A stretch of 63,855 nt of DNA, filler included, from Sanchytrium tribonematis (taxonomy: Eukaryota): the NCBI GenBank assembly GCA_018985235.1. It is 16 parts of 16 records of this genome, joined end to end, with 100 filler letters (N's around TTAATTAATTAA, not from the genome) between each part and the next. Parts side by side here need not be neighbours in the genome. Positions count along the whole stretch, not along the records: positions 1 to 20,652 come from JADGIG010000096.1; positions 20,753 to 23,551 come from JADGIG010000979.1; positions 23,652 to 26,445 come from JADGIG010000980.1; positions 26,546 to 29,338 come from JADGIG010000981.1; positions 29,439 to 32,229 come from JADGIG010000982.1; positions 32,330 to 35,117 come from JADGIG010000983.1; positions 35,218 to 38,002 come from JADGIG010000984.1; positions 38,103 to 40,883 come from JADGIG010000985.1; 8 more parts are not named here. The stretch is one strand, 5' to 3'. Of this stretch, positions 1 to 63,855 are shown in pieces; position 1 is the stretch's first letter, and each line of letters begins with the position of its first letter. A program made the position numbers and the translations under genes. The notes below the pieces were generated by a model. That model saw nothing but the letters and a program-made list of their open reading frames with translations. It made no database searches and was not told the origin of the DNA.

Positions 1-1416
1 CATTTATATTATTGTATGATAAATCAATGGTTTTCGAAGAATCTGGAAATGTCAAATTTGCCAAATCAGCATTCAAATTATTGCTTGAAAGATTCAAGTA
101 GACGACTTTGTTATTTAAACTCGGGATTTGACCAGACAGCTTGTTGTGCGATACATCCAATAAAACAAGTTGTGGTCCCAATGCTGGAAGAGATCCATTC
201 AGTGCATTGTTATTCGCACTAAAGCTTGTCAATGAATTTGTAAAAATAGGCAAATCCCCAATTAATTTGTTTTTGTTGGCAGAAAATGAAGTAATTGAGT
301 TCAAGGGAGGAATGGATCCTGTAATTGAGTTGTTGTCTGCAGAGAATGTCGTAAGAGAATCTGGGAACGGAGGCAAGCTTCCTGTAAATTTGTTGTTGGA
401 AATATTGAGTGTCTGGATTCCTGGTAAAATAATCTCGGCAGTCAAAGGACCCTCAAGTAGATTGTTGGAAATATCCAATGACTTGTAGTGACTGTAAAAG
501 TCTAGTGGGAAATCCCCTCTCAATAAATTGTTGCTGATGTTCAATGTTTGCATCCTGGAAAGATATTCCAACGATGAAATATCCACAGTTCCATTTAATT
601 TCAATCCACTCCAGTTTATTCCCAATACAGCATTTGTGATATTCTCGCATTTGACACCAGCAGCATTGCAGCAATTGGAGGATACCTGCTTGAAAAGTAA
701 AGGGTTGGAAGCATTCATATTCAAATTCTGCGCAAATGTCTTGACATATTGGCAGTCTGTGTCTTGCATTATTCCAGCTCTATCGCAAGTCCCAGGTATA
801 ATAGCTGTTTGGGATAAAGATAGTGGATTAGCCCCCATAATTCCATTCATATTGCCGCGAATATTTTGCTAATTTGCGTGTTATATACGTAGATAAATTT
901 GATTGCATTAAAATAGAGGCTACCTGTGAGACTGCCACAATACAAAACATTCAGGTAAAACATGTTCTTTGTAAACGCGTTCTTAGGAAACGATCCAATA
1001 ATATCAACATAACCCAGGTTCAAGTTAGTCAAACTTTTTGGCATTTTGAAGCTAGATGCATTAAAATGGAGTGTGCCACCCAAATTAGCGTATACATTTA
1101 TGTCCGCTAGAGAATCTTGAAGACTATCTGGAAATGTTCCGCTTAGACTTTGGTAGTCCACCTTGAAAAATTGTAAATTTGTCAAGGTACGAAAAGCTGT
1201 AAAATTAATGAACCCATTTAATCCACCACCCCAATTGATGCCATTAACTCTTCCATTGGCATCACAACTTGTTCTTCCAGTATCCTTGCAGCAGTCCGTA
1301 CTCAAACTTGCCCAGTTAGATGGTTGAACTTGTGGCATGTTCATATTGTATGCAAGTTGAATCGCGTTGGCGCAATCAGCACTAATAGCTCCAAAAGCAA
1401 ACTTTAAAAACAACAT
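1..1416 (-). pseudogene. LRR receptor-like protein paralog A, two cap+LRR modules, frameshift near 860, runs off the window start
   Basis: ORF 847-1416 has a signal peptide, DC..DCC..C cap and LRRs. A second frame (GNMNGIMG...GIMQDTDCQYVKTF...LDISNNLLEGPL...) is open from about 855 to base 1. No GT-AG intron explains the shift, so it is a real frameshift or an assembly error. Confidence 0.8.
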
Positions 1417-1623
1417 TTCTTTTTGGTTTCTTGCCTTTCAAGCCACATAAATTTCAAAAGAGTTCAAGAGCAGTCTAGGCCTCTTCAAGTGAGTTTATGA
1501 GATTAAAAACATCAGAATAGTTGCTCTATCGAAAAACATCTCAAATCAGAATTACTTGACCAGTATTACTTGACCGGTATTGTATTATGTAATGAAAAAT
1601 ATGTCATTACCCATCTCTTGTAT

Positions 1624-1998
1624 ATGACAGCAGATTCTAAAACGTCTTGCATCAATTCTAGAAAGTCGGCGCTTTTCTTTTCCGGATTATCGATGTGTTT
1701 AGCAATTCTCCAAGCTGTTCTTGGATTCATGTCAGTTGTATTAATATTTCCATCAATTATCACTTTGATACTTGTATTTCTAACTCTGTTGCTAGAAATT
1801 CCATCACCGTCGATGAAATGGTTGCAAATAAGACTTGTCAAAATAATGTTTTATTTGCTCACAGCGATTATTTACTTGACACCATTTATGGCCATATTTT
1901 TTATCAATTACGCTGTGGGTGTTTTGAATCTTATAGTTTGTATATTTCTCTTGGGATCTCATTTTGAAAAATCGGGAAAATCGAATTCTGGTGTATAA
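1624..1998 (+). CDS. small multi-pass membrane protein, possibly TVP18/TVP15-like Golgi protein
   Basis: About 124 aa, almost entirely hydrophobic with 3-4 TM segments and an LLEIP motif. Family call is tentative. Confidence 0.45.
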   Translation: MTADSKTSCINSRKSALFFSGLSMCLAILQAVLGFMSVVLIFPSIITLILVFLTLLLEIPSPSMKWLQIRLVKIMFYLLTAIIYLTPFMAIFFINYAVGVLNLIVCIFLLGSHFEKSGKSNSGV

Positions 1999-2142
1999 TA
2001 AATGGTTCAAAATTTTTGAAGGATGAGCGAGGTAATTATTTTTTGCATCATATTGACCCTATTTCAAATAATGACACTATTTTCTAAAAGCAGGAATCCA
2101 AGATAGTCTATTTAATTGCGGTGAATATTTTAAATAGTAATA

Positions 2143-4182
2143 ATGTGGCTCGTTTTACGCTTGATGTTGCTTTCAAATTTAGTTTTTGGAATAAATTCAG
2201 ATTGCTTGAATGTAATTCAACTTGCTTATAACATGAACATGGCCAATGCCGAACCAAGTAATTGGGCCAGTTTGAATGCAGATTGTTGTCAAGATACAGG
2301 AAGAACTGTTTGTGATTCCAATGGGCGGGTAACGTGGATCAATTGGGTAGGCGGACTAAGTGGGTTTTTTAACTTTACTGCGTTTTTAAGTTTGACTTCT
2401 TTAGAGTCCATTAATTTGCCTTTTCAAAGCTTGAGTGGCACATTTCCGGATAGACTACAGGATTCCCTAATTCACTTTAGTCTATATTCCAATTCAGGGG
2501 GCGCGACATTAAATGCTCCAACATTCAAGGCACCTAAATACATTACACATTTGGATCTTGGCTATGTTAACATTGTTGGAGGGTTTTCAAAGGATGCGTT
2601 TCCAAAAAGTTTGATATCGATCAACTTTTTGAGATGCGGCAGCCTAACTGGCAACTTGTACCTTTATGCGCCAACCTCTGTGCAGCTTCTTCACACAGGT
2701 GTCAAAAAAATATTTGTTGTAGATCCGAGTAACTTAAGTGGTGACATGTCATACTCCCAATTATCTACCTCACAAACAAACTACTTACCTGGAGGGTGTG
2801 ACAGAACCGGAATTATTCAGGACACTGACTGTGGGCATCTTAAAACCTTTGCCCAAAACCTTAATTTAGATACTGTCAATGCTACGCTGTTTGGACAAGT
2901 TTCAACTAATTGCTGCATTGCTATGGGTGTCAAGTGTGAAATAAATTCAAATAGCATCGTGGAAATCAATTGGAGTGGATTGGGTCTTGATGGAATGGTG
3001 GACATTTCATCGTTGGAGTATTTATCGAAGTTGCAGTCCTTGAATATTAGTAGCAACCAGTTAACGGGTAAGTTTCCATTGGACTTTTATAGCCATTTTC
3101 AATCATTGGACATCTCAAATAATTTGTTTGAAGGTCCTTTAACAGAAATTATTTTACCTGGAATACAAACACTTGAAATTTCTGGAAATCGATTTACAGG
3201 TAACCTTCCAATACTTCCAGATTCCTTAACAAAATTTGTTGCTGCAAACAATGCTCTGACGGGTCAGATCCAGGCATTTCCTAATTCGCTCACAATATTT
3301 ATTATAGACAATAACTTTGTGAATGGATCTATTCCATCTCTCAATTCTGTTGTAACATTTTCTGCAACTAGAAATAAGCTTTCTGGGAATTTGCCCACTT
3401 TCACAAACACATTAACAAGCTTTGCTGCAGCTTCAAACAAGCTAAATGGATCTATCCCAGCTTTAGGACAGTTTATGAGATCTCTAGATGTTTCACAGAA
3501 TCAATTATCTGGTCAATTTCCAACACTTAATTTGAGAATAATTAGTTTAAATATTTCAAGAAATAGACTGAATGATGATGTGACAAATGTTGCCTTTCCA
3601 AATTCGATGAAAATTGTTGATTTATCATTTAATAACTTAAACGGAATACCAACATTGAAGTCACCCTCATACGTGGATTTAGGGAACAATGCTTTGAACA
3701 CTGTTGTGTTTTTGAGTACCAGTTATCTAATATATTGTAATTTGATCAACAATCCGATGGATGTTGAAATTCCAATTTGCAATTATTATACATCCAGGGT
3801 AAATACCTTGACTTCTCTCATTCCAGATACAATAAGCAGCATTTCAACTACACCGACTAACAGTATTTTGGTAACTATTGCTACTAGGCCCTTGAAAGTG
3901 TCGCATAGTTTGCAAGGTACCTCATTTATCACAAATGATGTCCAATCGTCGCGATGGACCTCAACACATCTTTCCAACTTGACTACTGTTAGTATTTCGC
4001 GATATCGATTTGGGAAATCTAATTCAATGCAGCTTATTTTAAGCTTGTCAATTGTCATCCGTATTGCAATAAGTGGTATACTTTTAGGCATGTTTGTAAC
4101 TAAAATTCCATGGAGCCATATATTTAGACACAACAGAGGGAACAGAAAAATTATTATGGGGACTGCAGGTAGTTATCAATAA
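2143..4182 (+). CDS. LRR receptor-like protein paralog B (signal peptide, two cap+LRR modules, S/T stalk, C-terminal TM)
   Basis: Intact 679-aa ORF with LxxLxLSxNxLxGxxP repeats, Cys caps, S/T-rich stalk and TM segment LILSLSIVIRIAISGILLGMFV. Confidence 0.9.
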   Translation: MWLVLRLMLLSNLVFGINSDCLNVIQLAYNMNMANAEPSNWASLNADCCQDTGRTVCDSNGRVTWINWVGGLSGFFNFTAFLSLTSLESINLPFQSLSGTFPDRLQDSLIHFSLYSNSGGATLNAPTFKAPKYITHLDLGYVNIVGGFSKDAFPKSLISINFLRCGSLTGNLYLYAPTSVQLLHTGVKKIFVVDPSNLSGDMSYSQLSTSQTNYLPGGCDRTGIIQDTDCGHLKTFAQNLNLDTVNATLFGQVSTNCCIAMGVKCEINSNSIVEINWSGLGLDGMVDISSLEYLSKLQSLNISSNQLTGKFPLDFYSHFQSLDISNNLFEGPLTEIILPGIQTLEISGNRFTGNLPILPDSLTKFVAANNALTGQIQAFPNSLTIFIIDNNFVNGSIPSLNSVVTFSATRNKLSGNLPTFTNTLTSFAAASNKLNGSIPALGQFMRSLDVSQNQLSGQFPTLNLRIISLNISRNRLNDDVTNVAFPNSMKIVDLSFNNLNGIPTLKSPSYVDLGNNALNTVVFLSTSYLIYCNLINNPMDVEIPICNYYTSRVNTLTSLIPDTISSISTTPTNSILVTIATRPLKVSHSLQGTSFITNDVQSSRWTSTHLSNLTTVSISRYRFGKSNSMQLILSLSIVIRIAISGILLGMFVTKIPWSHIFRHNRGNRKIIMGTAGSYQ

Positions 4183-4260
4183 ATTTGTAAACCAAAATCA
4201 TCTAGAATATCATGGTTATGTCTCGCAAATGTAATTATTTTAAAATTTTGGACAATTTAT

Positions 4261-5997
4261 TTACTTTATTTTCATCCAGCAGTATAGCCCATAAAACGAA
4301 TTCAACAAAAAGAATGACCACATGATTAATATATTGATGCTGAGTGTATCTGGTAAACTAAACATGATGATTTGTAAGATATTGACAAGAATCCAGACAT
4401 ACCATTGCTCAGAATATCTAAAAGAAAGTAGTATCTGAGCACAGACGCTTAGTGAAGTGGTTAATGCATCTAGAGATCTTGCAAATGTATTTTCTTCAAA
4501 GGCGTATACACCAGTGACTGCCACTGCAAATTCTCTTATTTCGTAGTAAAGTCCGAGGCACAAAGTAAACCCGAATAGTACAAGAACTGCCCAGTATTTG
4601 AGTTTCAAATTTGGATTTCTTTCAACGATGGAATGGACTAGTTTTGATTTCCATTGCACTGCACCTACAAATTGTAAAGGAAGAAAAAACAATATGTTGA
4701 GCTGAAAGTTGCCAACATATCCAAATGAAATGGAAAATACACCATAGAATATGCAATTAATGATGCCCCAAAAGAAATTGGAAAACAATCTTTTAGCAAC
4801 AAGCACAACACATAAGACTCCACTAAAAGATGCAATACCACTGGTTAAAAAAATGAATGACCTCCAAGAGCTATCACTTTGGTCTGGGGTCCACCAAGAA
4901 AGACTTCGAAGATCAAAAAATGAAAACAAGATACTTGCCAAAGCAAATATAGTCACCCATGCAATTTCTGCCCTATTAAATGATTTCAAGTCCGAAAGAA
5001 CATTGAGAGAAAACTTATTTTCATTTTGAGCAATAACCTCATTAATAATTGTAACTTTTTTAGTATTTCTTGTATTTTGAATGGCTTCAATAGCTTGCAT
5101 TACTCTATTTTCAAGAGTGCCTGTCAAAACCACAAAAGGCTTCCCCGATTGTTGAACCATGTCGATAATTTCTGGTTCCATTTTTTGACGCTGTCCCGTC
5201 TCAAGGTCATCACGAGTTCCATCTTGTACAAAAACACTCTCTTTCAACTCAGATATTAGGTAAAGAGTGGGATAATCTACATCGTATTTAATCTCATGTC
5301 CAAGGTATCTTTTCGCCCATACAAGTGTGGTTGCAGTGTCTGTGTCACAAACGAGTTCGTAGCTATCTGCACATCCACGTTCTAAATCTAATTGCCCTTT
5401 TCGAATATTTAGAAAGTCCTGTTCAGTCCATATTGTTTTGTCTATTTTCTTCTCATAATACTCGCGGCCGTATTCGGGAACGAATGGAATGTCTAAAGAT
5501 TTTGAAACTTTTTCAGCAATCGTAGACTTCCAGGTACTTTCAGATCCAACAATTACATATCGTTGCATGTAAAAGTGCCTGACTGGCATACTTAAATATT
5601 GCCAACAAGACCTAGGATTATTTCTCACTTGTGTGCCAGAAATTGGGAATGTTTTTCGCTCTATATCGACACAAATGTGACGACAACCTAAATATTTAGA
5701 AAAAGGATCTCCGTACTTTTCAGAAGTAAATACAATGTCGATATCGTTTGCTATTTCTTTCACTAGATTCGCCCATAATTGAGAATCATCTGGATCATAA
5801 ACGTCATAAATGGTTCTTACTTGAGCTAGTGGGAATAATTCAGTGACCCAAGACACCCTATGATTTTTGGAAGGGTACTCGTTATCCTTGTAACAAATTA
5901 TGACCAAGACTTCGTCGCTCGATTCAAATGCTTTTCTGATCAAATATTCGTGACCTGCATGTAAGGGATAAAGTTTTCCAATGACGAGAGACTTCAT
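4261..5997 (-). CDS. NadR-like NMN adenylyltransferase + ribosylnicotinamide kinase fused to PnuC-like nicotinamide riboside transporter
   Basis: GKLYPLHAGH (HxGH) and ISGTQVR; kinase motifs GSESTWKST, EYGREY, CDTD, QDGTR; C-terminal multi-TM domain with EQWYVWILVN, PnuC-like. One uninterrupted ORF. Confidence 0.85.
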   Translation of the reverse strand: MKSLVIGKLYPLHAGHEYLIRKAFESSDEVLVIICYKDNEYPSKNHRVSWVTELFPLAQVRTIYDVYDPDDSQLWANLVKEIANDIDIVFTSEKYGDPFSKYLGCRHICVDIERKTFPISGTQVRNNPRSCWQYLSMPVRHFYMQRYVIVGSESTWKSTIAEKVSKSLDIPFVPEYGREYYEKKIDKTIWTEQDFLNIRKGQLDLERGCADSYELVCDTDTATTLVWAKRYLGHEIKYDVDYPTLYLISELKESVFVQDGTRDDLETGQRQKMEPEIIDMVQQSGKPFVVLTGTLENRVMQAIEAIQNTRNTKKVTIINEVIAQNENKFSLNVLSDLKSFNRAEIAWVTIFALASILFSFFDLRSLSWWTPDQSDSSWRSFIFLTSGIASFSGVLCVVLVAKRLFSNFFWGIINCIFYGVFSISFGYVGNFQLNILFFLPLQFVGAVQWKSKLVHSIVERNPNLKLKYWAVLVLFGFTLCLGLYYEIREFAVAVTGVYAFEENTFARSLDALTTSLSVCAQILLSFRYSEQWYVWILVNILQIIMFSLPDTLSINILIMWSFFLLNSFYGLYCWMKIK

Positions 5998-6571
5998 AGT
6001 TTGAAGGGAAATTTTAGAAACCAAGAAATAGAAACATGGTATGGACTTAAGTTTGTTGAACTCATTAACCTTTAATAACCATTTTTAAATTCTTTTTCAA
6101 CAAGTATCTGTTAGATAGCCCTGAAGATATCTTCGATGCATTAGATTGTGAACCATTGTGAACTTCATAACTTCCTTATTGAGGGCGAAAAGAAATATTA
6201 GTACTAAAAGAATATTGGACGGACAGAATGTGCTTTACATATATCATATTGGGACTGTCATAAGTAATTTTTATAAGCAGCAATATGGTTTATTCTATTA
6301 AAAGCACATTAAAATAAAACCTTATCTAATTGTTTGTTTTGATAATGTATAGCTCTAACACCCCCAGTTAAATCAATTCCTATCCTTATTATTCCTTATT
6401 TTTAACCATGTTTCAGTAACTCGACACTTTCTCATTAATAATTCTCCTTTTCTAAAATTACAAGCTCGGAACACTTTTTGACTGCTGGACTTGTCAAGTA
6501 GCTGAGCTGCATCTCCGATCAAAATACGCCTAGCACATCATAAGCATCGCCGTGCCCCTCAAAACGATTTA

Positions 6572-8842
6572 ATGAAAAACAAGGGTCCCTCATGGCTTTC
6601 CTCGTGGATTCCACCCTGTCCACCATTCATATCGAAAGCATATAGATCCTTACCCACAATCAATAAGTCCATATTCACCAAATCTATTTTAATTTTGGTT
6701 ATTTTGAATATTTTGATTACCAAGGCGGGGTTCCTAATCAAACATCACATTCATCAGAAATTTCACTATACTTATCATTTATTCTTCACAATGGATCTGG
6801 TGTATTTAATTTTGTTCGCATTGTTTGCTCCATTAAATTCCATTTTCCAATTTATTTATTTTCAACTTATTATTAATATAAATGCCGTATCATGGTTATA
6901 CTGTTTCGAGACTGGTGAAGAAATGTCGTGGTCCCTCATGAGATCTGCATTTGCCAATATTGATAGCATCATGCGAATTGGTGGGGACCAATCCAGATTT
7001 TTATGGATATTCTTTTTATCCTACAATGTGGGCTTATTCCTTGTTTATATCATCCTTTTAAAAATATCCAATAGATATCATCAATATACCCCTTTATTAA
7101 ACAATCCCAGTCCAATAGACTATAAAATATCCAACAAAATTTTGATGCTTTGTTTCATCATTTTTGTATTTCCCTTATTGTTAATTCCAAATAATCAATA
7201 TTTATATCTTTATAGAAATGAGATATTTGAGTCGCATTTTTATTTGGTTGTCACAATATCACATTTATTTAGACTTTTGACGAATCCAATTAGGCCGACT
7301 GTAATTCCAAATTACTCGGTCAAATTGCCACAAGATAGATTATTTAAGAATCTGGTTGTCATTTTATTAGAAACAAGTAGATCTTCCATGATTCCATCTC
7401 AAATTAATGGAACAAACAACAAGTGGTACGAGACACACGGAATACAGCCTGAACTCGTCCCAACCATCACCCCATTTTTAAATTCATTAAATATGGTGAA
7501 TATTCCATTACAGTCTACATCAGGGTACACCATCAAATCCACAGTTTCTACACTTTGTGGCATTTATCCCTTGCCGGTGGATTATACGGTCGAACATGCG
7601 TATACGCCTTACACGCATTGTTTACCAAAATTAATGGATAATAATCAATTCAACACCCATTTTATTCAAACTGCTGATGGCACTTTTGACCATCAACAAG
7701 ATACATTTAAAACAATGGGATTTCAAAATATCATTGGAAAATTAGAAATGAAATCTTATTTTAAAGAGCATCATGAGGATGAACCTGAATTGGTGAACTA
7801 TTTTGGATATTTAGATCATGCCAATTTACCATTTATTGACAGGGCTTGGAATTCAAAGCCAAATGACAAATGTGATAAAAATGAGCATCCGAATGAACAT
7901 CATAGAGAGCATCATAAAAATAGACACACTCGTCATCCTGGAGATCACCATCAGTATCCAAATGCGCCTGTCTTTATTTCTCATATTACAAATACGATGC
8001 ACCATCCATATCATTTTCCAAAATCACATCCTGTAACTAAATATGTCAATTACAATGAGGATTTAAATAATTATTTAAACACTATCCAGTATACAGATGG
8101 ATATTTGAAAGATTTATTTCAATTATTAAATGGGACAGCAAATTCAAATCCGGACGCACCTCCACATCCAGTCAACAATCTTGAAAATACACTTGTTGTC
8201 ATGATTGGAGATCATGGACTTATGACAGGTGAACATGGTCAATTTGGAACCAGTGAAATTAAATATGAAGATGCATTTGAAATACCATGTTTCATTTATT
8301 CTGAACATCCTCAATTTAAAAAAATTCAATCAAAATTAGAATCTAGTATTAAAAATAGTGAATATATTACAAGTTTGGATGTGTTGCCAACCATTATAGA
8401 TTTAATGATGCTGACTGAAAATGATTTGAAATTGAAAAATGCCACTGCGTTGGAAATGCCAGTTGTGAGTCATGTCCAGGAAATGAGTCATACAATGGAG
8501 GGTCATTCTTTGTTAAATCCAGTTCATAATGAATTTAGATTGTCATTTAGTAATCCTGGATTTAGTTGGACAGTCGTGAGATATGGAAAATATAAATTGT
8601 TGGTTAGTCGAACAGATGTGGTGTATTTCGTGGATTTATTAGTGGATCCAACAGAATCAAATCTTATGGTGTATGATGATTTGGAACCATCTGCGGAAGA
8701 GATTAAAGATTGTACATGGCAATCTACAGAAATTAAATGTAGAAAAAAGAATTATTACGAAATAAGTCGAGAAATGCGGGCATATCAAACTAAAATGATT
8801 GTAGATATCATGGGTAAATGGGGGTATGAGAAATATGATTAG
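6572..8842 (+). CDS. membrane-anchored alkaline-phosphatase/sulfatase superfamily protein (LTA-synthase-like)
   Basis: N-terminal TM helices, NLVVILLETSR, STSGYTIKS..LCG, HHPY, YTDGY and IGDHG motifs. Confidence 0.8.
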   Translation: MKNKGPSWLSSWIPPCPPFISKAYRSLPTINKSIFTKSILILVILNILITKAGFLIKHHIHQKFHYTYHLFFTMDLVYLILFALFAPLNSIFQFIYFQLIININAVSWLYCFETGEEMSWSLMRSAFANIDSIMRIGGDQSRFLWIFFLSYNVGLFLVYIILLKISNRYHQYTPLLNNPSPIDYKISNKILMLCFIIFVFPLLLIPNNQYLYLYRNEIFESHFYLVVTISHLFRLLTNPIRPTVIPNYSVKLPQDRLFKNLVVILLETSRSSMIPSQINGTNNKWYETHGIQPELVPTITPFLNSLNMVNIPLQSTSGYTIKSTVSTLCGIYPLPVDYTVEHAYTPYTHCLPKLMDNNQFNTHFIQTADGTFDHQQDTFKTMGFQNIIGKLEMKSYFKEHHEDEPELVNYFGYLDHANLPFIDRAWNSKPNDKCDKNEHPNEHHREHHKNRHTRHPGDHHQYPNAPVFISHITNTMHHPYHFPKSHPVTKYVNYNEDLNNYLNTIQYTDGYLKDLFQLLNGTANSNPDAPPHPVNNLENTLVVMIGDHGLMTGEHGQFGTSEIKYEDAFEIPCFIYSEHPQFKKIQSKLESSIKNSEYITSLDVLPTIIDLMMLTENDLKLKNATALEMPVVSHVQEMSHTMEGHSLLNPVHNEFRLSFSNPGFSWTVVRYGKYKLLVSRTDVVYFVDLLVDPTESNLMVYDDLEPSAEEIKDCTWQSTEIKCRKKNYYEISREMRAYQTKMIVDIMGKWGYEKYD

Positions 8843-8898
8843 AATTTGACATTCTAATGTCAGTGTATATAATAAATAGTAATTTAGAATGATTTATT

Positions 8899-9426
8899 TT
8901 AATTCCAATCGCTTGACTGCGAGGCACAAGAGTCATTGGTGCATGCACGAGTCCTGATGGTTTGTAGCCTTTTTCTCAAGGCACCAAATTCTTCGTTTGA
9001 CTTTAAAAAGGATCTCTTTTTCACAATGCTGACACTTTTTAATTTGGTAAATTGAAATTGTTGAATTTCATTCAAGAACTCGTCTTTGTTTTTAAAAATT
9101 GAACGAGCAACCACATTTTGTGGATAATAAGTTGTTTTTATAATCTTATTGGCTGGGGATACTAATTTCAAATCCAACAAGCCTTGTGGAAACTCTGGAA
9201 TCGTATTTAAATTTTTAATATTCTCGATAACTGGACTTTGATGATTTGGAGGTTGGTTGCATTCTTTCATATTTGTGACATTTCTAACTTTTTGCTGCTT
9301 CAATATCATTCTTGCTTTTCGTTTGGTTGCATTCATAAGCTTACGTAGCCATGAAACTTTTAGTATCTCGCATTGAGTTGCAATGTCGCACTTTTTTGTA
9401 GTGGTATGTGTAGCAGTGTTGTCCAT
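8899..9426 (-). CDS. hypothetical basic protein with a WH2-like segment
   Basis: Open ORF. FLNEIQQFQFTKLKSV resembles a WH2/thymosin helix plus LKKV motif. Confidence 0.4.
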   Translation of the reverse strand: MDNTATHTTTKKCDIATQCEILKVSWLRKLMNATKRKARMILKQQKVRNVTNMKECNQPPNHQSPVIENIKNLNTIPEFPQGLLDLKLVSPANKIIKTTYYPQNVVARSIFKNKDEFLNEIQQFQFTKLKSVSIVKKRSFLKSNEEFGALRKRLQTIRTRACTNDSCASQSSDWN

Positions 9427-9574
9427 GAGTATACGATGTTCGTCGGCCTTAAATAGAAAAAACAAACGGCGCGACGGTAGTATTTGATTGGGTACATACC
9501 AGATGTACAAAATATGAAATCGATAGCCTTAAATGTCAAACCGATATGCCAAAGTCATGAATAAAAAAGGCAAA

Positions 9575-9692
9575 AGCTACAGCACATGGGATTCCCACCC
9601 CGTCTCCGATGGCAGTACTAACCATGCCAGCACCTGCTTAACTTCTGAAATTTGACAGGATCAGGTGTTTCCAGGTGTGTATGGCCGTAGCT
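9575..9692 (-). rRNA. 5S rRNA gene (solitary)
   Basis: 118 nt reading AGCTACGGCCATAC...GAAGTTAAGC...GTTAGTACT...GGGAATCCCATGTGCTGTAGCT. Ends pair to form helix I. Followed by T-runs (Pol III terminator), with a TATA-like TTTATAA about 25 nt upstream. Confidence 0.95.
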
Positions 9693-9804
9693 GATTACAA
9701 AGTGGAGAATGGGTTATAAAGATGCATTTATTAAGTTTATACATACACAAAATAGTATATAGCCGGTATATCTTATAAGTTATCCCAATACATACGCAGA
9801 TTTC

Positions 9805-10608
9805 CTATGAAGGCATGATCCAATCCAAGTATACATCGATCTCCGATGGCGGTCCATACCATCCTGTCATGCAAGGTGCTTCATCCACCTCAACCAACAC
9901 AATTTCGTCGTTGTTATACGCAAGATCTATTGTTCCATGGAATGATTCTGGTATATTTAGATTTGGTAAAGTCGCATCCTTTTCTTGATACACAACCATT
10001 CCATTCTTGCAATATAACCTAAATTCATTATTCATATCCAAACGCTCTGAGCACCAAAACGGACCTTTGATGGTTTGACCATTGAAAATTTGACCAGTAA
10101 ATCTTTTAGATTTATCTGCTGGTTTAATAAATGTTCCAATTTTTGGAGTTGAATTTTGTTTCCATACTTTCCTATGCAATAAAAAATTAAGAAAGTCAGG
10201 ATAATGGTTTGGATTTGACAAGTCATATTTTAGTGAGCAATAGCCATAGTTTCCAATAGGTATTCCGTCTAGGCAAGGTTTCTTGCACCATTTCCTTGAA
10301 TGTCTAGTCGAGTATTTCATAATTAATTTTGCTTCTGGGTCATCGTGCTGCAAGCAAAAATGAGTAGGAGTATTTAGGAAATCCACAAACTGCTCAAACA
10401 AGTTCAAGCCATTAAATTCTATATATTGAGATCCATTGTATACTGAAATTGAATCGAGACATTCCAATATTACTGGTTTCCTTAATTTTTGATACACGGC
10501 CTTTGCTTCTGAGCGCATGTCACTTTTAACTTTAAAACAATAAAACTCAAAATGATTCGACCAAGGCAGGCGATTATCGTTGGCCACAAAAGTGAAATTG
10601 TGTTTCAT
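9805..10608 (-). CDS. ATP-grasp family protein (DUF4343/R2K-like)
   Basis: FIKPADKSKRFTG, EFRLY and TIDLAY...LVEVDEA motifs. Start codon uncertain (frame is open further upstream). Confidence 0.6.
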   Translation of the reverse strand: MKHNFTFVANDNRLPWSNHFEFYCFKVKSDMRSEAKAVYQKLRKPVILECLDSISVYNGSQYIEFNGLNLFEQFVDFLNTPTHFCLQHDDPEAKLIMKYSTRHSRKWCKKPCLDGIPIGNYGYCSLKYDLSNPNHYPDFLNFLLHRKVWKQNSTPKIGTFIKPADKSKRFTGQIFNGQTIKGPFWCSERLDMNNEFRLYCKNGMVVYQEKDATLPNLNIPESFHGTIDLAYNNDEIVLVEVDEAPCMTGWYGPPSEIDVYLDWIMPS

Positions 10609-10748
10609 TAAATATGACCTGATGTCAAGAACTTTGTAGAAATTGATCCTTTTCAAATTTTGGTATCTATTAACGTTAGTGAACGGACAGCGACGTTTTA
10701 GTGCACCATTGAATTATTGCCTACAATATCAAACACTCTCCTTAATTT

Positions 10749-11265
10749 ATGACCAATGCAATACCAAAAGCAGCACAAATACGACTACAAAAAGAATACA
10801 TGTCCATCTTAAGATTCCCAATAGACAATATATCAGTAAAGCCAGACGACCAAAATTTATTAATTTGGTATTTTGTGATTCAAGGACCCACAGATACACC
10901 TTATTTTGGAGGTGAATATTTCGGCACCATTATTTTTGAGAACAATTATCCATTCAGTCCTCCAAATTTCAAAATGTTTACTCCAAATGGAAGATTTGAT
11001 CCTGGCAAATTAATTTGTATGACAAATACGACATTTCATCGAGACATGTGGAACCCTCTGTGGACCATAGAATCAATGCTCATTGGATTAGTGTCTTATA
11101 TGACATCGTATATATGATTCATGTAGATCAGAAATAGGCGGAGTGGGCCTTGTATATACGACTGAATACCAAAAATTAGAATTAGCTAAAACTTCATGGA
11201 AGTGGAACAGAGAATTTGGGATGTTTATTGAGCATTATTCAGATCGACTGCTTATGGAACACTGA
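10749..11265 (+). CDS. UBC6: ubiquitin-conjugating enzyme E2, UBC6/UBE2J type; 2 exons (10749-11107, 11127-11265)
   Basis: RLQKEY, GPTDTPYFGGEY, YPFSPP, TPNGRF, ICMT and WNPLW. Splicing gives MTSSEIGGVG...QKLELAKTSWKWN, matching the UBC6 post-core segment. Confidence 0.85.
11108..11126 (+). other. 19-nt spliceosomal intron (UBC6)
   Basis: gtatatatgattcatgtag; removal restores the frame. Confidence 0.85.
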
Positions 11266-11342
11266 GTTATTATTAAACCTAATTATTTAAAATACTTTAT
11301 GACTTCAAGTAGCCCAATTTAGATTCGTAAAATTCTATTAAT

Positions 11343-12895
11343 TCATCGCATGGCATAAGCAATGATACCAGCAATCATACTGCCGTTACAGTAGCAGCAA
11401 TACCTCCAAAAATCTTCACAACTAATTTTGGAACTTTTTTTAATGTCCCATATTTTATATAAACGAACAATGCAGCACTGAAAGCTATAAAAAATACAAT
11501 AGAAGTGGCAAAAAGGTAAGCATACACAGGCGTACTTGGTGTTTGCGCATAGCCTAAAACGCAATTTGTGCCAAAACATTGATAACCATTGTTGCAGCAG
11601 CCATTCGCTCCACAGGTGATGGTGTTGTTTGGACAAGCTGTAGCACTAATGCAAGTGTTGTTACTACAAACAAAACCCACGCCACAGCAGCTATTTCCGC
11701 AACAGGTCGTTCCTGTTTTACAGCATTGTGAGGCGTAAGCATCGCCACAATCAAACGAGCCTGCGTTGCATTTTGAATATGGAACACAAAGACTGTTCTC
11801 GCACCCATACCCAAAATTGCAGCGATTTCCATTACAACAGGTTATGCCCGAAGAACAAGATGTACTTCCACAACAATTTGCTCCAGTGGGAATGCATTTA
11901 GAACTTTCCGTGCAATAAGTTTGACCAGCTAGGCACTGGTTTGAGGAAACAGGTGGCGTGGTTCCAGGATTCGTGGGCGCTGGAGTAGCAACGCTATATG
12001 GCGATGAATTTTCTACATCAATTTGATATACCTGTTCTGTAAGGAGTCACGATTCCAAGGCAGCCAGTTATCGGCCGTACACTTCTACCTCTTGCATTTG
12101 TGGTATGTAACAAATCGATAATTGTCTGGGTGTTTGCGATTCCGAATGAAGTCATGCCCAAGGTCCATGGCCCGGATGTGCAGCAATTGCAAAAGTGCCT
12201 GGCGTTGAATCATCTGCAGTAAACCTGGCGTTGTAATAACTCGTGACTTGTGCGTATCTCTGACCAGCAATGGAGTCATCGTGATCGTTGGGATTATAAG
12301 TCACACCGAATTTAGCGTGGAAATTAGTGGTAACAGTATAAATCAGCGTAGCCAGCATAAGTGTTCAAAATTCCTTGAGTTGTTCCATCAGCAACATCAA
12401 AATCATGTACTTTGGGTAATATTTAGAAACGGCTGTGGATGGTAAAAACTTGTTAATTTGAGTGTTTATCACTTCACTAAAATCAATAAGTTGTTGTTGG
12501 AAAGTTGCCTTTGCCAGTGTGCTCAATTGCGCCAAACTGCCAGAGTATCGTAGTCCAATAAGGTGCCCTGCCAAGACAAGCTGAGAAGCTATTCCATTAT
12601 TTGCATTGTCAATTGCAATTTGTTCTGGAATTCCTAAATAAAAGAACATGGAATTTGAGACATCACTACGTGTTGGTTCTTTAATGGTATTGGCCATTGC
12701 AAGTCCATCCATAGTCACTCCCTCGGTAAAAACAAAGGCAATTTGATTTCGTAAATTGGTTTGACATTGACTAATAATGCTCGAAGATGGTGGAATGGGT
12801 ACTGGTGCTCTTTTTGATTTTGATGATAAATCAGATTGCTGGTATATAAAGAGAATTACTAACGCAAATAACAAGCGAAAGTAGTTAACCGCCAT
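11343..12895 (-). pseudogene. NodB/polysaccharide-deacetylase-like domain + Cys-rich repeats + C-terminal TM, several frameshifts
   Basis: CQTNLRNQIAFVFTEG, GHLIGL, YPKYM and IIDLL...GCLG..PY segments, then CC-rich repeats and TM. Needs frameshifts near 12400-12330, 12155 and 11380, plus one 19-nt intron. Confidence 0.65.
12013..12031 (-). other. 19-nt spliceosomal intron (deacetylase-like gene)
   Basis: gtatatcaaattgatgtag; joins PYRT to ENSSPYSVATPAP... and keeps the frame through the Cys-rich repeats. Confidence 0.8.
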
Positions 12896-13761
12896 AAGTT
12901 TCAGGCTGTCAGCCAATCTGTGTAAGCAAATTGCATAAGTGGAAAAACATATTCAAATTCCGCACCACTTTCATTTTTAGTTCATGTTAATTACAAATTA
13001 CGTTTTCGTATCAAGTGGCAATAATGGCTGCGGCCAAGTTTGCCTTTTAGTCAAGTAACTGTATTTCCCCTTTGACTATTTTTGGCCTCATATCACAAGG
13101 CTATACTAAGCTCGAATTCAAAAAGAGATTGTTCCTGAAACCAAATTAAATTATTTATTATTCAGAAATATTTCAATAATTCCGCTTCATCTGCCTCGAG
13201 ATCTTTTTCTGCCCAAACATCTCAGAGTGAAAATCAAGGATGACAGAATATCATATAAGTCTTGCATCTTGAAAAGCAATACCATTTTAAAATCACCACT
13301 TCACAGCAAAGCAATTTCAATGTTGATGATAGTTTGTGATTGCGATCCTCGTCATCTTTTCAGACTTTAACAATTGCTCCGGTCTTCCTCTTGTTTTATT
13401 TAGTTAGTTCCCAAATGGCTTTCTATGACTTCTTCTTTAGCAGTTGCCTAATTGTGAAATTTCATGTTCTCTTTACGCTTAGTTTTCCAGTTACTCTTTT
13501 GATATCTTGAATTTTCGTCTTGTATCTTTGTATTTCCCTTTACATTTTCGATTGTAATTCTGGACTCTAACGGTGATCTTCTGACTCGCGACTATTGTGG
13601 AGGTCATCTGCTGATCGTGCCATTTCTCCTTTCAACAGCTAATTTCATTACGTATTATTATAGTGTCCCTCTGAATTACAAAATGAGTGATGGGTTCAAA
13701 TTTAGTTCAAATTAGTTCACTGCCAAATTGGTTGATCAAAGTACAGATCATAGTCATAACT

Positions 13762-14907
13762 TTATTGATTGAAAGATGTCACCCGCAAATTATCGTAAAT
13801 TTGATCTTCATATCCATTTTGAGATCCATTAGGTACATTTTGGTGATATCCGTCTTGGTGGACTGGGTTTACTGGATTACTAGGATTTGGTGTCGGTGCA
13901 TTTACAAAAGAGTCTCTGTTTGCTTCTACGTTTTGGTGTGGCGGAAAAGAATTCGGGTTGTGCCCGTATTGCTGATTTTCTACCATTGGCTGGGGATTTG
14001 AATAACCATCACTCGAACTTCCAATATAGGTTGGTTGACTATTATAGCTGTCTCTGTAATAATTATCAGCAGCAACTGAAGTATGCTGACTCGTGTAGGG
14101 GTTGTAATAAGCTGATTCTTGCGCGATGTTATTGCCTGGTTTTGACAATGTGGAGTAACTTGGCTGATTAATTAAGTTTTCAGAGCTACCTTGGTTCTTC
14201 TTCTTGTGTCTTTTAAATAAAAATCTCAAAATCAGAATACCAATTACTAAACTACCAATAATCAACAAAATAATAGCCCATACAGGAAAATCATCACCAG
14301 ATGCGCTACTACCTGGCCCACCTGCATTTAATTCCAATTGGTCGTAAGTTTTACCACACTGACTCTTAATATTATTTTTGGCATCGTCAACAATCGAAGA
14401 ACTTGGCATATTAGAACCATAGATGTCTGGTTTAGATTTCAAATAGTCATAATTTTCAATCATTTTCTGCATAGATACACGCGTACAAGCATCGCAAGCA
14501 ATCGGTCCGCTGCCTTGAGTCAAAACAGATGGATCGGCACTTTTACTTTCCAATAGCTTTAATCTTTCATTTAAACAGATTTTTGAACTATCAGTGGGAT
14601 GTGTCACACAGCCTGATTCAAAATATCTCAAAATTAAGGCTCCGTCTAGTCCTCCATTTGTCATGCAACTAGAAAATGCCTTAATTGCATTTCTACAAGA
14701 ATCTTTACAATAATTTTGGACTTCTGATTCTTGCACGCTGAATGTGCCAGCATTTTCATGCGTAGCCGTGCAACTTAACATGGCTGATTCATATTCAGAG
14801 GACAATATGCAACTAATATTTGCATACTTCACAGGAGGATTGAACATCAAGTACCCAGGAGATGTTGGTAATGACAAAAATGTATACGACCACGTAGAAA
14901 TCGTCAT
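13762..14907 (-). CDS. single-pass membrane protein with Cys-rich ectodomain and N/P/Q/Y-rich tail
   Basis: 381 aa; paired Cys pattern, TM VWAIILLIIGSLVIGILIL followed by basic stop-transfer residues. Confidence 0.7.
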   Translation of the reverse strand: MTISTWSYTFLSLPTSPGYLMFNPPVKYANISCILSSEYESAMLSCTATHENAGTFSVQESEVQNYCKDSCRNAIKAFSSCMTNGGLDGALILRYFESGCVTHPTDSSKICLNERLKLLESKSADPSVLTQGSGPIACDACTRVSMQKMIENYDYLKSKPDIYGSNMPSSSIVDDAKNNIKSQCGKTYDQLELNAGGPGSSASGDDFPVWAIILLIIGSLVIGILILRFLFKRHKKKNQGSSENLINQPSYSTLSKPGNNIAQESAYYNPYTSQHTSVAADNYYRDSYNSQPTYIGSSSDGYSNPQPMVENQQYGHNPNSFPPHQNVEANRDSFVNAPTPNPSNPVNPVHQDGYHQNVPNGSQNGYEDQIYDNLRVTSFNQ

Positions 14908-15153
14908 GGAGTCTTAAGGGGTTAGGTCTGGTGTTAAATATTCCCCTTAGGTGAAAATGGTGTTTCGAGGTTCTACAAGCTTTATTTTTAGAGGATGCTT
15001 TGAGGAAATTTGTCAAAGACTTTTGAAATCATTAAATTGTAGAAATGCGGGTCTTAGTAATCCAAAAAAGACATTGGATTTTTTGGGAGTAATTTATATG
15101 TGGCGAATGACGCCATATTTCGCCAGACTTTGGGTCAAACAATAGGAATCCGG

Positions 15154-15849
15154 ATGGATCTCGCAGCGATTTTAAATCCTGTTAACGGCAGTGGCACCAA
15201 TGCTGGTCAACAAAATCCCAAAGCTACAGAATCAACTGTTCTCATTGAAAGTGAAGAAAATGTGCCATGGTTTTTAAAACCATTAAAATTTGACAGCATT
15301 TACAACCATAGGCAAAAAAACGAAAGATCGAGCTACATTAGCCTTTATAGGAAAGCTAAGGGAATAGAGGTTGCTACGGAACAACAAGAATATTCTCCAA
15401 ATACCGACGAAAATATACATTCATCTCCTATAATGAATCTGACTAGTGTAGTAGAATCACAAAAAATGGAAGCTCAAGAATTGAAAAGCTATCGGAGAAA
15501 ATTTAAGGAAACAAAAAGGAAAAATCAAAAATTAAGGTGTGACAATTGTGAACTCAATTTTAGCACACCAAGTGGTCTCTACAGACATAAAAAGTCAGTG
15601 CATTCCAAGGGCGAAGGCTGTCCTTTTTGCCTCAAAGAAATAAAAATGACAGGCAGACCAGACAACAATAGAAAGCATCTAATGAAGTGCCCAGTCTTTA
15701 TTCAAGAAACTCAGAGATTGGATATAAAAGACAAAGACCAGGTTCTTCGTGACCATGTCAAATTAATGACTAGAGGCTTGTCTGAGAAAATACCACAGTA
15801 TGATATGCATTGGATGGGATCAGCTGGATCGCATAAAAAGGAAATGTAA
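15154..15849 (+). CDS. C2H2 zinc-finger protein
   Basis: CDNC...RHKKSVH and CPFC...RKHLMKC; N-terminal MDLAAILN. Confidence 0.75.
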   Translation: MDLAAILNPVNGSGTNAGQQNPKATESTVLIESEENVPWFLKPLKFDSIYNHRQKNERSSYISLYRKAKGIEVATEQQEYSPNTDENIHSSPIMNLTSVVESQKMEAQELKSYRRKFKETKRKNQKLRCDNCELNFSTPSGLYRHKKSVHSKGEGCPFCLKEIKMTGRPDNNRKHLMKCPVFIQETQRLDIKDKDQVLRDHVKLMTRGLSEKIPQYDMHWMGSAGSHKKEM

Positions 15850-16017
15850 AGAAAATAAACAAGTTCCAATTATTTATCAAGATACAAGCTTTTGATTCGA
15901 ACACAATATTTAGATAACTGGTATAGTAGTTGAAAATAAATATGGATGCATTTTCAGGTTTCGAATGAGAATCAAACAAGAGCAATGAATTTTACAATTT
16001 TTCTAAACACTCCCACC

Positions 16018-17661
16018 ATGCTGTATGTGAAATGTTCTGATTGTACAAATTGGGTATTAATGCACCCATCATTGAGCAGTGTCATATATGAATTTCACTG
16101 CTGCCATTGCTGCGATACCGAAAATCCAATGGAAATGGATATTTCCGATGATGATTTACTATTTTACTCCATTTTCAATATTGAATATGACGAGGGACTA
16201 CTATACTCCACTGAACCCTATCATCTCATAGATGATAATTCAAACATCGTAAGTATTCCAGATAGCGACAAAGGTTGGTTATACGGTATTTGTCAATTAA
16301 ATCCACTTCCTTTCCACGGAGTCTCTATTTCTTGGCAGCAAGTAGAGTTGTCCGTACATATCAAACCATTGTCGCTAAAAAATGGTACTTGTATGGGAGT
16401 CATAGATGACGAGACATTTGATTGTACATACAATGATTTTTTACAATATTCTCAAGAAAATGGTTTGTGTTATTTTCAAGCATTCACACACATTGATCCG
16501 CCGCAACTCACAAACAAGGAACTTAATTTACAAGTGCAATTGAATTCCTTGCATAGCTATAAAAATACTCATTATATTTACGCACCAAAAGGAACTTGGA
16601 AGGATTTTGATTCTAAATACAACCACTTATTGATCATTCAATCCGGGACACTCGTCGTAGTCAAGGATACCAACGAGGGATTTATGACATATCACATGCA
16701 ACAAAATCAATGCATTTTTATCCCTTCTGGTTACAGATATTGTTATTTAAGCACTACAGATTCTGTATTTCTAAATTACTATTTTATTCATTTTGAATAT
16801 CCCAAAAATTACCAATTAGAGGGACATTTGTATTTTGATCAATATGAAAAAGTTTTATGGCAAATTTTATTTAATGTATCGACGTATAAATCTCATTATC
16901 CTGAATGGCATATGGAAGGTGTCAAATTTGCTATTGAATATAAATGGAAGCAGCTTTACACAGATTACAAGATCATGAAAGATAATTTGTACAGAAAACC
17001 AATTAAAATTCAAAAAATTGTCAGGCCTTGTGCATTTCTACGAGATTTGGCAGCAGCATTTAATTTTGAGTGTGATTATACAGATCTGGTTGATGAGATG
17101 GATGAGATTCTGTTTAAGAAAAAGGGTGGAAATGTCATTGCAAAGAAAATTGAATATGTTGATGCGTTTGAGGAAGAATTGGAAATGGAAAGGAATCAAG
17201 ATGTAGAATCAGATGCAGAATCTGAAAATGAAGTGGATGAGGATGCACTGGACGAGCAAGCAAGTGAATATGACGAGATTCATCAAAAATCTGCAATGAT
17301 CCATTCAACAGATGACGATGAAGAATATTTTGAAGTCGACCAAAATGAAATAGAGGAGATCAAAGTAGAAAAGAAAGATAGATTTGCTGATGATGATGAA
17401 TTTATTCCCCATAAAAGCACAACTAGGAAATCTACCAAGACAAAGTCAACTACAAAAAAATCAGGAGGGCGACAAAAGAAGCCTTTAATTAATATCGACA
17501 AATTGAAAGAAATCAATAGTAGACAAGTGCGCCTGAATAATAAACCTGTCATACCCATGAAGATAGATAGTTCGATTTTGAAGAAACCCAGGATGAAAAG
17601 ACAAAGTAATGAAATATTGAAAAGTATTAATAAGAAATTTAAAAAGCTAAAACAATATTAA
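16018..17661 (+). CDS. degenerate PHD-like + JmjC (JHD1/KDM2-7-like) protein, probably catalytically inactive
   Basis: N-terminal CxxC..W..H..C..C; JmjC-like APKGTWKDFD and FIPSGYRYCYLSTTDS; acidic and basic low-complexity tail. Confidence 0.55.
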   Translation: MLYVKCSDCTNWVLMHPSLSSVIYEFHCCHCCDTENPMEMDISDDDLLFYSIFNIEYDEGLLYSTEPYHLIDDNSNIVSIPDSDKGWLYGICQLNPLPFHGVSISWQQVELSVHIKPLSLKNGTCMGVIDDETFDCTYNDFLQYSQENGLCYFQAFTHIDPPQLTNKELNLQVQLNSLHSYKNTHYIYAPKGTWKDFDSKYNHLLIIQSGTLVVVKDTNEGFMTYHMQQNQCIFIPSGYRYCYLSTTDSVFLNYYFIHFEYPKNYQLEGHLYFDQYEKVLWQILFNVSTYKSHYPEWHMEGVKFAIEYKWKQLYTDYKIMKDNLYRKPIKIQKIVRPCAFLRDLAAAFNFECDYTDLVDEMDEILFKKKGGNVIAKKIEYVDAFEEELEMERNQDVESDAESENEVDEDALDEQASEYDEIHQKSAMIHSTDDDEEYFEVDQNEIEEIKVEKKDRFADDDEFIPHKSTTRKSTKTKSTTKKSGGRQKKPLINIDKLKEINSRQVRLNNKPVIPMKIDSSILKKPRMKRQSNEILKSINKKFKKLKQY

Positions 17662-18025
17662 AGTGTTGTATTTATTGATCAGATAGCTTGCTGATTGAGA
17701 GATTTTATACATTAAATTAAAAACAATCATTTTGCGCAATAGAAAAACACAGATGCCGCGAGTTTCCATTAATTTTGTGTTGATTTGGTGAAAAAGAATA
17801 ATTTATATGATATTATAACAGTAAAATTTTGTTCAGATTACGCGCATGGATTGAAATCGACATAATTATTTTGCCAAAATTATATATTGATATTGACAAT
17901 GGTAAAACATCTAGCGGGATTTACTAACTCGAAAAAATTGAATAATTGAATTATCTATACATTACCTCAATGTAAATTGTTTGCAAAATTAAATTTGTAA
18001 ATTTGAACGGAGTAGTGTGGAAAAT

Positions 18026-19558
18026 ATGGATTTTCAAAAAGTATTTGCATTCTCTAATGATTTAAGTGCTTTCCTTAATGGCCAATTAAAATCTACAGAT
18101 ATTCCCACTGTGTTAGCATTTAAGTTATTTGACATCAATATTCTGTTTCCAACGCTACTTAAAGACCAAATCAAATTACAACCCAGTAGCAAACAAAATG
18201 TATTTACCGCTACTTATTTCAATTTACATAACGTTGAATGTCACTTTGATTGTTTGCTGAAAGTTGAGGCCGCATTTTTGAGAGATAAAGATCGAATTAA
18301 AGCATTAATTGCCCTTTGCAGTGACTTCCAAACGGTGAAGCAACTTATTGAAAATGTGAACAGTTTCAATATTTGGCTGCTCATTTGCAAAATATTTGCT
18401 GAAGAAATCTCCAGTGATTTCAATGCAATTTCTTTATTTCCAAAATGCATGCCAATGTCTAATGTGAAAATATAGATGAAAATTGACCATTGGGTATTAA
18501 TTCATGAATCTAATTCAGAATTGTTTCTTCAATTTGAGAATTTTAAATCTTATAATAATCTAGAGAGTGTCATTTTAATTAGAAATAGAAACAAACACGC
18601 AGTAATTGATATTGTGAAACCTGAATATTTGACTCATTTAATTTCCTTTTTAAAAAAAGAAGAATCAAAATTTGAAATTTGTAAAAGAGTCAGTGAAATT
18701 GCAATTGGGGAACTCTTTGATTCGAAACCCTCATACGCGATAAATTGCTTGACTTTCAACGAATTTATTAATAATTCCCAAATACTTCCAAGTGTTCTTG
18801 TGCTTAATATACACCAGTTTCTTAGCAAACTAAATTGGCATACTTTGGAAAAACTCACTTGTGATTCTATCCACGCTAATGAGAGAGATCATTTATTTAA
18901 ATTTTCTAATAGCAAATTTTCAGATCTGATGAAGGTATCCTATGTATCCGAATGGATAGCTGAATTTGCTTTAATCAGAATTGAACATGATTTACACTCC
19001 AAATTAGCTGATATTGATTATATATTCTTTCGCTACAAATTTGGGGTTTTAAGACTAGTAACCACTTTTAATCAAGTCATCTTCAACTACAAATTAGTCC
19101 AATGCATTGCCAAAAGGAGACAATATATACAATTCGCAGATCTTTGTTTATGGAAATGTCTTAATTTGAATGAAGTTTACGATATTGTCAATTTTATTAA
19201 AGTAGAAATGGCTGAGGATCCTTTAGAGCTATTAGCTATTCAATATTTAATTAATGTATTCAAAAAACAGCCTATAGATTTAAATTTGGCTTGTATAATG
19301 CAATATGATTTTTTGCAACCACATCTATTGAATGAAACTCCTGATGTGTTGACCAACAAAGCTACAGGTCGAATAGCCATAAATGGATTACTTGGCAGCT
19401 TAGACTGGACTATTTGCAGCGTGCAATTGTGTTGGTATTTGCATTTAATTACTATACATGATTTGGAACTAATGAATGATTGTGAGATTGAACATCTTGT
19501 AGATCAAAATGCGATTATTGCTCTATTTTATGCAAGATTTATAGAAAGGAATGTCTAA
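18026..19558 (+). CDS. hypothetical helical protein; two in-frame ORFs separated by one TAG at 18473-18475
   Basis: ORFs 18017-18475 and 18476-19558 abut in the same frame. Gene structure unresolved. Confidence 0.45.
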
Positions 19559-19787
19559 TCTGTCATGCAAAGTAGATCATTGAGCTAAGAACATGAGTCA
19601 TTTTATAATTTATTGGCGAACCTTTTGGACTAGGGCTGAATATTAAGGTAATATTTGGTAAATCTGAATTTTAATATTTGCTTAAATATTTTATGGCGTA
19701 TTACTCAGATACATGCACACATAGTTCTACATTGACCCTTACAAATACACTAAAACTAATGTGGCTTGTTTCAGATATTTTGACGCG

Positions 19788-20652
19788 ATGCTTTTTTCGA
19801 AATTGATTTTTGGATTAATTAGTGCGGATTGCGCGAATACAATACAGCTCGCGTATAATATGAACATGCCACAAGTAGATCCAGCTCACTGGGCAAAATT
19901 AAATGCAGATTGCTGTAACGACCCAGGGAGTACCGGATGTGACGCGAATGGCCGAGTCACGGTCATTATTTGGGGAGGAGGATTAAATGGTTTTATAAAT
20001 TTTACGGCATTTCTTAATTTGCCTAGTCTCTCTTTTTTCAAAATAGAATATCAAAGCTTGTCAGCCACGATTCCCAACAAGCTTCAAGAGTCGCTTACAT
20101 ATTTCAGTGTTTATGCCAACCTTGGTGGTACAATTAATTTAAATGCAAGCAGCTTTAGGCCTCCTAATAACCTGCAATATTTTGATATAGGCTATGTGAA
20201 TGTTTTTGGCGAATTTGCTAAAAATGCGTTCCCCAAGAGTCTCATTGCAACAAATTTTATATTTTGTGGTGGACTTCATGGCAGCCTCTATTTTTATTCC
20301 CCGCAATCTACCACGCTCTACTACTCGGGCGTTAAGAAATTGTTTGTATTTAATCCTAGTCAATTAAGTGCAAATTTAGATAATTCAGTTCTATCAGCTT
20401 CTCAAATTGCCTATCTTCCTCCATCTTGCAGCAGAAATGGAATAATGCAAGACACAGACTGCCAATATGTCAAGACATTTGCACAGAATTTGAATATGAA
20501 TGCTTCCAATCCATTACTTTTCAAGCAGGTCTCCTCCAATTGCTGCAATGCTGCTGGTGTTAAATGCGAGAATATCACAAATGCTGTATTGGGAATAAAC
20601 TGGAGTGGATTGAAACTGAATGGAACTGTGGATATTTCATCGTTGGAATATC
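19788..20652 (+). CDS. LRR receptor-like protein paralog C (3' truncated by contig end)
   Basis: Signal peptide, cap+LRR module, start of second cap; clearly paralogous to A and B. Confidence 0.85.
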
Positions 20653-20752
20653 NNNNNNNNNNNNNNNNNNNNNNNNNNNNNNNNNNNNNNNNNNNNTTAA
20701 TTAATTAANNNNNNNNNNNNNNNNNNNNNNNNNNNNNNNNNNNNNNNNNNNN
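20653..20752. other. artificial contig linker N44-TTAATTAATTAA-N44 (first of 15)
   Basis: Identical 100-nt spacers with stops in all six frames start at 20653, 23552, 26446, 29339, 32230, 35118, 38003, 40884, 43765, 46641, 49516, 52390, 55263, 58131 and 60994. Intervening contigs are about 2.8 kb in decreasing size. Confidence 0.98.
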
Positions 20753-22954
20753 GTCGTGGTATTTAATATAATTGTTTGTGATGTTTGTACAAAAAATCGA
20801 CGTGTAATGACTAAATATACATGTATTACCTGTTTTTGATTCACTATTTGTCATACTAGTGCCAATCTCAAGTGGCTGTCGCACTGGATTCAAGTAGAAT
20901 TTGTTACACATGGTTAAATTTCCTGCTCCAAAATCATTTAAAAGCGCATTAAATGATAAATCACACTTTGAGAGTGTCAAATCACTTGATTTATTGATAG
21001 ACACTCTTGAGATTTGATTGTATGGTACTAAAACGGTAGTCGGCTTGAACAAATTCAAAGATCCAGTTAAAAATATAGTTTCAAATGACCAATCTTGTCG
21101 CAAAAGAGATAAAACTGTCAATGTAGGTGGAAATATAGGCAAATCACCACTTAAATAGCAGTTATCTATTGTGATTTGAGTCATATTCACTGGAATATCT
21201 GGAAATTTGCCATATATATTATGGCTCGAATCAATTTTCAATGTTTTAAAAGAAGGAGGTAATCCCATTGAGCCAAAAGTTCCATTGAAATTGTATCTCA
21301 CTGGTCTATAGTTAATATATGGAAATGAAATATCAATGACGTGTCCAGATTGACAAGTAGCAAATCCAGAATTGCAACAATTTTTGCTAATTTTTTCAAA
21401 CAACTCCGGTGCAATCACATTTACATTCATGGCTTTTGCGAAATCAATCACATAATCACAATCAGATGGTGTATTGGATGGCAATTGGATTAATTGGGCA
21501 GAAGTACATCCATTAATATTTACCAATGATGTTGCATCGAAATAATTCATTGATAAATCACAACTAGGGATGTTGATGATGCTAGCCTCTCTTACAATAG
21601 ACGTGAAGTAATTGTTACTCACTAGTAAACCCTCCAAATTTAAGCCTGTAATATTTAAAGACCCTTCAAATAAATTATTCCCCATTTCAACACGAATCAA
21701 ATTTGGATATTTTGACAAATCAACAGTCCCATTGAATCTATTATAGTCAATGTATAATTCAATCAGAGTAACCGGAATGTCAAATAATGAACCAGCAATG
21801 TTATTTTGATAAAAATACAAATATTTCAAATTAGTCGTGTTAAAACGACCCTCTATCTTGCTTATCAGGTTGTTGAATATCTCAAAATTCGTAGTTTCTG
21901 ATGGAATCAATGAAATATCCAACGTACCGTATACATTGAGATTGACCAAACTCATTTCTGGTGACTCTGCCATTTTTGCATTTAAAATATGGGAAACACA
22001 GCAATTCGTTTTTAATAAATTGTATCTATCTGGAGAAGTACTTGACATGTGTAATTTATCAACCATTTGAATCACATTTGCACAATCTTGAGGTGCTTTT
22101 TCAATAAATCCTGCTTGTGCGCTACAGACACTGGTCAAATTAGCACTCGCTGATGTATCCAATTGCGGATTTGCAAAAATATAGCACTGAGTAGGTAGAC
22201 ACGCATACAACTGAGTAAAATTGTTGAAACCTATATAAATGGAGTTCATTGGATATTTCAAAGTCAAAATACCTTCAAAACTGTTTCTATTCAATTCAAT
22301 AGACTTTACACTAGGTGGTAATTCTGGAAATATACTTGAGAAATGACAATCAATAATTATAACAGAAGTCAAACTGAGTGGCCAATCAGATAATTTCGTG
22401 TTTTGACCATTAAAAATGACATTTTTCAAGAACAAGGTGCGTAGATTCATTGGTAATATGAGTGTATTCAGTAGCTGGGATGATTCAATAGATAAATCTG
22501 TCAACGAATCTGGCCAAATCATGTCTTGAATGAATTTTGTATTCCCCAAATACACATAATTCAATCTTTGAGGCATTTGAGTCACATCTAATGTGATATA
22601 AGATGTTTTCAAATCCAAATATGTCATGTTAAATGGCAATTCATTAATCTTTCCCCCATAAAACTCACTTGTCTCTAAAATTTGAAGATTTGATGGTAGT
22701 TCAAAGATGGTCGTATCTGGCTCTTTAATGGATTGATAACCAGCGCTCTGCATTGTAAATCCATTTACACTGGTCCATCGTATCTCTATAACGCGTTCAT
22801 TCAAACAAATAACTCCAGAAGATAAACAACAATCTGATTCTATTTTTGAGTAAAGGGTGGGATATTTTTGTTTAAAGTGTAATTGATCTGCTAGTTTAAT
22901 GACTACTGCGCAGTCTATTGAAATGGACACGACAAGAAGCAACGCGTATAACAT
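20753..22954 (-). CDS. LRR receptor-like protein with three cap+LRR modules (3' partial)
   Basis: Signal peptide; three DC..(V/I)I...(D/N)CC caps each followed by LP..L..L LRRs and a C.(L/I)..N cap; 19-nt intron in the stalk. Confidence 0.85.
20811..20829 (-). other. probable 19-nt intron (LRR stalk)
   Basis: gtaatacatgtatatttag; spliced product reads ESKT-VITRR, similar to the spliced junction of the paralog at 59484-59502. Confidence 0.6.
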
Positions 22955-23019
22955 TTGAAATGGGTAATTTTTAAAATTTAGATTAAGTATTTTTGAAAAT
23001 CATAGATTGACACAATTTA

Positions 23020-23418
23020 CTACTTAACAAGTGATGTCATACAATCGAAAGTAGCATCCACGAAGCAATCGAGCCCAGCTGGTTGTTTAGTTGTTTTAGA
23101 TGGCTTTTTCACCTTACCATGATCTAACTTAAAACATTGTTGAAGACGCGGATTCACACAATCCCCGAATTTTTTCTTTTCTGCCGGTGTTTGCTTCCCA
23201 TAATAACTATTTGCAGGAAGAGCGTGGTTGCATTTATCCATAGTGACTGCTTCACAGTAAATTCCATTTGTTGGACAACCATATTGAATACTTAAATTCA
23301 AAATACATTGGGCGAGATCATTCATATTTTCCTTTTTGACTACTGCTTTTTTTGCGGATAATGACATTGTTTTCACAGCTGGTGCAGCAAAGACAGTTAA
23401 AGCTATCAAGTACATCAT
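23020..23418 (-). CDS. small secreted cysteine-rich protein
   Basis: Signal peptide MMYLIALTVFAAP, 8 Cys, 132 aa. Confidence 0.7.
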   Translation of the reverse strand: MMYLIALTVFAAPAVKTMSLSAKKAVVKKENMNDLAQCILNLSIQYGCPTNGIYCEAVTMDKCNHALPANSYYGKQTPAEKKKFGDCVNPRLQQCFKLDHGKVKKPSKTTKQPAGLDCFVDATFDCMTSLVK

Positions 23419-23652
23419 GTTATTTAATGGGTCTTTGTCCCCTTTATGTGTTTATTTACCAATTGCAAGCATTCAAATTAATATTTACCCATTTTTGATT
23501 GGTTAATTTTACTTGCATTTTAATTTATTTTACGCTTAAATGAAATCCCAANNNNNNNNNNNNNNNNNNNNNNNNNNNNNNNNNNNNNNNNNNNNTTAAT
23601 TAATTAANNNNNNNNNNNNNNNNNNNNNNNNNNNNNNNNNNNNNNNNNNNNA

Positions 23653-23678
23653 TATGACGTCATAGAGGGGTATAAAAG
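23653..23678 (+). promoter_or_regulatory. CRE-like palindrome TATGACGTCATA plus TATA box
   Basis: Perfect 12-bp palindrome at 23653-23664 and TATAAAAG at 23671-23678, about 25 nt before ATG 23703. Confidence 0.5.
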
Positions 23679-23702
23679 AACGTGATGGAATGACTCCTTG
23701 AA

Positions 23703-24290
23703 ATGCTTTTCACTACTCTTTTACTTGCAATGGTAGCACCTGCAGAAGACTCGGATGGTTTTCATATAGTTGGAGAAGCATCTGCTGTGGAAGACTCGGA
23801 TGGTTTTCATATAGTTGAAGAAGCATCTGCTGTGGAAGACTCGGATGGTTTTCATTTAGTTAGAAACTATCAAGAGGGTGTATCCGACGAAAAAGAGTCT
23901 GTGAAAGAAGAATCAACCTTGAAAATTCATCCATACATGCAGGTGGATTTTTACAATCAAAAAGGAGATAGTTTGAAGGTTTGGTCTGTAATGGTAGATC
24001 CAGCGAATTCTAATCAATTAATTTATGTATTTGGGCAAGAAAACATAATTTATCCAAAAAAGAATGGCGCTAGGACGATTACTACACGATTATTACATGA
24101 TTTTAAAGAGGTTCAAGCTAAAAATAACGGACAGTATCAAATTCGAACTAGAATTATTTGTCCTTTGCCCAATCCCGAAGTTAAAAGATTTAATCATGTC
24201 AAATATGATAGAGATGAAAATGTCTATACTTTTTATGAGACATTGAAAGAAGAGATTGTAAAACTGCTAGAGACAGATTGTTTGAAGTAG
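23703..24290 (+). CDS. predicted secreted protein with N-terminal tandem EDSDGFH(I/L)V repeats
   Basis: Short hydrophobic signal MLFTTLLLAMVAPA; three repeat copies; globular C-terminal part of unknown family. Confidence 0.7.
   Translation: MLFTTLLLAMVAPAEDSDGFHIVGEASAVEDSDGFHIVEEASAVEDSDGFHLVRNYQEGVSDEKESVKEESTLKIHPYMQVDFYNQKGDSLKVWSVMVDPANSNQLIYVFGQENIIYPKKNGARTITTRLLHDFKEVQAKNNGQYQIRTRIICPLPNPEVKRFNHVKYDRDENVYTFYETLKEEIVKLLETDCLK
23745..23861 (+). repeat. 45-bp coding tandem repeat, about 2.6 copies
   Basis: gaagactcggatggttttcat.tagtt starts at 23745, 23790 and 23835. Confidence 0.95.
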
Positions 24291-24492
24291 TACAATAAAT
24301 GTTTTCTTTATTTGTCTTTTAACAAACCAAAGTTTGGCGTCAATTGATTTGAATTAGAAAAATAAACTTTTTCTCAAATATCCCTTTCAAATGTTTTTGA
24401 TGACTTTACTCATTGCTACTATATTGTCATCCAGACAAGTGAAATACATCAAATTAAAATAAATATCATGAATTTGTGATCCTTGAAACAAA

Positions 24493-25353
24493 ATGAATTT
24501 CAATCGTCCTACCTTTGTAAATTATCCGTATGCATCACAAGCGCATCATCAATCCACTCAATTAATTCAATTATATCCAAATCATTTAAAATTAAACTCA
24601 ATTCATCAAAATCAAGATGATTTAATGGTCATTTATGGAACATTGCCAGTACCCTATAAAAATAGCACTTATAATATCCCAATTGAGTTTATATTACCCA
24701 AATTATTTCCATCAATTGCACCATATTGTCGTGTAGTCCCTACAGAACACATGAAAATCAATATTTCAAGTCAAGTGCATTCAGATGGTAAAATATCACA
24801 TCCATATATCCAAAATTGGGATCATAATAGCCAATTAACGCATTTATCACAAGAATTGATTCATTTATTTAAACAGAAACCACCTGTTTACGCAGCACCC
24901 AAAAATCAACCCATTTCTGTGACACCCTATGATCCTGATTTAAAGCTTAAAAATGAGATACAATCTAAATTATCTGTATTATATGATCAATTAGACCATG
25001 AAATGACTGTAGAACTCAATTCTAAAAAGAAACAATTACAGCAATTAACAAATAATCAATCTCAATTACAGTTTAAAATCAATCAAGTAAATCAACTTGT
25101 AGAACAACAGAAACAGTATCACATGTACTTGAATAGTGAAATTGATAAATTAAAAGAGATTAATGGTCGGAAATATGAGTTAAGTATTAATAATTTTGAG
25201 ATTTCTGAAGAAATTAAAATGAGGTCTAAATTACATGCTATTCAAGATACGCTAGATGTATTACAACAGAAATTTGAAAAGAAAGATTTGGCATTAGATG
25301 TTTGGATGAAAATGGTGAATCAATTGGGTAGAGAATATTTCATGTTGCTGTAA
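24493..25353 (+). CDS. VPS23: ESCRT-I subunit Vps23/TSG101
   Basis: UEV domain (GTLPVPYKNSTYNIPI...PYI..W), coiled coil, SB box (IQDTL...LGREYF). Confidence 0.92.
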   Translation: MNFNRPTFVNYPYASQAHHQSTQLIQLYPNHLKLNSIHQNQDDLMVIYGTLPVPYKNSTYNIPIEFILPKLFPSIAPYCRVVPTEHMKINISSQVHSDGKISHPYIQNWDHNSQLTHLSQELIHLFKQKPPVYAAPKNQPISVTPYDPDLKLKNEIQSKLSVLYDQLDHEMTVELNSKKKQLQQLTNNQSQLQFKINQVNQLVEQQKQYHMYLNSEIDKLKEINGRKYELSINNFEISEEIKMRSKLHAIQDTLDVLQQKFEKKDLALDVWMKMVNQLGREYFMLL

Positions 25354-25395
25354 AAAATAAAAATGGTTTTTGGAATTAATTTTTGAAACATTGTC

Positions 25396-26007
25396 ATGGC
25401 CAAAAAAGGTTTGTCATTAGAAGAGAAACGCACAAAAGCATTAGAATATTTCCATGATACTAAAGGTGTTTATTTGATGAAAGAATTAGAGAAATTATTA
25501 CCCAAATCTAAAGGAATTACATCCATGACTGTAAAAGAAGTGGTACAATCATTGGTAGATGATAATTTGGTGGTTATGGAAAAGATTGGGACATCTAACT
25601 ACTTTTGGTCATTTCCATCACACGCAAAATTAATGAGGCAGAAGGAATTGGCAAATTTGAAAAATGAACATGATTTAATATTGAATATTATCAATGCACA
25701 AGAACAGGATTATGATGAACTCATGTCTAAAAGACAGAGTGAGCATCGGGTTGACAAAATAAAAGAATTTGATGCATTAAAATCAAAAATTGAAGAAATG
25801 GAGCAACAAATTGAAATGTACATGGATTTTGATCCAGAAGTCTTGAAATATAAAAAGAATGCAATTATAGTGGCTAAAGAAGCTGCTAATAGACACACAG
25901 ATAATGTATTTGTGGCTCAAAGATATTTAAAGAACGAACATGGCATTCAGAGCACAGATTTCAATCAAATGTTTGAAATTGATGCTAAATTTGATAACAT
26001 CGAATAA
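25396..26007 (+). CDS. MND1: meiotic nuclear division protein 1
   Basis: KKGLSLEEKR, KELEK..PK.KGI..MTVKEVVQSLVDD, EKIGTSNYFWSFPS, AANRHTDNVF. Confidence 0.96.
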   Translation: MAKKGLSLEEKRTKALEYFHDTKGVYLMKELEKLLPKSKGITSMTVKEVVQSLVDDNLVVMEKIGTSNYFWSFPSHAKLMRQKELANLKNEHDLILNIINAQEQDYDELMSKRQSEHRVDKIKEFDALKSKIEEMEQQIEMYMDFDPEVLKYKKNAIIVAKEAANRHTDNVFVAQRYLKNEHGIQSTDFNQMFEIDAKFDNIE

Positions 26008-26161
26008 ATAATACTCGCAATTTACAAAGGCTTTTGCAAAATTAATGCCTTGGGCACGATGTTTTTGATCCAATCGAGGATATTTGCAAGTTTATGAACC
26101 CACAAGTGAAAATATTCAATTTCTTGCACACACGATTTATAAGGGCGCGCATCCTCCATGA

Positions 26162-26445
26162 ATGATGCAAATTGAAATGCTTTTGAATGCAACTAAAACT
26201 GGGAAATGCCCAATTTGTAAGAAATTGTTTGCAGATCCATCAACTGCATTGAGGCATTACAAATATGCTCATTCGAAGCCATTTACATGTGGATATTGCA
26301 ACAAAAGGATGAGAATACTGGGCAGACCATCTGTATTACGAGTACACTACAATTTATGCTGTAAAATGAAAAATTTACTACCAAATGAAATTGAGCAAAA
26401 AGCAGCTTCGGACTACTTTCAATTTCAATTGAACTTTAAAAAGAG
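26162..26445 (+). CDS. small C2H2 zinc-finger protein (3' partial), paralog of 15154-15849
   Basis: CPIC...RHYKYAH, CGYC...GRP...VHYNLC. Confidence 0.7.
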
Positions 26446-26545
26446 NNNNNNNNNNNNNNNNNNNNNNNNNNNNNNNNNNNNNNNNNNNNTTAATTAATTA
26501 ANNNNNNNNNNNNNNNNNNNNNNNNNNNNNNNNNNNNNNNNNNNN

Positions 26546-27924
26546 CGCTTTGAATAATGATATATTAAGTAAGCGAGATTTTGGACTCAATTCTTCCTTT
26601 TTATTTGAGCCAATAACAAATGATACAAAAGTGATAGAAGAGATAAAAAAGCTACTTCCTCTTCAAAGGCTCATAATATTAGGCGTTTTGTATTTTGGAA
26701 AAGTTAATTTAAACTACGTAATAGATTTAGAAATAAAAGTGAGTGAAGAAAAGTTTACGATGAAAAATGAAAAGCGAAATTATGAGTCTAAAAATCTAAA
26801 CTCTGCAGTAGCTTTCGAAAACCTAAATTTAATACAAAACCTGTATATGATTCAAAATGATAAAATTGGACCTGGTAATGGTAGTCAATTTTGCGAACTA
26901 CTACTTAAAGTTTTTAACAATCAATTCATTAATATTGCTCAACAAAATGAAGATGAAGTAACCATATCTTTGTTGCAAAATTACTTACGTCATATTGGAA
27001 ATATCCTTGATACTAAATATGATACGGAATATGAGACCAAAAAATCGGACCCAAAAGATTTAAACCGAATCTTTAAAGATAGCTTGGCTAGATGGAAGGT
27101 CGCCTTATTGAGCTTTATGGATTTACTTGGCATGATATTTGGACTCAATTTATCAAAAGAACTTTTAACAAAACTTTGGAAAACCTGCTTACATTCTTTT
27201 CACAAATATCTTCAGGCTGAAGTAAAACTCCCAGATAAGTACAAAGATCAACTGGAATTACAAGTGGCAGATGAGTATATTGATTGCGTCTATATTGAAA
27301 AATTCTCCGGGTACATTCAGCAACTTATAAAAGCAGACAAAATCGACAGCGCGTTGGTAGGAGATTTAGTGAAAGGACTTGATAAGATACTTGAACTGAG
27401 AGATGCGTCGAAAGACATTGGCAACGATAAAGAAAGGTTTTACAAATCCTTTGGGCTAAAATACAACAACGGTCAACTTCAATTAATGAATGACATGGTT
27501 GACCTACAGACTTTGGAAGCAATATTTAAATTTCAGGTCAGTTCGCTTTCAGATAATGAAAATGAAGACTTGCATTTTCTGCTTTTGGAGAGAGTTCTTG
27601 CAGCCACAAGAAGTTTTTATTTAGAATTGAATGAAAATAGAACAATGCCAACTAAAGAGTATTTTTTATTTATAAAGAACCTCAATTCAGTCATTAATAT
27701 TGTGCCTGCAATACCTCGGTAATCTCAAGACTTATTGGGTCAAAAAAGATAGCGATAGGAAAGATCAAATAATTTTACAACTGATGTCCAGCCTGACTGA
27801 CATTTTGCAATATCAAGAAATCACGTGTTTATCAACTAGCTATTTGAACAATGATTTAAGGGAGCTATTGTATGAATCTCTAAAAATTGGAATATTTATC
27901 ATAAAAGGAAGGAATAAAACCTAA
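26546..27924 (+). CDS. C-terminal part of a MON2-like HEAT/ARM protein (5' partial, one intron)
   Basis: Helical ORF. Spliced end (LLLERV...MPTKETSIQSLILCLQYL...DLRELLYESL) resembles the Mon2 C-terminus; family call is tentative. Confidence 0.5.
27659..27677 (+). other. 19-nt spliceosomal intron
   Basis: gtattttttatttataaag; phase-2 removal joins ORF 26550-27722 to the frame of ORF 27700-27924. Confidence 0.75.
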
Positions 27925-27959
27925 TTTTATTAAACAGTAAAAATTAAATATTAATAAAT

Positions 27960-29338
27960 TTAGTCTAAATCCATATCGTCTTTGTCCTTTTTCCTTTCTT
28001 TTTCTTTGGTTGCTGGGACGGCCTGGCTGAGATTTTCACTTGTTAGAAAATCAAAATGCTGCTTATCTTTGATTGCAATAGCTATCTGACTAGGTAAAAG
28101 TATTCCGTTCTTATGGTATTTTAAAGATACGTCTATGAGTCCACTTAAGAAAAGTTTAACAGCCTAAATAAATATGTAAATACTTGAGTGAGGACGTATA
28201 ATGAACTTTCATCTAAAAGTTTATCAGTCCAACGAGTTACCGTCTGGGAAAATTCCTTAACAGCCTCAATTTGATTCGGTGACGGGGTATCTAGGGCAAC
28301 GAGGTGATTAAAATTCGGCCTGTTTACAAGAGAAAAATCCGATAGTAAATTCTTTTCCAAATCTTCCACGTTGTTGTTTTCAGAAACAAACAAATTCCTA
28401 GGAACTTCATGTGGAGACTCACTTCCACAAAATTTGCAATTTGATATACTTGGAATTTTTTCTATTCGTGGTTGCGATTGAGATTTGGTTGCTGGAGATC
28501 TAGCCTCTTCCACCAAAGAACTGTCTATTGGCGATTCTAAAAAATTAGGAACAAATTTCTCATGGCCTGGAAAATTTCTAGGAGGCTCAAACCTGGTGTC
28601 TTTATGCAAATTTAATTCGTAAAATTTTTCGTCTCCCAAAACCTCTTTACCAGTACATTGCTGATCTAGTTTTAAATGGTATGGGATATCTATAGGAGAA
28701 TTTCTACTGTCGTGGAAGAAAATCTGAATTCTGGAAATAAATTCGCCCCATCCTAGTCTTGTCACATAAAAGGGTGGACTAGTGACATCTACCACCTCAT
28801 GCGGTTTATACGAATTATGAAAGTAAAAGCGTACTTTCGCGACAAAAGTGGTAATATCGATAGCAAACTTTGTTCTCACAAAAAGCATCCATCTATAGGC
28901 GCATTTTTCGTAATTTGTTATTCTATTTTCAGGAGCTATAAATTGATTAATATTACCTATTATAACTGATCTTTTGATATAGAATGTTGGATCAGGTGGA
29001 TTAATTGTATTTAGTTTGACTTTAGGTAATTCAATCGCACCACGTTTCATTCTGCCATCTTCCGCTTGAGGAGGGGATTGCACTCGGGACTCCGGGATCG
29101 ATTGATTTGGAGAAGTGCTAACAGCATAATTAAGATTTTTTAAATCTGTATCCTCAGGAATTTCATGGTAATCTAAAATACTTCCGCATTCCATAATAGC
29201 GTCCTTTGGGGTTCCCAAACTAATATTATGAGAAGTTTGAGAATGGGTGATAAGAGCCTGTGGACTATTAAAATTGCTGCGAGAACAAACTTTGCAAGTC
29301 AATTTAATGTACTGTCCCATAGTGTCTTGAAATATTAC
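27960..29338 (-). CDS. YEATS2: YEATS-domain protein, YEATS2-like (5' partial, one intron)
   Basis: Zn-finger-like N-terminus; YEATS domain (RWMLFV, KVRFYFHNSYKP, TRLGWGEF); spliced exon 2 encodes LLPSQIAIAI...FDFLT histone-fold-like end. Confidence 0.8.
28164..28183 (-). other. 20-nt spliceosomal intron (YEATS2)
   Basis: gtatttacatatttatttag; removal restores the FDFLT C-terminal motif. Confidence 0.85.
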
Positions 29339-29776
29339 NNNNNNNNNNNNNNNNNNNNNNNNNNNNNNNNNNNNNNNNNNNNTTAATTAATTAANNNNNN
29401 NNNNNNNNNNNNNNNNNNNNNNNNNNNNNNNNNNNNNNAGATAGGATTTGGAATTTGGCAAATACAAATGGAATCAACATGAGATGGATGGGTTGAATGG
29501 CATTTTATTTGCCATATGGTGTGATTTCTCACGTCATTTGGATGTGTTATGGTGTCATTTGATGTGATTTCAAATCATTTAAAAACTCAAATGTCGAGAC
29601 GAATGACTTGATCCATCGTTTTGCAGAAAGGCCTGTGTCATTTAATGTGCAAGTCTGTTTAATTAATTAACATTCTAACAGTCAATCACAGGATCTGTAA
29701 TTTAATGACAAATATCTGTGTCATTTCAAAATTTACCCCAAATAAGCATAAATAGAGCCAATTTCCACTATAATCA

Positions 29777-30010
29777 ATGATTTACACGATCGCATTATCC
29801 GTTTTCGCAGCACCAACTACTGCAATGGTAGCACCCCCGGAGATATTGCAAAATACATGCATTTTAGCAGGCCATGAATTGTGCGGAGTCCAGTTTGGTA
29901 AAAACAATGCAAAACTGAGTAAATGCAAGTTGAATGTGAAGAAACAGTGTGAAATGGATCCAAAACATGTATGGTACAAATCGCCACCCAAAAAACCAAC
30001 AACTGCTTGA
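29777..30010 (+). CDS. small secreted cysteine-containing protein
   Basis: Signal MIYTIALSVFAAP, 4 Cys, 77 aa; signal peptide resembles that of 23020-23418. Confidence 0.65.
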   Translation: MIYTIALSVFAAPTTAMVAPPEILQNTCILAGHELCGVQFGKNNAKLSKCKLNVKKQCEMDPKHVWYKSPPKKPTTA

Positions 30011-30204
30011 ATAAATTCAAATTTATTCATTCTTCAATAGTTTCACTCTTAAAGTCATGAAAATCAAAGTAATGAAATAGAGTGGTCCTCAGAGTCAATC
30101 GTGCATGATTTCAATTCATTTATCCACAAGTGACGCCATGATCCCTCTTTAGATCACTCCAATCACATGAAATGGGGCATCCACTGAAACAATCCATTTT
30201 TAGA

Positions 30205-31215
30205 ATGAAAATTAACCAACTTCCATCTGATCTCGTCCAAATTATACTCAATTATCTCACAATATTTGAATATGATGGATTGTTAAATGCAGATATTGGT
30301 AAATTAAGTGAAGGATGTAAACAAAGATGGCAAAATGTATTAAAATTCTTTGATCCATACACTGATAAAGTTGATAAATTTGGTGAATTTGTGACGGAAC
30401 AATTAAATGGCATTCCCACCAAAGATGAATATGATGATGATTTATTGCAACATCCCGAAATACTCCCTAAAAGTGGCTCATTCTGCTTCATGGTGTTCCC
30501 TAGTGAGTATTCCATGGAATTGGCAGTCTATATTTTATGGAAAAGGATGTTTTTTGACATTCCACGCACTAAAATTGAATTAATTAAAAATGATAAAATC
30601 CCATTAGCTATCCATATGACACGCGTATTGGGAACCCGACTGCATTATGAACAACACAAATATAATATGATACCCATTACATGTCCAGAATGGGCAGAAA
30701 CCATGGTATTCACATTTGCAGAAGATTTACGATTAATTTATGTAAATGACTATGTTTTACATTATTCTGTGATTGATAAACTGTTATTTGGTAAAGCAGA
30801 GACTCATTTATGTGTAGAAAGAAAGAAATTACAGGTAAATATGGCATATTTTGCAAGTTGTAAACCATTAGATTATCCGCATAAATCATGGCATCCCATC
30901 ATTCTACCACGCATTAATTCATTAAATCAACTATTAAAAGCATTGGGATTACTCAGTAGTGAAGAAACCAAGGGATTTCACTTGTTTGAGCCATTTAAAC
31001 CAGATTTGCACATGAAACATTTTACACGTGATTTGCCACATTCACCAAATAAGATTGTTGAATTTGCAACTAGTTTATTAAAATGTTGGTTTGCGGGTGT
31101 TTCTGATGTACCAATGAATATGGGAGGAAATCGATATTATTTCATAATTGGGCATTCTTTAATTTCATCTATTTTCACAATTGGGTATGTGTCTAGTACA
31201 TTTGAAGATGAATAA
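30205..31215 (+). CDS. F-box-like protein
   Basis: N-terminal INQLPSDLVQIILNYL; remainder unrecognised. Confidence 0.55.
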   Translation: MKINQLPSDLVQIILNYLTIFEYDGLLNADIGKLSEGCKQRWQNVLKFFDPYTDKVDKFGEFVTEQLNGIPTKDEYDDDLLQHPEILPKSGSFCFMVFPSEYSMELAVYILWKRMFFDIPRTKIELIKNDKIPLAIHMTRVLGTRLHYEQHKYNMIPITCPEWAETMVFTFAEDLRLIYVNDYVLHYSVIDKLLFGKAETHLCVERKKLQVNMAYFASCKPLDYPHKSWHPIILPRINSLNQLLKALGLLSSEETKGFHLFEPFKPDLHMKHFTRDLPHSPNKIVEFATSLLKCWFAGVSDVPMNMGGNRYYFIIGHSLISSIFTIGYVSSTFEDE

Positions 31216-31220
31216 ATGAA

Positions 31221-32229
31221 TTACACCATTTTATATAGCTTGTAATGACTATGTTGTCTTGAATATCTGTATAAAATGGGAATAAATTGAATTAATAAAA
31301 CACACAATAAAATAATTGGAATATCTACGAGCCAATTAATAGAATGTACCTTAAAATCATTATAAAATGCCCTACTGGTACTTTGCAAATATTTAGTCTC
31401 CATATTCAAACATTTTGAGGTATTTAATTGCAATAATTGAACAAGTGGGATTTCTAATTTAAATTGATATTTATCATTAATGCCACCACTTAATATGATA
31501 ATGTCATGCTGTAATGCAGTCAAATCATGTCTATTTAATACAGATAGTCCACTATAAAATGCATTATATGGATTCTTGAATTGCTTTGTCATGTTGAAAT
31601 TTAATGGCATTTCTGTGATTCTGAGTAAATCATAGGGTGCTTCACTTTGTAAAAATGCTAAATATGGTTTATAAACTTTATATTTCTTGCCAATTTTCAT
31701 TTCGTTGAATATAAACATGAATTCCATTTTGTTGTTATTTTGAATTAAAATGGAATTGGATGATAAATGGATATTTTTAGTGAATTTGGTGATGCAATTG
31801 TAATTACGGATAATTTGAGCTTGTAATAGTGTCATATGAACCAATTCACCGAGTATAAATGGCCTTAAACTGTGTAAAACGAGTAAATTAGTTTGATTGT
31901 AAATAAAGACCCAATTCTTTTCTCTTTTTTGTACTTTCTCATTAAAAATGGATGTTTTAATGAAATGGTGTTTTGTAGATCCACCTAATGCGTCTTGAAT
32001 GGACATTAATTCGACACCACGATAAGGGAATTCTCCTTTTGGATTTGTCATGATGTAATAAATGTACATGGTGTGATTAAAGTAAAGTAATTTGGGATCT
32101 TCTGCACCCAAATACTTTTGATAATTCTCTCCAGATTTCCAATGAATGTATTTTTGAGTATCTTTGATTTTCAAGGGGATGGTTTTTGTAACTCAATTAA
32201 TCACTTGTATAAAGACTTTATTTATAAAT
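31221..32229 (-). CDS. beta-propeller glycosyltransferase/glycosidase-like protein (Bmt/GH130-like), 5' partial
   Basis: GAEDPKL, EKNWVF and LSGGIND motifs; C-terminal TM. Confidence 0.5.
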
Positions 32230-32329
32230 NNNNNNNNNNNNNNNNNNNNNNNNNNNNNNNNNNNNNNNNNNNNTTAATTAATTAANNNNNNNNNNNNNNN
32301 NNNNNNNNNNNNNNNNNNNNNNNNNNNNN

Positions 32330-32678
32330 TGGAAAAGATGAATTAAGTGCGTCAATTATGACAGCAGTGCGTCAAATGAGACATCATGGGTTGCGTGTCG
32401 TGATTTCTACTCAAAATCCAAAGTCAATTCCACCAGAAATGATTGATTTAGTGAGTGTTGCATTTTTACATCGATTTCATTCTCCGGATTGGTTTCATTA
32501 TTTAAAGAGTAAATTGCCATTGGAAGATGAGCATTTTGATGATATTATGGCATTAGAAACTGGTAATGCATTGGTATTTTACGATTGGGATGAATTATTT
32601 GGAGGAGAGAAGTTTTGTGAATTGGCAATTCGAAATAGGTTGACTGCAGATGCGGGATATTCTAAAGTGAGTCATTGA
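32330..32678 (+). CDS. C-terminus of a HerA/FtsK-like P-loop ATPase (5' partial)
   Basis: VRQMRHHGLRVVISTQNP...LHRFHSPDWF...IRNRLTADAG. Confidence 0.7.
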
Positions 32679-32714
32679 ATAAATTCAATTTAGTAGTGAA
32701 ATAAAGAAAGGATT

Positions 32715-33479
32715 TTATTGAAAGTATTGCCTTGTCTTTGGTTTCTCTACTCCAAATACTTTATACTTTTCATCATCAATTTTAATCAAATAAAATTGAT
32801 CTAATAAATATTCCTGATTTTCTTGTTCTAAATGTAAATCCATCCACGCACCATCATATGCGTCCCATTTAACCAATTTACCATCCTTTTGTAATCCAAA
32901 TATACCTTCATCAATCACTTGAATTTGAATGATAAATTCTTTTGTTGATTGAATCACTGGGATTGTTAATAATACACCCTTGTAAAAACATCGAGTGATA
33001 CATTTAATATCCTGATAAATCAATACACAAAATGTATTCTTGTTATAAATGGAGAATCGACTAATTTTATCATAAATCTTGTAGTTTTGTGATAAATTGT
33101 CCCATTGTTTTGTCTTTAAATTGTATAATAATAAATGACCATTTGTATCAATACCACCCGTGTAGCCATTTGCAATTTCTAATTGAGTGAAATGGATATT
33201 GTTTGTGCTTCTTTTAATCCAATGAGGATTTGGATTGGATAAATGGCAATCAGATTGACACCACATTTCTTGACTGGGACTGATGAAGCAGATTTTAGTA
33301 CCATCTACTGAAAATGATTGCACTTTAGTGGATGTAGGAATAGTTTGCCAATTTTTGACTGTATCATCTGATGCCGCACAATTCAAATCTAATGTGATAT
33401 TGGATGCACAAATAAGTGAGTTAGATGCTGAATAACTGATTGCATTTGGTAAGATGGCATTGGCAATTTCATATCTCAT
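32715..33479 (-). CDS. tectonin-like beta-propeller repeat protein
   Basis: Repeats such as FTQLEIANGYTGGID and IQIQVIDEGIFGLQKDGKLVKW; start uncertain. Confidence 0.55.
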   Translation of the reverse strand: MRYEIANAILPNAISYSASNSLICASNITLDLNCAASDDTVKNWQTIPTSTKVQSFSVDGTKICFISPSQEMWCQSDCHLSNPNPHWIKRSTNNIHFTQLEIANGYTGGIDTNGHLLLYNLKTKQWDNLSQNYKIYDKISRFSIYNKNTFCVLIYQDIKCITRCFYKGVLLTIPVIQSTKEFIIQIQVIDEGIFGLQKDGKLVKWDAYDGAWMDLHLEQENQEYLLDQFYLIKIDDEKYKVFGVEKPKTRQYFQ

Positions 33480-33617
33480 TTTAATGTGATTTGGAGTAGT
33501 GGGTATTTGTAGATGTTTGAAATTGACAATTATCTGTGATTGGTTGCTGGATATGAGATGATTGCTGTAATTGGATTAATCATTTTGAGATGAAAAATAT
33601 TTGATAACTTTTTTATT

Positions 33618-34894
33618 TCATTGTGTGATTCTCTCGTTGCCATAAATTGTAAATGTGGTAAAATCTTTTCCGTGGGTTTCTGTAACAAAAAAATTGAGGA
33701 ATTTCAAGTTTGGGTCACTAAATGAAATATCGATCCAATTCTTCTTTAAAAAATCCCATTGCTTCAAAACTCCAAAATTTGTCAATCCAAATAAATTGTC
33801 GCCAACTAATTGAATTTGACTTAAAGGTAAATTGGTTTTTAATTTTATAAGCCCTTTACCAAGATCGCATTTCAAGCTATAATTGACTGAATCTTCATAA
33901 AGTTTGTAAATTGAAAGACAATATCTGCCATCACTTGTCATGGTAGAACTGCCTACATTTTGTTCACTCTTACGAGCCAGTTGGTTACCATTCTTCAGAT
34001 TGTAAATGTGCAGCTTGTCGTTGAGTGGTTGGAAAAGTGTTTTGCAATTCTGTTATTGGTAAATCACATAATGAAAGACCATCATTTATTATTTTGAAAT
34101 ATCTGGTACGCCGTATGGAATCAATGTGATTTCTCCATTTTGTGGTCGTTCAACAATATGAAATTGCTTAAATTTGTTTGGTAAAAATAATTCAAAAGAT
34201 CCAGTTTCACTTCTTTTGTAAATTTTACCATCAACTCGCAATCCAAAGATATTGTTGTTTGTTACTTGGACTTGAGTATACCTATACCCAGAAGTCAATG
34301 TTGTAATGGTAGAATCTGGTTGTAATTGGCATTGAATGCATCCATCCGTGGAAATCACACAAAATCGACCATTTGGTGCCACTGAAGAAGTGTTAATTGT
34401 TTTTTTTGTGGGACTTGATAGATGATTGTTGGCATCTCTTGTAACAAATTGTTTGTTTAGATCAATACCCGCAATGCCGTCTTCGCTTAAATCAATTTGT
34501 TGCAAATATAAATTGCGAACTGGATTCCATGTTAGTCTGTTAATTAATTGGACAAGTGTTTTGCAAAACCCAAGGGACTTGATCCTTGAGGTTTTTGATT
34601 GAAATATCCAAATGGAACTCTGCAAAAGAAATCGAGATATATATATTCATAAATGTAAAAAATTTATTGCTATTGCCATACTCCATAAACGTCAAATCTT
34701 TCCGAATAAACTTTTCTAAACTTCGAACCAATTTTCTCAACATCATGAATTCGGATATAGAACTGTGAATATGAGCGTACAGTATTAGATTTCAATGGCA
34801 CTTTTGCCCATCCATTGCTTAGCACATAAATTTGGCCATCGGTTCCTAAGCCATAGGCTGTACCTCCAAATGATTGAACGTGAGTAATATGCAT
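33618..34894 (-). pseudogene. three tandem 5'-truncated fragments of the same tectonin-like family
   Basis: ORFs 33618-33941, 34089-34625 and 34670-34894 each carry Q(I/V)Q....(F/Y)GL..(D/F)G and end in F(Y/H/F)(I/V)...YG. Confidence 0.55.
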
Positions 34895-35530
34895 CGAATC
34901 AGGTTTCTTGTTAGGCTTCTTCTGTGTATAAATGACACAGATCGTTTTGCAGAATCATTCTGTGTCATTTATCGTGTTTTACACGTTGATGTACGTTAAA
35001 TGTCATTCTATTTATTAATTTTCTGCGCCATAAATCATAGCATATCCCTGAACATCTCTCACATAAAATTGACGGAATAAATTTGGAATATTCATATTTA
35101 TCCAAGTATTTTTGTTTNNNNNNNNNNNNNNNNNNNNNNNNNNNNNNNNNNNNNNNNNNNNTTAATTAATTAANNNNNNNNNNNNNNNNNNNNNNNNNNN
35201 NNNNNNNNNNNNNNNNNTCACTTTGTTATCTCTATCTCGTAGCCAGTTCATCATTTGGATTTTGTATGATTGGCAATCAGAATTACCCCTTCCAAATATC
35301 TAAATGCGGTATTATAGGTGTTGATAATGTATTCAAGCTAACACTTTATAATGTACATTATAAGCAGAACAATTGGCTATTTTTGTAAAAGATTTTTAAT
35401 TTTGACTTAGATCTTCTTACACATCAAAAGACAGAGTATCAACCCATCTATTGAAAATTTATTACAATTGACCTTAATCTACAATCAAGTTTGTGCTCAA
35501 ATTATAAAGTGAAGCACATTCTATCATTTC

Positions 35531-37700
35531 TTATTTAGCTATTCTCAATCTAGTGGAATAGTTATCAACTATGCTTTGCATGGCTGGATAATGTGATATG
35601 ATGGATAGAATATTTTTAATCTTTTCTTGATCATTTTGAGTTTCATTTATCAATTCTTCAATTGTCGCTTTGTCTGATTCAGTCGCCAAATGTTTAATAT
35701 AGTCAATTAAACACAAGTCTAGTTTAATTTGATCCGTTTGCATTAGTAGTTGTCTCTGAATTAATTTAAATTACTTCTAAATAAGCACGTGTTGCTGCTT
35801 TTCTCATATTTGATTTAGCATTTAAAATAGTAAAGATAGAATTGTCTTCTTTTATGTCATAGCAGTCATTCAAAATCTCAAACGAGGAAGCGCTAACTCT
35901 AATCCATTTTTTTATGTCTAGATCGTATCGGAATGATGCTTTATAAGTATGAACGATAAGAGCGAAAGAATTTGTTAATTCTATTCTCTGAATTTTTTCA
36001 GAGTTATTCAACAATGGAATAATATTGCACCGCAATTTTAAAACAACTTTATCGCTGATACTGTATATCTCAATTACACCTTTTTGATTTAGTATTCCAA
36101 AATGATCTTGTTTTTGGCAAAAACAAAACAAAGCGCCGTCCAAAATTATAGGTAAATAAAGTTGTCTCAGATTTTTCGAAAAAATTAATAATTCGTTTGC
36201 CTCATTTATAGCTATTAGTTTGCTCTCAATATGAGTTAAATAGATAATTGGGGCGGATTCTATAATTCGTCCAACTATGCCGTTTGTTCTCAACTCACAA
36301 TAATTTTTTTCCGGTGAATTATTAAATATTTCAAATAGGACATTTTCTAAACGAACCGATGTTTGCACCGAAATTGAACCGAGAAGTAAACGATCATCGG
36401 ACTTCAGTCGTATATCATAAATAGGCACATCTACTTTTGACAAGAGACTTGTATTTTTAGGAACAGAAGATGCAACAACTGGTTGTATTCGCTTCTTTCC
36501 ATCCTTTCCGATTGTTACTTTCTGGGTTTGTATTACCTCCACATTCGAAGCAGCATCTTGAGGTATTACTGGTGGTGTCAGTGCAGTTTTGGGAACCATT
36601 GGCAAAGGTTGATTGCGAAGTTTAAGCTCTTCTAGTGAGATCGGAGCAGACGAAACTTTAGATATACCTTTCTTCAACAAATGTACTTCTTTTTCATGTT
36701 CAGACAAAGGCCGTCCTAATTCATTTTCACTAAATTTGATCAGGAGAACGGTTCCATCATTACTGCATATCGCCACAGTCAAACCATCAGTATGCCAGCT
36801 AATATCCAAGATTGTGTCATCAAATAAAGTTTCGCGAATAACAAGTAATGGCTGATAAGAACATGACATCCAAAACGAAATAACACTATCATGAGAGACG
36901 GTTGCTATTATACTACAAATGGAGTCACCTAGACTCTCTCGATTATATAGTTTTGGCGAAAATGCAGCACAAATGACATTTTCATTGTGTCCAACCAATG
37001 CAGTTTCTTCCATATCTCTGTCAATTAATAAACAGATTGGAGACTTAGAGCTAAGACAATTTGGTGCAGCTAGTAGTTGACCATCAGGGGAGTATGATAA
37101 TTTAAATTTAAGTGACTCGAAATTCCGATCGATCTGTTTCTTAAAAGATTGGACTAACTGCGGAGATTTCACTTGCGTTATATCATATATTTCTAATTCC
37201 TTTGTGGTCAACAAGGTTAAAAATTGCTTTAATGGATCAAAACTTAGACATTTAATTGGATATTCAACATGAATGACAGAAATTTGTATTGGAGACTTTT
37301 CTAGTTTATAAATAATACAATCTCCAGTGATACTGCAAGTTGCAATCATAGATTTGTCACTGCTTACTGCTATATCTAGTATTTCAAAACCAGTTGATAT
37401 AGAACCAGAAACTTGAAAATTAAACCATTGTGCCAAAGTCCCGTCCGAACTACAAGAAATCATTGAATCCTTATCTATAAATCTAACGCAGTTTACACCT
37501 GACTGATGATAGTTCAGAACTTTGGGCGATTGAATCTGATTTGATACAAGATTTTCTAAATCCCAAATTTTAATGAAAGTATCTTCAGAGGCGGTGGCAA
37601 CAAAGTTCTCTAAAAGATCGATAGATGATATAGGCATTCTATTGCCCTGCTGAAATATGGTATCCATAACATGAGATATGTCAGGTTTCAACAATCGCAT
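35531..37700 (-). CDS. HIRA: histone chaperone HIRA/Hir1; 2 exons
   Basis: WD40 repeats, B-domain KDGKKRIQP, and spliced C-terminus AYLERQL...YIKHLATE...IEEL. Confidence 0.9.
35756..35774 (-). other. 19-nt spliceosomal intron (HIRA)
   Basis: gtaatttaaattaattcag; phase-0 removal joins to the frame of ORF 35531-35743. Confidence 0.88.
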
Positions 37701-37734
37701 CAATAAATTATGTCACAAAGGGTGATTAATCAAT

Positions 37735-38002
37735 TTACTTTATTGTTGGCATTACAGTATCAGACTTGGTTGAAGATACGTCTTCACTTCTCCACAAGGA
37801 AGTAATTGTTTTTGTGGTAGTAAAAAAATCAATGCCTTTCTGGCCTAATTTAAATAAAACGACCATAAAAGTTCGTGTCTCCTAGAAATGATCCACGGCT
37901 GCCTGTAAATGAAAACATTGGCACAGGAACAGGTATAGGCACATTAATTCCAATTTGTCCCACGTCCGTCTTATCCTGAAAGCGTCGGGCATTTGCACCA
38001 TT
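37735..38002 (-). CDS. ALDH6A1: methylmalonate-semialdehyde dehydrogenase C-terminus (5' partial, one intron)
   Basis: [50 protein letters not shown]...VMPT. Not in the ORF track. Confidence 0.92.
37845..37863 (-). other. 19-nt spliceosomal intron (ALDH6)
   Basis: gtcgttttatttaaattag; splits the Gly codon of the conserved FYG motif. Confidence 0.92.
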
Positions 38003-38102
38003 NNNNNNNNNNNNNNNNNNNNNNNNNNNNNNNNNNNNNNNNNNNNTTAATTAATTAANNNNNNNNNNNNNNNNNNNNNNNNNNNNNNNNNNNNNNNNNN
38101 NN

Positions 38103-40040
38103 AGCTGTAGTTGTAATCATAATGCTTGTAATTGGATGCAGTAATTTATCAAGTGATAGGATCCTACAGGTACTATTGCCCATGTAATTGCCATTCAAAT
38201 CGCAATTATTTAATGTTTTACCAAACACTCCGAGTGCCATTGGATTATTGGCCAAACTACAATTTGTTAACCCTGTCACATTGCTGATGAATACATCATT
38301 CACTCTATTATTCTGTAAATATAGCTGATAGGGTGTTACGAATGACATATTGCCACTCAAATAATTATCATTGAGAAAGAAATTAGAGCCTGTAAATTGA
38401 AAATCAATGCACCCACTCAAATAATTATGAGATAGATCTAATGTAGTGACATTTTGAAGGGAACGCGGAATAGTGCCAGAGATTAAATTATTAGAAATAT
38501 TGAAATAAATGGGATTTGAACCCATTTGCCAATTTGGGATATTTCCAGTCAAATTATTGCTAGAAATATCGATGGTAGTCAATGAATTAGGTAAGACAAA
38601 TGTAATATTGCCGTATATTTGATTATGATCCAATTTGAGAGTATTTATGGCTTGAGGCAGTGATTTTGGATTATTGAAGAATTTGTTGAAACTCAATCTA
38701 AAATCATTGATGGCCACATATCCCAAATCGATTTCCCCATATAACTGATTTTCTGATAAATCTACCAGACTATATGATGGTGCAGTAAATATGGGCAATT
38801 CCCCAATAAATTGATTTCTCGATAAATTTATATTTGTAATACTGCTGCAACTAGAAATACCTGATAGACTTCCCGATAATTTATTATGTCCAATAATCAA
38901 ATGAGTCAGACCAGATGGCCATGTATATGGTAATGGGCCACTTAAATCATTATTTTCTAAATTTAAAAAGGTCAATGAATTTGTCAAAAATGGAAAACTT
39001 CCATTTAATTTGTTAGTGCTCAAGTCTAACGTGCTCATTGGACCTGGTAGATTCGGAATAGATCCATAAATTGAATTATTAGAGGCATTTAAATACGTTA
39101 AAGTGGATGGAAATGTTTTTTGAAATTTATCAAGAATTAAATTATTTGAAATGTCCAATTCAACCAAATTTGGTGGCAGCAAAGGCATTTTTGTAATTAA
39201 ATTTCTGCTCAAATGCAAAATAGTGACAGTAGACGAGAATGAGTTGGGTAAATTTGTCAATAAATTATCACCCAGTTCTAAATGGACAAGTTGAGAAGGA
39301 AGACTCGGAACAGTACCAGTCAATAAGTTGCCATTTAAAAGCAAATCTTGAATACCATTTGGTAAATTAGCTGGAATTGATCCAGGAATCAAATTAGCAA
39401 TTGCCCATATTCTTACAAATCCCGATGGAAATGTCATTGGCATTGGATCTACAATATTATTGTAAAAAATGACAATATCTTGTAGATTCGGTGGCATAAT
39501 CGGCCAAGTCTTGAATTTATTGAAACCAAGCCATAAATGAGTGAGCGTACTCGGAAATGAACTTGGAAAATCTGTCAATTGATTGTCATATAGATTTAAA
39601 TATAGTAATTGAGATGGCAGTGTATTTGGGATAGATCCATATAATTTGGAAGATGTTAAAAACAAATATTCTATTCCATTTGGTAAATCACCTGGTATGG
39701 TTGTGTTGAGTGGCACATTCAATATCTTTACTACAGAGACTGTTAAGGGAATAAATTGACTTTTTATCGTTCCATTGGCTTTCACATCTCTGATTTCTAT
39801 TTGAGTGACATGTTGATTGGATCCTGTACCAGTACATGTCATTACTAGAAATCCAAGAGCACTATTGATATTTGTAGTGCAGCAATCTGCTGGAATACTT
39901 TGATAAAGTGAGGAGTCTGTTAAATGGAGATTTAAACCTTGGAGAAAGTTCATGATATTAAGGCAATCTGTAGATACTCCATGGATGCGTGTGAATATGA
40001 TCAATAAGATGACTAGAATTGATGGAAGGCTAGAAAACAT
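38103..40040 (-). CDS. LRR receptor-like protein with one cap and a long LRR array (3' partial)
   Basis: Signal peptide, DC...DCC cap, about 20 LP..L..L.L..N.L.G repeats, C.L.NNP cap. Confidence 0.9.
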
Positions 40041-40191
40041 TTTAGAACTTGAAACTTGGCCTAGTAGAATATTTTAAAAACTACGTAAAAGAGTCAAAGT
40101 CTCATTTACAGACTAGAGATTGAAATGATTCAAAACACGTGTACCATGGAATAGAGAGATCAAAAATGGTCTTATCCGTGTTTTATCCAGG

Positions 40192-40883
40192 ATGCTGCTA
40201 CTTTTGATTATATTTTCAGAAATAGCTGTTATTCAACCAGATAGACTAAAAATGTTCAATAGCTTTGAAATTCAAGCAGATGAAGATCAGCGTGATACTG
40301 CTCTATTAAATGGCGATGTAGAATGCAAATCAGCGGAACAATTGCAACATTTGAAATCCATTTACATGTCAATATTCAAAAATGATGGATTTCACGTTAG
40401 TCATATTATAAATTTAGAAAAAGCATGGCCAGTCAATGCAATGTTTTATGCAGCAGAATATATCCAGGATTTAATTATAGATTTGAAAGAATTTACAAAC
40501 GAGAAAATTGCAAAAATCAAATCTTTTGCAAGTATCGTAGCAAGATCTCTGGTTCAAATGGGATCCAAATTTACACAAAATAGGATTTACAGCGAATTCG
40601 TCCTCAGATTATATTTTGAAGTTGTTGATAATGATATTAAACGCTTGCCCCGTTTTTTCATGGATGTTGTTAAATTCATATTTGTGCTCAGACCGCACAA
40701 CAAAGAGGAGCAACAAAAAAGAATTGAATCACTTTCTACTTCTTATGGATTCAAATTCACTTTGGATATAACAAAAGGTTGTGATTTACCAGTGATATTA
40801 CCACAAAAATTCAATGACCCTTTTGTCCATTACTTTAGAACCAATAGTGAAGTGATTCAATGGTCTCCTGAAGAAATGAAATT
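40192..40883 (+). CDS. hypothetical protein (3' partial)
   Basis: Open ORF up to the contig end; family not recognised. Confidence 0.5.
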
Positions 40884-40983
40884 NNNNNNNNNNNNNNNNN
40901 NNNNNNNNNNNNNNNNNNNNNNNNNNNTTAATTAATTAANNNNNNNNNNNNNNNNNNNNNNNNNNNNNNNNNNNNNNNNNNNN

Positions 40984-41101
40984 CGGAATATCGTACAAAA
41001 GAAATTTTACGGATATGGGCTTGAAAGGCAACTTGAGAAATCAGTTTATGAGAGAATTAAAGCAGCATATGGAAGACTTAAAGATCGAAATCATTGAATA
41101 A
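40984..41101 (+). CDS. C-terminus of an MscS-like mechanosensitive channel (5' partial)
   Basis: GISYKRNFTDMGLKGNLRNQFMRELKQHMEDLKI resembles eukaryotic MscS-like C-termini. Confidence 0.5.
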
Positions 41102-41155
41102 AAGCATTTCAATTTATGTTGAGATTATTTTGTTTTCGAAAGTTGAAACACTAAA

Positions 41156-41533
41156 ATGCAATTCAGAATCTTGCAATGTCAAAGTTGCAGCATTTACCAA
41201 GTAGATATTGTCAAGAAAGCTAAAAAATGGAAATGCAAAGTATGCGGCATCAGTCAGTCTGTTTCTAGAGTATTCTACTTGGACAACGATGCTAAGACAT
41301 GTAGGAAAAAAGTACAACAAATGAATATGAGTCACACTAATGGTAGTCCAAAAGTCTCCAAACAGAGTTCAAGTCTCCAAGATAGTGCATTGTCGTTCTC
41401 ATTCAGCAAAATGAAGCCAGAATGTACTGATAATTCAGTAGCTGACCATTTTGAAGAAACCGAACCCTCTAATAGAGCTAAAGAGCTGATACAATATACC
41501 AAAGACGAAGATATTTTAAATTTACTAGATTAA
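41156..41533 (+). CDS. MRNIP: MRN-complex-interacting protein-like zinc-ribbon protein
   Basis: LQCQSCSIYQVDIVKK.KKWKCKVCG..QS....F....AK.CR.KVQ.MN. Confidence 0.8.
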   Translation: MQFRILQCQSCSIYQVDIVKKAKKWKCKVCGISQSVSRVFYLDNDAKTCRKKVQQMNMSHTNGSPKVSKQSSSLQDSALSFSFSKMKPECTDNSVADHFEETEPSNRAKELIQYTKDEDILNLLD

Positions 41534-41826
41534 ATTTCGTTATTGTCTTGTCTTCGCTTCCAATGAATAGCGGCTAATTTTTTTCTTCTTATTTGATCGT
41601 CCCATCGACACGCTTTGTAAATGTCTCTTTCTTCAGTGCATTGCCAAGGTGCAAAATAGTGTTCTTTTCTGCATTTATTCAATGGAACAAGCAAATGTGC
41701 GCAAAAATCACGAAAAACTGGATGTATGCGTTCGTCCATCATTTCTTTTTCTGTCATTTTCATATGAGGAATTAAGTCTTCTTCATATTCCAAATGATTC
41801 GGATTTGCCCATTCAGGTGTTGACAT
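41530..41826 (-). CDS. NDUFB7: NADH:ubiquinone oxidoreductase subunit B7 (B18)
   Basis: EM....I....RDFCAHLLVPLNKCR....PWQC..ER..Y..C twin-CX9C pattern. Confidence 0.95.
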   Translation of the reverse strand: MSTPEWANPNHLEYEEDLIPHMKMTEKEMMDERIHPVFRDFCAHLLVPLNKCRKEHYFAPWQCTEERDIYKACRWDDQIRRKKLAAIHWKRRQDNNEI

Positions 41827-41871
41827 ATTGATATTCTGTCACAAGGGTTACAGATTTGCAGAATTAATTTA

Positions 41872-42582
41872 TTAAACTTTTTGTTTTTTAGGTTTGGATT
41901 CCCCAATCTCACTGCTAGGTTCTCGTTTCCTTATTTCAACAGCGCCTCCATGTACATTCTTGGTTTGAAATTTTAGAAGATGACTTTTCAAATTATTTGT
42001 CGCACTAAAATACTCATCTTTCTTGTATCCTGTGATAATAAAAATTGCTTGAGTATCAATCGATTTTTTTAATTCTGATGTACCGCAGCTCATTAGAAGT
42101 CTTTTGTTACAGCGAGTCCTTGATATATATCCAAGGTTGATGAAAAATTGCTGTTGTGCATCATCATTTTTCAAAGTAGGGCCATATAAAAACTCGATGC
42201 GAATATGCTTTTGATAAGCAACTTTCAGGAATGAATCCCGTATTTCTGTTTTACGATTTGGAATTGTAATTATATCAATTGGAAGCTGTTCACACGCCGT
42301 ATAAAATGTTTGGGCGCTTAGCGGTTCCACACTCAATATATCGTATCCCTTCATTTTACTAAGACTAAAATTACTTTGAGATGTGATTACATGTAACCTG
42401 AATAATTGATTTATATCGCAATCTATTTTTTCCATTCTGTGCGTAAACGCACTCTCTAATTTCTCATGTTCTAGATTTAAAACTCTGACCCATGCTATGG
42501 TGTGATAACCTAGCTCTTTACATAGTTGAATCACTTTAATATTTTGCAGTGGAGTGCCATAAGGGATGAAAAAATCATACAT
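41872..42582 (-). CDS. RPP30: RNase P/MRP subunit p30
   Basis: ELGYHTIA, RLHV, YDILSVEP....F..AC..L.IDII, IEFLY. Confidence 0.85.
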   Translation of the reverse strand: MYDFFIPYGTPLQNIKVIQLCKELGYHTIAWVRVLNLEHEKLESAFTHRMEKIDCDINQLFRLHVITSQSNFSLSKMKGYDILSVEPLSAQTFYTACEQLPIDIITIPNRKTEIRDSFLKVAYQKHIRIEFLYGPTLKNDDAQQQFFINLGYISRTRCNKRLLMSCGTSELKKSIDTQAIFIITGYKKDEYFSATNNLKSHLLKFQTKNVHGGAVEIRKREPSSEIGESKPKKQKV

Positions 42583-42736
42583 AAATTTGCACAATTGTTT
42601 TAAAAGGAGGTTGTTTTCCGAATTAAGTGCGATTTAATCAAAATAATAGCGGCTCTTAACTTATTGGATGTCCATCTAGCGTCGCAATAATGATTGGAGT
42701 AGTTCACTATAAATTTGCAAACGATCCTAGAATGCC

Positions 42737-43459
42737 ATGACCCGGCCATTCTCACTTAAAAACGTAGCGACAAACACTCTTAATTGCGATATGCCTTCTG
42801 ATTGTATTGACAGTTACACAAATACGGATACTGATGCCAATATGGCAGCAAATGATCTAGATTCTAAAATGAGGCGTTATGCAAGTTCATTGATTGCACC
42901 CATGAATTGTGAAAGTAGAACAGCTCAAACTATTGAGAGAGAAAGAATCAGTGAATTTGTGGTAGTCGATTTATTGGATCAAGTCATTTACACAATTCAA
43001 CACTTGGCAGCGATGTGTCCAAATTTGGAAACAGAAATCAAATGCTTGGAAAATCTTTTGACAAAAGACTCGATTTGCTCATTCTTTGAAACTGAAATGA
43101 AAGATAGAGATATTCAGCAAAAACAATACGAGGTAGAAATTGAATATTATAAGGCTAAAGTCCAATCTGAATCTTTTCAAATCAAGAAAGACGAGCTAGA
43201 CATGAATGTCAAAGAGTATGAATTAGCCATTGAGCGAACTCGGCTAGAGGAAAGACGTTTGAAAACAATTGAAATGGAACAGAAACGTCAAGTTATCAAA
43301 AAGGCAAGTGAAATATTTGAAAGTTCTGAAATGATTGAGTTGTGTTGTACACAATACGAATCTCTGTTTCAGTGGATTGACGTTCCAGCCACATTTGAAA
43401 GTATGGCCAGAGATATAATGTTGGAGACTGATATCTATGAAATGATCGATGAAGAATAA
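42737..43459 (+). CDS. hypothetical coiled-coil protein
   Basis: 240-aa ORF with an E/K-rich heptad region. Confidence 0.55.
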   Translation: MTRPFSLKNVATNTLNCDMPSDCIDSYTNTDTDANMAANDLDSKMRRYASSLIAPMNCESRTAQTIERERISEFVVVDLLDQVIYTIQHLAAMCPNLETEIKCLENLLTKDSICSFFETEMKDRDIQQKQYEVEIEYYKAKVQSESFQIKKDELDMNVKEYELAIERTRLEERRLKTIEMEQKRQVIKKASEIFESSEMIELCCTQYESLFQWIDVPATFESMARDIMLETDIYEMIDEE

Positions 43460-43509
43460 AATAATTTAATTTTTTATTTTTTTCTACAAAATTCAGTATT
43501 TACCAAACA

Positions 43510-43764
43510 ATGGAGACACTTTCAGAAATCCACAAACTTATTGTCGAGGGTCGCATCCGAGAAGCCGGATACCATTTAAATCAATTAGATGATTCAGCGC
43601 AAGACGGATATTCTAACTTGATGAAAATTTGGAAAGCCTTAATGACGCATGATTATGAAAAATTACATATTTATTTAAAAAACGAGGATACTGAATTTCA
43701 AAATGGCCTAATTCTATTCATTAGCAACATGTTGTGCGATTTGTGTATATCTTTAACTACTGAG
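43510..43764 (+). CDS. hypothetical protein, possibly CSN8/PCI-like (3' partial)
   Basis: Short helical ORF cut by the contig end; IWKALMTHDY weakly resembles CSN8. Confidence 0.3.
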
Positions 43765-43864
43765 NNNNNNNNNNNNNNNNNNNNNNNNNNNNNNNNNNNN
43801 NNNNNNNNTTAATTAATTAANNNNNNNNNNNNNNNNNNNNNNNNNNNNNNNNNNNNNNNNNNNN

Positions 43865-44523
43865 GATTTGCCATTCCATGTTCAATTAAGGCTATAGCAA
43901 TTAAAACAGGTGCCCTGCCTAGTCCTGCAACACTAAATAAATTGGAATTACCAATGCACAGCAATACATGGACGGTCTGACTGCATTAATTGCGAACCAG
44001 ACAAAGAACTCCTATGATCGGTGGATTTTGGAGAGCTGGATTCATTTATGGATGGAGAACTGGACATTGCGTGCTTTCGACCTGGAAAAATATCGCCAAA
44101 CCTATCTTGTACCAAGCCCAGAAACTTTAGTATAACATGTTGGGGTGGCGTCCCCCCATCTAAATAGGGACAGTCTAATACTTGAATACCGTCATCTACC
44201 AACTTTTTTGTGTTGTAAGTAGGTTCACATACTCGAACAACGTCTGAAACATTATATTTTTTAAACTCAGCCGCAATCAGTGGAAGGGTACTATCTGTTG
44301 GACAATCTAGTATCAAGAATCTTAACCCATTATATTCAATTAAACTAAAAATGCGACGCAAATCCACTTTCCCATCGAATTTAACGGGCGGAACAGAGGA
44401 CGTATTGATTGGCGCTGAATGCACAGACGGTGATGGGGAGTGTTCTCTCATTTTGGAAATAGATTTAGCTGACAGCGTCTCTTGGGACTTAGCTTTCTTT
44501 TCCTCGGTGCTTATGGGATTCAT
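43865..44523 (-). CDS. PTP4A: PRL/PTP4A-type protein tyrosine phosphatase (3' partial, one intron)
   Basis: RFLILDCPT, VVRVCEPTY, DGGTPP; spliced CIAVHCVAGLGRAPVLIAIALIE. Confidence 0.93.
43933..43951 (-). other. 19-nt spliceosomal intron (PRL), splits the catalytic Cys codon
   Basis: TG|gtaattccaatttatttag|T gives TGT in HCVAGLGR. Confidence 0.95.
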
Positions 44524-44576
44524 ATTTGCATAAATGTAAGAGGGGGAAGTTGAAAATATTTTATTCAAAATTCAAA

Positions 44577-46640
44577 TTACAAATCAAATCCTTGAATCAA
44601 TTTGTGTCTAAGCAACAAGTTTTTGAAATATTTTCTGTCAAAAAACTCTTTAAGTGTAATATAACCGCCACCTACTCTCACCATCACATCAGGACCACGA
44701 AGTTTAATGTTGATAATCTTGGTATCGCTAGCATCGAATCTGTATTTTCCGTGTGCTAGAAATGTGATAGGAAATGTGAGAAGCATCGAATTGACTGACT
44801 TTGCAAATGATATGTCCAATGGATCCTTCACATTTGGTTTATAAATGTAATAAGTAATATTAAATGCTCGATCTTGAATTCTTTCGGATTTTCCTAGCAC
44901 TGGTTTCCGCATGCTTTGAACAAATCTTGTATGGTAATCTAGGGTTTGAGAAGAATCAAATTTGATATTTCTTAGCCTTCGAGGTATGCTTCTATTATAA
45001 GACGATGGATTAGATATTGTGTCAGACATGGCTTCGTTTTGTAGTGAAGGAATTCGAAAACTGACTTTCTTTCTAAGTTTCTTTTCCTCTTTATCTATCA
45101 ATTTATGAAAATCAACATTTTTTGAAATTTGCAAGTTGCTTTTAAATATTCCAATTTCGCTGATAATTTGGCCGAGCAAATCTGTCAATTCATTGTCTTC
45201 TAGTTTTTCCAATCTTTCACCAATCTTATCAATCTTTACTTTTATGTCCATGTAGTTTCGAAGCATGTCATCTTCATATTGTTCCATTTTAAGCACATTG
45301 GAGATAATGCTATTTATCAGATCCTTATCCGCAGGATTCTCGGAAGCAACAGATGTATTAGTGGAAATGTTAGTTTGATTTGCCGTTGCATTAACTCCAG
45401 TATTAGTTCTCATAGATTTGGGTATATATCTTATTGTCGAACTACTGGTGGAAATTGACTTTTCATCACTACCAGCAAAGGCTGAATCAGCTAGATCGTA
45501 TTTTGGGTACTCAATTACAGGAGATGTTAACATGGTGTTCCTCGTGGGAATTGACGATTTCAATTCCAAATTGGGAATGCATTTCTCAGTTCGTAGATTG
45601 TTTTCAACAACCTTTTGATCTGACAGTCCATCAACGAGAGATTCGGATTCTGACAACAAATTAGTTGAGACTGTTGAACAAGGAGACTGGTTCTGACTTT
45701 TTGCAATCGCATTACCAACGGGATTTGTTTGGCGATTTAATTCAGTATCATTTTCTAATGAATCTTCCGTATTGTTTACGTCCACAGAAAACAAGTTAGA
45801 TTCCTTAGGTTGAGAATACGAGCCGTTCCCAGTCTGATTGGAGTCAAAAGGGGTCATTATTTGTTGATCGATCCCAATACCGGTACTTTTGGTGTGAAAA
45901 TTGTCGTCATCTTTAATTTTTTCAAAAGTATCAGCGTCGTAAGTAAAATGGATTTGCTCTAAATTATTGATTTGCATATCGCCTACTTCATTTGCACTGC
46001 CTTTCGGTGAATCAACATCAACGTTTTTAAGTTTCCTACTTAGACTTTTACTTTCATCAATTTTTAATGATGTGGAGTTAGAAAAGTCATTTTTTAAACC
46101 CAGATTTACATCCAACACTTCCAAATTGCGAGAATCTGTGCTTGTTGAATTTAATTGCAAAACTGTATCTAATTTCTCAAATTCTTGTTTTGGCTGATCC
46201 ATAACGCTTACCTCACCTAATTTCAAATCGTTATTGTTCCTAATATCTAAGTTTTCGACAGATGATTGAGTTGATTTGCTCAACCCGCGTGTATCATTTG
46301 AGATGAATTGAGATTCTGGCTTTACATAGTTAATTGCGCTTAAATCTAATTCGGGCTCTTTATCTGCCGATTTTATATTTTCAAAAGTCGATAACGATTC
46401 TTTTTCACTAAGGTCTTCCAATATAGGGCGAGAATTTGAATCTAAAATTTGCGTTTCGTGGGTAAAATCTGTTGAGGCTATTTGTTCAACTGGACTCGGT
46501 TCTTCCGAACGAGACGAGATTGATTTGGTTGATTGATCCAAATAGGGCTCATTGTCAACGTCATTACTCAAACTTAATGAATTTTGGTTTTCAATGAATA
46601 CTTTGTCAGCAGAAAATTGAGATTCTTTTTCATCGGCATT
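44577..46640 (-). CDS. GAS2/GAR-domain protein with long low-complexity region (5' partial)
   Basis: C-terminal DPLD...GKYRF...VMVRVGGGYITLKEFF. Confidence 0.85.
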   Translation of the reverse strand, partial: NADEKESQFSADKVFIENQNSLSLSNDVDNEPYLDQSTKSISSRSEEPSPVEQIASTDFTHETQILDSNSRPILEDLSEKESLSTFENIKSADKEPELDLSAINYVKPESQFISNDTRGLSKSTQSSVENLDIRNNNDLKLGEVSVMDQPKQEFEKLDTVLQLNSTSTDSRNLEVLDVNLGLKNDFSNSTSLKIDESKSLSRKLKNVDVDSPKGSANEVGDMQINNLEQIHFTYDADTFEKIKDDDNFHTKSTGIGIDQQIMTPFDSNQTGNGSYSQPKESNLFSVDVNNTEDSLENDTELNRQTNPVGNAIAKSQNQSPCSTVSTNLLSESESLVDGLSDQKVVENNLRTEKCIPNLELKSSIPTRNTMLTSPVIEYPKYDLADSAFAGSDEKSISTSSSTIRYIPKSMRTNTGVNATANQTNISTNTSVASENPADKDLINSIISNVLKMEQYEDDMLRNYMDIKVKIDKIGERLEKLEDNELTDLLGQIISEIGIFKSNLQISKNVDFHKLIDKEEKKLRKKVSFRIPSLQNEAMSDTISNPSSYNRSIPRRLRNIKFDSSQTLDYHTRFVQSMRKPVLGKSERIQDRAFNITYYIYKPNVKDPLDISFAKSVNSMLLTFPITFLAHGKYRFDASDTKIINIKLRGPDVMVRVGGGYITLKEFFDRKYFKNLLLRHKLIQGFDL

Positions 46641-46740
46641 NNNNNNNNNNNNNNNNNNNNNNNNNNNNNNNNNNNNNNNNNNNNTTAATTAATTAANNNN
46701 NNNNNNNNNNNNNNNNNNNNNNNNNNNNNNNNNNNNNNNN

Positions 46741-48761
46741 AACCTGAGCTCACTAGCGTCAATAAATCCAATTAATTGTTTGCGATTGATCAAGATGGGA
46801 AATCCACTGTCAGCAAAACCGAGTTGTTCATGATCCTTTAGCAATAGTATCAAGGATCTTACTGAATTTGATAGTCTACAGTCTATAAATCGCATTGAAT
46901 CCAACATGACTTCATTTATGAATGGCTCTGTGGTCTCATTTATTTCTAAATTTTTCTCTGATCTATTTGTTCTAAGGTTGGCCCCTCTTTTATAATTTAA
47001 AGGTTGTTCGATTGAGAAATTCAATTGATTTCCATCAGTCTTTTCATTGGCACGCTCGTCAATAATTTTGGGATTAAGATATGGTAATCGGCTTACTCTA
47101 ATTAGCCTTTCAATGAGAGATAGCTTATTAAAAAAATTGGCTGTCCAATTGGCAATTAAGCTTGATAACATGATAGGAAGCACAAATGTAAGACTACCGG
47201 TAAGCTCATAAAATATTACAACAGATGAGATTGACATTCGGGTCACCCCCGACAGGGTAGCGGCGGCGCCTATTAGTGAGTATGAACCTAAAGAAATGCA
47301 GGGCGTTGAAGGATCGCAAAAGTTTAAATATCCGATTCTTTTAAATAGAAATTCAAAGATATTCCCAATTATGCGGCCCATTAAGCTTCCAATCATCATG
47401 GTCGGCAAAAATGTGCCACCAGGAACTTTGCAACCTGTAGTTACGCCAAATAGAAATGCTTTTGCCAAAAACGCATAGCCAAGATAAAATATTTGAGAAG
47501 ATTGTGCTTGACCTTTACAAATCAGATCATCCCGAGCTTCGGTACAATTTTGAAATAAATCGGATAAAAGCGCTGGTATGGATAATCTTGTGATCTGAAA
47601 AGGAAAGCAAAGAACTGAAGTCAAGATACATAATAACACCACTTCCATGACTTCGTGACTCTTAAAAATTTTGCGCCTTATTCTTGACAAATAAATAATT
47701 AGATCATTAAACACAGCACCAAATAGTCCACCAAAAAAGCCCAAAAGAGCAAAAGGTACTAGCTCAATGAAAGTAAATCTATGTTCTTGGTTCAATTGAA
47801 ACATCACAAGATGATTTTTGTTCAAATTGAAGACCCTGACTGTGAAGGCAGCTATCATTGACGAAAAATAAGATCGGATCATCGTTTTGGAAGGAAAATA
47901 AAACGATGTCTCTTCTAAACTATACAAAATACCACCTATAGGAGAACCAAAGGCGGCTGAGACACCTACAGTGCTCGCGCAGCTTAAAAGCTCACGTTTT
48001 TTGCCCTCATTGTTCTTGTATTTACTCGAATAACGCGCTAATATATTGCCAATACAACAGCTTATATGAATGAGAGGGCCTTGAATGGAAAGAACCAACC
48101 CGCTCGAGACTGCAAACAACAATCCAAAAAATTTAACAAACAAAGTTCGGGTTCCAAGATAGCCTCTTATAACAAAGCCAGACAATATAGTTTTCAATTC
48201 TGGTAATCCACTCCCGGATCCATAAGGCATCACGACTTCTTCGCCTTGATCAGTGGGCTTTTTGTATGCAAACTCCATGGTCAGGGACACTGCCAGGAAC
48301 CCGAATAGAACAGAAAATACAAGATAAATACCAAAGTCAACTAAATTTGAATTGATATTTTTAAATAATCTTAAACTCGACCAGGTTTTCCACTCTTCAC
48401 AATTACCGATAAGTACATTGCAACATTTTAGCTGGTGAAGAAAAAGACTTTTGCTACAATACCCCGACTTGAAATCGGAGAGATAAATTGCAGAATAGCT
48501 TAAAATTGCTTGAACAAGTCCAACTGCTATTCCTAAAATAAATAATATGAGCCATACGTGAATTTCTTTCCATAACCACTGAAGACTTGAGTTTGTGGGT
48601 TGCTTCGCTTGCTGGCGGTAGGCAAGTGAATCTTGAAACCAGTCAATTGAGGAAAAATCGACATAGTCTACTTTCCGACCGTGAGTTGCAGTTATATTTT
48701 GATTTGGATTCAAGTTTCTTTCTTTTCGGACCACATTCTGCGTGATGCTGTATCTGTGCAT
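46741..48761 (-). CDS. CLC chloride channel/transporter (Gef1/ClC-3-like, 3' partial)
   Basis: GSGLPE.KTILSGF, SIQGP (for GKEGP), AFGSPIGG.L.SLEE, PGGTFLP, GVTRM and start of a CBS domain. Confidence 0.93.
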
Positions 48762-48917
48762 CCAACAGTGAGTGTCAACAAATCTCAATGTGTCAAAAAT
48801 TAAATCTAATTTAATTTATTGGATGAATTATTGACTGTACGGAAACTTTACGTTAAAATAAATTTTGCAGTTCTTTCAGAGGCTCTGTTTTTTTAAAAGC
48901 TCACTCTTATTAAAGAT

Positions 48918-49515
48918 TTAAAAATTTTTAAATTTACTCTTTGGAAGGCGTGTCTTCCTTTTAGAAGTAGGCATTTGCGGCTCGGCAGTTTCGTTGTTTT
49001 TGAGATTTAGATTTTGATTTTTATACAACATCTTGAGCCTTTCTAATCTTCCAGGGATCCTGCTATTTATAAGAAACCAACCTTCAAATTGTTCGTGAGT
49101 CCAATTTAATTCTTTTAAAATGCGCCTTCGATTTGCGCTACTTCTTGCATCTTTGTGAAAAAAACCCTCGCCTTCTAAAATTAGAATTTTCAACAATTTC
49201 TTGTCAACCGAATTTGAATCCTCCGGTCTTGATTGCTCGCTGTATTTGTACTCAAAGTCATGGAAATCCAAATCCCCCAAAGTGTCAATCAATTCCTCAA
49301 AATTGGCTTCACGCTCGTCATCGTACATACCGCAGTCTTGGTAGTTGAGAACAGATTTTTTGACGTCCTCTGGAACTGCTGAAGAAATCTCTTTTTCCAT
49401 TAAAATTCTGGTCTCATTTGCTTTTAATGGTTTCAATACACTAAAATTCTCAGGTAGCGGAGGAAAATTTTGTTCTAACCCAGCATTAACTAAGCGCTCC
49501 ACATCCTCACTGAAG
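48918..49515 (-). CDS. ASCC2/Cue3-like C-terminus (5' partial)
   Basis: YDDE acidic motif and ARSSANRRRILKELNWTHEQFEGW. Confidence 0.6.
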
Positions 49516-49615
49516 NNNNNNNNNNNNNNNNNNNNNNNNNNNNNNNNNNNNNNNNNNNNTTAATTAATTAANNNNNNNNNNNNNNNNNNNNNNNNNNNNN
49601 NNNNNNNNNNNNNNN

Positions 49616-50420
49616 TGAATACTTAGAGTACGTACTTGATTTATATGGCAAAAGTATTAAAAATATCGATTTTATGACATTTGACTATTTGCTCCGTTAA
49701 TACATGTATTTCTGGATTGTCCACAGTTCCAATGATTGAATGCGCAAGCCATAGATTTAATTTAGCAGTAGAAAGATATTTGGAGCAGCACATGCCATTA
49801 TTATCAGTTGTTCACGAGTTGATGAAGGTAAAAATTAATAATTTAGAAGCTTAAGACATTGAAGAAATCTGCTGCTCTTCGCAAGAAAACAAATCTTAAA
49901 CCAATAGGCTTCAACGATAGAAGACGATACCTTAGAAACGACTTTGAGATTGCTATTCTGTTCCCAATCCGGAACAACGTACTCTCTTATTAGAATTACT
50001 TGATCATTTAAAAAAATTTGAAAGTGTAACAAAGAAGCTACAAGAGGAAATGTTGACACTTATTGATGTACGTGCATTGTTTGATGGCATTATTGCTTTG
50101 TAACCATCGATGGTATCTCATTTGTCTCCTTCATTCAAAAATGCTGTTGTGAAAGTACTGGATAACGAAGAGGAAAAGCTTATCGATGAGGAAAAACTGG
50201 TTTTAAAACCATTTTTATTACGCGATGATGTTGTAGAAGTAGTTGAAGTTGAAAAGATAAAGTTTGCTGATGGTTTAATTTAACAAAAGAAAAAAAGATT
50301 TAATACTACTAATTATATTGACTTAAGCTTTATTCCTGCTACATCTAACTTGGTGGAGCGCTTGTTTAGCAAAACAAAGCGTGTACTGACAGATTTGCGG
50401 CAAGCAATGTACAAGTAAAT
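49616..50420 (+). mobile_element. decayed hAT-like transposase
   Basis: Stop- and frameshift-ridden frame ending FIPATSNLVERLFSKTKRVLTDLRQAM (hAT dimerisation motif). Confidence 0.7.
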
Positions 50421-51110
50421 TAAAAATAATTTATTTAGATATCTAGCTTATTTATTGCTTCTATCAAATGGTGATCAATAGATTTAAATAATATTTAAGG
50501 GAGCTCTGCATGGTGATAGGGCTGCCAGTTGGCGAATTGGAGATTGGCCAGACTCCGCTGGAGGGGTAGGATCTTCACAATCCTTGCTACAGTGAGTTTT
50601 GAAATTTTAGTCTTTTGAAAATGTAATGTGCATCGCATCTATATTTCCAACATTTACAATCAATATGTCAATGAAACATGGTACAACGCAATTTGATTTT
50701 GGCTTTAAATTACTTTGATTTATGAAATACAAACAGATAGAATGAAGCTCATTCGAAACTAATATATCTTATATTATCTCCTTTGTAACTTTGATACTCC
50801 TGAGAGTGTTTCTAAAATATTTTTTCCAATCCGTGGAGTGTTCCAAACTTCATAGTACAATCAGCATTTATCGGACCAATAAAGTCAATCCATGATATTT
50901 TTTGCCAAATGTTCTGGAGAGTGCACAAATAACTCTCATTTTTCATTTCTTTTCTCCTTTTTGTCAACAAATCTAATTTTAAGAAGTAAAACGGATATTA
51001 ATTACTTAGATGAGAATCTAGCGCGATTATCTTGTTGAAATAAAGGGTCATTGTCTCTATGGTTGATGTAATCACCCTTCAATGAACTCATAAACCAGTC
51101 CCTGATTCAA

Positions 51111-51600
51111 TCACTTACACCAATTTCTGGCTCCATTATTGTTAATTACTGTTGTGGGTGGTGTATCTCGTAATTTACCACTGTTTGAACGATAGGTGCT
51201 ATTGCCAATCAAAGCAATTGCCAATGCATTTCTCAAATCTTTGCCATTTATAGAATTACCCATTAACAACTTGAAAATGACTTGAAAATTACTCAAAATC
51301 ATGTTTAAATAGAATAGAAATACAGGGATCCACCACTTCTTATGTCTCATGGAGTAATTGCTTATTTTCAATTCAGCAACATTAACACCACCCATTTGAG
51401 ACGAATAGAAAATTGATGCTGGTGGATTGGGCATCACTTCGTGACCCTGTAAAACGGATATACCCATCTGTGTTGCTTGTCTATAACTATATCTCTTGCT
51501 CACATTTAATAAATTATTGTTCATCAACTCATAAATGTTTGTTAGAAAAATCTCTGTTGTCCGATCATTGTATTTAATTACTGCTTCGCGATCATTTAGC
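51111..51600 (-). mobile_element. decayed piggyBac-like transposase C-terminal part
   Basis: YSSQMGGVNVAE...YSMRHKKWWIPVF matches the piggyBac YN..MGGVD..D.....Y.....KW motif with the Asp residues lost; upstream KYND....FLTN segment. Confidence 0.65.
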
Positions 51601-52489
51601 CGTACTGTTGATGCAAATAAATGTTTGTGCTGGTCCTTGTTTACGTATTATGGGGTATTATTACATCCCACCAGTTGCTTTAGGGACTATCAAATTCAGC
51701 AAAAGTACAAGCCTTACCTAAAAAACCAGAGAGGACACTCTATTTAATAAATTCATTTTGCAAATCTCGAGACAGTTGATCAAAACTGTTTCACCCTAGA
51801 TAAAAATCTACAGAAAAAAAAATTTCGGCACGAAGGAAATATTATTCAAAGACGAATTTAAGATATTTGGGCCCAAAAATAGAATGTAAATTTTTGAATG
51901 AACCAAATGAATTCCATCACTCATAAGGACCGAATGAATTGAGAGGCTTTTTTTATTCAATATTCCGTATTTGAATCATTATCAAATAATCAAATCTTGT
52001 ATATTCAATGTTCACTAATCGGCATGAAAGAAGATAACGTCAATTACATGTTTTTACTCGGAAACTTGGTATTATTTTACATTTTCTGGCCCATGCAAAT
52101 AGTATCAGTGAGATGAAGATGCATTTTGGCGCATGTGGAGTGACAATTTGTTCTTCAATTTAAATTTTTCAGAATTATTATAACACGCATTTTTTGGTAA
52201 TATGTCTATAAGTATCTATGATGTTGCTATTTGGAACGCCGAAAACATCAGATTTATAACCGCTGTGGTATTAATGGCTTTTGTTTTATCGAATCACCGA
52301 GTTTAAATGGAAATATTAGTTCTATAACTGAAGAGAAGCATTCATTTATTGTTTCAACGTGTTCTCCGTGCAGATGTCATCTTACGCCANNNNNNNNNNN
52401 NNNNNNNNNNNNNNNNNNNNNNNNNNNNNNNNNTTAATTAATTAANNNNNNNNNNNNNNNNNNNNNNNNNNNNNNNNNNNNNNNNNNNN

Positions 52490-53208
52490 TCCGCATTGTC
52501 ACAAAAAAGTGCAACTGCTCAAGTGCGAGCTCACCCATGCCTCTAAAATCTGTACTAGGATCTTGCCCTTGAAAACCTATGTTATATAAATGTACCTAAG
52601 AATAGCCACTGATTGGTTTTACGGTTGGTAAGCGTTTCTGGACTAAGGGCTTCCCATATCTCCATAAGTTTTATTTCGTGATGTTTGTTATCTTTGTTGT
52701 ATTTAGTATTCACCATCGCATCAATAACAAATAGTGTCTGGTTGATTTTATGCATTATAAAGAGAGTGTGGTAAAGAATTAGAGCATGGGGACTATTAAT
52801 TGCACCCTTGCCGGGAAGTTTCTTCTTAAACGCTATTGCCTGAGATAATTCTAGTATAGAGCATTCAGCAGATTCAAGGTAGCTACGCTCCAAATGCAAT
52901 TCCTTGCTATAAAATAAGCTGTGGTCGATTTTAATCATAGTTGAAATAGTAGGAATCAAATCTGGTGATTTATAATCCTTTTCTTTCTGAAGTTGTTTCT
53001 CGATGATGCGGAGTAATGCACTTGTCATTGTTGATATATTGTAAAGCATCTTGAAACTTTTATAAATTCTAACCATAATATCTGATTGCCAATACTTGGA
53101 AATTAAAACTGCCTTGACCTGGGTAGGTAGTATATGATAAATCTTTAATATAAATAAACACTGCGTGTAAATTATGGCAATGTATATGTTTGCAATCAGT
53201 CTAAACAT
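52490..53208 (-). CDS. ELMO-domain protein (ELMOD-like; 3' partial, one intron)
   Basis: HEIKLMEIW...QWLFLG|FQGQDPSTDFRGMGELAL after splicing. Confidence 0.9.
52577..52595 (-). other. 19-nt spliceosomal intron (ELMOD)
   Basis: gtacatttatataacatag; restores GFQGxDPxTDFRG. Confidence 0.95.
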
Positions 53209-53243
53209 TTTTGGATTTCCCCTGTGTATCACATTTTTATATA

Positions 53244-55262
53244 ATGAGCGATTTTTCATCATATAATGTTGAAGTCATTAAAAAAGGGTGGATATATAAA
53301 AAAGGAATGTTATGGAAGTCGAAATATTGTACAATTGTAGATTTGGAAGGCTCATTTTTCTTGAACTTGTTTTCAGATCAAATGGATGGAAATCCCGGCG
53401 CTATAATACCATTGAATGAGAAAGTGGAATTAGAAGTTCTGTCTCAGACCAATAATATGCTGGAAAGAATTTACCCGTTTAAAATTATCAGCCAAGCCCA
53501 GGCGCATTTATTGGCAACTAAAAGTGCTAAGGAGAGAGAAGAATTTATTTTAGCTATTAACAGAATTATTAGCTCGAGAGAAAAAAATTCCAATTCAGTA
53601 TTGACGAATCGAGATAGCGCAGCAAGACTATCTGAAGTCAAATTGAATGACTCCTCTGATTCAATAGAATCACACATTACCAAATTTTGCGAGATAGCGC
53701 AGATTGATGCTCATGAAAGCTGGGATGCCGAATATCAAAATTTGAAAGACAATTTTCTACAAGATAAGAGTAACGAAACGCTGACTGCACTTCATCAATT
53801 AAAATTTCGATTCAGATTAGCTCTGGAGCATTTTGGAAAATTATTGATTGATAGATTATTCACGTCCCCCATATTAAAAAATTCAGAAAATGGATGGCTA
53901 ATTGGTCAGCTTTTCTTTTATTTAGCTTGTGATTACCACAATGATGATAAGGATACTATATTAGAGTCTCATAAAAGAATCAACATTGAGTTGTCGAGCA
54001 ACGGCTTTTTTTCCAGCACAGAGACAAATTTAAAAAGTGCGTTAATGGGGACTGTCAGCTACCGAGGTTTCAAAATTGTAGGATATGCAATTTTACCCTT
54101 TAAAAATTCGAAGTTGATACACAATTCAACCACCTCAAGTCCAGAATTTGTGTCTGGACTTAATAGAGCCTTAATTTCCTTGAATATTAAACCATATTCC
54201 ACATCAAGCAACAATTATCCTAACATTGAAGCTTACGAGAGCAAGAATCATACATACGTAGTCAACTTAAATGACATTCTCCCAAGAATAACAGTTGGAG
54301 GAACCTTGAAGACCACCCGCCCCGAATTTTTGCTCAAATTGAAACACGTTTGCGATCAAGATAATGTGAAAAAAACTGACCAATTTGTACATCGCGAATT
54401 GTTAGATAAGATTATACCAGAATTTGTGATTTTGTTAGACACTCTAGTGTATAAACCACTGGATTGTGAACATTTGACAGATCTGATGCATGGATTTGGC
54501 ATAAATGTTTGCTTCTTAGGAGAGATTGCTAGAAGATCTAGAATTCCGTTTATACGAGATCTTTGTACGGTAGAGATGGTAAGCAGAGCCTTTAAATCAG
54601 TCTTAAATGAGAAGCTTAGAACGCAAATAATTACATTTTACAATATGGGAGCCTCTCAAATCGACATTGAGATTTCTAAAATAGTAGTCCAGTTGTTCAA
54701 CAATCTATGCATCCACTCTAAAGAATCCCTTAAATTCTGGAGAGATATTCTTCAAAGTCATATTTTGAAGAAGTTTCAATTTGAAATTTCAGAAAATGAT
54801 ATCATGTCTTTGAGTAGAACAAGTATATTTTTCACTGTTCAAGAAAAGACTGGGGTACAATTTAAAAACCATTCATTTATGAGTGTAATTGAAAATCAAC
54901 TACTTCACGTTGATGACTTTGATAATTTCATCCCGATTTCACGACTGAGCCGAGAATACTTCTCGCAAATATTATCTGATTTTCACTTCGGAAGCGAACA
55001 CATTCCTTCACATTCTACCGTTAAATTTCTCAAAAAGTCCAACAGACTGGCAAGAGATTATATTTTGAAGGCGGAAAATGAGTTAAGGCTCGAAAGAGCA
55101 TTTATGGCGAAACAATTTATCTCATTGAGTTTACATCTAGCACACGAAACTTCATCAACATTTGCAATCGCTCAAGCCTTTAATTCTTTAGTTCATATCA
55201 TAGAAAATGAGCCAGTTAAAAATTTAAATTCAACAGTTGAGTCTACATTACAAATTGTTGAA
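53244..55262 (+). CDS. PH domain + CLU-domain protein (3' partial)
   Basis: KKGWIYKKG..WK PH domain; SYRGFKI, RPEFL, MHGFGINVCFLG and EMVSRAFK CLU-central motifs. Confidence 0.8.
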
Positions 55263-55362
55263 NNNNNNNNNNNNNNNNNNNNNNNNNNNNNNNNNNNNNN
55301 NNNNNNTTAATTAATTAANNNNNNNNNNNNNNNNNNNNNNNNNNNNNNNNNNNNNNNNNNNN

Positions 55363-57015
55363 AATTCCATTAGAGAAGATGTGCAGGCACTTTCTGATTC
55401 TGTGAGTCGCTGTGTTCCTATCAATTTTTATATTTTATTTGTTTTAACTGCATTTGTCTTTGCTGTTTTAGTCATAAGATTCATTGCTGCATTGATTTAT
55501 ATTTATTATAGTGAACCACGATTAATTGCGTACAAAGATGCCAATGTGAAATCAACAGCTCCAATTTTGATTTATTTGCCAATCCAGGATGAAACAGAGG
55601 AAGAATTGCAAAAATCACTCAATTCACTAGCCAATACTTCTTATGACCACAATAGCAAATTATTAGTGAGTATTATCGATGGATCATCACTAAAAGAAGA
55701 TGCTACAAGTCAAATATTCATGAAATTATTGGATTTGGATAGAACACTCCCAACAGTTCCCATGGAGTATATCAGCATCAATAATGAATTGAATAGAGCA
55801 CAAATATACACAGGTACCTATAAAAGTGATTTAAAACAATCCCTCAAAGTCGTGCTAGTCATCAAATGTGGGAAAGTCTCTGAAAATACTGAAAATGATC
55901 AAGTATTGGGTAGAAGTGGCGTATATGACTCTAATCTCATTATCACACAATATCTAAGTCGAATTCACAATAATACAAAGTTGAATCCACTTGAAATTGA
56001 TTTACACTCTAAAATCAATTTATTCAAAAATGGCAATTTATTCAAATTCATTTATTTCACCCATTCTTCTGCTTTAATTGAATGTGATGTATTTGATAAA
56101 ATGACTAATGCATTTAAAAACAATCTCAAGTTGTTATCTGTCAGTGGATCCCCTAAATTACAAGAATCTCCTGAATTTACGTGGTGGTCCAAATTGCAAT
56201 TATTTCATCAATTTATAAAAAAAACACTTTATTCTAGTAACAATCTACTATCTACGAACACCCAATTGCCATCAGAATGCACCATGTTCAGAATTAAAGC
56301 ATCTAAAGTCATTGATGATGAAATCGTGTTTGATCCCATTTTTGCAAAATCACCTATTTCAACCAAATTTGCAAAAAGACCCAACCAATTGAGTGATTTC
56401 AATCAAATCAGATACGATTTTCATTATTTAACCCATTTGACTCAAAATCAATTTATAACTCGAAAACAAGTCATTTTATCCAATGTGGAATATTCTCACA
56501 CATATCCCAGCACATTTAAAGCATTTTTACACCATCAACGTGTACTAAATGCCAATATTTTAGCCAATTGGAATCTGGGATGGTTTGGATTCTCAAATTC
56601 AATTTCACTCATTCTAAAGCCACTCATCTTTATAGCTGCTTTTATTTGCATCATACGAGCTATTATTCAATTTGTCATGACATATTCACTCCCTACACAC
56701 TATATTTTACCAGTAGTTTTGCTTTTATTGATCATTTATTTACCAATGATTTTAAGCATTTTTATCAATATTAAATCACCTATTAACAAATATTCATGGA
56801 TATATTTCATTAGTATTCCCATTTATAATGTATTGGTGCCAATTCATAGCATGTGGACCATGGATCATGCAAATGAAAATGAATCACTTATTTTAAAAGA
56901 ACAAGAAGAAGAAGTTGACCATCATTTGTTGAGTGTATGGCAAAGTGATTCTAAATATGAGAAATATGTAAGTGAGCGTAAAGATGGATTATGGACGAGG
57001 ATGTTTGGAAAATAA
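55363..57015 (+). CDS. chitin synthase homolog with degenerate catalytic motifs (5' partial)
   Basis: SLNSLANTSY, IIDG, NRAQIYTG.Y, VVLVIKCG, LPSECTMFRIK and LVPIHSMWTMD follow the division-2 CHS layout. Confidence 0.85.
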   Translation, partial: NSIREDVQALSDSVSRCVPINFYILFVLTAFVFAVLVIRFIAALIYIYYSEPRLIAYKDANVKSTAPILIYLPIQDETEEELQKSLNSLANTSYDHNSKLLVSIIDGSSLKEDATSQIFMKLLDLDRTLPTVPMEYISINNELNRAQIYTGTYKSDLKQSLKVVLVIKCGKVSENTENDQVLGRSGVYDSNLIITQYLSRIHNNTKLNPLEIDLHSKINLFKNGNLFKFIYFTHSSALIECDVFDKMTNAFKNNLKLLSVSGSPKLQESPEFTWWSKLQLFHQFIKKTLYSSNNLLSTNTQLPSECTMFRIKASKVIDDEIVFDPIFAKSPISTKFAKRPNQLSDFNQIRYDFHYLTHLTQNQFITRKQVILSNVEYSHTYPSTFKAFLHHQRVLNANILANWNLGWFGFSNSISLILKPLIFIAAFICIIRAIIQFVMTYSLPTHYILPVVLLLLIIYLPMILSIFINIKSPINKYSWIYFISIPIYNVLVPIHSMWTMDHANENESLILKEQEEEVDHHLLSVWQSDSKYEKYVSERKDGLWTRMFGK

Positions 57016-57021
57016 TAAATT

Positions 57022-57552
57022 TTATTTTAAATTTAATAATCCATCGTAGACGATGATGAAATTAGCAATCCATTCTGATTCATCTTCACAACGCAATGCT
57101 TCTGTATATTCTGCATCAGTAGCCCATGATTTGTAAAATGCACGATATTCATTTTTGACCAAATTTAATGCTTCTTGTTGATATTCCTCATCAATCGTCA
57201 ATTCAATCTGTCTAAAGCACTCATAAAAGATGGCAGGATATTTTAATGGCTCCTCCCCTTCAATATCATCTTTTAATTGAAATTCAATATCAGAAACTGC
57301 TTCTTTTCTTGCTTTTGATAATACAAATACTTTTGTAGTTTCTGCTAATTTATCTGCTGCTTGACGTAGTTCCTCCAAACTAATCATTTGATTAGATGGT
57401 TGTTCTTTCATTAATTCAGATAATGGTTGATATTTAGATTTAATCCGTGGTAATTCACCCAGTCTCTTTATAATAGTTTGATAAGACAAACCAAATGATT
57501 TATGCTCATCAATGATAGGAATTGCAAATAAAGAGAGAAATAGAAACAACAT
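57022..57552 (-). CDS. predicted secreted helical protein
   Basis: Signal MLFLFLSLFAIP; paralogous to the neighbour. Confidence 0.65.
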   Translation of the reverse strand: MLFLFLSLFAIPIIDEHKSFGLSYQTIIKRLGELPRIKSKYQPLSELMKEQPSNQMISLEELRQAADKLAETTKVFVLSKARKEAVSDIEFQLKDDIEGEEPLKYPAIFYECFRQIELTIDEEYQQEALNLVKNEYRAFYKSWATDAEYTEALRCEDESEWIANFIIVYDGLLNLK

Positions 57553-57688
57553 GCAATATTGAAGATGGCAAGTATTTATGTCATAAAATGACGCCATATG
57601 ATGTGGTATGTTGCAATTGAAATGCTCATGGGACCCATTTACAAGTCACGACTCATTATTGCATTTCACAAAGTCAAATTCACTACAT

Positions 57689-58130
57689 TTATTGAGGACC
57701 CACGCCTAATAATTGAGCATATAATCCAAAGAATATATTAATCCAAGTAGATTGCTCATCAATGCCATGAACACCTTGTTCATATTTCTCATCTCCTACA
57801 TATTTACGAATAAAAGGTTGATATTCGTTAGTGACTAAATCTTTGGCTGCTTGTTGAAATCGCAATTCAATCATGTCATCCATTTGATCATATACTGTAT
57901 AAAAGATGGAAATGGGTTTTAATGGGTCTAATGTGGCATCAACACCTTCCCATTCCTTGTTAAATTCATCTAAAATACTTTGTTTGATACTGGTTGATAC
58001 AAATGATTGTGTAGATTTTTGTACTTTTTGAGCCATTTGCAATAATTCAATTCGATCATCGACTTGGTCAGAAATGGATTGGATTTGAGGGATTTGACTG
58101 AATAAATTCTTGGATTTGGTGATGGATTTA
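57689..58130 (-). CDS. tandem paralog of 57022-57552 (5' partial)
   Basis: Shared IFY....Q....I....QQ.A..LV.NEY..F......D..Y...WI..F...Y..LL pattern. Confidence 0.65.
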
Positions 58131-58230
58131 NNNNNNNNNNNNNNNNNNNNNNNNNNNNNNNNNNNNNNNNNNNNTTAATTAATTAANNNNNNNNNNNNNN
58201 NNNNNNNNNNNNNNNNNNNNNNNNNNNNNN

Positions 58231-58803
58231 GAGGCATTGTAAAATGAGATGTTTGGCTTGAAATAGTTGATGATATTTGCTTGTCTCTACTTTTAGTAGT
58301 TTGATATTGAGTTGATAATGAGGTTTGTAAGCTGCTTGTTGTCAACAATTGCTTAATATTTCTTGTTTTGATTAATGGAAAATCATTTGCAAAACTAGAT
58401 GAAACAAGAGGCAAACCGATCAAATTTTCAGTCGAAGAAAAACTCGAATCAGTATTTGGTAATGAATAGAGATTGTTTTGCAAGCAAATGAGTGGGGATG
58501 GTAAATTGGAAGCACCCGCCAATGGATTCTGATCAATACTGCACCTACTTGTCATAATGGCAGAATAATCAATAATATTCAAACCTGTGAATTATTGTTA
58601 TTGATAAACAAAACTTGAGGCTTAAACGCACTAAATTTGCCAGTAAATTGATTCTGAGTCAAATAAATGGATGTTGCGGAGTCTGGCATGATGGGCAAGA
58701 CCCCAGAGAACATGTTATAGTTGACACTGAATTGCTTGAGTAAAGGTGGAAAAGTAGCAATTGATCCAGATAATAAATTGAATCCCAAATACACAATTTG
58801 CAC
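58231..58803 (-). pseudogene. 5'-truncated, frameshifted LRR receptor-like paralog of 59266-60571
   Basis: 1-nt deletion in NNN[x]FTGLNIIDYS near 58590; shares RCSIDQNPL; no N-terminus. Confidence 0.75.
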
Positions 58804-59265
58804 AGATTTTTTATTTATTTATTTAGAGGATGAAACTCTTGAAATGATAGACAATTAAGTCTGGTTTGCCGTTCGCTGATACATTAGTTCGTCATGTAGA
58901 ACATCTAGATAAGTAACAATGTCATTGTAATCCGGTTGAATAAGCATTGAATTTACCCTAAAATTATCCAAGTAATGAGAGCAACATTGGCAGAGGGGTA
59001 TTACTTCAATTTATTTCAGCCCTTTTTTATTTATTGGACCATCAATTGAATATTCTAATTTTCAATCCAATCAAATGATTTTAATGAAAGCCATCAAAAT
59101 TTAGCAAAAACGACGCGAATTGTTACTTAATTTATTGATCAATAGACCCCAATAATTTGGTCTTTTTTCCTTTATTTCTACTAAATGGTGATTTTGTAAA
59201 GATATAAACCACAATTCCAAGATCCAATATAATAATAATAATAATATAATTTATTCTTTGATGGT

Positions 59266-60571
59266 TTATTTGTCAAAACAATGCCCACCAAGATCCAATG
59301 CGACTTTAATCATCAAAGATAATGTTAAATTGATGGAATATTGAGGCATTTGGAAATGTGTTACCAAATGGTTGATTTTGGATGAATTCATAGGTTTGCT
59401 ACTATCCATAATATGAGACTGGATATAAAACGAGGTTTGGGAGAGTCGGGTAAATGTCAAAATTTGTAGATTTCGAGTGACAACTAGATTAATTCGAAAT
59501 ACTTGATTTCTGTGCATCAGTTTCTAGTGCCGTTGTACTTGATTGTGCCAATTTGTTGCTTGATATTTCATAACTCGTTGTTTCTTGCATCGTGAAACTG
59601 GATGAAACAAATGGTAAATTAGTCGATTTCTCAAATGTGCTAAAATATGTAGATTGCAAAGTACTCACACCCAAACTTGTGGTCAATATAGTAGATGTTT
59701 GTACTGCAATTGAATATGTGGTCGAACTAGCAAGTGAGTAAATGCTGTTTTGTGCACAAATACTTGAAGATGGCAAATTGAATGATCCTTTTAAAGGATT
59801 CTGATCAATGCTACATCTACCTTGTAATAATGCAGAATAATCTGTAATATTTAATGCTGTGAATCTGTTGTTGTTGATATACATTGTAATAGGCTTATTT
59901 GCACTAAATGTCCCAGTAAATTGATTTAAAGAGATGTAGATGGTAGTTAGTGTATTTGGCATAATTGGCAAATCACCAAAAAATAAATTGTTGTTGAGAC
60001 TCAATTGAGTGAGAAATGGTGGCAAATTTGTGATTAATCCAGATAATAAATTGGATCCACAATATAATACCACAAATGATGGTGGTAAATTAGGAATATT
60101 ACCAGTAAATTGATTCTGTTCTGCATATATTCGAGTCATTTGATTTGGGATGGTTGTAGGGAGAGGACCTTTAAAATCATTGCCAGTTATATCCAAAACA
60201 CGTAATTGTGGTGAAATGATCCAATTTTCTAAAGACCCACTCAAATGATTGTAAGTGAGAGTCAATGTTCTAAATATATTTGGAAATGACACCAAAATAG
60301 AGCCATTTACAAAATTGTTTGAAATATCCAATCCGGTGAAAGATGTCAAACTCGCTAGATTACCATTCAAACTGCCATTCAAATTGAGATTTGGCCAACT
60401 GATTTGAACCACTCTATTGGTGATGCAACTAATCCCAATTGTAGAACAACAATCCACATTTAATTGATTCCAAATGGTTTTGTTGACAAGGTGTAAATTC
60501 AGATTCTGAGCAAATGGAATGACACTTGAACAGTCTACGGATACGCCATATAGTGTTGCTATCCATAACAT
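59266..60571 (-). CDS. LRR receptor-like protein with one module; 19-nt intron in stalk; TM end possibly frameshifted
   Basis: Signal peptide, cap, LRRs and S/T stalk. Splicing links to the frame of ORF 59266-59517 (FQMPQYSINLTLSLMIKVALD). Confidence 0.8.
59484..59502 (-). other. 19-nt spliceosomal intron (LRR stalk)
   Basis: gtatttcgaattaatctag; contains the in-frame TAA that ends ORF 59489-60571. Confidence 0.8.
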
Positions 60572-61148
60572 GATATGGAGGGTGTTTTTTGTTTTTTATA
60601 TACGAGTTTTGCAAGTGATTGGATCACGCTCAGAATTTACTAATTTCTGTCAAATCAAAATTCAGAGATGAAAGCCATCAAAATCCACGTCAATTTATTA
60701 GTTTAAAAATGGACTCGATGGTGTTCTGTAGTGGCAGACATTCTCAAGGTAAACAGTAAAAGGTATTTATTAATTCTCTTTCTCATTTTTATCTTTGCAC
60801 GGATCACTTTGGCAAATTTGATGATTCCAATCATCAATCCAAGTGATCCACACATCTTTATCTTGCCACTTATTTTCTAAATCGTCATTCTGAGTCATTT
60901 CATTTGACAAATTGCAGTGATTCACTTCCTTCATTTCCAAATCAGAACACTCCCCCTGAATCTCTTCAATTTTAACCAATGAATCAGCGTGTGNNNNNNN
61001 NNNNNNNNNNNNNNNNNNNNNNNNNNNNNNNNNNNNNTTAATTAATTAANNNNNNNNNNNNNNNNNNNNNNNNNNNNNNNNNNNNNNNNNNNNGTAAATT
61101 TAAAATTAAAAAATAAAATGCCCCTTTGAAGTAAAAAATAGAGAGGTC

Positions 61149-61203
61149 TGCGTGATTCGAAATAGTCCCTTATCATCCATTGCGTGATTCGAAAGAGTCC
61201 CTT
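61149..61203. repeat. 23-bp direct repeat x2 (1 mismatch)
   Basis: tgcgtgattcgaaa(t/g)agtccctt at 61149-61171 and 61181-61203, downstream of the integrase-like ORF. Confidence 0.85.
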
Positions 61204-61335
61204 GGAAAATCTCTATTGCTTTAAAAAGAATGTTCGTGCAAAAGTAATTTTATTTATTTATCTGGTTTGTTTTTTCAAACAAATTAGACTCTGCACTCTT
61301 GTTATGGGTTGAAATATTTTGAAGTTTAGAAAACT

Positions 61336-62040
61336 TTAAAAGTAGAACCCCTCAAACAATCTTATATCGTATTTTTTTTTCCAAGAAACAAATCCCTGTA
61401 ATAGTGGATACACTGGTGATTTGTTGGGAATTGGATGTAGCACACAAACACCTGTCACATATTCACGCATCACAACCACGTGGCTGTAGTCCACACCCTT
61501 TTCCTTGACCTCCAATAAATGAATATCACACATGTAATTCACTCTTGTTTTGGGTTTTCTAAGCTGTAGTTTAGCCATAATCGGCTCTCTCTTCTCCACG
61601 CAAAACTGACAATTCTCAATAAATTCTTTAAAATCTTTTTCTTTAGTGCTCCATTTGTACTGTCTAAGCATGATCTTCATTGCATTTCTACCCGAGTGAC
61701 TCAAATGAGCAGATTGAATTAATTGAATCTGTTCATTCCTTCTCCTCTTATTTTGCAATTGATTACAACGTCTACAGAAGAAATCAGATGGCGTATACAT
61801 CCACGCAATACATGACTTATGACTGTATAAACCACAATTAATACACTCAACAACATCATCCTGCTTGAAAATTCCACAATGGCATTTGATCAAATTCGTA
61901 TCCAAAATGACGGACGGAACTGGCACGGATTCTACCACTGGTTCTTTCGCCACAACTGGTTGCTGTACTGTCTGTTCTACTTCCATGTGTTTTGCTGCCT
62001 CTTTCTCTAATCTGGCACGCTTTCTACTTCGAGTTTCCAC
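61336..62040 (-). mobile_element. PHD finger + integrase H2C2 zinc-binding domain + truncated or degenerate integrase core
   Basis: IKCHC...ECINC...HKSC...FFCRRC; AHLSHSGRN...FIENCQFC; CDIH...SHVVVMREYVTG.C.LHPIPNKS. No ATG start. Confidence 0.7.
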
Positions 62041-63720
62041 TTTTTTTTATTAATAAGTAATTTATTGAAATTAGCTATTTTCTTCTTCATTTAAAGCATA
62101 TTGATACCATGTATACATGTTTTGCCATTGATCATCCGTGATCATTCCTATTGTTAATTGAGAAGTAACTTGAAATAACTCTTTTAAAAAGCAGTTTACA
62201 GGTTGTCCGTGAGTATTATGGCATTTGGGACAGTTGTTTAATGGCTTGAATGGAATTTGTTTTTTGATTAATTTGACGGTTGCTTTGGATTTTGAGTTAA
62301 GTTTCAGGAGCTTTTTGGATGCAAAAAAACTGAATTTGACTTTTGGAAAGTATTTGATACCCTTTTGATTCTGATTCTTTCTTTTAATGTTGTGATTTGA
62401 ATATTTCGTGTAAAAATCACGCCAACGATCCTTGAAATCTGTAAAATTAAACATGGCGTGTAAGTCAAAATTATTAGTTGATTGAGCACTGCCAGTGAAT
62501 GACCTGATCTTTCTATTAATAAATGTATTCACCTTATTTGCAAGGTGTCTTTCAGGCATATGAATCTTGATTCCATTCTCTAGAAGGGGAATAATCTTGC
62601 TTGAGAATATTCTAATTAAGCCATTCTCATCTGCAGCACCTTCGAACGTTGAGCAATATCTGAGGTCTTTACATCTTGCTTCTGCAGTATCTAGATTAAT
62701 TTGGATTTGATTTGCACGATTTGCACCTGTTTGACACATAAAATGTCCTAGGACTCTGTCATTATTTTCACCCAGAATTCGGGATTTGTTAGAGTAAGCG
62801 TGAAGAGATAAGTTAATATAGACAAGCTGCTATTAACTTGTTGTTTAATAGACTCAATATCAGTGCGCGGGGCAAGAATATTTATGTCATCTGAGAATTG
62901 GCCAAAAAAGATTGAATGAGTGGATGAGATGGGTTGCAAGGCAATATCTGTGGTTTTAATATAGTAAAGTGCACTTAGTACACTTCCTTGGGCCAGGCCA
63001 ACATTAGTCAGCACTGGAGCAGAATATTGTGGCCCCAGGTGTAAAATCATTTGCTTGTGATTCACTAGTAATTTCATGACATTAGCAACTGCGACATTTG
63101 TCACACATTGATCAATCATCCGTGATACAGCACCTCGACTATATTTTATCAAAAGCCTGGTGCTGATCACATTTGAATGCAATAAAATCGTTTTCACTAT
63201 TTCTCTTTTTAAATTGATTCATATCATACACTAGGTCGTCTCTAGACTTATCAGACTGGTAAGCATACTGTGTGTGTCCATGTAAAAGGGCATTTTGATG
63301 TCTGTTTTTGTATAATCTTTCTAAAACTTTGATTAAGTTTGTAAATAGTCCTAAGGGACGATGTTGGGAAATAAGAGAAGCATTATCTTGTTTGGGTATT
63401 GGATGCGCAATAGATTGAACAGACGAAGTGGGAAGATTCTCAAATTTTTGAATATTATGAAACAGTGCTAGAAGCATTTCTTTTACGAGTGGATCAGCAT
63501 ATTGGATAAGTTCTATAGCCAGCTTGTCTGTTCCTGTAGACTTATTGGTTGCCCTACCTGATATTGCGGTTTCCAATTCAGTATCTGAGAATAATGTCAA
63601 ATCAGGAGGTAGATCAAAATTTGGAGTATAAATCTCATTAATATCTGGGATTGGAATATTGGAGTCAATACATCTGGTACAAATTTCATCACACAACTCA
63701 TCAATATGTCTAAAATTCAA
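62041..63720 (-). mobile_element. degenerate non-LTR (LINE-type) reverse transcriptase ORF with two frameshifts, C-terminal Cys/His knuckle and short A tail
   Basis: STGTD, PIPK, HRPLGL, QYAY, D..QAFDKI, GLAQGSVLS, QFSDDI, RVLG and CPKCHNTH. Frameshifts near 63141 and 62820. AATA8 at 62041-62051. Confidence 0.85.
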
Positions 63721-63855
63721 ATGTGAATTGAAGGAAAATTTCTTTTTCTAACTAAAAAAAGTGATTTTAGTAGATCACTCTCGGAGATCTCATTTCTGAG
63801 ACTGATTGTAATTAGCTATGAAATTTTGAGAATTACCGGAAATAAAGCCGTTTTG

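What the first reader, a model, noticed from the sequence alone, without database searches (positions are those of the whole stretch)
11108..59502. Ultra-short, length-fixed (19-nt) spliceosomal introns in a fungus-like genome
Seen in sequence: every intron I could establish is GT-AG and 19 nt (11108-11126, 12013-12031, 20811-20829, 27659-27677, 35756-35774, 37845-37863, 43933-43951, 52577-52595, 59484-59502) or 20 nt (28164-28183). They lie in ten genes on seven contigs. Six restore recognisable conserved sequence (PRL, ELMOD, ALDH6, YEATS2, HIRA, UBC6). I found no longer intron. Established knowledge: introns this small and uniform are known from chlorarachniophyte nucleomorphs and heterotrich ciliates, whereas typical fungal introns are several-fold longer. 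Inference: this is an independent origin of ruler-like tiny-intron splicing, probably with a modified spliceosome. Standard gene finders would mis-annotate these genes. I cannot confirm whether this has been reported for this lineage.
Basis: partly seen in the sequence, partly recalled or inferred. Interest (0 to 1): 0.93.

Follow-up and report, generated by a model that had tools for sequence, protein, structure and literature searches.

The report
19-base introns in sanchytrid fungi
Genes of an alga-parasitising sanchytrid fungus are interrupted by 19-20-base segments with intron ends and an adenine at a fixed place, which are likely real introns, the shortest I could find for fungi, and would be a new independent origin of near-minimum-size splicing.

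Summary
All ten segments read GT..AG and are 19 nt (nine) or 20 nt (one). Removal rejoins conserved protein in four genes by tool tests: PRL (inside the catalytic Cys codon; 27 of 27 residues across the junction equal the uninterrupted Amoeboradix orthologue), ALDH6, ELMOD and UBC6. HIRA, YEATS2 and an orphan gene are probable; three (12013, 20811, 59484) are weak. New here: all ten have A at -6 (9 of 20000 shuffles), nine have T at -8. This is a likely fixed branch point, at the same place as in Stentor's 15-16-nt introns. Two gene trees put the organism with Amoeboradix gromovi (Sanchytriomycota). Truncated database proteins of relatives decode as further 19-nt introns (one unique solution, one best fit). 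The A. gromovi annotation lists core U1/U2/U5 proteins but no Slu7 or Prp18. Splicing is not shown by RNA, and 'length-fixed' rests on about ten frame-breaking cases in 64 kb. I found no paper on sanchytrid introns; this scan's earlier notes hold only longer fungal tiny introns (Rozella, Neolecta). Verdict: real, a new member of a known kind, probably unreported.

The parts
43933..43951 (-). 19-nt intron, PRL/PTP4A phosphatase, phase 2 inside the catalytic Cys codon; putative branch A at 43938. Proven by homology.
   Evidence: top score of 6540 deletions, tied with its 1-nt slide; top of 3660; 27/27 aa identical to A. gromovi P0122
37845..37863 (-). 19-nt intron, ALDH6 (methylmalonate-semialdehyde dehydrogenase), phase 1, donor GTC; branch A at 37850. 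Proven by homology.
   Evidence: exon 1 ends at residue 466 of 9izx, exon 2 residue 2 matches 469, leaving exactly the junction Gly and residue 1
52577..52595 (-). 19-nt intron, ELMOD gene, phase 1; branch A at 52582. Proven by homology.
   Evidence: exon 1 residue 57 of 60 = PF04727 position 48, exon 2 residue 1 = position 53
11108..11126 (+). 19-nt intron, UBC6-type E2, phase 2; branch A at 11121. Supported by homology.
   Evidence: best of 47 canonical; 218.3 bits against 218.6 for a non-canonical 22-nt deletion; S. tribonematis protein stops at the same residue
35756..35774 (-). 19-nt probable intron, HIRA, phase 0, in-frame stop inside; branch A at 35761
   Evidence: exon 2 coding score +5.3 against -32.5/-31.1; present without gap in X1 (64); no homology over the junction
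28164..28183 (-). 20-nt probable intron, YEATS-domain gene, phase 0; branch A at 28169
   Evidence: +5.6 against -33.5/-27.0; no tool homology for exon 2
27659..27677 (+). 19-nt probable intron in an orphan gene, phase 2, AAG acceptor; branch A at 27672
   Evidence: +2.4 against -12.1/-20.6; no homologue
12013..12031 (-). 19-nt candidate intron in a Cys-rich membrane-protein gene that has further unexplained frameshifts; branch A at 12018
   Evidence: present without gap in X1 (14)
59484..59502 (-). 19-nt candidate intron in a frameshifted LRR paralogue; branch A at 59489
20811..20829 (-). 19-nt weakest candidate, LRR gene at a contig end; not needed for the frame; the only one lacking T at -8
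49828..49846 (+).
   Evidence: no Pfam support
25399..26004 (+). Intronless MND1, used as lineage marker

Best explanation
These 19-20-base GT-AG segments interrupt genes of a sanchytrid fungus and are likely U2-type spliceosomal introns shrunk to near the physical minimum, predicted to be removed through a branch adenine six bases from the 3' end. Shown: the segments, their ends, the invariant A at -6 with T at -8/-9 and mostly A at -10, protein continuity after removal in four genes, and the lineage. Inferred: (1) U1/U6 read a minimal GTA-N-N-T donor; (2) U2 pairs with an A-T-T-N-A motif, a degenerate branch sequence, bulging the -6 A; (3) the AG five bases on docks without scanning, which in yeast needs no Slu7/Prp18; (4) the 13-14 nt from donor to branch A are about the smallest lariat this spliceosome accepts, so deletion bias pushes introns down to that floor and lengths pile up at 19-20. 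The organism is intron-poor (0.14-0.2 per kb of gene span).
For: Ends and lengths. Junction homology: 38/45, 39, 48, 58. A at -6 in 10 of 10, T at -8 and -9 in 9 of 10; an invariant-A column in 9 of 20000 within-intron shuffles, with the T condition in 0. Stentor's branch A is at position 10 of 15 or 11 of 16, i.e. -6 (PMC9505925). Relatives: P0123's truncated tail has one internal solution, a 19-nt phase-1 intron with 10 exon bases checked (8 of 2000 shuffles). A. gromovi P0122's tail allows no acceptor before 19 nt and forces A at -6 and T at -8 at that length. Lineage: 100/100 (MND1) and 100/98 (PRL) clades with A. gromovi. Core spliceosome listed for A. gromovi: PRP8, BRR2, SF3B1, SF3B3, U2AF1, U2AF2, SF1-like, U1-70K, PRP22, PRP17. 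Slu7/Prp18 dispensable at short branch-3'ss distance (PMC3683925; PMC10158995).
Against: Only 4 of 10 are homology-proven and 3 are weak. The window holds frameshifted paralogues with plain 1- and 10-nt indels, so a frame break alone proves nothing. For all ten, open frames overlap, so a 1-nt indel could formally rejoin them, though it scores worse where homologues exist. Blind motif excess is modest. The refined-motif peak at 19 (10 against 3.2; 2 of 200) is circular for 7 of the 10 hits, and one hit (24976) lies in an intact ORF (79). The -6 A was noticed post hoc. P0124's tail does not give both A at -6 and T at -8 at 17-20 nt, only at 21-23, so relatives may be less uniform. P0122 also allows A/T at 21, 23 or 24 nt. 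Slu7/Prp18 are also absent in Cyanidioschyzon, whose introns are long, so their absence would not be specific.
Confidence: 0.8

Rival explanations
1. The introns are real but not length-fixed: 19-20 nt is the frame-breaking, easily seen part of a broader short distribution (about 17-25 nt, perhaps with a longer tail), including in-frame 18- and 21-nt introns.
For: Ascertainment by frame breaks; AT-rich GTA..YAG excess also at 18 nt (9 against 4.5); one 20-nt case; P0124 fits best at 21-23 nt (89); only about 50 kb of gene span seen.
Against: 4 of 4 proven cases are 19 nt although 17, 20, 22, 23 or 25 nt would break frames just as visibly; P0123 is uniquely 19. Two 18-nt candidates that I read lie in apparently coding stretches of the HIRA and CLC ORFs (judged by eye); with the -6/-8 motif 18 nt shows no excess.
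Confidence: 0.12
2. The segments are insertions in dead genes or assembly errors, and are not spliced.
For: Frameshifted LRR and other paralogues exist in the window; the short contigs may be alternative haplotypes (X1 shows two variants). Plausible for 20811, 59484, 12013.
Against: Independent genes carry inserts of one length with GT, AG and an invariant -6 A. Flanking exons are conserved. X1 contigs carry the UBC6, 12013 and HIRA segments without gaps (X1 may be the source, so this checks assembly only). Relatives show the same kind of break.
Confidence: 0.04
3. The segments are recently inserted introner-like elements or are removed by a non-spliceosomal route or by translational recoding.
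For: Intron positions in PRL differ among close relatives: Cys codon in the window, Gly three codons on in P0123/P0124, a later site in A. gromovi, none in P0125-P0128. The UBC6 and 12013 segments resemble each other.
Against: The ten share only splice-type signals, by eye; the UBC6 break is shared with S. tribonematis; the PRL segment has a stop one base after the donor inside the active-site loop, which recoding would have to bypass.
Confidence: 0.04

Closest known systems
Heterotrich ciliate tiny introns (Stentor coeruleus, 15-16 nt; PMC9505925, passages read)
   Same: GT-AG, AT-rich, narrow length, branch A at -6; Slu7 and Prp18 listed as not found in Stentor and unlisted for A. gromovi
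   Different: 3-4 nt longer (13-14 nt from donor to branch A against 10-11); intron-poor parasite; opisthokont
Chlorarachniophyte nucleomorph introns (18-21 nt; as described in PMC10245619 section 7)
   Same: Same length class, narrow range
   Different: Nucleomorph is intron-rich (over 800 in about 300 genes) and an endosymbiont remnant; here a nuclear fungal genome with about 0.2 introns per kb
Mikrocytid introns (16-17 nt; PMC10245619 section 7)
   Same: Parasite, few introns, narrow length
   Different: Those have highly conserved sequence and a 17-19-protein spliceosome; here sequence is loose and U1-70K, U2AF and SF3B are listed for A. gromovi
Myxobolid and dicyemid short introns (median 22-27 nt; PMC13644364, parts 1-2 of 3 read)
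   Same: Opisthokont parasites, donor reduced to GTa
   Different: Longer and more variable; branch A's only weakly conserved and moving with length
Blastocladiella emersonii introns (55-333 nt; PMC2773782, passages), sister phylum
   Same: GT-AG with CTAAC-like branch site
   Different: At least three times longer, so the shrinkage would be on the sanchytrid side
Microsporidian and Rozella short introns
   Same: Fungal-lineage parasites with introns under 30 nt (microsporidia named; Rozella 25-32 nt only from unchecked scan notes)
   Different: Longer (microsporidian minimum near 23 nt is recalled, from no call); separate branch of Holomycota

Membership tests
U2-type spliceosomal introns | GT 5' end and AG 3' end | tested here: met
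   10 of 10; acceptor TAG 8, CAG 1, AAG 1 (79)
U2-type spliceosomal introns | Removal restores a conserved reading frame with no gap | tested here: met
   4 of 10 by homology (38, 45, 48, 39, 58); 6 untestable for lack of homologues over the junction
U2-type spliceosomal introns | Branch-point adenine in a U2-pairing motif | tested here: met
   A at -6 in 10 of 10, T at -8 in 9 of 10 (79); its use as branch point is inferred
U2-type spliceosomal introns | Removed from the RNA via a lariat | not testable with these tools
   Needs RNA of the organism; see Tried and rejected
U2-type spliceosomal introns | Organism encodes U1/U2/U4/U5/U6 snRNPs | tested here: inconclusive
   Proteins listed for the relative A. 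gromovi; the window's own genome is not held; no snRNA in the window
Fixed-length tiny introns (heterotrich, mikrocytid, nucleomorph kind) | Nearly all introns of the genome within a 1-4-nt range under 25 nt | tested here: inconclusive
   10 candidates at 19-20 nt, no supported longer one, but only 64 kb and frame-break ascertainment
Fixed-length tiny introns (heterotrich kind) | Branch A at a fixed place, 6 nt from the 3' end | tested here: met
   fits A. gromovi at 19 nt, not P0124 at 17-20 nt (89)
Reduced or modified spliceosome | Loss of core or step-2 factors | tested here: inconclusive
   0 hits for SLU7, PRP18 by name and by recalled KO/KOG ids in the stored, cut eggNOG table; only 3757 of 7220 A. 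gromovi ORFs are annotated and ORFs were called without introns
Sanchytriomycota | Groups with Amoeboradix/Sanchytrium in gene trees | tested here: met
   MND1 100/100, PRL 100/98 with Allomyces as sister 90/90 (86); nearest named hits A. gromovi 65% and 64%, S. tribonematis 67%; two single-gene trees only

The most novel reading that the evidence does not exclude
Sanchytriomycota as a phylum has nearly all introns at 19-20 nt with an invariant branch A at -6 and has lost Slu7/Prp18: the shortest spliceosomal introns of any opisthokont, converging on Stentor's geometry in a fungus whose published proteomes are truncated at these introns.
Probability: 0.5. Interest if true: 0.8.

Novelty: new member of a known kind. 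Interest (0 to 1): 0.7.

Why it matters
It adds a fungal, independent origin of near-minimum introns. A branch A at -6 in both heterotrich ciliates and sanchytrids, with different donor-to-branch lengths (10-11 against 13-14 nt), makes the question of what sets the minimum intron size comparable across lineages, and sanchytrid snRNAs and proteins are closer to yeast, where it can be tested. Practically, public sanchytrid proteins were called as plain ORFs on genomic contigs and some end at such introns, so gene-loss claims for this phylum may include false losses.

Tried and rejected
No whole genome held, so no genome-wide length distribution or snRNA inventory. Run search: no RNA holder listed; one DNA run X1 that may be the source. 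X1 gave no cover over the ALDH6 intron in the listing; a hole proves nothing. UBC6 'longer' search: 0 of 21 candidates passed. JGI scan with the PRL alignment: 11 loci of 232 pattern matches, 41-49% identical, none in the sanchytrid range; L008 and L009 have introns of about 500-600 nt at another site. PDB and Pfam gave no relevant match for HIRA or YEATS2 second exons; my sense that they fit these families' C-termini is recalled and untested. ESM Atlas did not complete. Unfiltered ORF-joining scan too noisy. Rejected candidates: 869-888 (paralogue comparison by eye shows a 10-nt deletion); 37301-37318 and 47915-47932 (18 nt, read as coding); 24976-24994 (inside intact Vps23 ORF); a 62-nt GT-AG at 34620-34681 (no -6 A; neighbours look like separate tandem paralogues). 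A first tail-decoding script timed out and was rewritten; it gave no solution for P0121 and P0159 because their tails are too short. Literature: 9 searches; none listed a paper on sanchytrid introns. In PMC8371127 'intron' occurs once, in the references; 2 supplements were too large and 1 unreadable and could bear on this. Subscription papers are not searched.
Full report
Window. It is 16 contigs joined by N spacers, 33% G+C, gene-dense, with mostly uninterrupted ORFs. No whole genome is held.

Observation. All ten coordinates read GT..AG, nine of 19 nt and one of 20 nt, on seven contigs. Their interiors are 12.6% G+C against 34% in coding sequence.

Four are supported by homology. PRL: of 6540 deletions of 0-80 nt within 45 nt of the site, the 19-nt GT-AG scored highest against a profile of 30 homologues, tied only with its 1-nt slide (216.8 bits; unspliced 156.6). 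Against A. gromovi P0122 it was top of 3660, with 27 of 27 residues identical across the junction. It splits the catalytic Cys codon and puts a stop one base after the donor. ALDH6: exon 1 ends at residue 466 of PDB 9izx and exon 2 resumes in register. ELMOD: Pfam positions 48 and 53 are separated by exactly the four residues left after removal. UBC6: best of 47 canonical choices among 7281 deletions, 0.3 bit below a non-canonical 22-nt deletion (profile from 98 of the 149 other hits, those of 190-300 aa). Against the close relative P0309 six of the top eight deletions were 19 nt, but the canonical one (544) ranked below them (552).

Six are not proven. HIRA, the YEATS gene and the orphan at 27659 have second exons with coding-like codon use in the spliced frame only, but no tool match over the junction. 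20811 is not needed for the frame. 12013 and 59484 lie in genes with other frameshifts, and LRR paralogues here show plain 1- and 10-nt deletions. A blind count of AT-rich GTA..YAG gave 9 at 18 nt and 17 at 19 nt against 4.5 and 9.9 expected (3 of 100 shuffles each, 29 lengths), which is suggestive only. Contigs of run X1, possibly the source, carry the UBC6, 12013 and HIRA segments without gaps.

Aligned at the 3' end, all ten have A at -6, nine T at -8, nine T at -9, seven A at -10. Shuffling within introns gave an invariant-A column in 9 of 20000 trials and never together with the T. I noticed this after reading that Stentor's branch A sits at 10 of 15 or 11 of 16 (PMC9505925, passages); the shuffle allows any of 13 columns. 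The one intron without T at -8 is 20811, already the weakest. A-T-T-N-A reads as a degenerate fungal branch sequence (established knowledge; B. emersonii has CTAAC). A rescan with this motif gave 10 hits at 19 nt and at most 4 at any other length of 12-40, but 7 are the training introns, one is a chance hit in an intact ORF, one lies just past a stop codon, and one (49828-49846) is a new unproven candidate.

Lineage. The nearest named MND1 (65%) and PRL (64%) are Amoeboradix gromovi, and the nearest UBC6 (67%) is Sanchytrium tribonematis; other named full-length MND1 hits are near 45%. Trees place the window with A. gromovi and unnamed metagenome proteins at 100/100 (20 of 120 listed MND1 rows used) and 100/98 (21 of 38 PRL rows), with Allomyces as sister. 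It is a sanchytrid distinct from both named proteomes.

Relatives. Sanchytrid proteins were called as plain ORFs on genomic contigs (PMC8371127, passages), so introns show as truncated tails. P0123 ends shortly after the active-site motif; the only internal solution is a 19-nt phase-1 intron followed by the conserved G-L-G-R read out of frame (10 exon bases checked; 8 of 2000 shuffles). The A. gromovi tail allows no acceptor before 19 nt, and at 19 nt forces A at -6 and T at -8, though 21, 23 and 24 nt are not excluded. P0124 allows 17 nt or more and fits the motif only at 21-23, which counts against strict uniformity. The method returned 28 nt, with 92 bases checked, for P0130 of another fungal lineage. 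S. tribonematis UBC6 stops at the residue where the window's intron starts. PRL intron positions differ among these relatives and four have none.

Mechanism. Most likely ordinary U2-type splicing squeezed to a floor: minimal donor, U2 pairing 13-14 nt downstream, AG five bases after the branch A. In yeast such a short distance makes Slu7/Prp18 unnecessary (PMC3683925 and PMC10158995, passages). The A. gromovi eggNOG table lists PRP8, BRR2, SF3B1, SF3B3, U2AF1, U2AF2, an SF1-like protein, U1-70K, PRP22, PRP17 and cactin, and no SLU7 or PRP18 (supplement file 4, cut when stored); Stentor's table marks both not found. This is weak, since half of the ORFs are unannotated and Cyanidioschyzon lacks both with long introns. 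A deletion-bias-versus-threshold model for narrow ranges is given in PMC10245619 (section 7 read). All steps in this paragraph are inferred.

Novelty. The kind is known: heterotrichs 15-16, mikrocytids 16-17, nucleomorphs 18-21 nt, myxobolids median 22. The sister-phylum fungus B. emersonii has 55-333 nt. Nine searches listed no paper on sanchytrid introns (listings only, except the papers named as read); PMC8371127 and PMC10459994 use 'intron' only in references, and the passages seen of PMC8476143 do not give a shortest fungal intron. Unread supplements and subscription papers may hold a mention. The scan's own notes have nothing on this genome or on sanchytrids.

Verdict. Real ultra-short introns with a likely fixed branch point in a sanchytrid: 0.8. 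New member of a known kind, probably unreported. Interest 0.7.

Noticed in passing
P0130 (JGI protein); P0129: A PRL of a different early-diverging fungus (groups with Lobulomyces) decodes as having a 28-nt phase-0 intron: another short-intron lineage.
   Followed up: partly
window 4264-6084 (-): One intronless ORF joins a nucleotidyltransferase-like domain, AAA_28 and an NMN transporter, resembling a bacterial NadR-PnuC fusion (names recalled); possible horizontal transfer.
   Followed up: no
window 2-1437, 2134-4179, 19725-20651, 20753-22999, 38103-40073, 58232-60595: Large family of secreted or membrane LRR genes, several with frameshifts, suggesting rapid birth and death.
   Followed up: partly
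window 11346-12952 (-): Membrane-protein gene with a Cys-rich part and at least three frame changes besides the 12013 segment, in sequence that X1 matches without gap.
   Followed up: partly
window 32718-34954 (-): Four tandem tectonin-like ORFs with similar C-terminal ends and unclear starts; a possible 18-nt in-frame GT-AG with a stop near 34053-34070.
   Followed up: partly
window 9574-9692 (-): Single 5S rRNA gene between protein genes, about ten times the local depth in X1: dispersed multicopy 5S.
   Followed up: no
window 10749-11265 (+): The spliced UBC6 ends about 40 residues before relative P0309 and lacks its hydrophobic tail.
   Followed up: partly
window 61339-63747 (-); 49616-52389: Frameshifted retroelement (RT, integrase zinc domain) and a degraded DDE transposase-like region.
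   Followed up: no
window 35218-37200: X1 shows two sequence variants at several places: heterozygosity or mixed strains.
   Followed up: no
window 9808-10713 (-): ATP-grasp R2K-clade protein next to UBC6.
   Followed up: no

What the first reader, a model, noticed from the sequence alone, without database searches (positions are those of the whole stretch)
11108..59502. Invariant A at -6: branch point apparently fused to the 3' splice site
Seen in sequence: aligned on their 3' ends, the ten introns read ttcAtgtag, ttgAtgtag, tatAtttag, tttAtaaag, tttAtttag, ttaAttcag, ttaAattag, tttAtttag, ataAcatag and ttaAtctag. A is at -6 in 10/10, T at -8 in 9/10, and a pyrimidine at -5 in 9/10. There is no polypyrimidine tract, and nine of ten donors start GTA. 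Inference: a degenerate TNAY branch site at a fixed distance from both ends, giving a lariat loop of about 14 nt, similar to the geometry described for Stentor tiny introns. The AT-rich background inflates chance matches and the sample is small.
Basis: partly seen in the sequence, partly recalled or inferred. Interest (0 to 1): 0.78.

Follow-up and report, generated by a model that had tools for sequence, protein, structure and literature searches.

The report
Nineteen-base introns in a parasitic fungus
Genes of this algae-parasitising fungus (a sanchytrid) are interrupted by introns only 19-20 bases long that all carry an adenosine six bases from their end, the likely branch point, which would make them the shortest introns I could find reported for any fungus and a new test case for how the splicing machine works at its size limit.

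Summary
Observation confirmed. The window is sanchytrid fungal DNA (orthologues 65-66% identical to Amoeboradix and Sanchytrium proteins). All ten GT-AG introns are there (nine of 19 nt, one of 20) with A at -6 in 10 of 10, against 88 of 279 decoy 19-mers. Five are pinned by protein homology alone (UBC6, HIRA, MMSDH, PRL, ELMOD); five are weaker. Back-translating the read-through tails of eight truncated relatives gave 19-nt introns in four, with A forced at -6 in three. The signal extends to ATTNAY, a decayed TACTAAC, so the A is likely the U2 branch point, giving a 14-nt loop and a 3-nt gap to AG. No RNA or lariat data exist here, and 'fused to the 3' end' cannot be told from 'counted from the 5' end', since -6 equals +14 in nine introns. 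The -6 geometry is in print (Yarrowia, Stentor); tiny introns in sanchytrids were not found in five searches. The scan noted similar ruler-like introns in Rozella and a Telonema-like protist, not in sanchytrids. Verdict: new variant of tiny spliceosomal introns; interest 0.62.

The parts
11108..11126 (+). 19-nt phase-2 intron in UBC6/UBE2J-type E2 gene; putative branch A at 11121
   Evidence: Best of 31 GT/GC-AG pairs against full-length relative P0123 (544 vs 521 next, 443 unspliced); exon 1 aligns to yeast Ubc6 4-116; S. tribonematis P0122 is truncated at the same place
12013..12031 (-). 19-nt phase-1 candidate intron in a secreted, Cys-rich, deacetylase-like gene (name recalled, no Pfam hit); putative branch A at 12018
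   Evidence: Joins a 59-codon to a 212-codon frame; leave-one-out profile rank 2 of 1911 decoys; gene has other frame breaks, so medium support
20811..20829 (-). 19-nt phase-1 candidate intron in an LRR-like surface protein gene; putative branch A at 20816
   Evidence: Weak: both frames stay open to the contig end and the codon model does not prefer the spliced frame; spliced form gives a V-I-T-R motif like that after the intron of the paralogue at 59484
27659..27677 (+). 19-nt phase-2 candidate intron (ends AAG) in a gene without Pfam hit; putative branch A at 27672
   Evidence: Extends the frame by 82 codons versus 21 unspliced; leave-one-out rank 3; other frame-restoring pairs exist
28164..28183 (-). 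20-nt phase-0 candidate intron in a YEATS-domain gene; putative branch A at 28169 (+15); the only intron that separates 3' from 5' anchoring
   Evidence: Joins 401 to 67 open codons; leave-one-out rank 1; 17-nt rival 28144-28160 also restores the frame; no homologue for exon 2
35756..35774 (-). 19-nt phase-0 intron in HIRA/HIR1; putative branch A at 35761
   Evidence: Four of four close relatives stop matching at the same codon; best of 25 pairs against an oyster HIRA C-terminus, low scores (37 vs 29); 19-nt, A at -6 in relatives P0280 and P0281
37845..37863 (-). 19-nt phase-1 intron (GTC donor) in methylmalonate-semialdehyde dehydrogenase; putative branch A at 37850
   Evidence: Exon 1 ends at residue 464 and exon 2 residue 2 aligns to 467 of PDB 8xxq_A, exactly colinear with the split Gly codon
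43933..43951 (-). 19-nt phase-2 intron in a PRL (PTP4A) phosphatase, splitting the catalytic Cys codon; putative branch A at 43938
   Evidence: Best of 48 pairs (1457 vs 1370, 1157 unspliced); exon 2 aligns from residue 105 of PRL-3; A. gromovi P0124 reads straight through
52577..52595 (-). 19-nt phase-1 intron in an ELMO/CED-12 domain gene; putative branch A at 52582
   Evidence: Exon 1 residue 65 of 68 = profile position 48, exon 2 residue 1 = position 53 of PF04727, colinear with the split codon
59484..59502 (-). 19-nt phase-1 candidate intron in an LRR surface protein gene; putative branch A at 59489
   Evidence: Retention stops after 4 codons, splicing adds 72 codons resembling the C-terminus of the paralogue at 2134; leave-one-out rank 2; LRR genes here also carry plain frameshifts, so medium support

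Best explanation
These are 19-20-base GT-AG introns of a sanchytrid fungus whose removal restores conserved proteins, and the constant A six bases from the end is likely the branch point used by an ordinary U2-type spliceosome. Shown: length, ends, restored frames in five conserved genes, the A and its ATTNAY context, and the same length and A in relatives. Inferred: U2 snRNA pairs with intron positions about 9-15 (a TACTAAC decayed by C-to-T changes that would still pair as G-U), the A at position 14 bulges and attacks G1, giving a 14-nt lariat loop and a 5-nt tail; the donor (GTAWWT, no G at +5) occupies positions 1-6, leaving only 2-3 free bases. Both arms would then sit at their floor, so the intron is recognised as one unit of fixed length and the first AG three bases after the branch A is used without a pyrimidine tract or scanning. 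A branch-to-AG distance this short would make Slu7 and Prp18 unnecessary, and both lack rows in the relative's annotation (weak).
For: Counts and nulls; U2-box pairing 3.35 vs 2.51 shuffled, P=0.008, 2.23 in 88 decoys with A at -6; -6 is the best or tied-best A in 8 of 10. Homology pins without any motif prior. A scan with no length or branch prior gave 19 nt as the commonest 3'-end candidate, 6 of 35. Relatives: 19 nt best in HIRA P0280 (90 vs 46 for the best other length) and P0281, PRL P0125 and P0126; A forced at -6 in three of these four. A. gromovi annotation has rows for U2AF35, U2AF65, BBP/SF1, SF3B1, Prp8, Dbr1, Prp16, Prp22, Yju2, Cwc25, Isy1. Same -6 position in Y. lipolytica (TACTAAC + 2 nt + AG, PMC2483917) and Stentor (10th of 15, 11th of 16 nt, PMC9505925). 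Slu7/Prp18/Prp22 not needed below 7 nt in yeast (PMC3392075).
Against: No transcript or lariat evidence. Five of ten introns are unpinned and one of them has no frame break. For the five pinned alone the post-hoc P is only 0.079. In two pinned introns another A pairs better with the canonical box (-7 in MMSDH, -10 in PRL). The U2 box used is the recalled canonical one; the organism's U2 was not seen (Rfam found only a 5S rRNA). The HIRA relatives are orthologous introns, not independent origins; the runner-up for P0280 is also 19 nt but has T at -6 (82 vs 90); P0124 is 19 or 20 nt with two of three references and a 10-nt solution wins with the third. U2AF65 and U2AF35 are retained in the relative, so loss of the tract is not matched by loss of its reader. 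C. merolae lacks Slu7/Prp18 despite long branch-AG distances (PMC10158995), so that absence is not specific.
Confidence: 0.74

Rival explanations
1. The A is the branch point but is measured from the 5' end (position +14, the smallest loop this spliceosome can close); its place at -6 is a by-product of the fixed 19-nt length, not a fusion with the 3' splice site.
For: -6 and +14 are the same base in 9 of 10 introns and in all relative introns where length is resolved. An earlier AI note reports a 5'-measured branch A in Rozella (unchecked).
Against: The 20-nt YEATS intron has A at +15/-6 and T at +14, though it is not pinned by homology; in Stentor the A moves with the 3' end, 10th of 15 and 11th of 16.
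Confidence: 0.12
2. The A belongs to an extended 3' splice-site motif read by a protein (U2AF or Prp8), as the conserved -6/-5 bases of C. elegans TTTCAG, while branching is loose or occurs at the A-rich -10/-11 positions, or the intron is cut by length alone as proposed for nucleomorph 18-21-nt introns.
For: A at -10 in 7 of 10 and -11 in 6 of 10; U2AF subunits retained in the relative; nucleomorph introns of this size have no discernible branch A (PMC6009652); C. elegans precedent for conserved -6/-5.
Against: Branching at -10/-11 would need a 9-10-nt loop, no A there is invariant, and every spliceosomal intron needs a branch nucleophile; the flanks of -6 fit U2 pairing better than shuffles.
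Confidence: 0.08
3. The pattern is selection by the first reader plus AT-rich chance: introns were chosen because they looked alike.
For: Five of ten are unpinned; a frame-restoring 20-nt GT-AG with A at -6 at 869-888 is better explained as a frameshift (1460 vs 1437), so false introns with this A do arise; post-hoc P for the pinned five is 0.079.
Confidence: 0.04
4. The insertions are not spliced: they are decayed genes or assembly errors.
For: Several LRR genes, the deacetylase-like gene and mobile-element remnants in the window carry plain frame breaks.
Against: Five conserved genes have insertions of exactly 19 nt with GT-AG ends and intact protein on both sides, including the PRL catalytic Cys; HIRA and UBC6 positions are shared with relatives at 47-66% identity; contigs of run X1 match 9763-19414 with no difference (may be the source, so not independent).
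Confidence: 0.02

Closest known systems
Yarrowia lipolytica branch-point-anchored 3' ends (Irimia and Roy 2008, PMC2483917; passages read)
   Same: Fungus; branch A at -6 (TACTAAC, 2 nt, AG); no 3' polypyrimidine tract.
   Different: Yarrowia introns are long (median 204 nt in the paper's table) with a strong ACTAAC (71%) and GTGAGT donor; here 19-20 nt, degenerate ATTNAY, no G at +5.
Heterotrich ciliate tiny introns, Stentor coeruleus (PMC9505925; passages read)
   Same: Fixed length, GTA donor, U-rich interior, weak branch consensus, predicted branch A at -6.
   Different: 15-16 nt with a 10-nt loop versus 19-20 nt with a 14-nt loop; unrelated lineage; Stentor has thousands of introns, this window about 10 among 63 main ORFs.
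Chlorarachniophyte nucleomorph introns, Bigelowiella natans (PMC6009652; passages read)
   Same: 18-21 nt, AU-rich, GT-AG, narrow length range.
   Different: No discernible branch A there; endosymbiont remnant nucleus with 3.1 introns per gene.
Mikrocytos mackini introns (PMC10245619; passages read)
   Same: Parasite with few introns of one or two lengths.
   Different: 16-17 nt, highly conserved sequence, spliceosome cut to 17-19 proteins; a rhizarian. The sanchytrid relative keeps many more factors.
Short introns of other opisthokont parasites: microsporidia, myxobolid myxozoans, Dicyema (PMC13644364; first third of the text read)
   Same: Convergent shortening below 30 nt in reduced parasites.
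   Different: Myxozoan medians are 22-27 nt; the microsporidian minimum of about 23 nt is recalled, not from a call. Sanchytrids are not among the exceptions listed in the part read.

Membership tests
Major (U2-type) spliceosomal intron | GT...AG ends | tested here: met
   10 of 10
Major (U2-type) spliceosomal intron | Removal restores the conserved reading frame exactly | tested here: met
   5 of 10 pinned by homology; the other 5 have no usable homologue
Major (U2-type) spliceosomal intron | Removed from RNA | not testable with these tools
   No RNA holder listed
Major (U2-type) spliceosomal intron | 2'-5' branch at an A paired with U2 snRNA | tested here: inconclusive
   Sequence fits the recalled canonical box; own U2 not in the window; no lariat data
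Major (U2-type) spliceosomal intron | Spliceosome genes in the genome | tested here: inconclusive
   Met in the relative A. gromovi; no whole genome held for this window
Minor (U12-type) intron | ATCCTT at +3 to +8 of the donor (motif recalled) | tested here: not met
   0 of 10 sequences printed
Branch-point-anchored 3' end (Yarrowia/Trichomonas/Giardia type) | Fixed branch-to-AG distance independent of intron length | tested here: inconclusive
   Constant -6, but length is constant too; one unpinned 20-nt intron favours 3' anchoring
Branch-point-anchored 3' end (Yarrowia/Trichomonas/Giardia type) | No 3' polypyrimidine tract | tested here: met
   Only 3 nt between the A and AG
Branch-point-anchored 3' end (Yarrowia/Trichomonas/Giardia type) | Strong ACTAAC consensus | tested here: not met
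   No C at -9 in 10 of 10, C at -5 in 1 of 10
Heterotrich tiny introns | Length 15-16 nt | tested here: not met
   19 nt in 9, 20 nt in 1
Heterotrich tiny introns | GTA donor and A at -6 in a U-rich interior | tested here: met
   9 of 10, 10 of 10, interior 51% T
Nucleomorph pygmy introns | 18-21 nt, AU-rich | tested here: met
Nucleomorph pygmy introns | No discernible branch A | tested here: not met
   Invariant A at -6

The most novel reading that the evidence does not exclude
Sanchytriomycota as a whole run a fixed-caliper spliceosome: essentially every intron is 19 nt, the shortest in Fungi, defined in one step without G+5 donor pairing and ligated without Slu7/Prp18, and new 19-nt introns are still being gained at fresh sites (three different positions in PRL genes of three sanchytrid-like genomes). 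The published sanchytrid proteomes are then systematically truncated at these introns.
Probability: 0.3. Interest if true: 0.82.

Novelty: new variant of a known kind. Interest (0 to 1): 0.62.

Why it matters
How a multi-megadalton spliceosome holds a donor and a branch helix only a few bases apart is open; known cases are ciliates, mikrocytids and nucleomorphs, far from yeast. A fungal case with a readable TACTAAC-derived branch site at a fixed place can be mapped straight onto yeast spliceosome structures and predicts which factors should be lost or trimmed. It adds an independent origin of sub-20-nt introns. Practically, the sanchytrid proteomes were made by ORF calling on genomic contigs (PMC8371127), and the database holds this window's HIRA, ELMOD, PRL, UBC6 and LRR proteins in their unspliced, truncated form, so gene-content and gene-loss claims for the phylum may need re-annotation with a minimum intron length under 19.

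Tried and rejected
No whole genome for this window and no contig look-up for relatives, so the intron set could not be enlarged with DNA. No RNA holder listed. Scans for sanchytrid DNA: metagenome contigs with the UBC6 alignment gave 1 locus of 269 stretches, L001, 38% identical, 23% GC, no sign of being a sanchytrid; viral contigs 0 of 32; prokaryote genomes 0 of 324. Rfam: no snRNA in the window, only a 5S rRNA. Rejected candidates: 869-888 (-), 20-nt GT-AG with A at -6, fits paralogues better as a frameshift; a 21-nt in-frame GT-AG near the HIRA start is coding in four of four relatives; 18459-18477 region between two same-frame ORFs has a 19-nt GT-AG that does not restore the frame (read). 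YEATS exon 2 found no homologue, so 20 versus 17 nt stays open. Three of eight truncated relatives (P0279, P0282, P0122) stop before the intron end and say nothing on length. First HIRA scoring against full-length oyster HIRA did not reach the junction and was redone on the C-terminus. The first de novo scan was cut in print and mostly joined neighbouring genes; it is not used for counts. Paper searches returned nothing. The S. tribonematis annotation table and the main supplement PDF of PMC8371127 were too large to read and may bear on splicing-factor content or mention introns.
Full report
What the window is. It is 16 pieces of a eukaryotic assembly joined by 15 N-linker spacers, 29-38% GC. 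Its intronless MND1 has four relatives at 61-66% identity, one named Amoeboradix gromovi, then a gap to 47% or less; UBC6 is 66% identical to a Sanchytrium tribonematis protein and PRL 66% to A. gromovi. It is therefore a sanchytrid (phylum Sanchytriomycota, Fungi). The species was not determined; the nearest named relative differs between genes. The genome paper describes 10.5-11.2 Mb, about 35% GC genomes whose proteins were called by TransDecoder on contigs; 'intron' occurs once in its main text, in a reference title, and 'splic' not at all (PMC8371127, passages).

The observation. All ten introns are at the coordinates listed under parts. Also T at -9 9 of 10, A at -10 7 of 10, T at +6 9 of 10, G at +5 0 of 10. 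Of 279 other GT-N15-AG 19-mers, 88 have A at -6 (19 of 51 outside long ORFs; 0.43 among the 83 AT-richest). In 200,000 interior shuffles an all-A column arose anywhere with P=2e-4 and any invariant column with P=0.017.

Are they introns? Five are fixed by homology with no motif prior. UBC6: best of 31 pairs against full-length P0123. PRL: best of 48, and the catalytic Cys codon exists only after splicing. MMSDH: exon 1 ends at residue 464 and exon 2 resumes in register at 466-467 of the human structure. ELMOD: Pfam positions 48 and 53 flank the junction in register. HIRA: four of four close relatives diverge at the same codon and the 19-nt pair is best of 25 against oyster HIRA, at low scores. 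For these five alone P=0.006 at -6 and 0.079 for any column. The other five are weaker (see observation check). The risk of false introns is real: a 20-nt GT-AG with A at -6 at 869-888 fits paralogues better as a frameshift. Leave-one-out profile ranks among 1911 decoys were 1, 1, 1, 2, 2, 3, 23, 80, 81 and 230; three of the four poor ranks are homology-pinned introns, so the consensus is loose.

An independent test. Relatives' proteins were also called without intron models and end in translated intron. I back-translated eight such tails with full degeneracy and scored every GT-AG of 10-45 nt. A 19-nt intron was best in four: HIRA P0280 (90; next 82, also 19 nt but shifted, T at -6; best other length 46), HIRA P0281 (31; other length 20), PRL P0125 (41 vs 25) and the A. 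gromovi PRL paralogue P0126 (37 vs 18). A was forced at -6 in three; in P0125 it is a free wobble base. A. gromovi PRL P0124 gave 19 or 20 nt ending at the stop with A at -6 for two of three references. Three tails stop too early to inform. HIRA introns are orthologous to ours; the PRL ones lie at other positions.

Mechanism. Shown: a 19-nt unit GTAWWT-N2-WATTWAY-N-YAG in loose consensus. Inferred: ATTNAY is TACTAAC (consensus from PMC2483917) with C-to-T changes. Scored against the recalled canonical U2 box (G-U as half), the -6 register gives 3.35 of 6 against 2.51 in shuffles that keep the A (P=0.008) and 2.23 in decoys; -6 is best or tied in 8 of 10, beaten by -7 in MMSDH and -10 in PRL. 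Branching at position 14 would give a 14-nt loop and leave three bases before AG. In yeast Slu7, Prp18 and Prp22 are not needed for step two below 7 nt (PMC3392075, passages). The A. gromovi eggNOG table (supplement file 4, cut at 4 million characters but reaching at least row 3736 of 3757-3838) has rows for U2AF35, U2AF65, BBP, SF3B1, Prp8, Dbr1, Prp16, Prp22, Yju2, Cwc25 and Isy1 and none for Slu7, Prp18 or SF3B14 by name, KOG or KEGG number. This is weak: another species, 92% BUSCO, half the proteins unannotated, proteins truncated at introns, and C. merolae lacks the pair without short distances (PMC10158995, passages). The word 'fused' is not established: -6 is +14 in nine of ten introns, and the one 20-nt intron that favours 3' anchoring has a 17-nt rival.

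Comparison. It works like Stentor introns (A 10th of 15, 11th of 16; PMC9505925, passages) and like Yarrowia 3' ends (PMC2483917, passages), but fails defining features of each: length for the first, strong ACTAAC for the second. It matches nucleomorph introns in size but those lack a discernible branch A (PMC6009652, passages). Mikrocytid introns are 16-17 nt (PMC10245619, passages); myxozoan medians 22-27 nt (PMC13644364, part 1 of 3). Searches for a report of tiny introns in sanchytrids (listings only, plus passages of PMC8371127 and PMC10459994) found none; the library lacks most subscription papers, and two supplements of the genome paper could not be read. Earlier AI notes describe ruler-like introns in Rozella and a Telonema-like protist, none in sanchytrids (unchecked).

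Verdict. Observation confirmed; branch-point reading likely but untested; the geometry itself is known, the 19-nt fungal case with a decayed yeast-type branch site appears unreported. New variant of a known kind, interest 0.62.

Noticed in passing
PRL gene 43933-43951 versus P0124, P0125, P0126: Sanchytrid-like PRL genes carry 19-nt introns at different sites: in the Cys codon here, 8 nt further on in P0125, neither in A. gromovi P0124 (which seems to have one near its end), and an upstream one in paralogue P0126. No tail printed shows read-through at our Cys site. Suggests gain or sliding of tiny introns.
   Followed up: partly
window 3862-3876 (+), LRR gene 2134-4182: Where paralogues at 59484 and 20811 have a phase-1 intron before an (I/V)xTR motif, this gene has an in-frame 15-nt stretch starting GTATTT with no AG: possibly an intron remnant turned coding, or the coding ancestor of the intron.
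   Followed up: partly
window 11378-12895 (-): Secreted gene with a deacetylase-like N-terminal part (recalled resemblance, no Pfam hit) and Cys-rich tail has a stop near 12365 and a frame change near 12160-12220 not explained by a 19-nt GT-AG; a 19-nt look-alike ending TG starts near 12410, and a 26-nt GT-AG flanked by a 10-nt direct repeat lies near 12198-12223. Contigs of run X1 have the same letters.
   Followed up: partly
window 4264-6084 (-): Intronless gene fusing a NadR-like nucleotidyltransferase/AAA_28 part with a PnuC-type NMN transporter (Pfam); looks bacterial in origin.
   Followed up: no
window 11127-11265 (+): Spliced UBC6 ends after 165 residues without the C-terminal membrane anchor seen in relative P0123 (204 aa); no second tiny intron was apparent.
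   Followed up: partly
window 850-1437, 58232-58818, 59200-59300: LRR surface-protein genes are numerous and several carry plain frameshifts or insertions, suggesting rapid birth and death of this family.
   Followed up: partly
window 9574-9692 (-): A single dispersed 5S rRNA gene between protein genes, with about five-fold higher contig depth.
   Followed up: no
window 17993-19555 (+): Two same-frame ORFs (160 and 360 codons, no Pfam hit) separated only by a TAG directly followed by ATG; a 12-nt in-frame GT-AG would join them.
   Followed up: no
window 61339-63747 (-), 51114-51647 (-): Broken retroelement (reverse transcriptase, integrase zinc finger) and a DDE transposase remnant; the latter has a 19-nt GT-AG with A at -6 at 51102-51120.
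   Followed up: no
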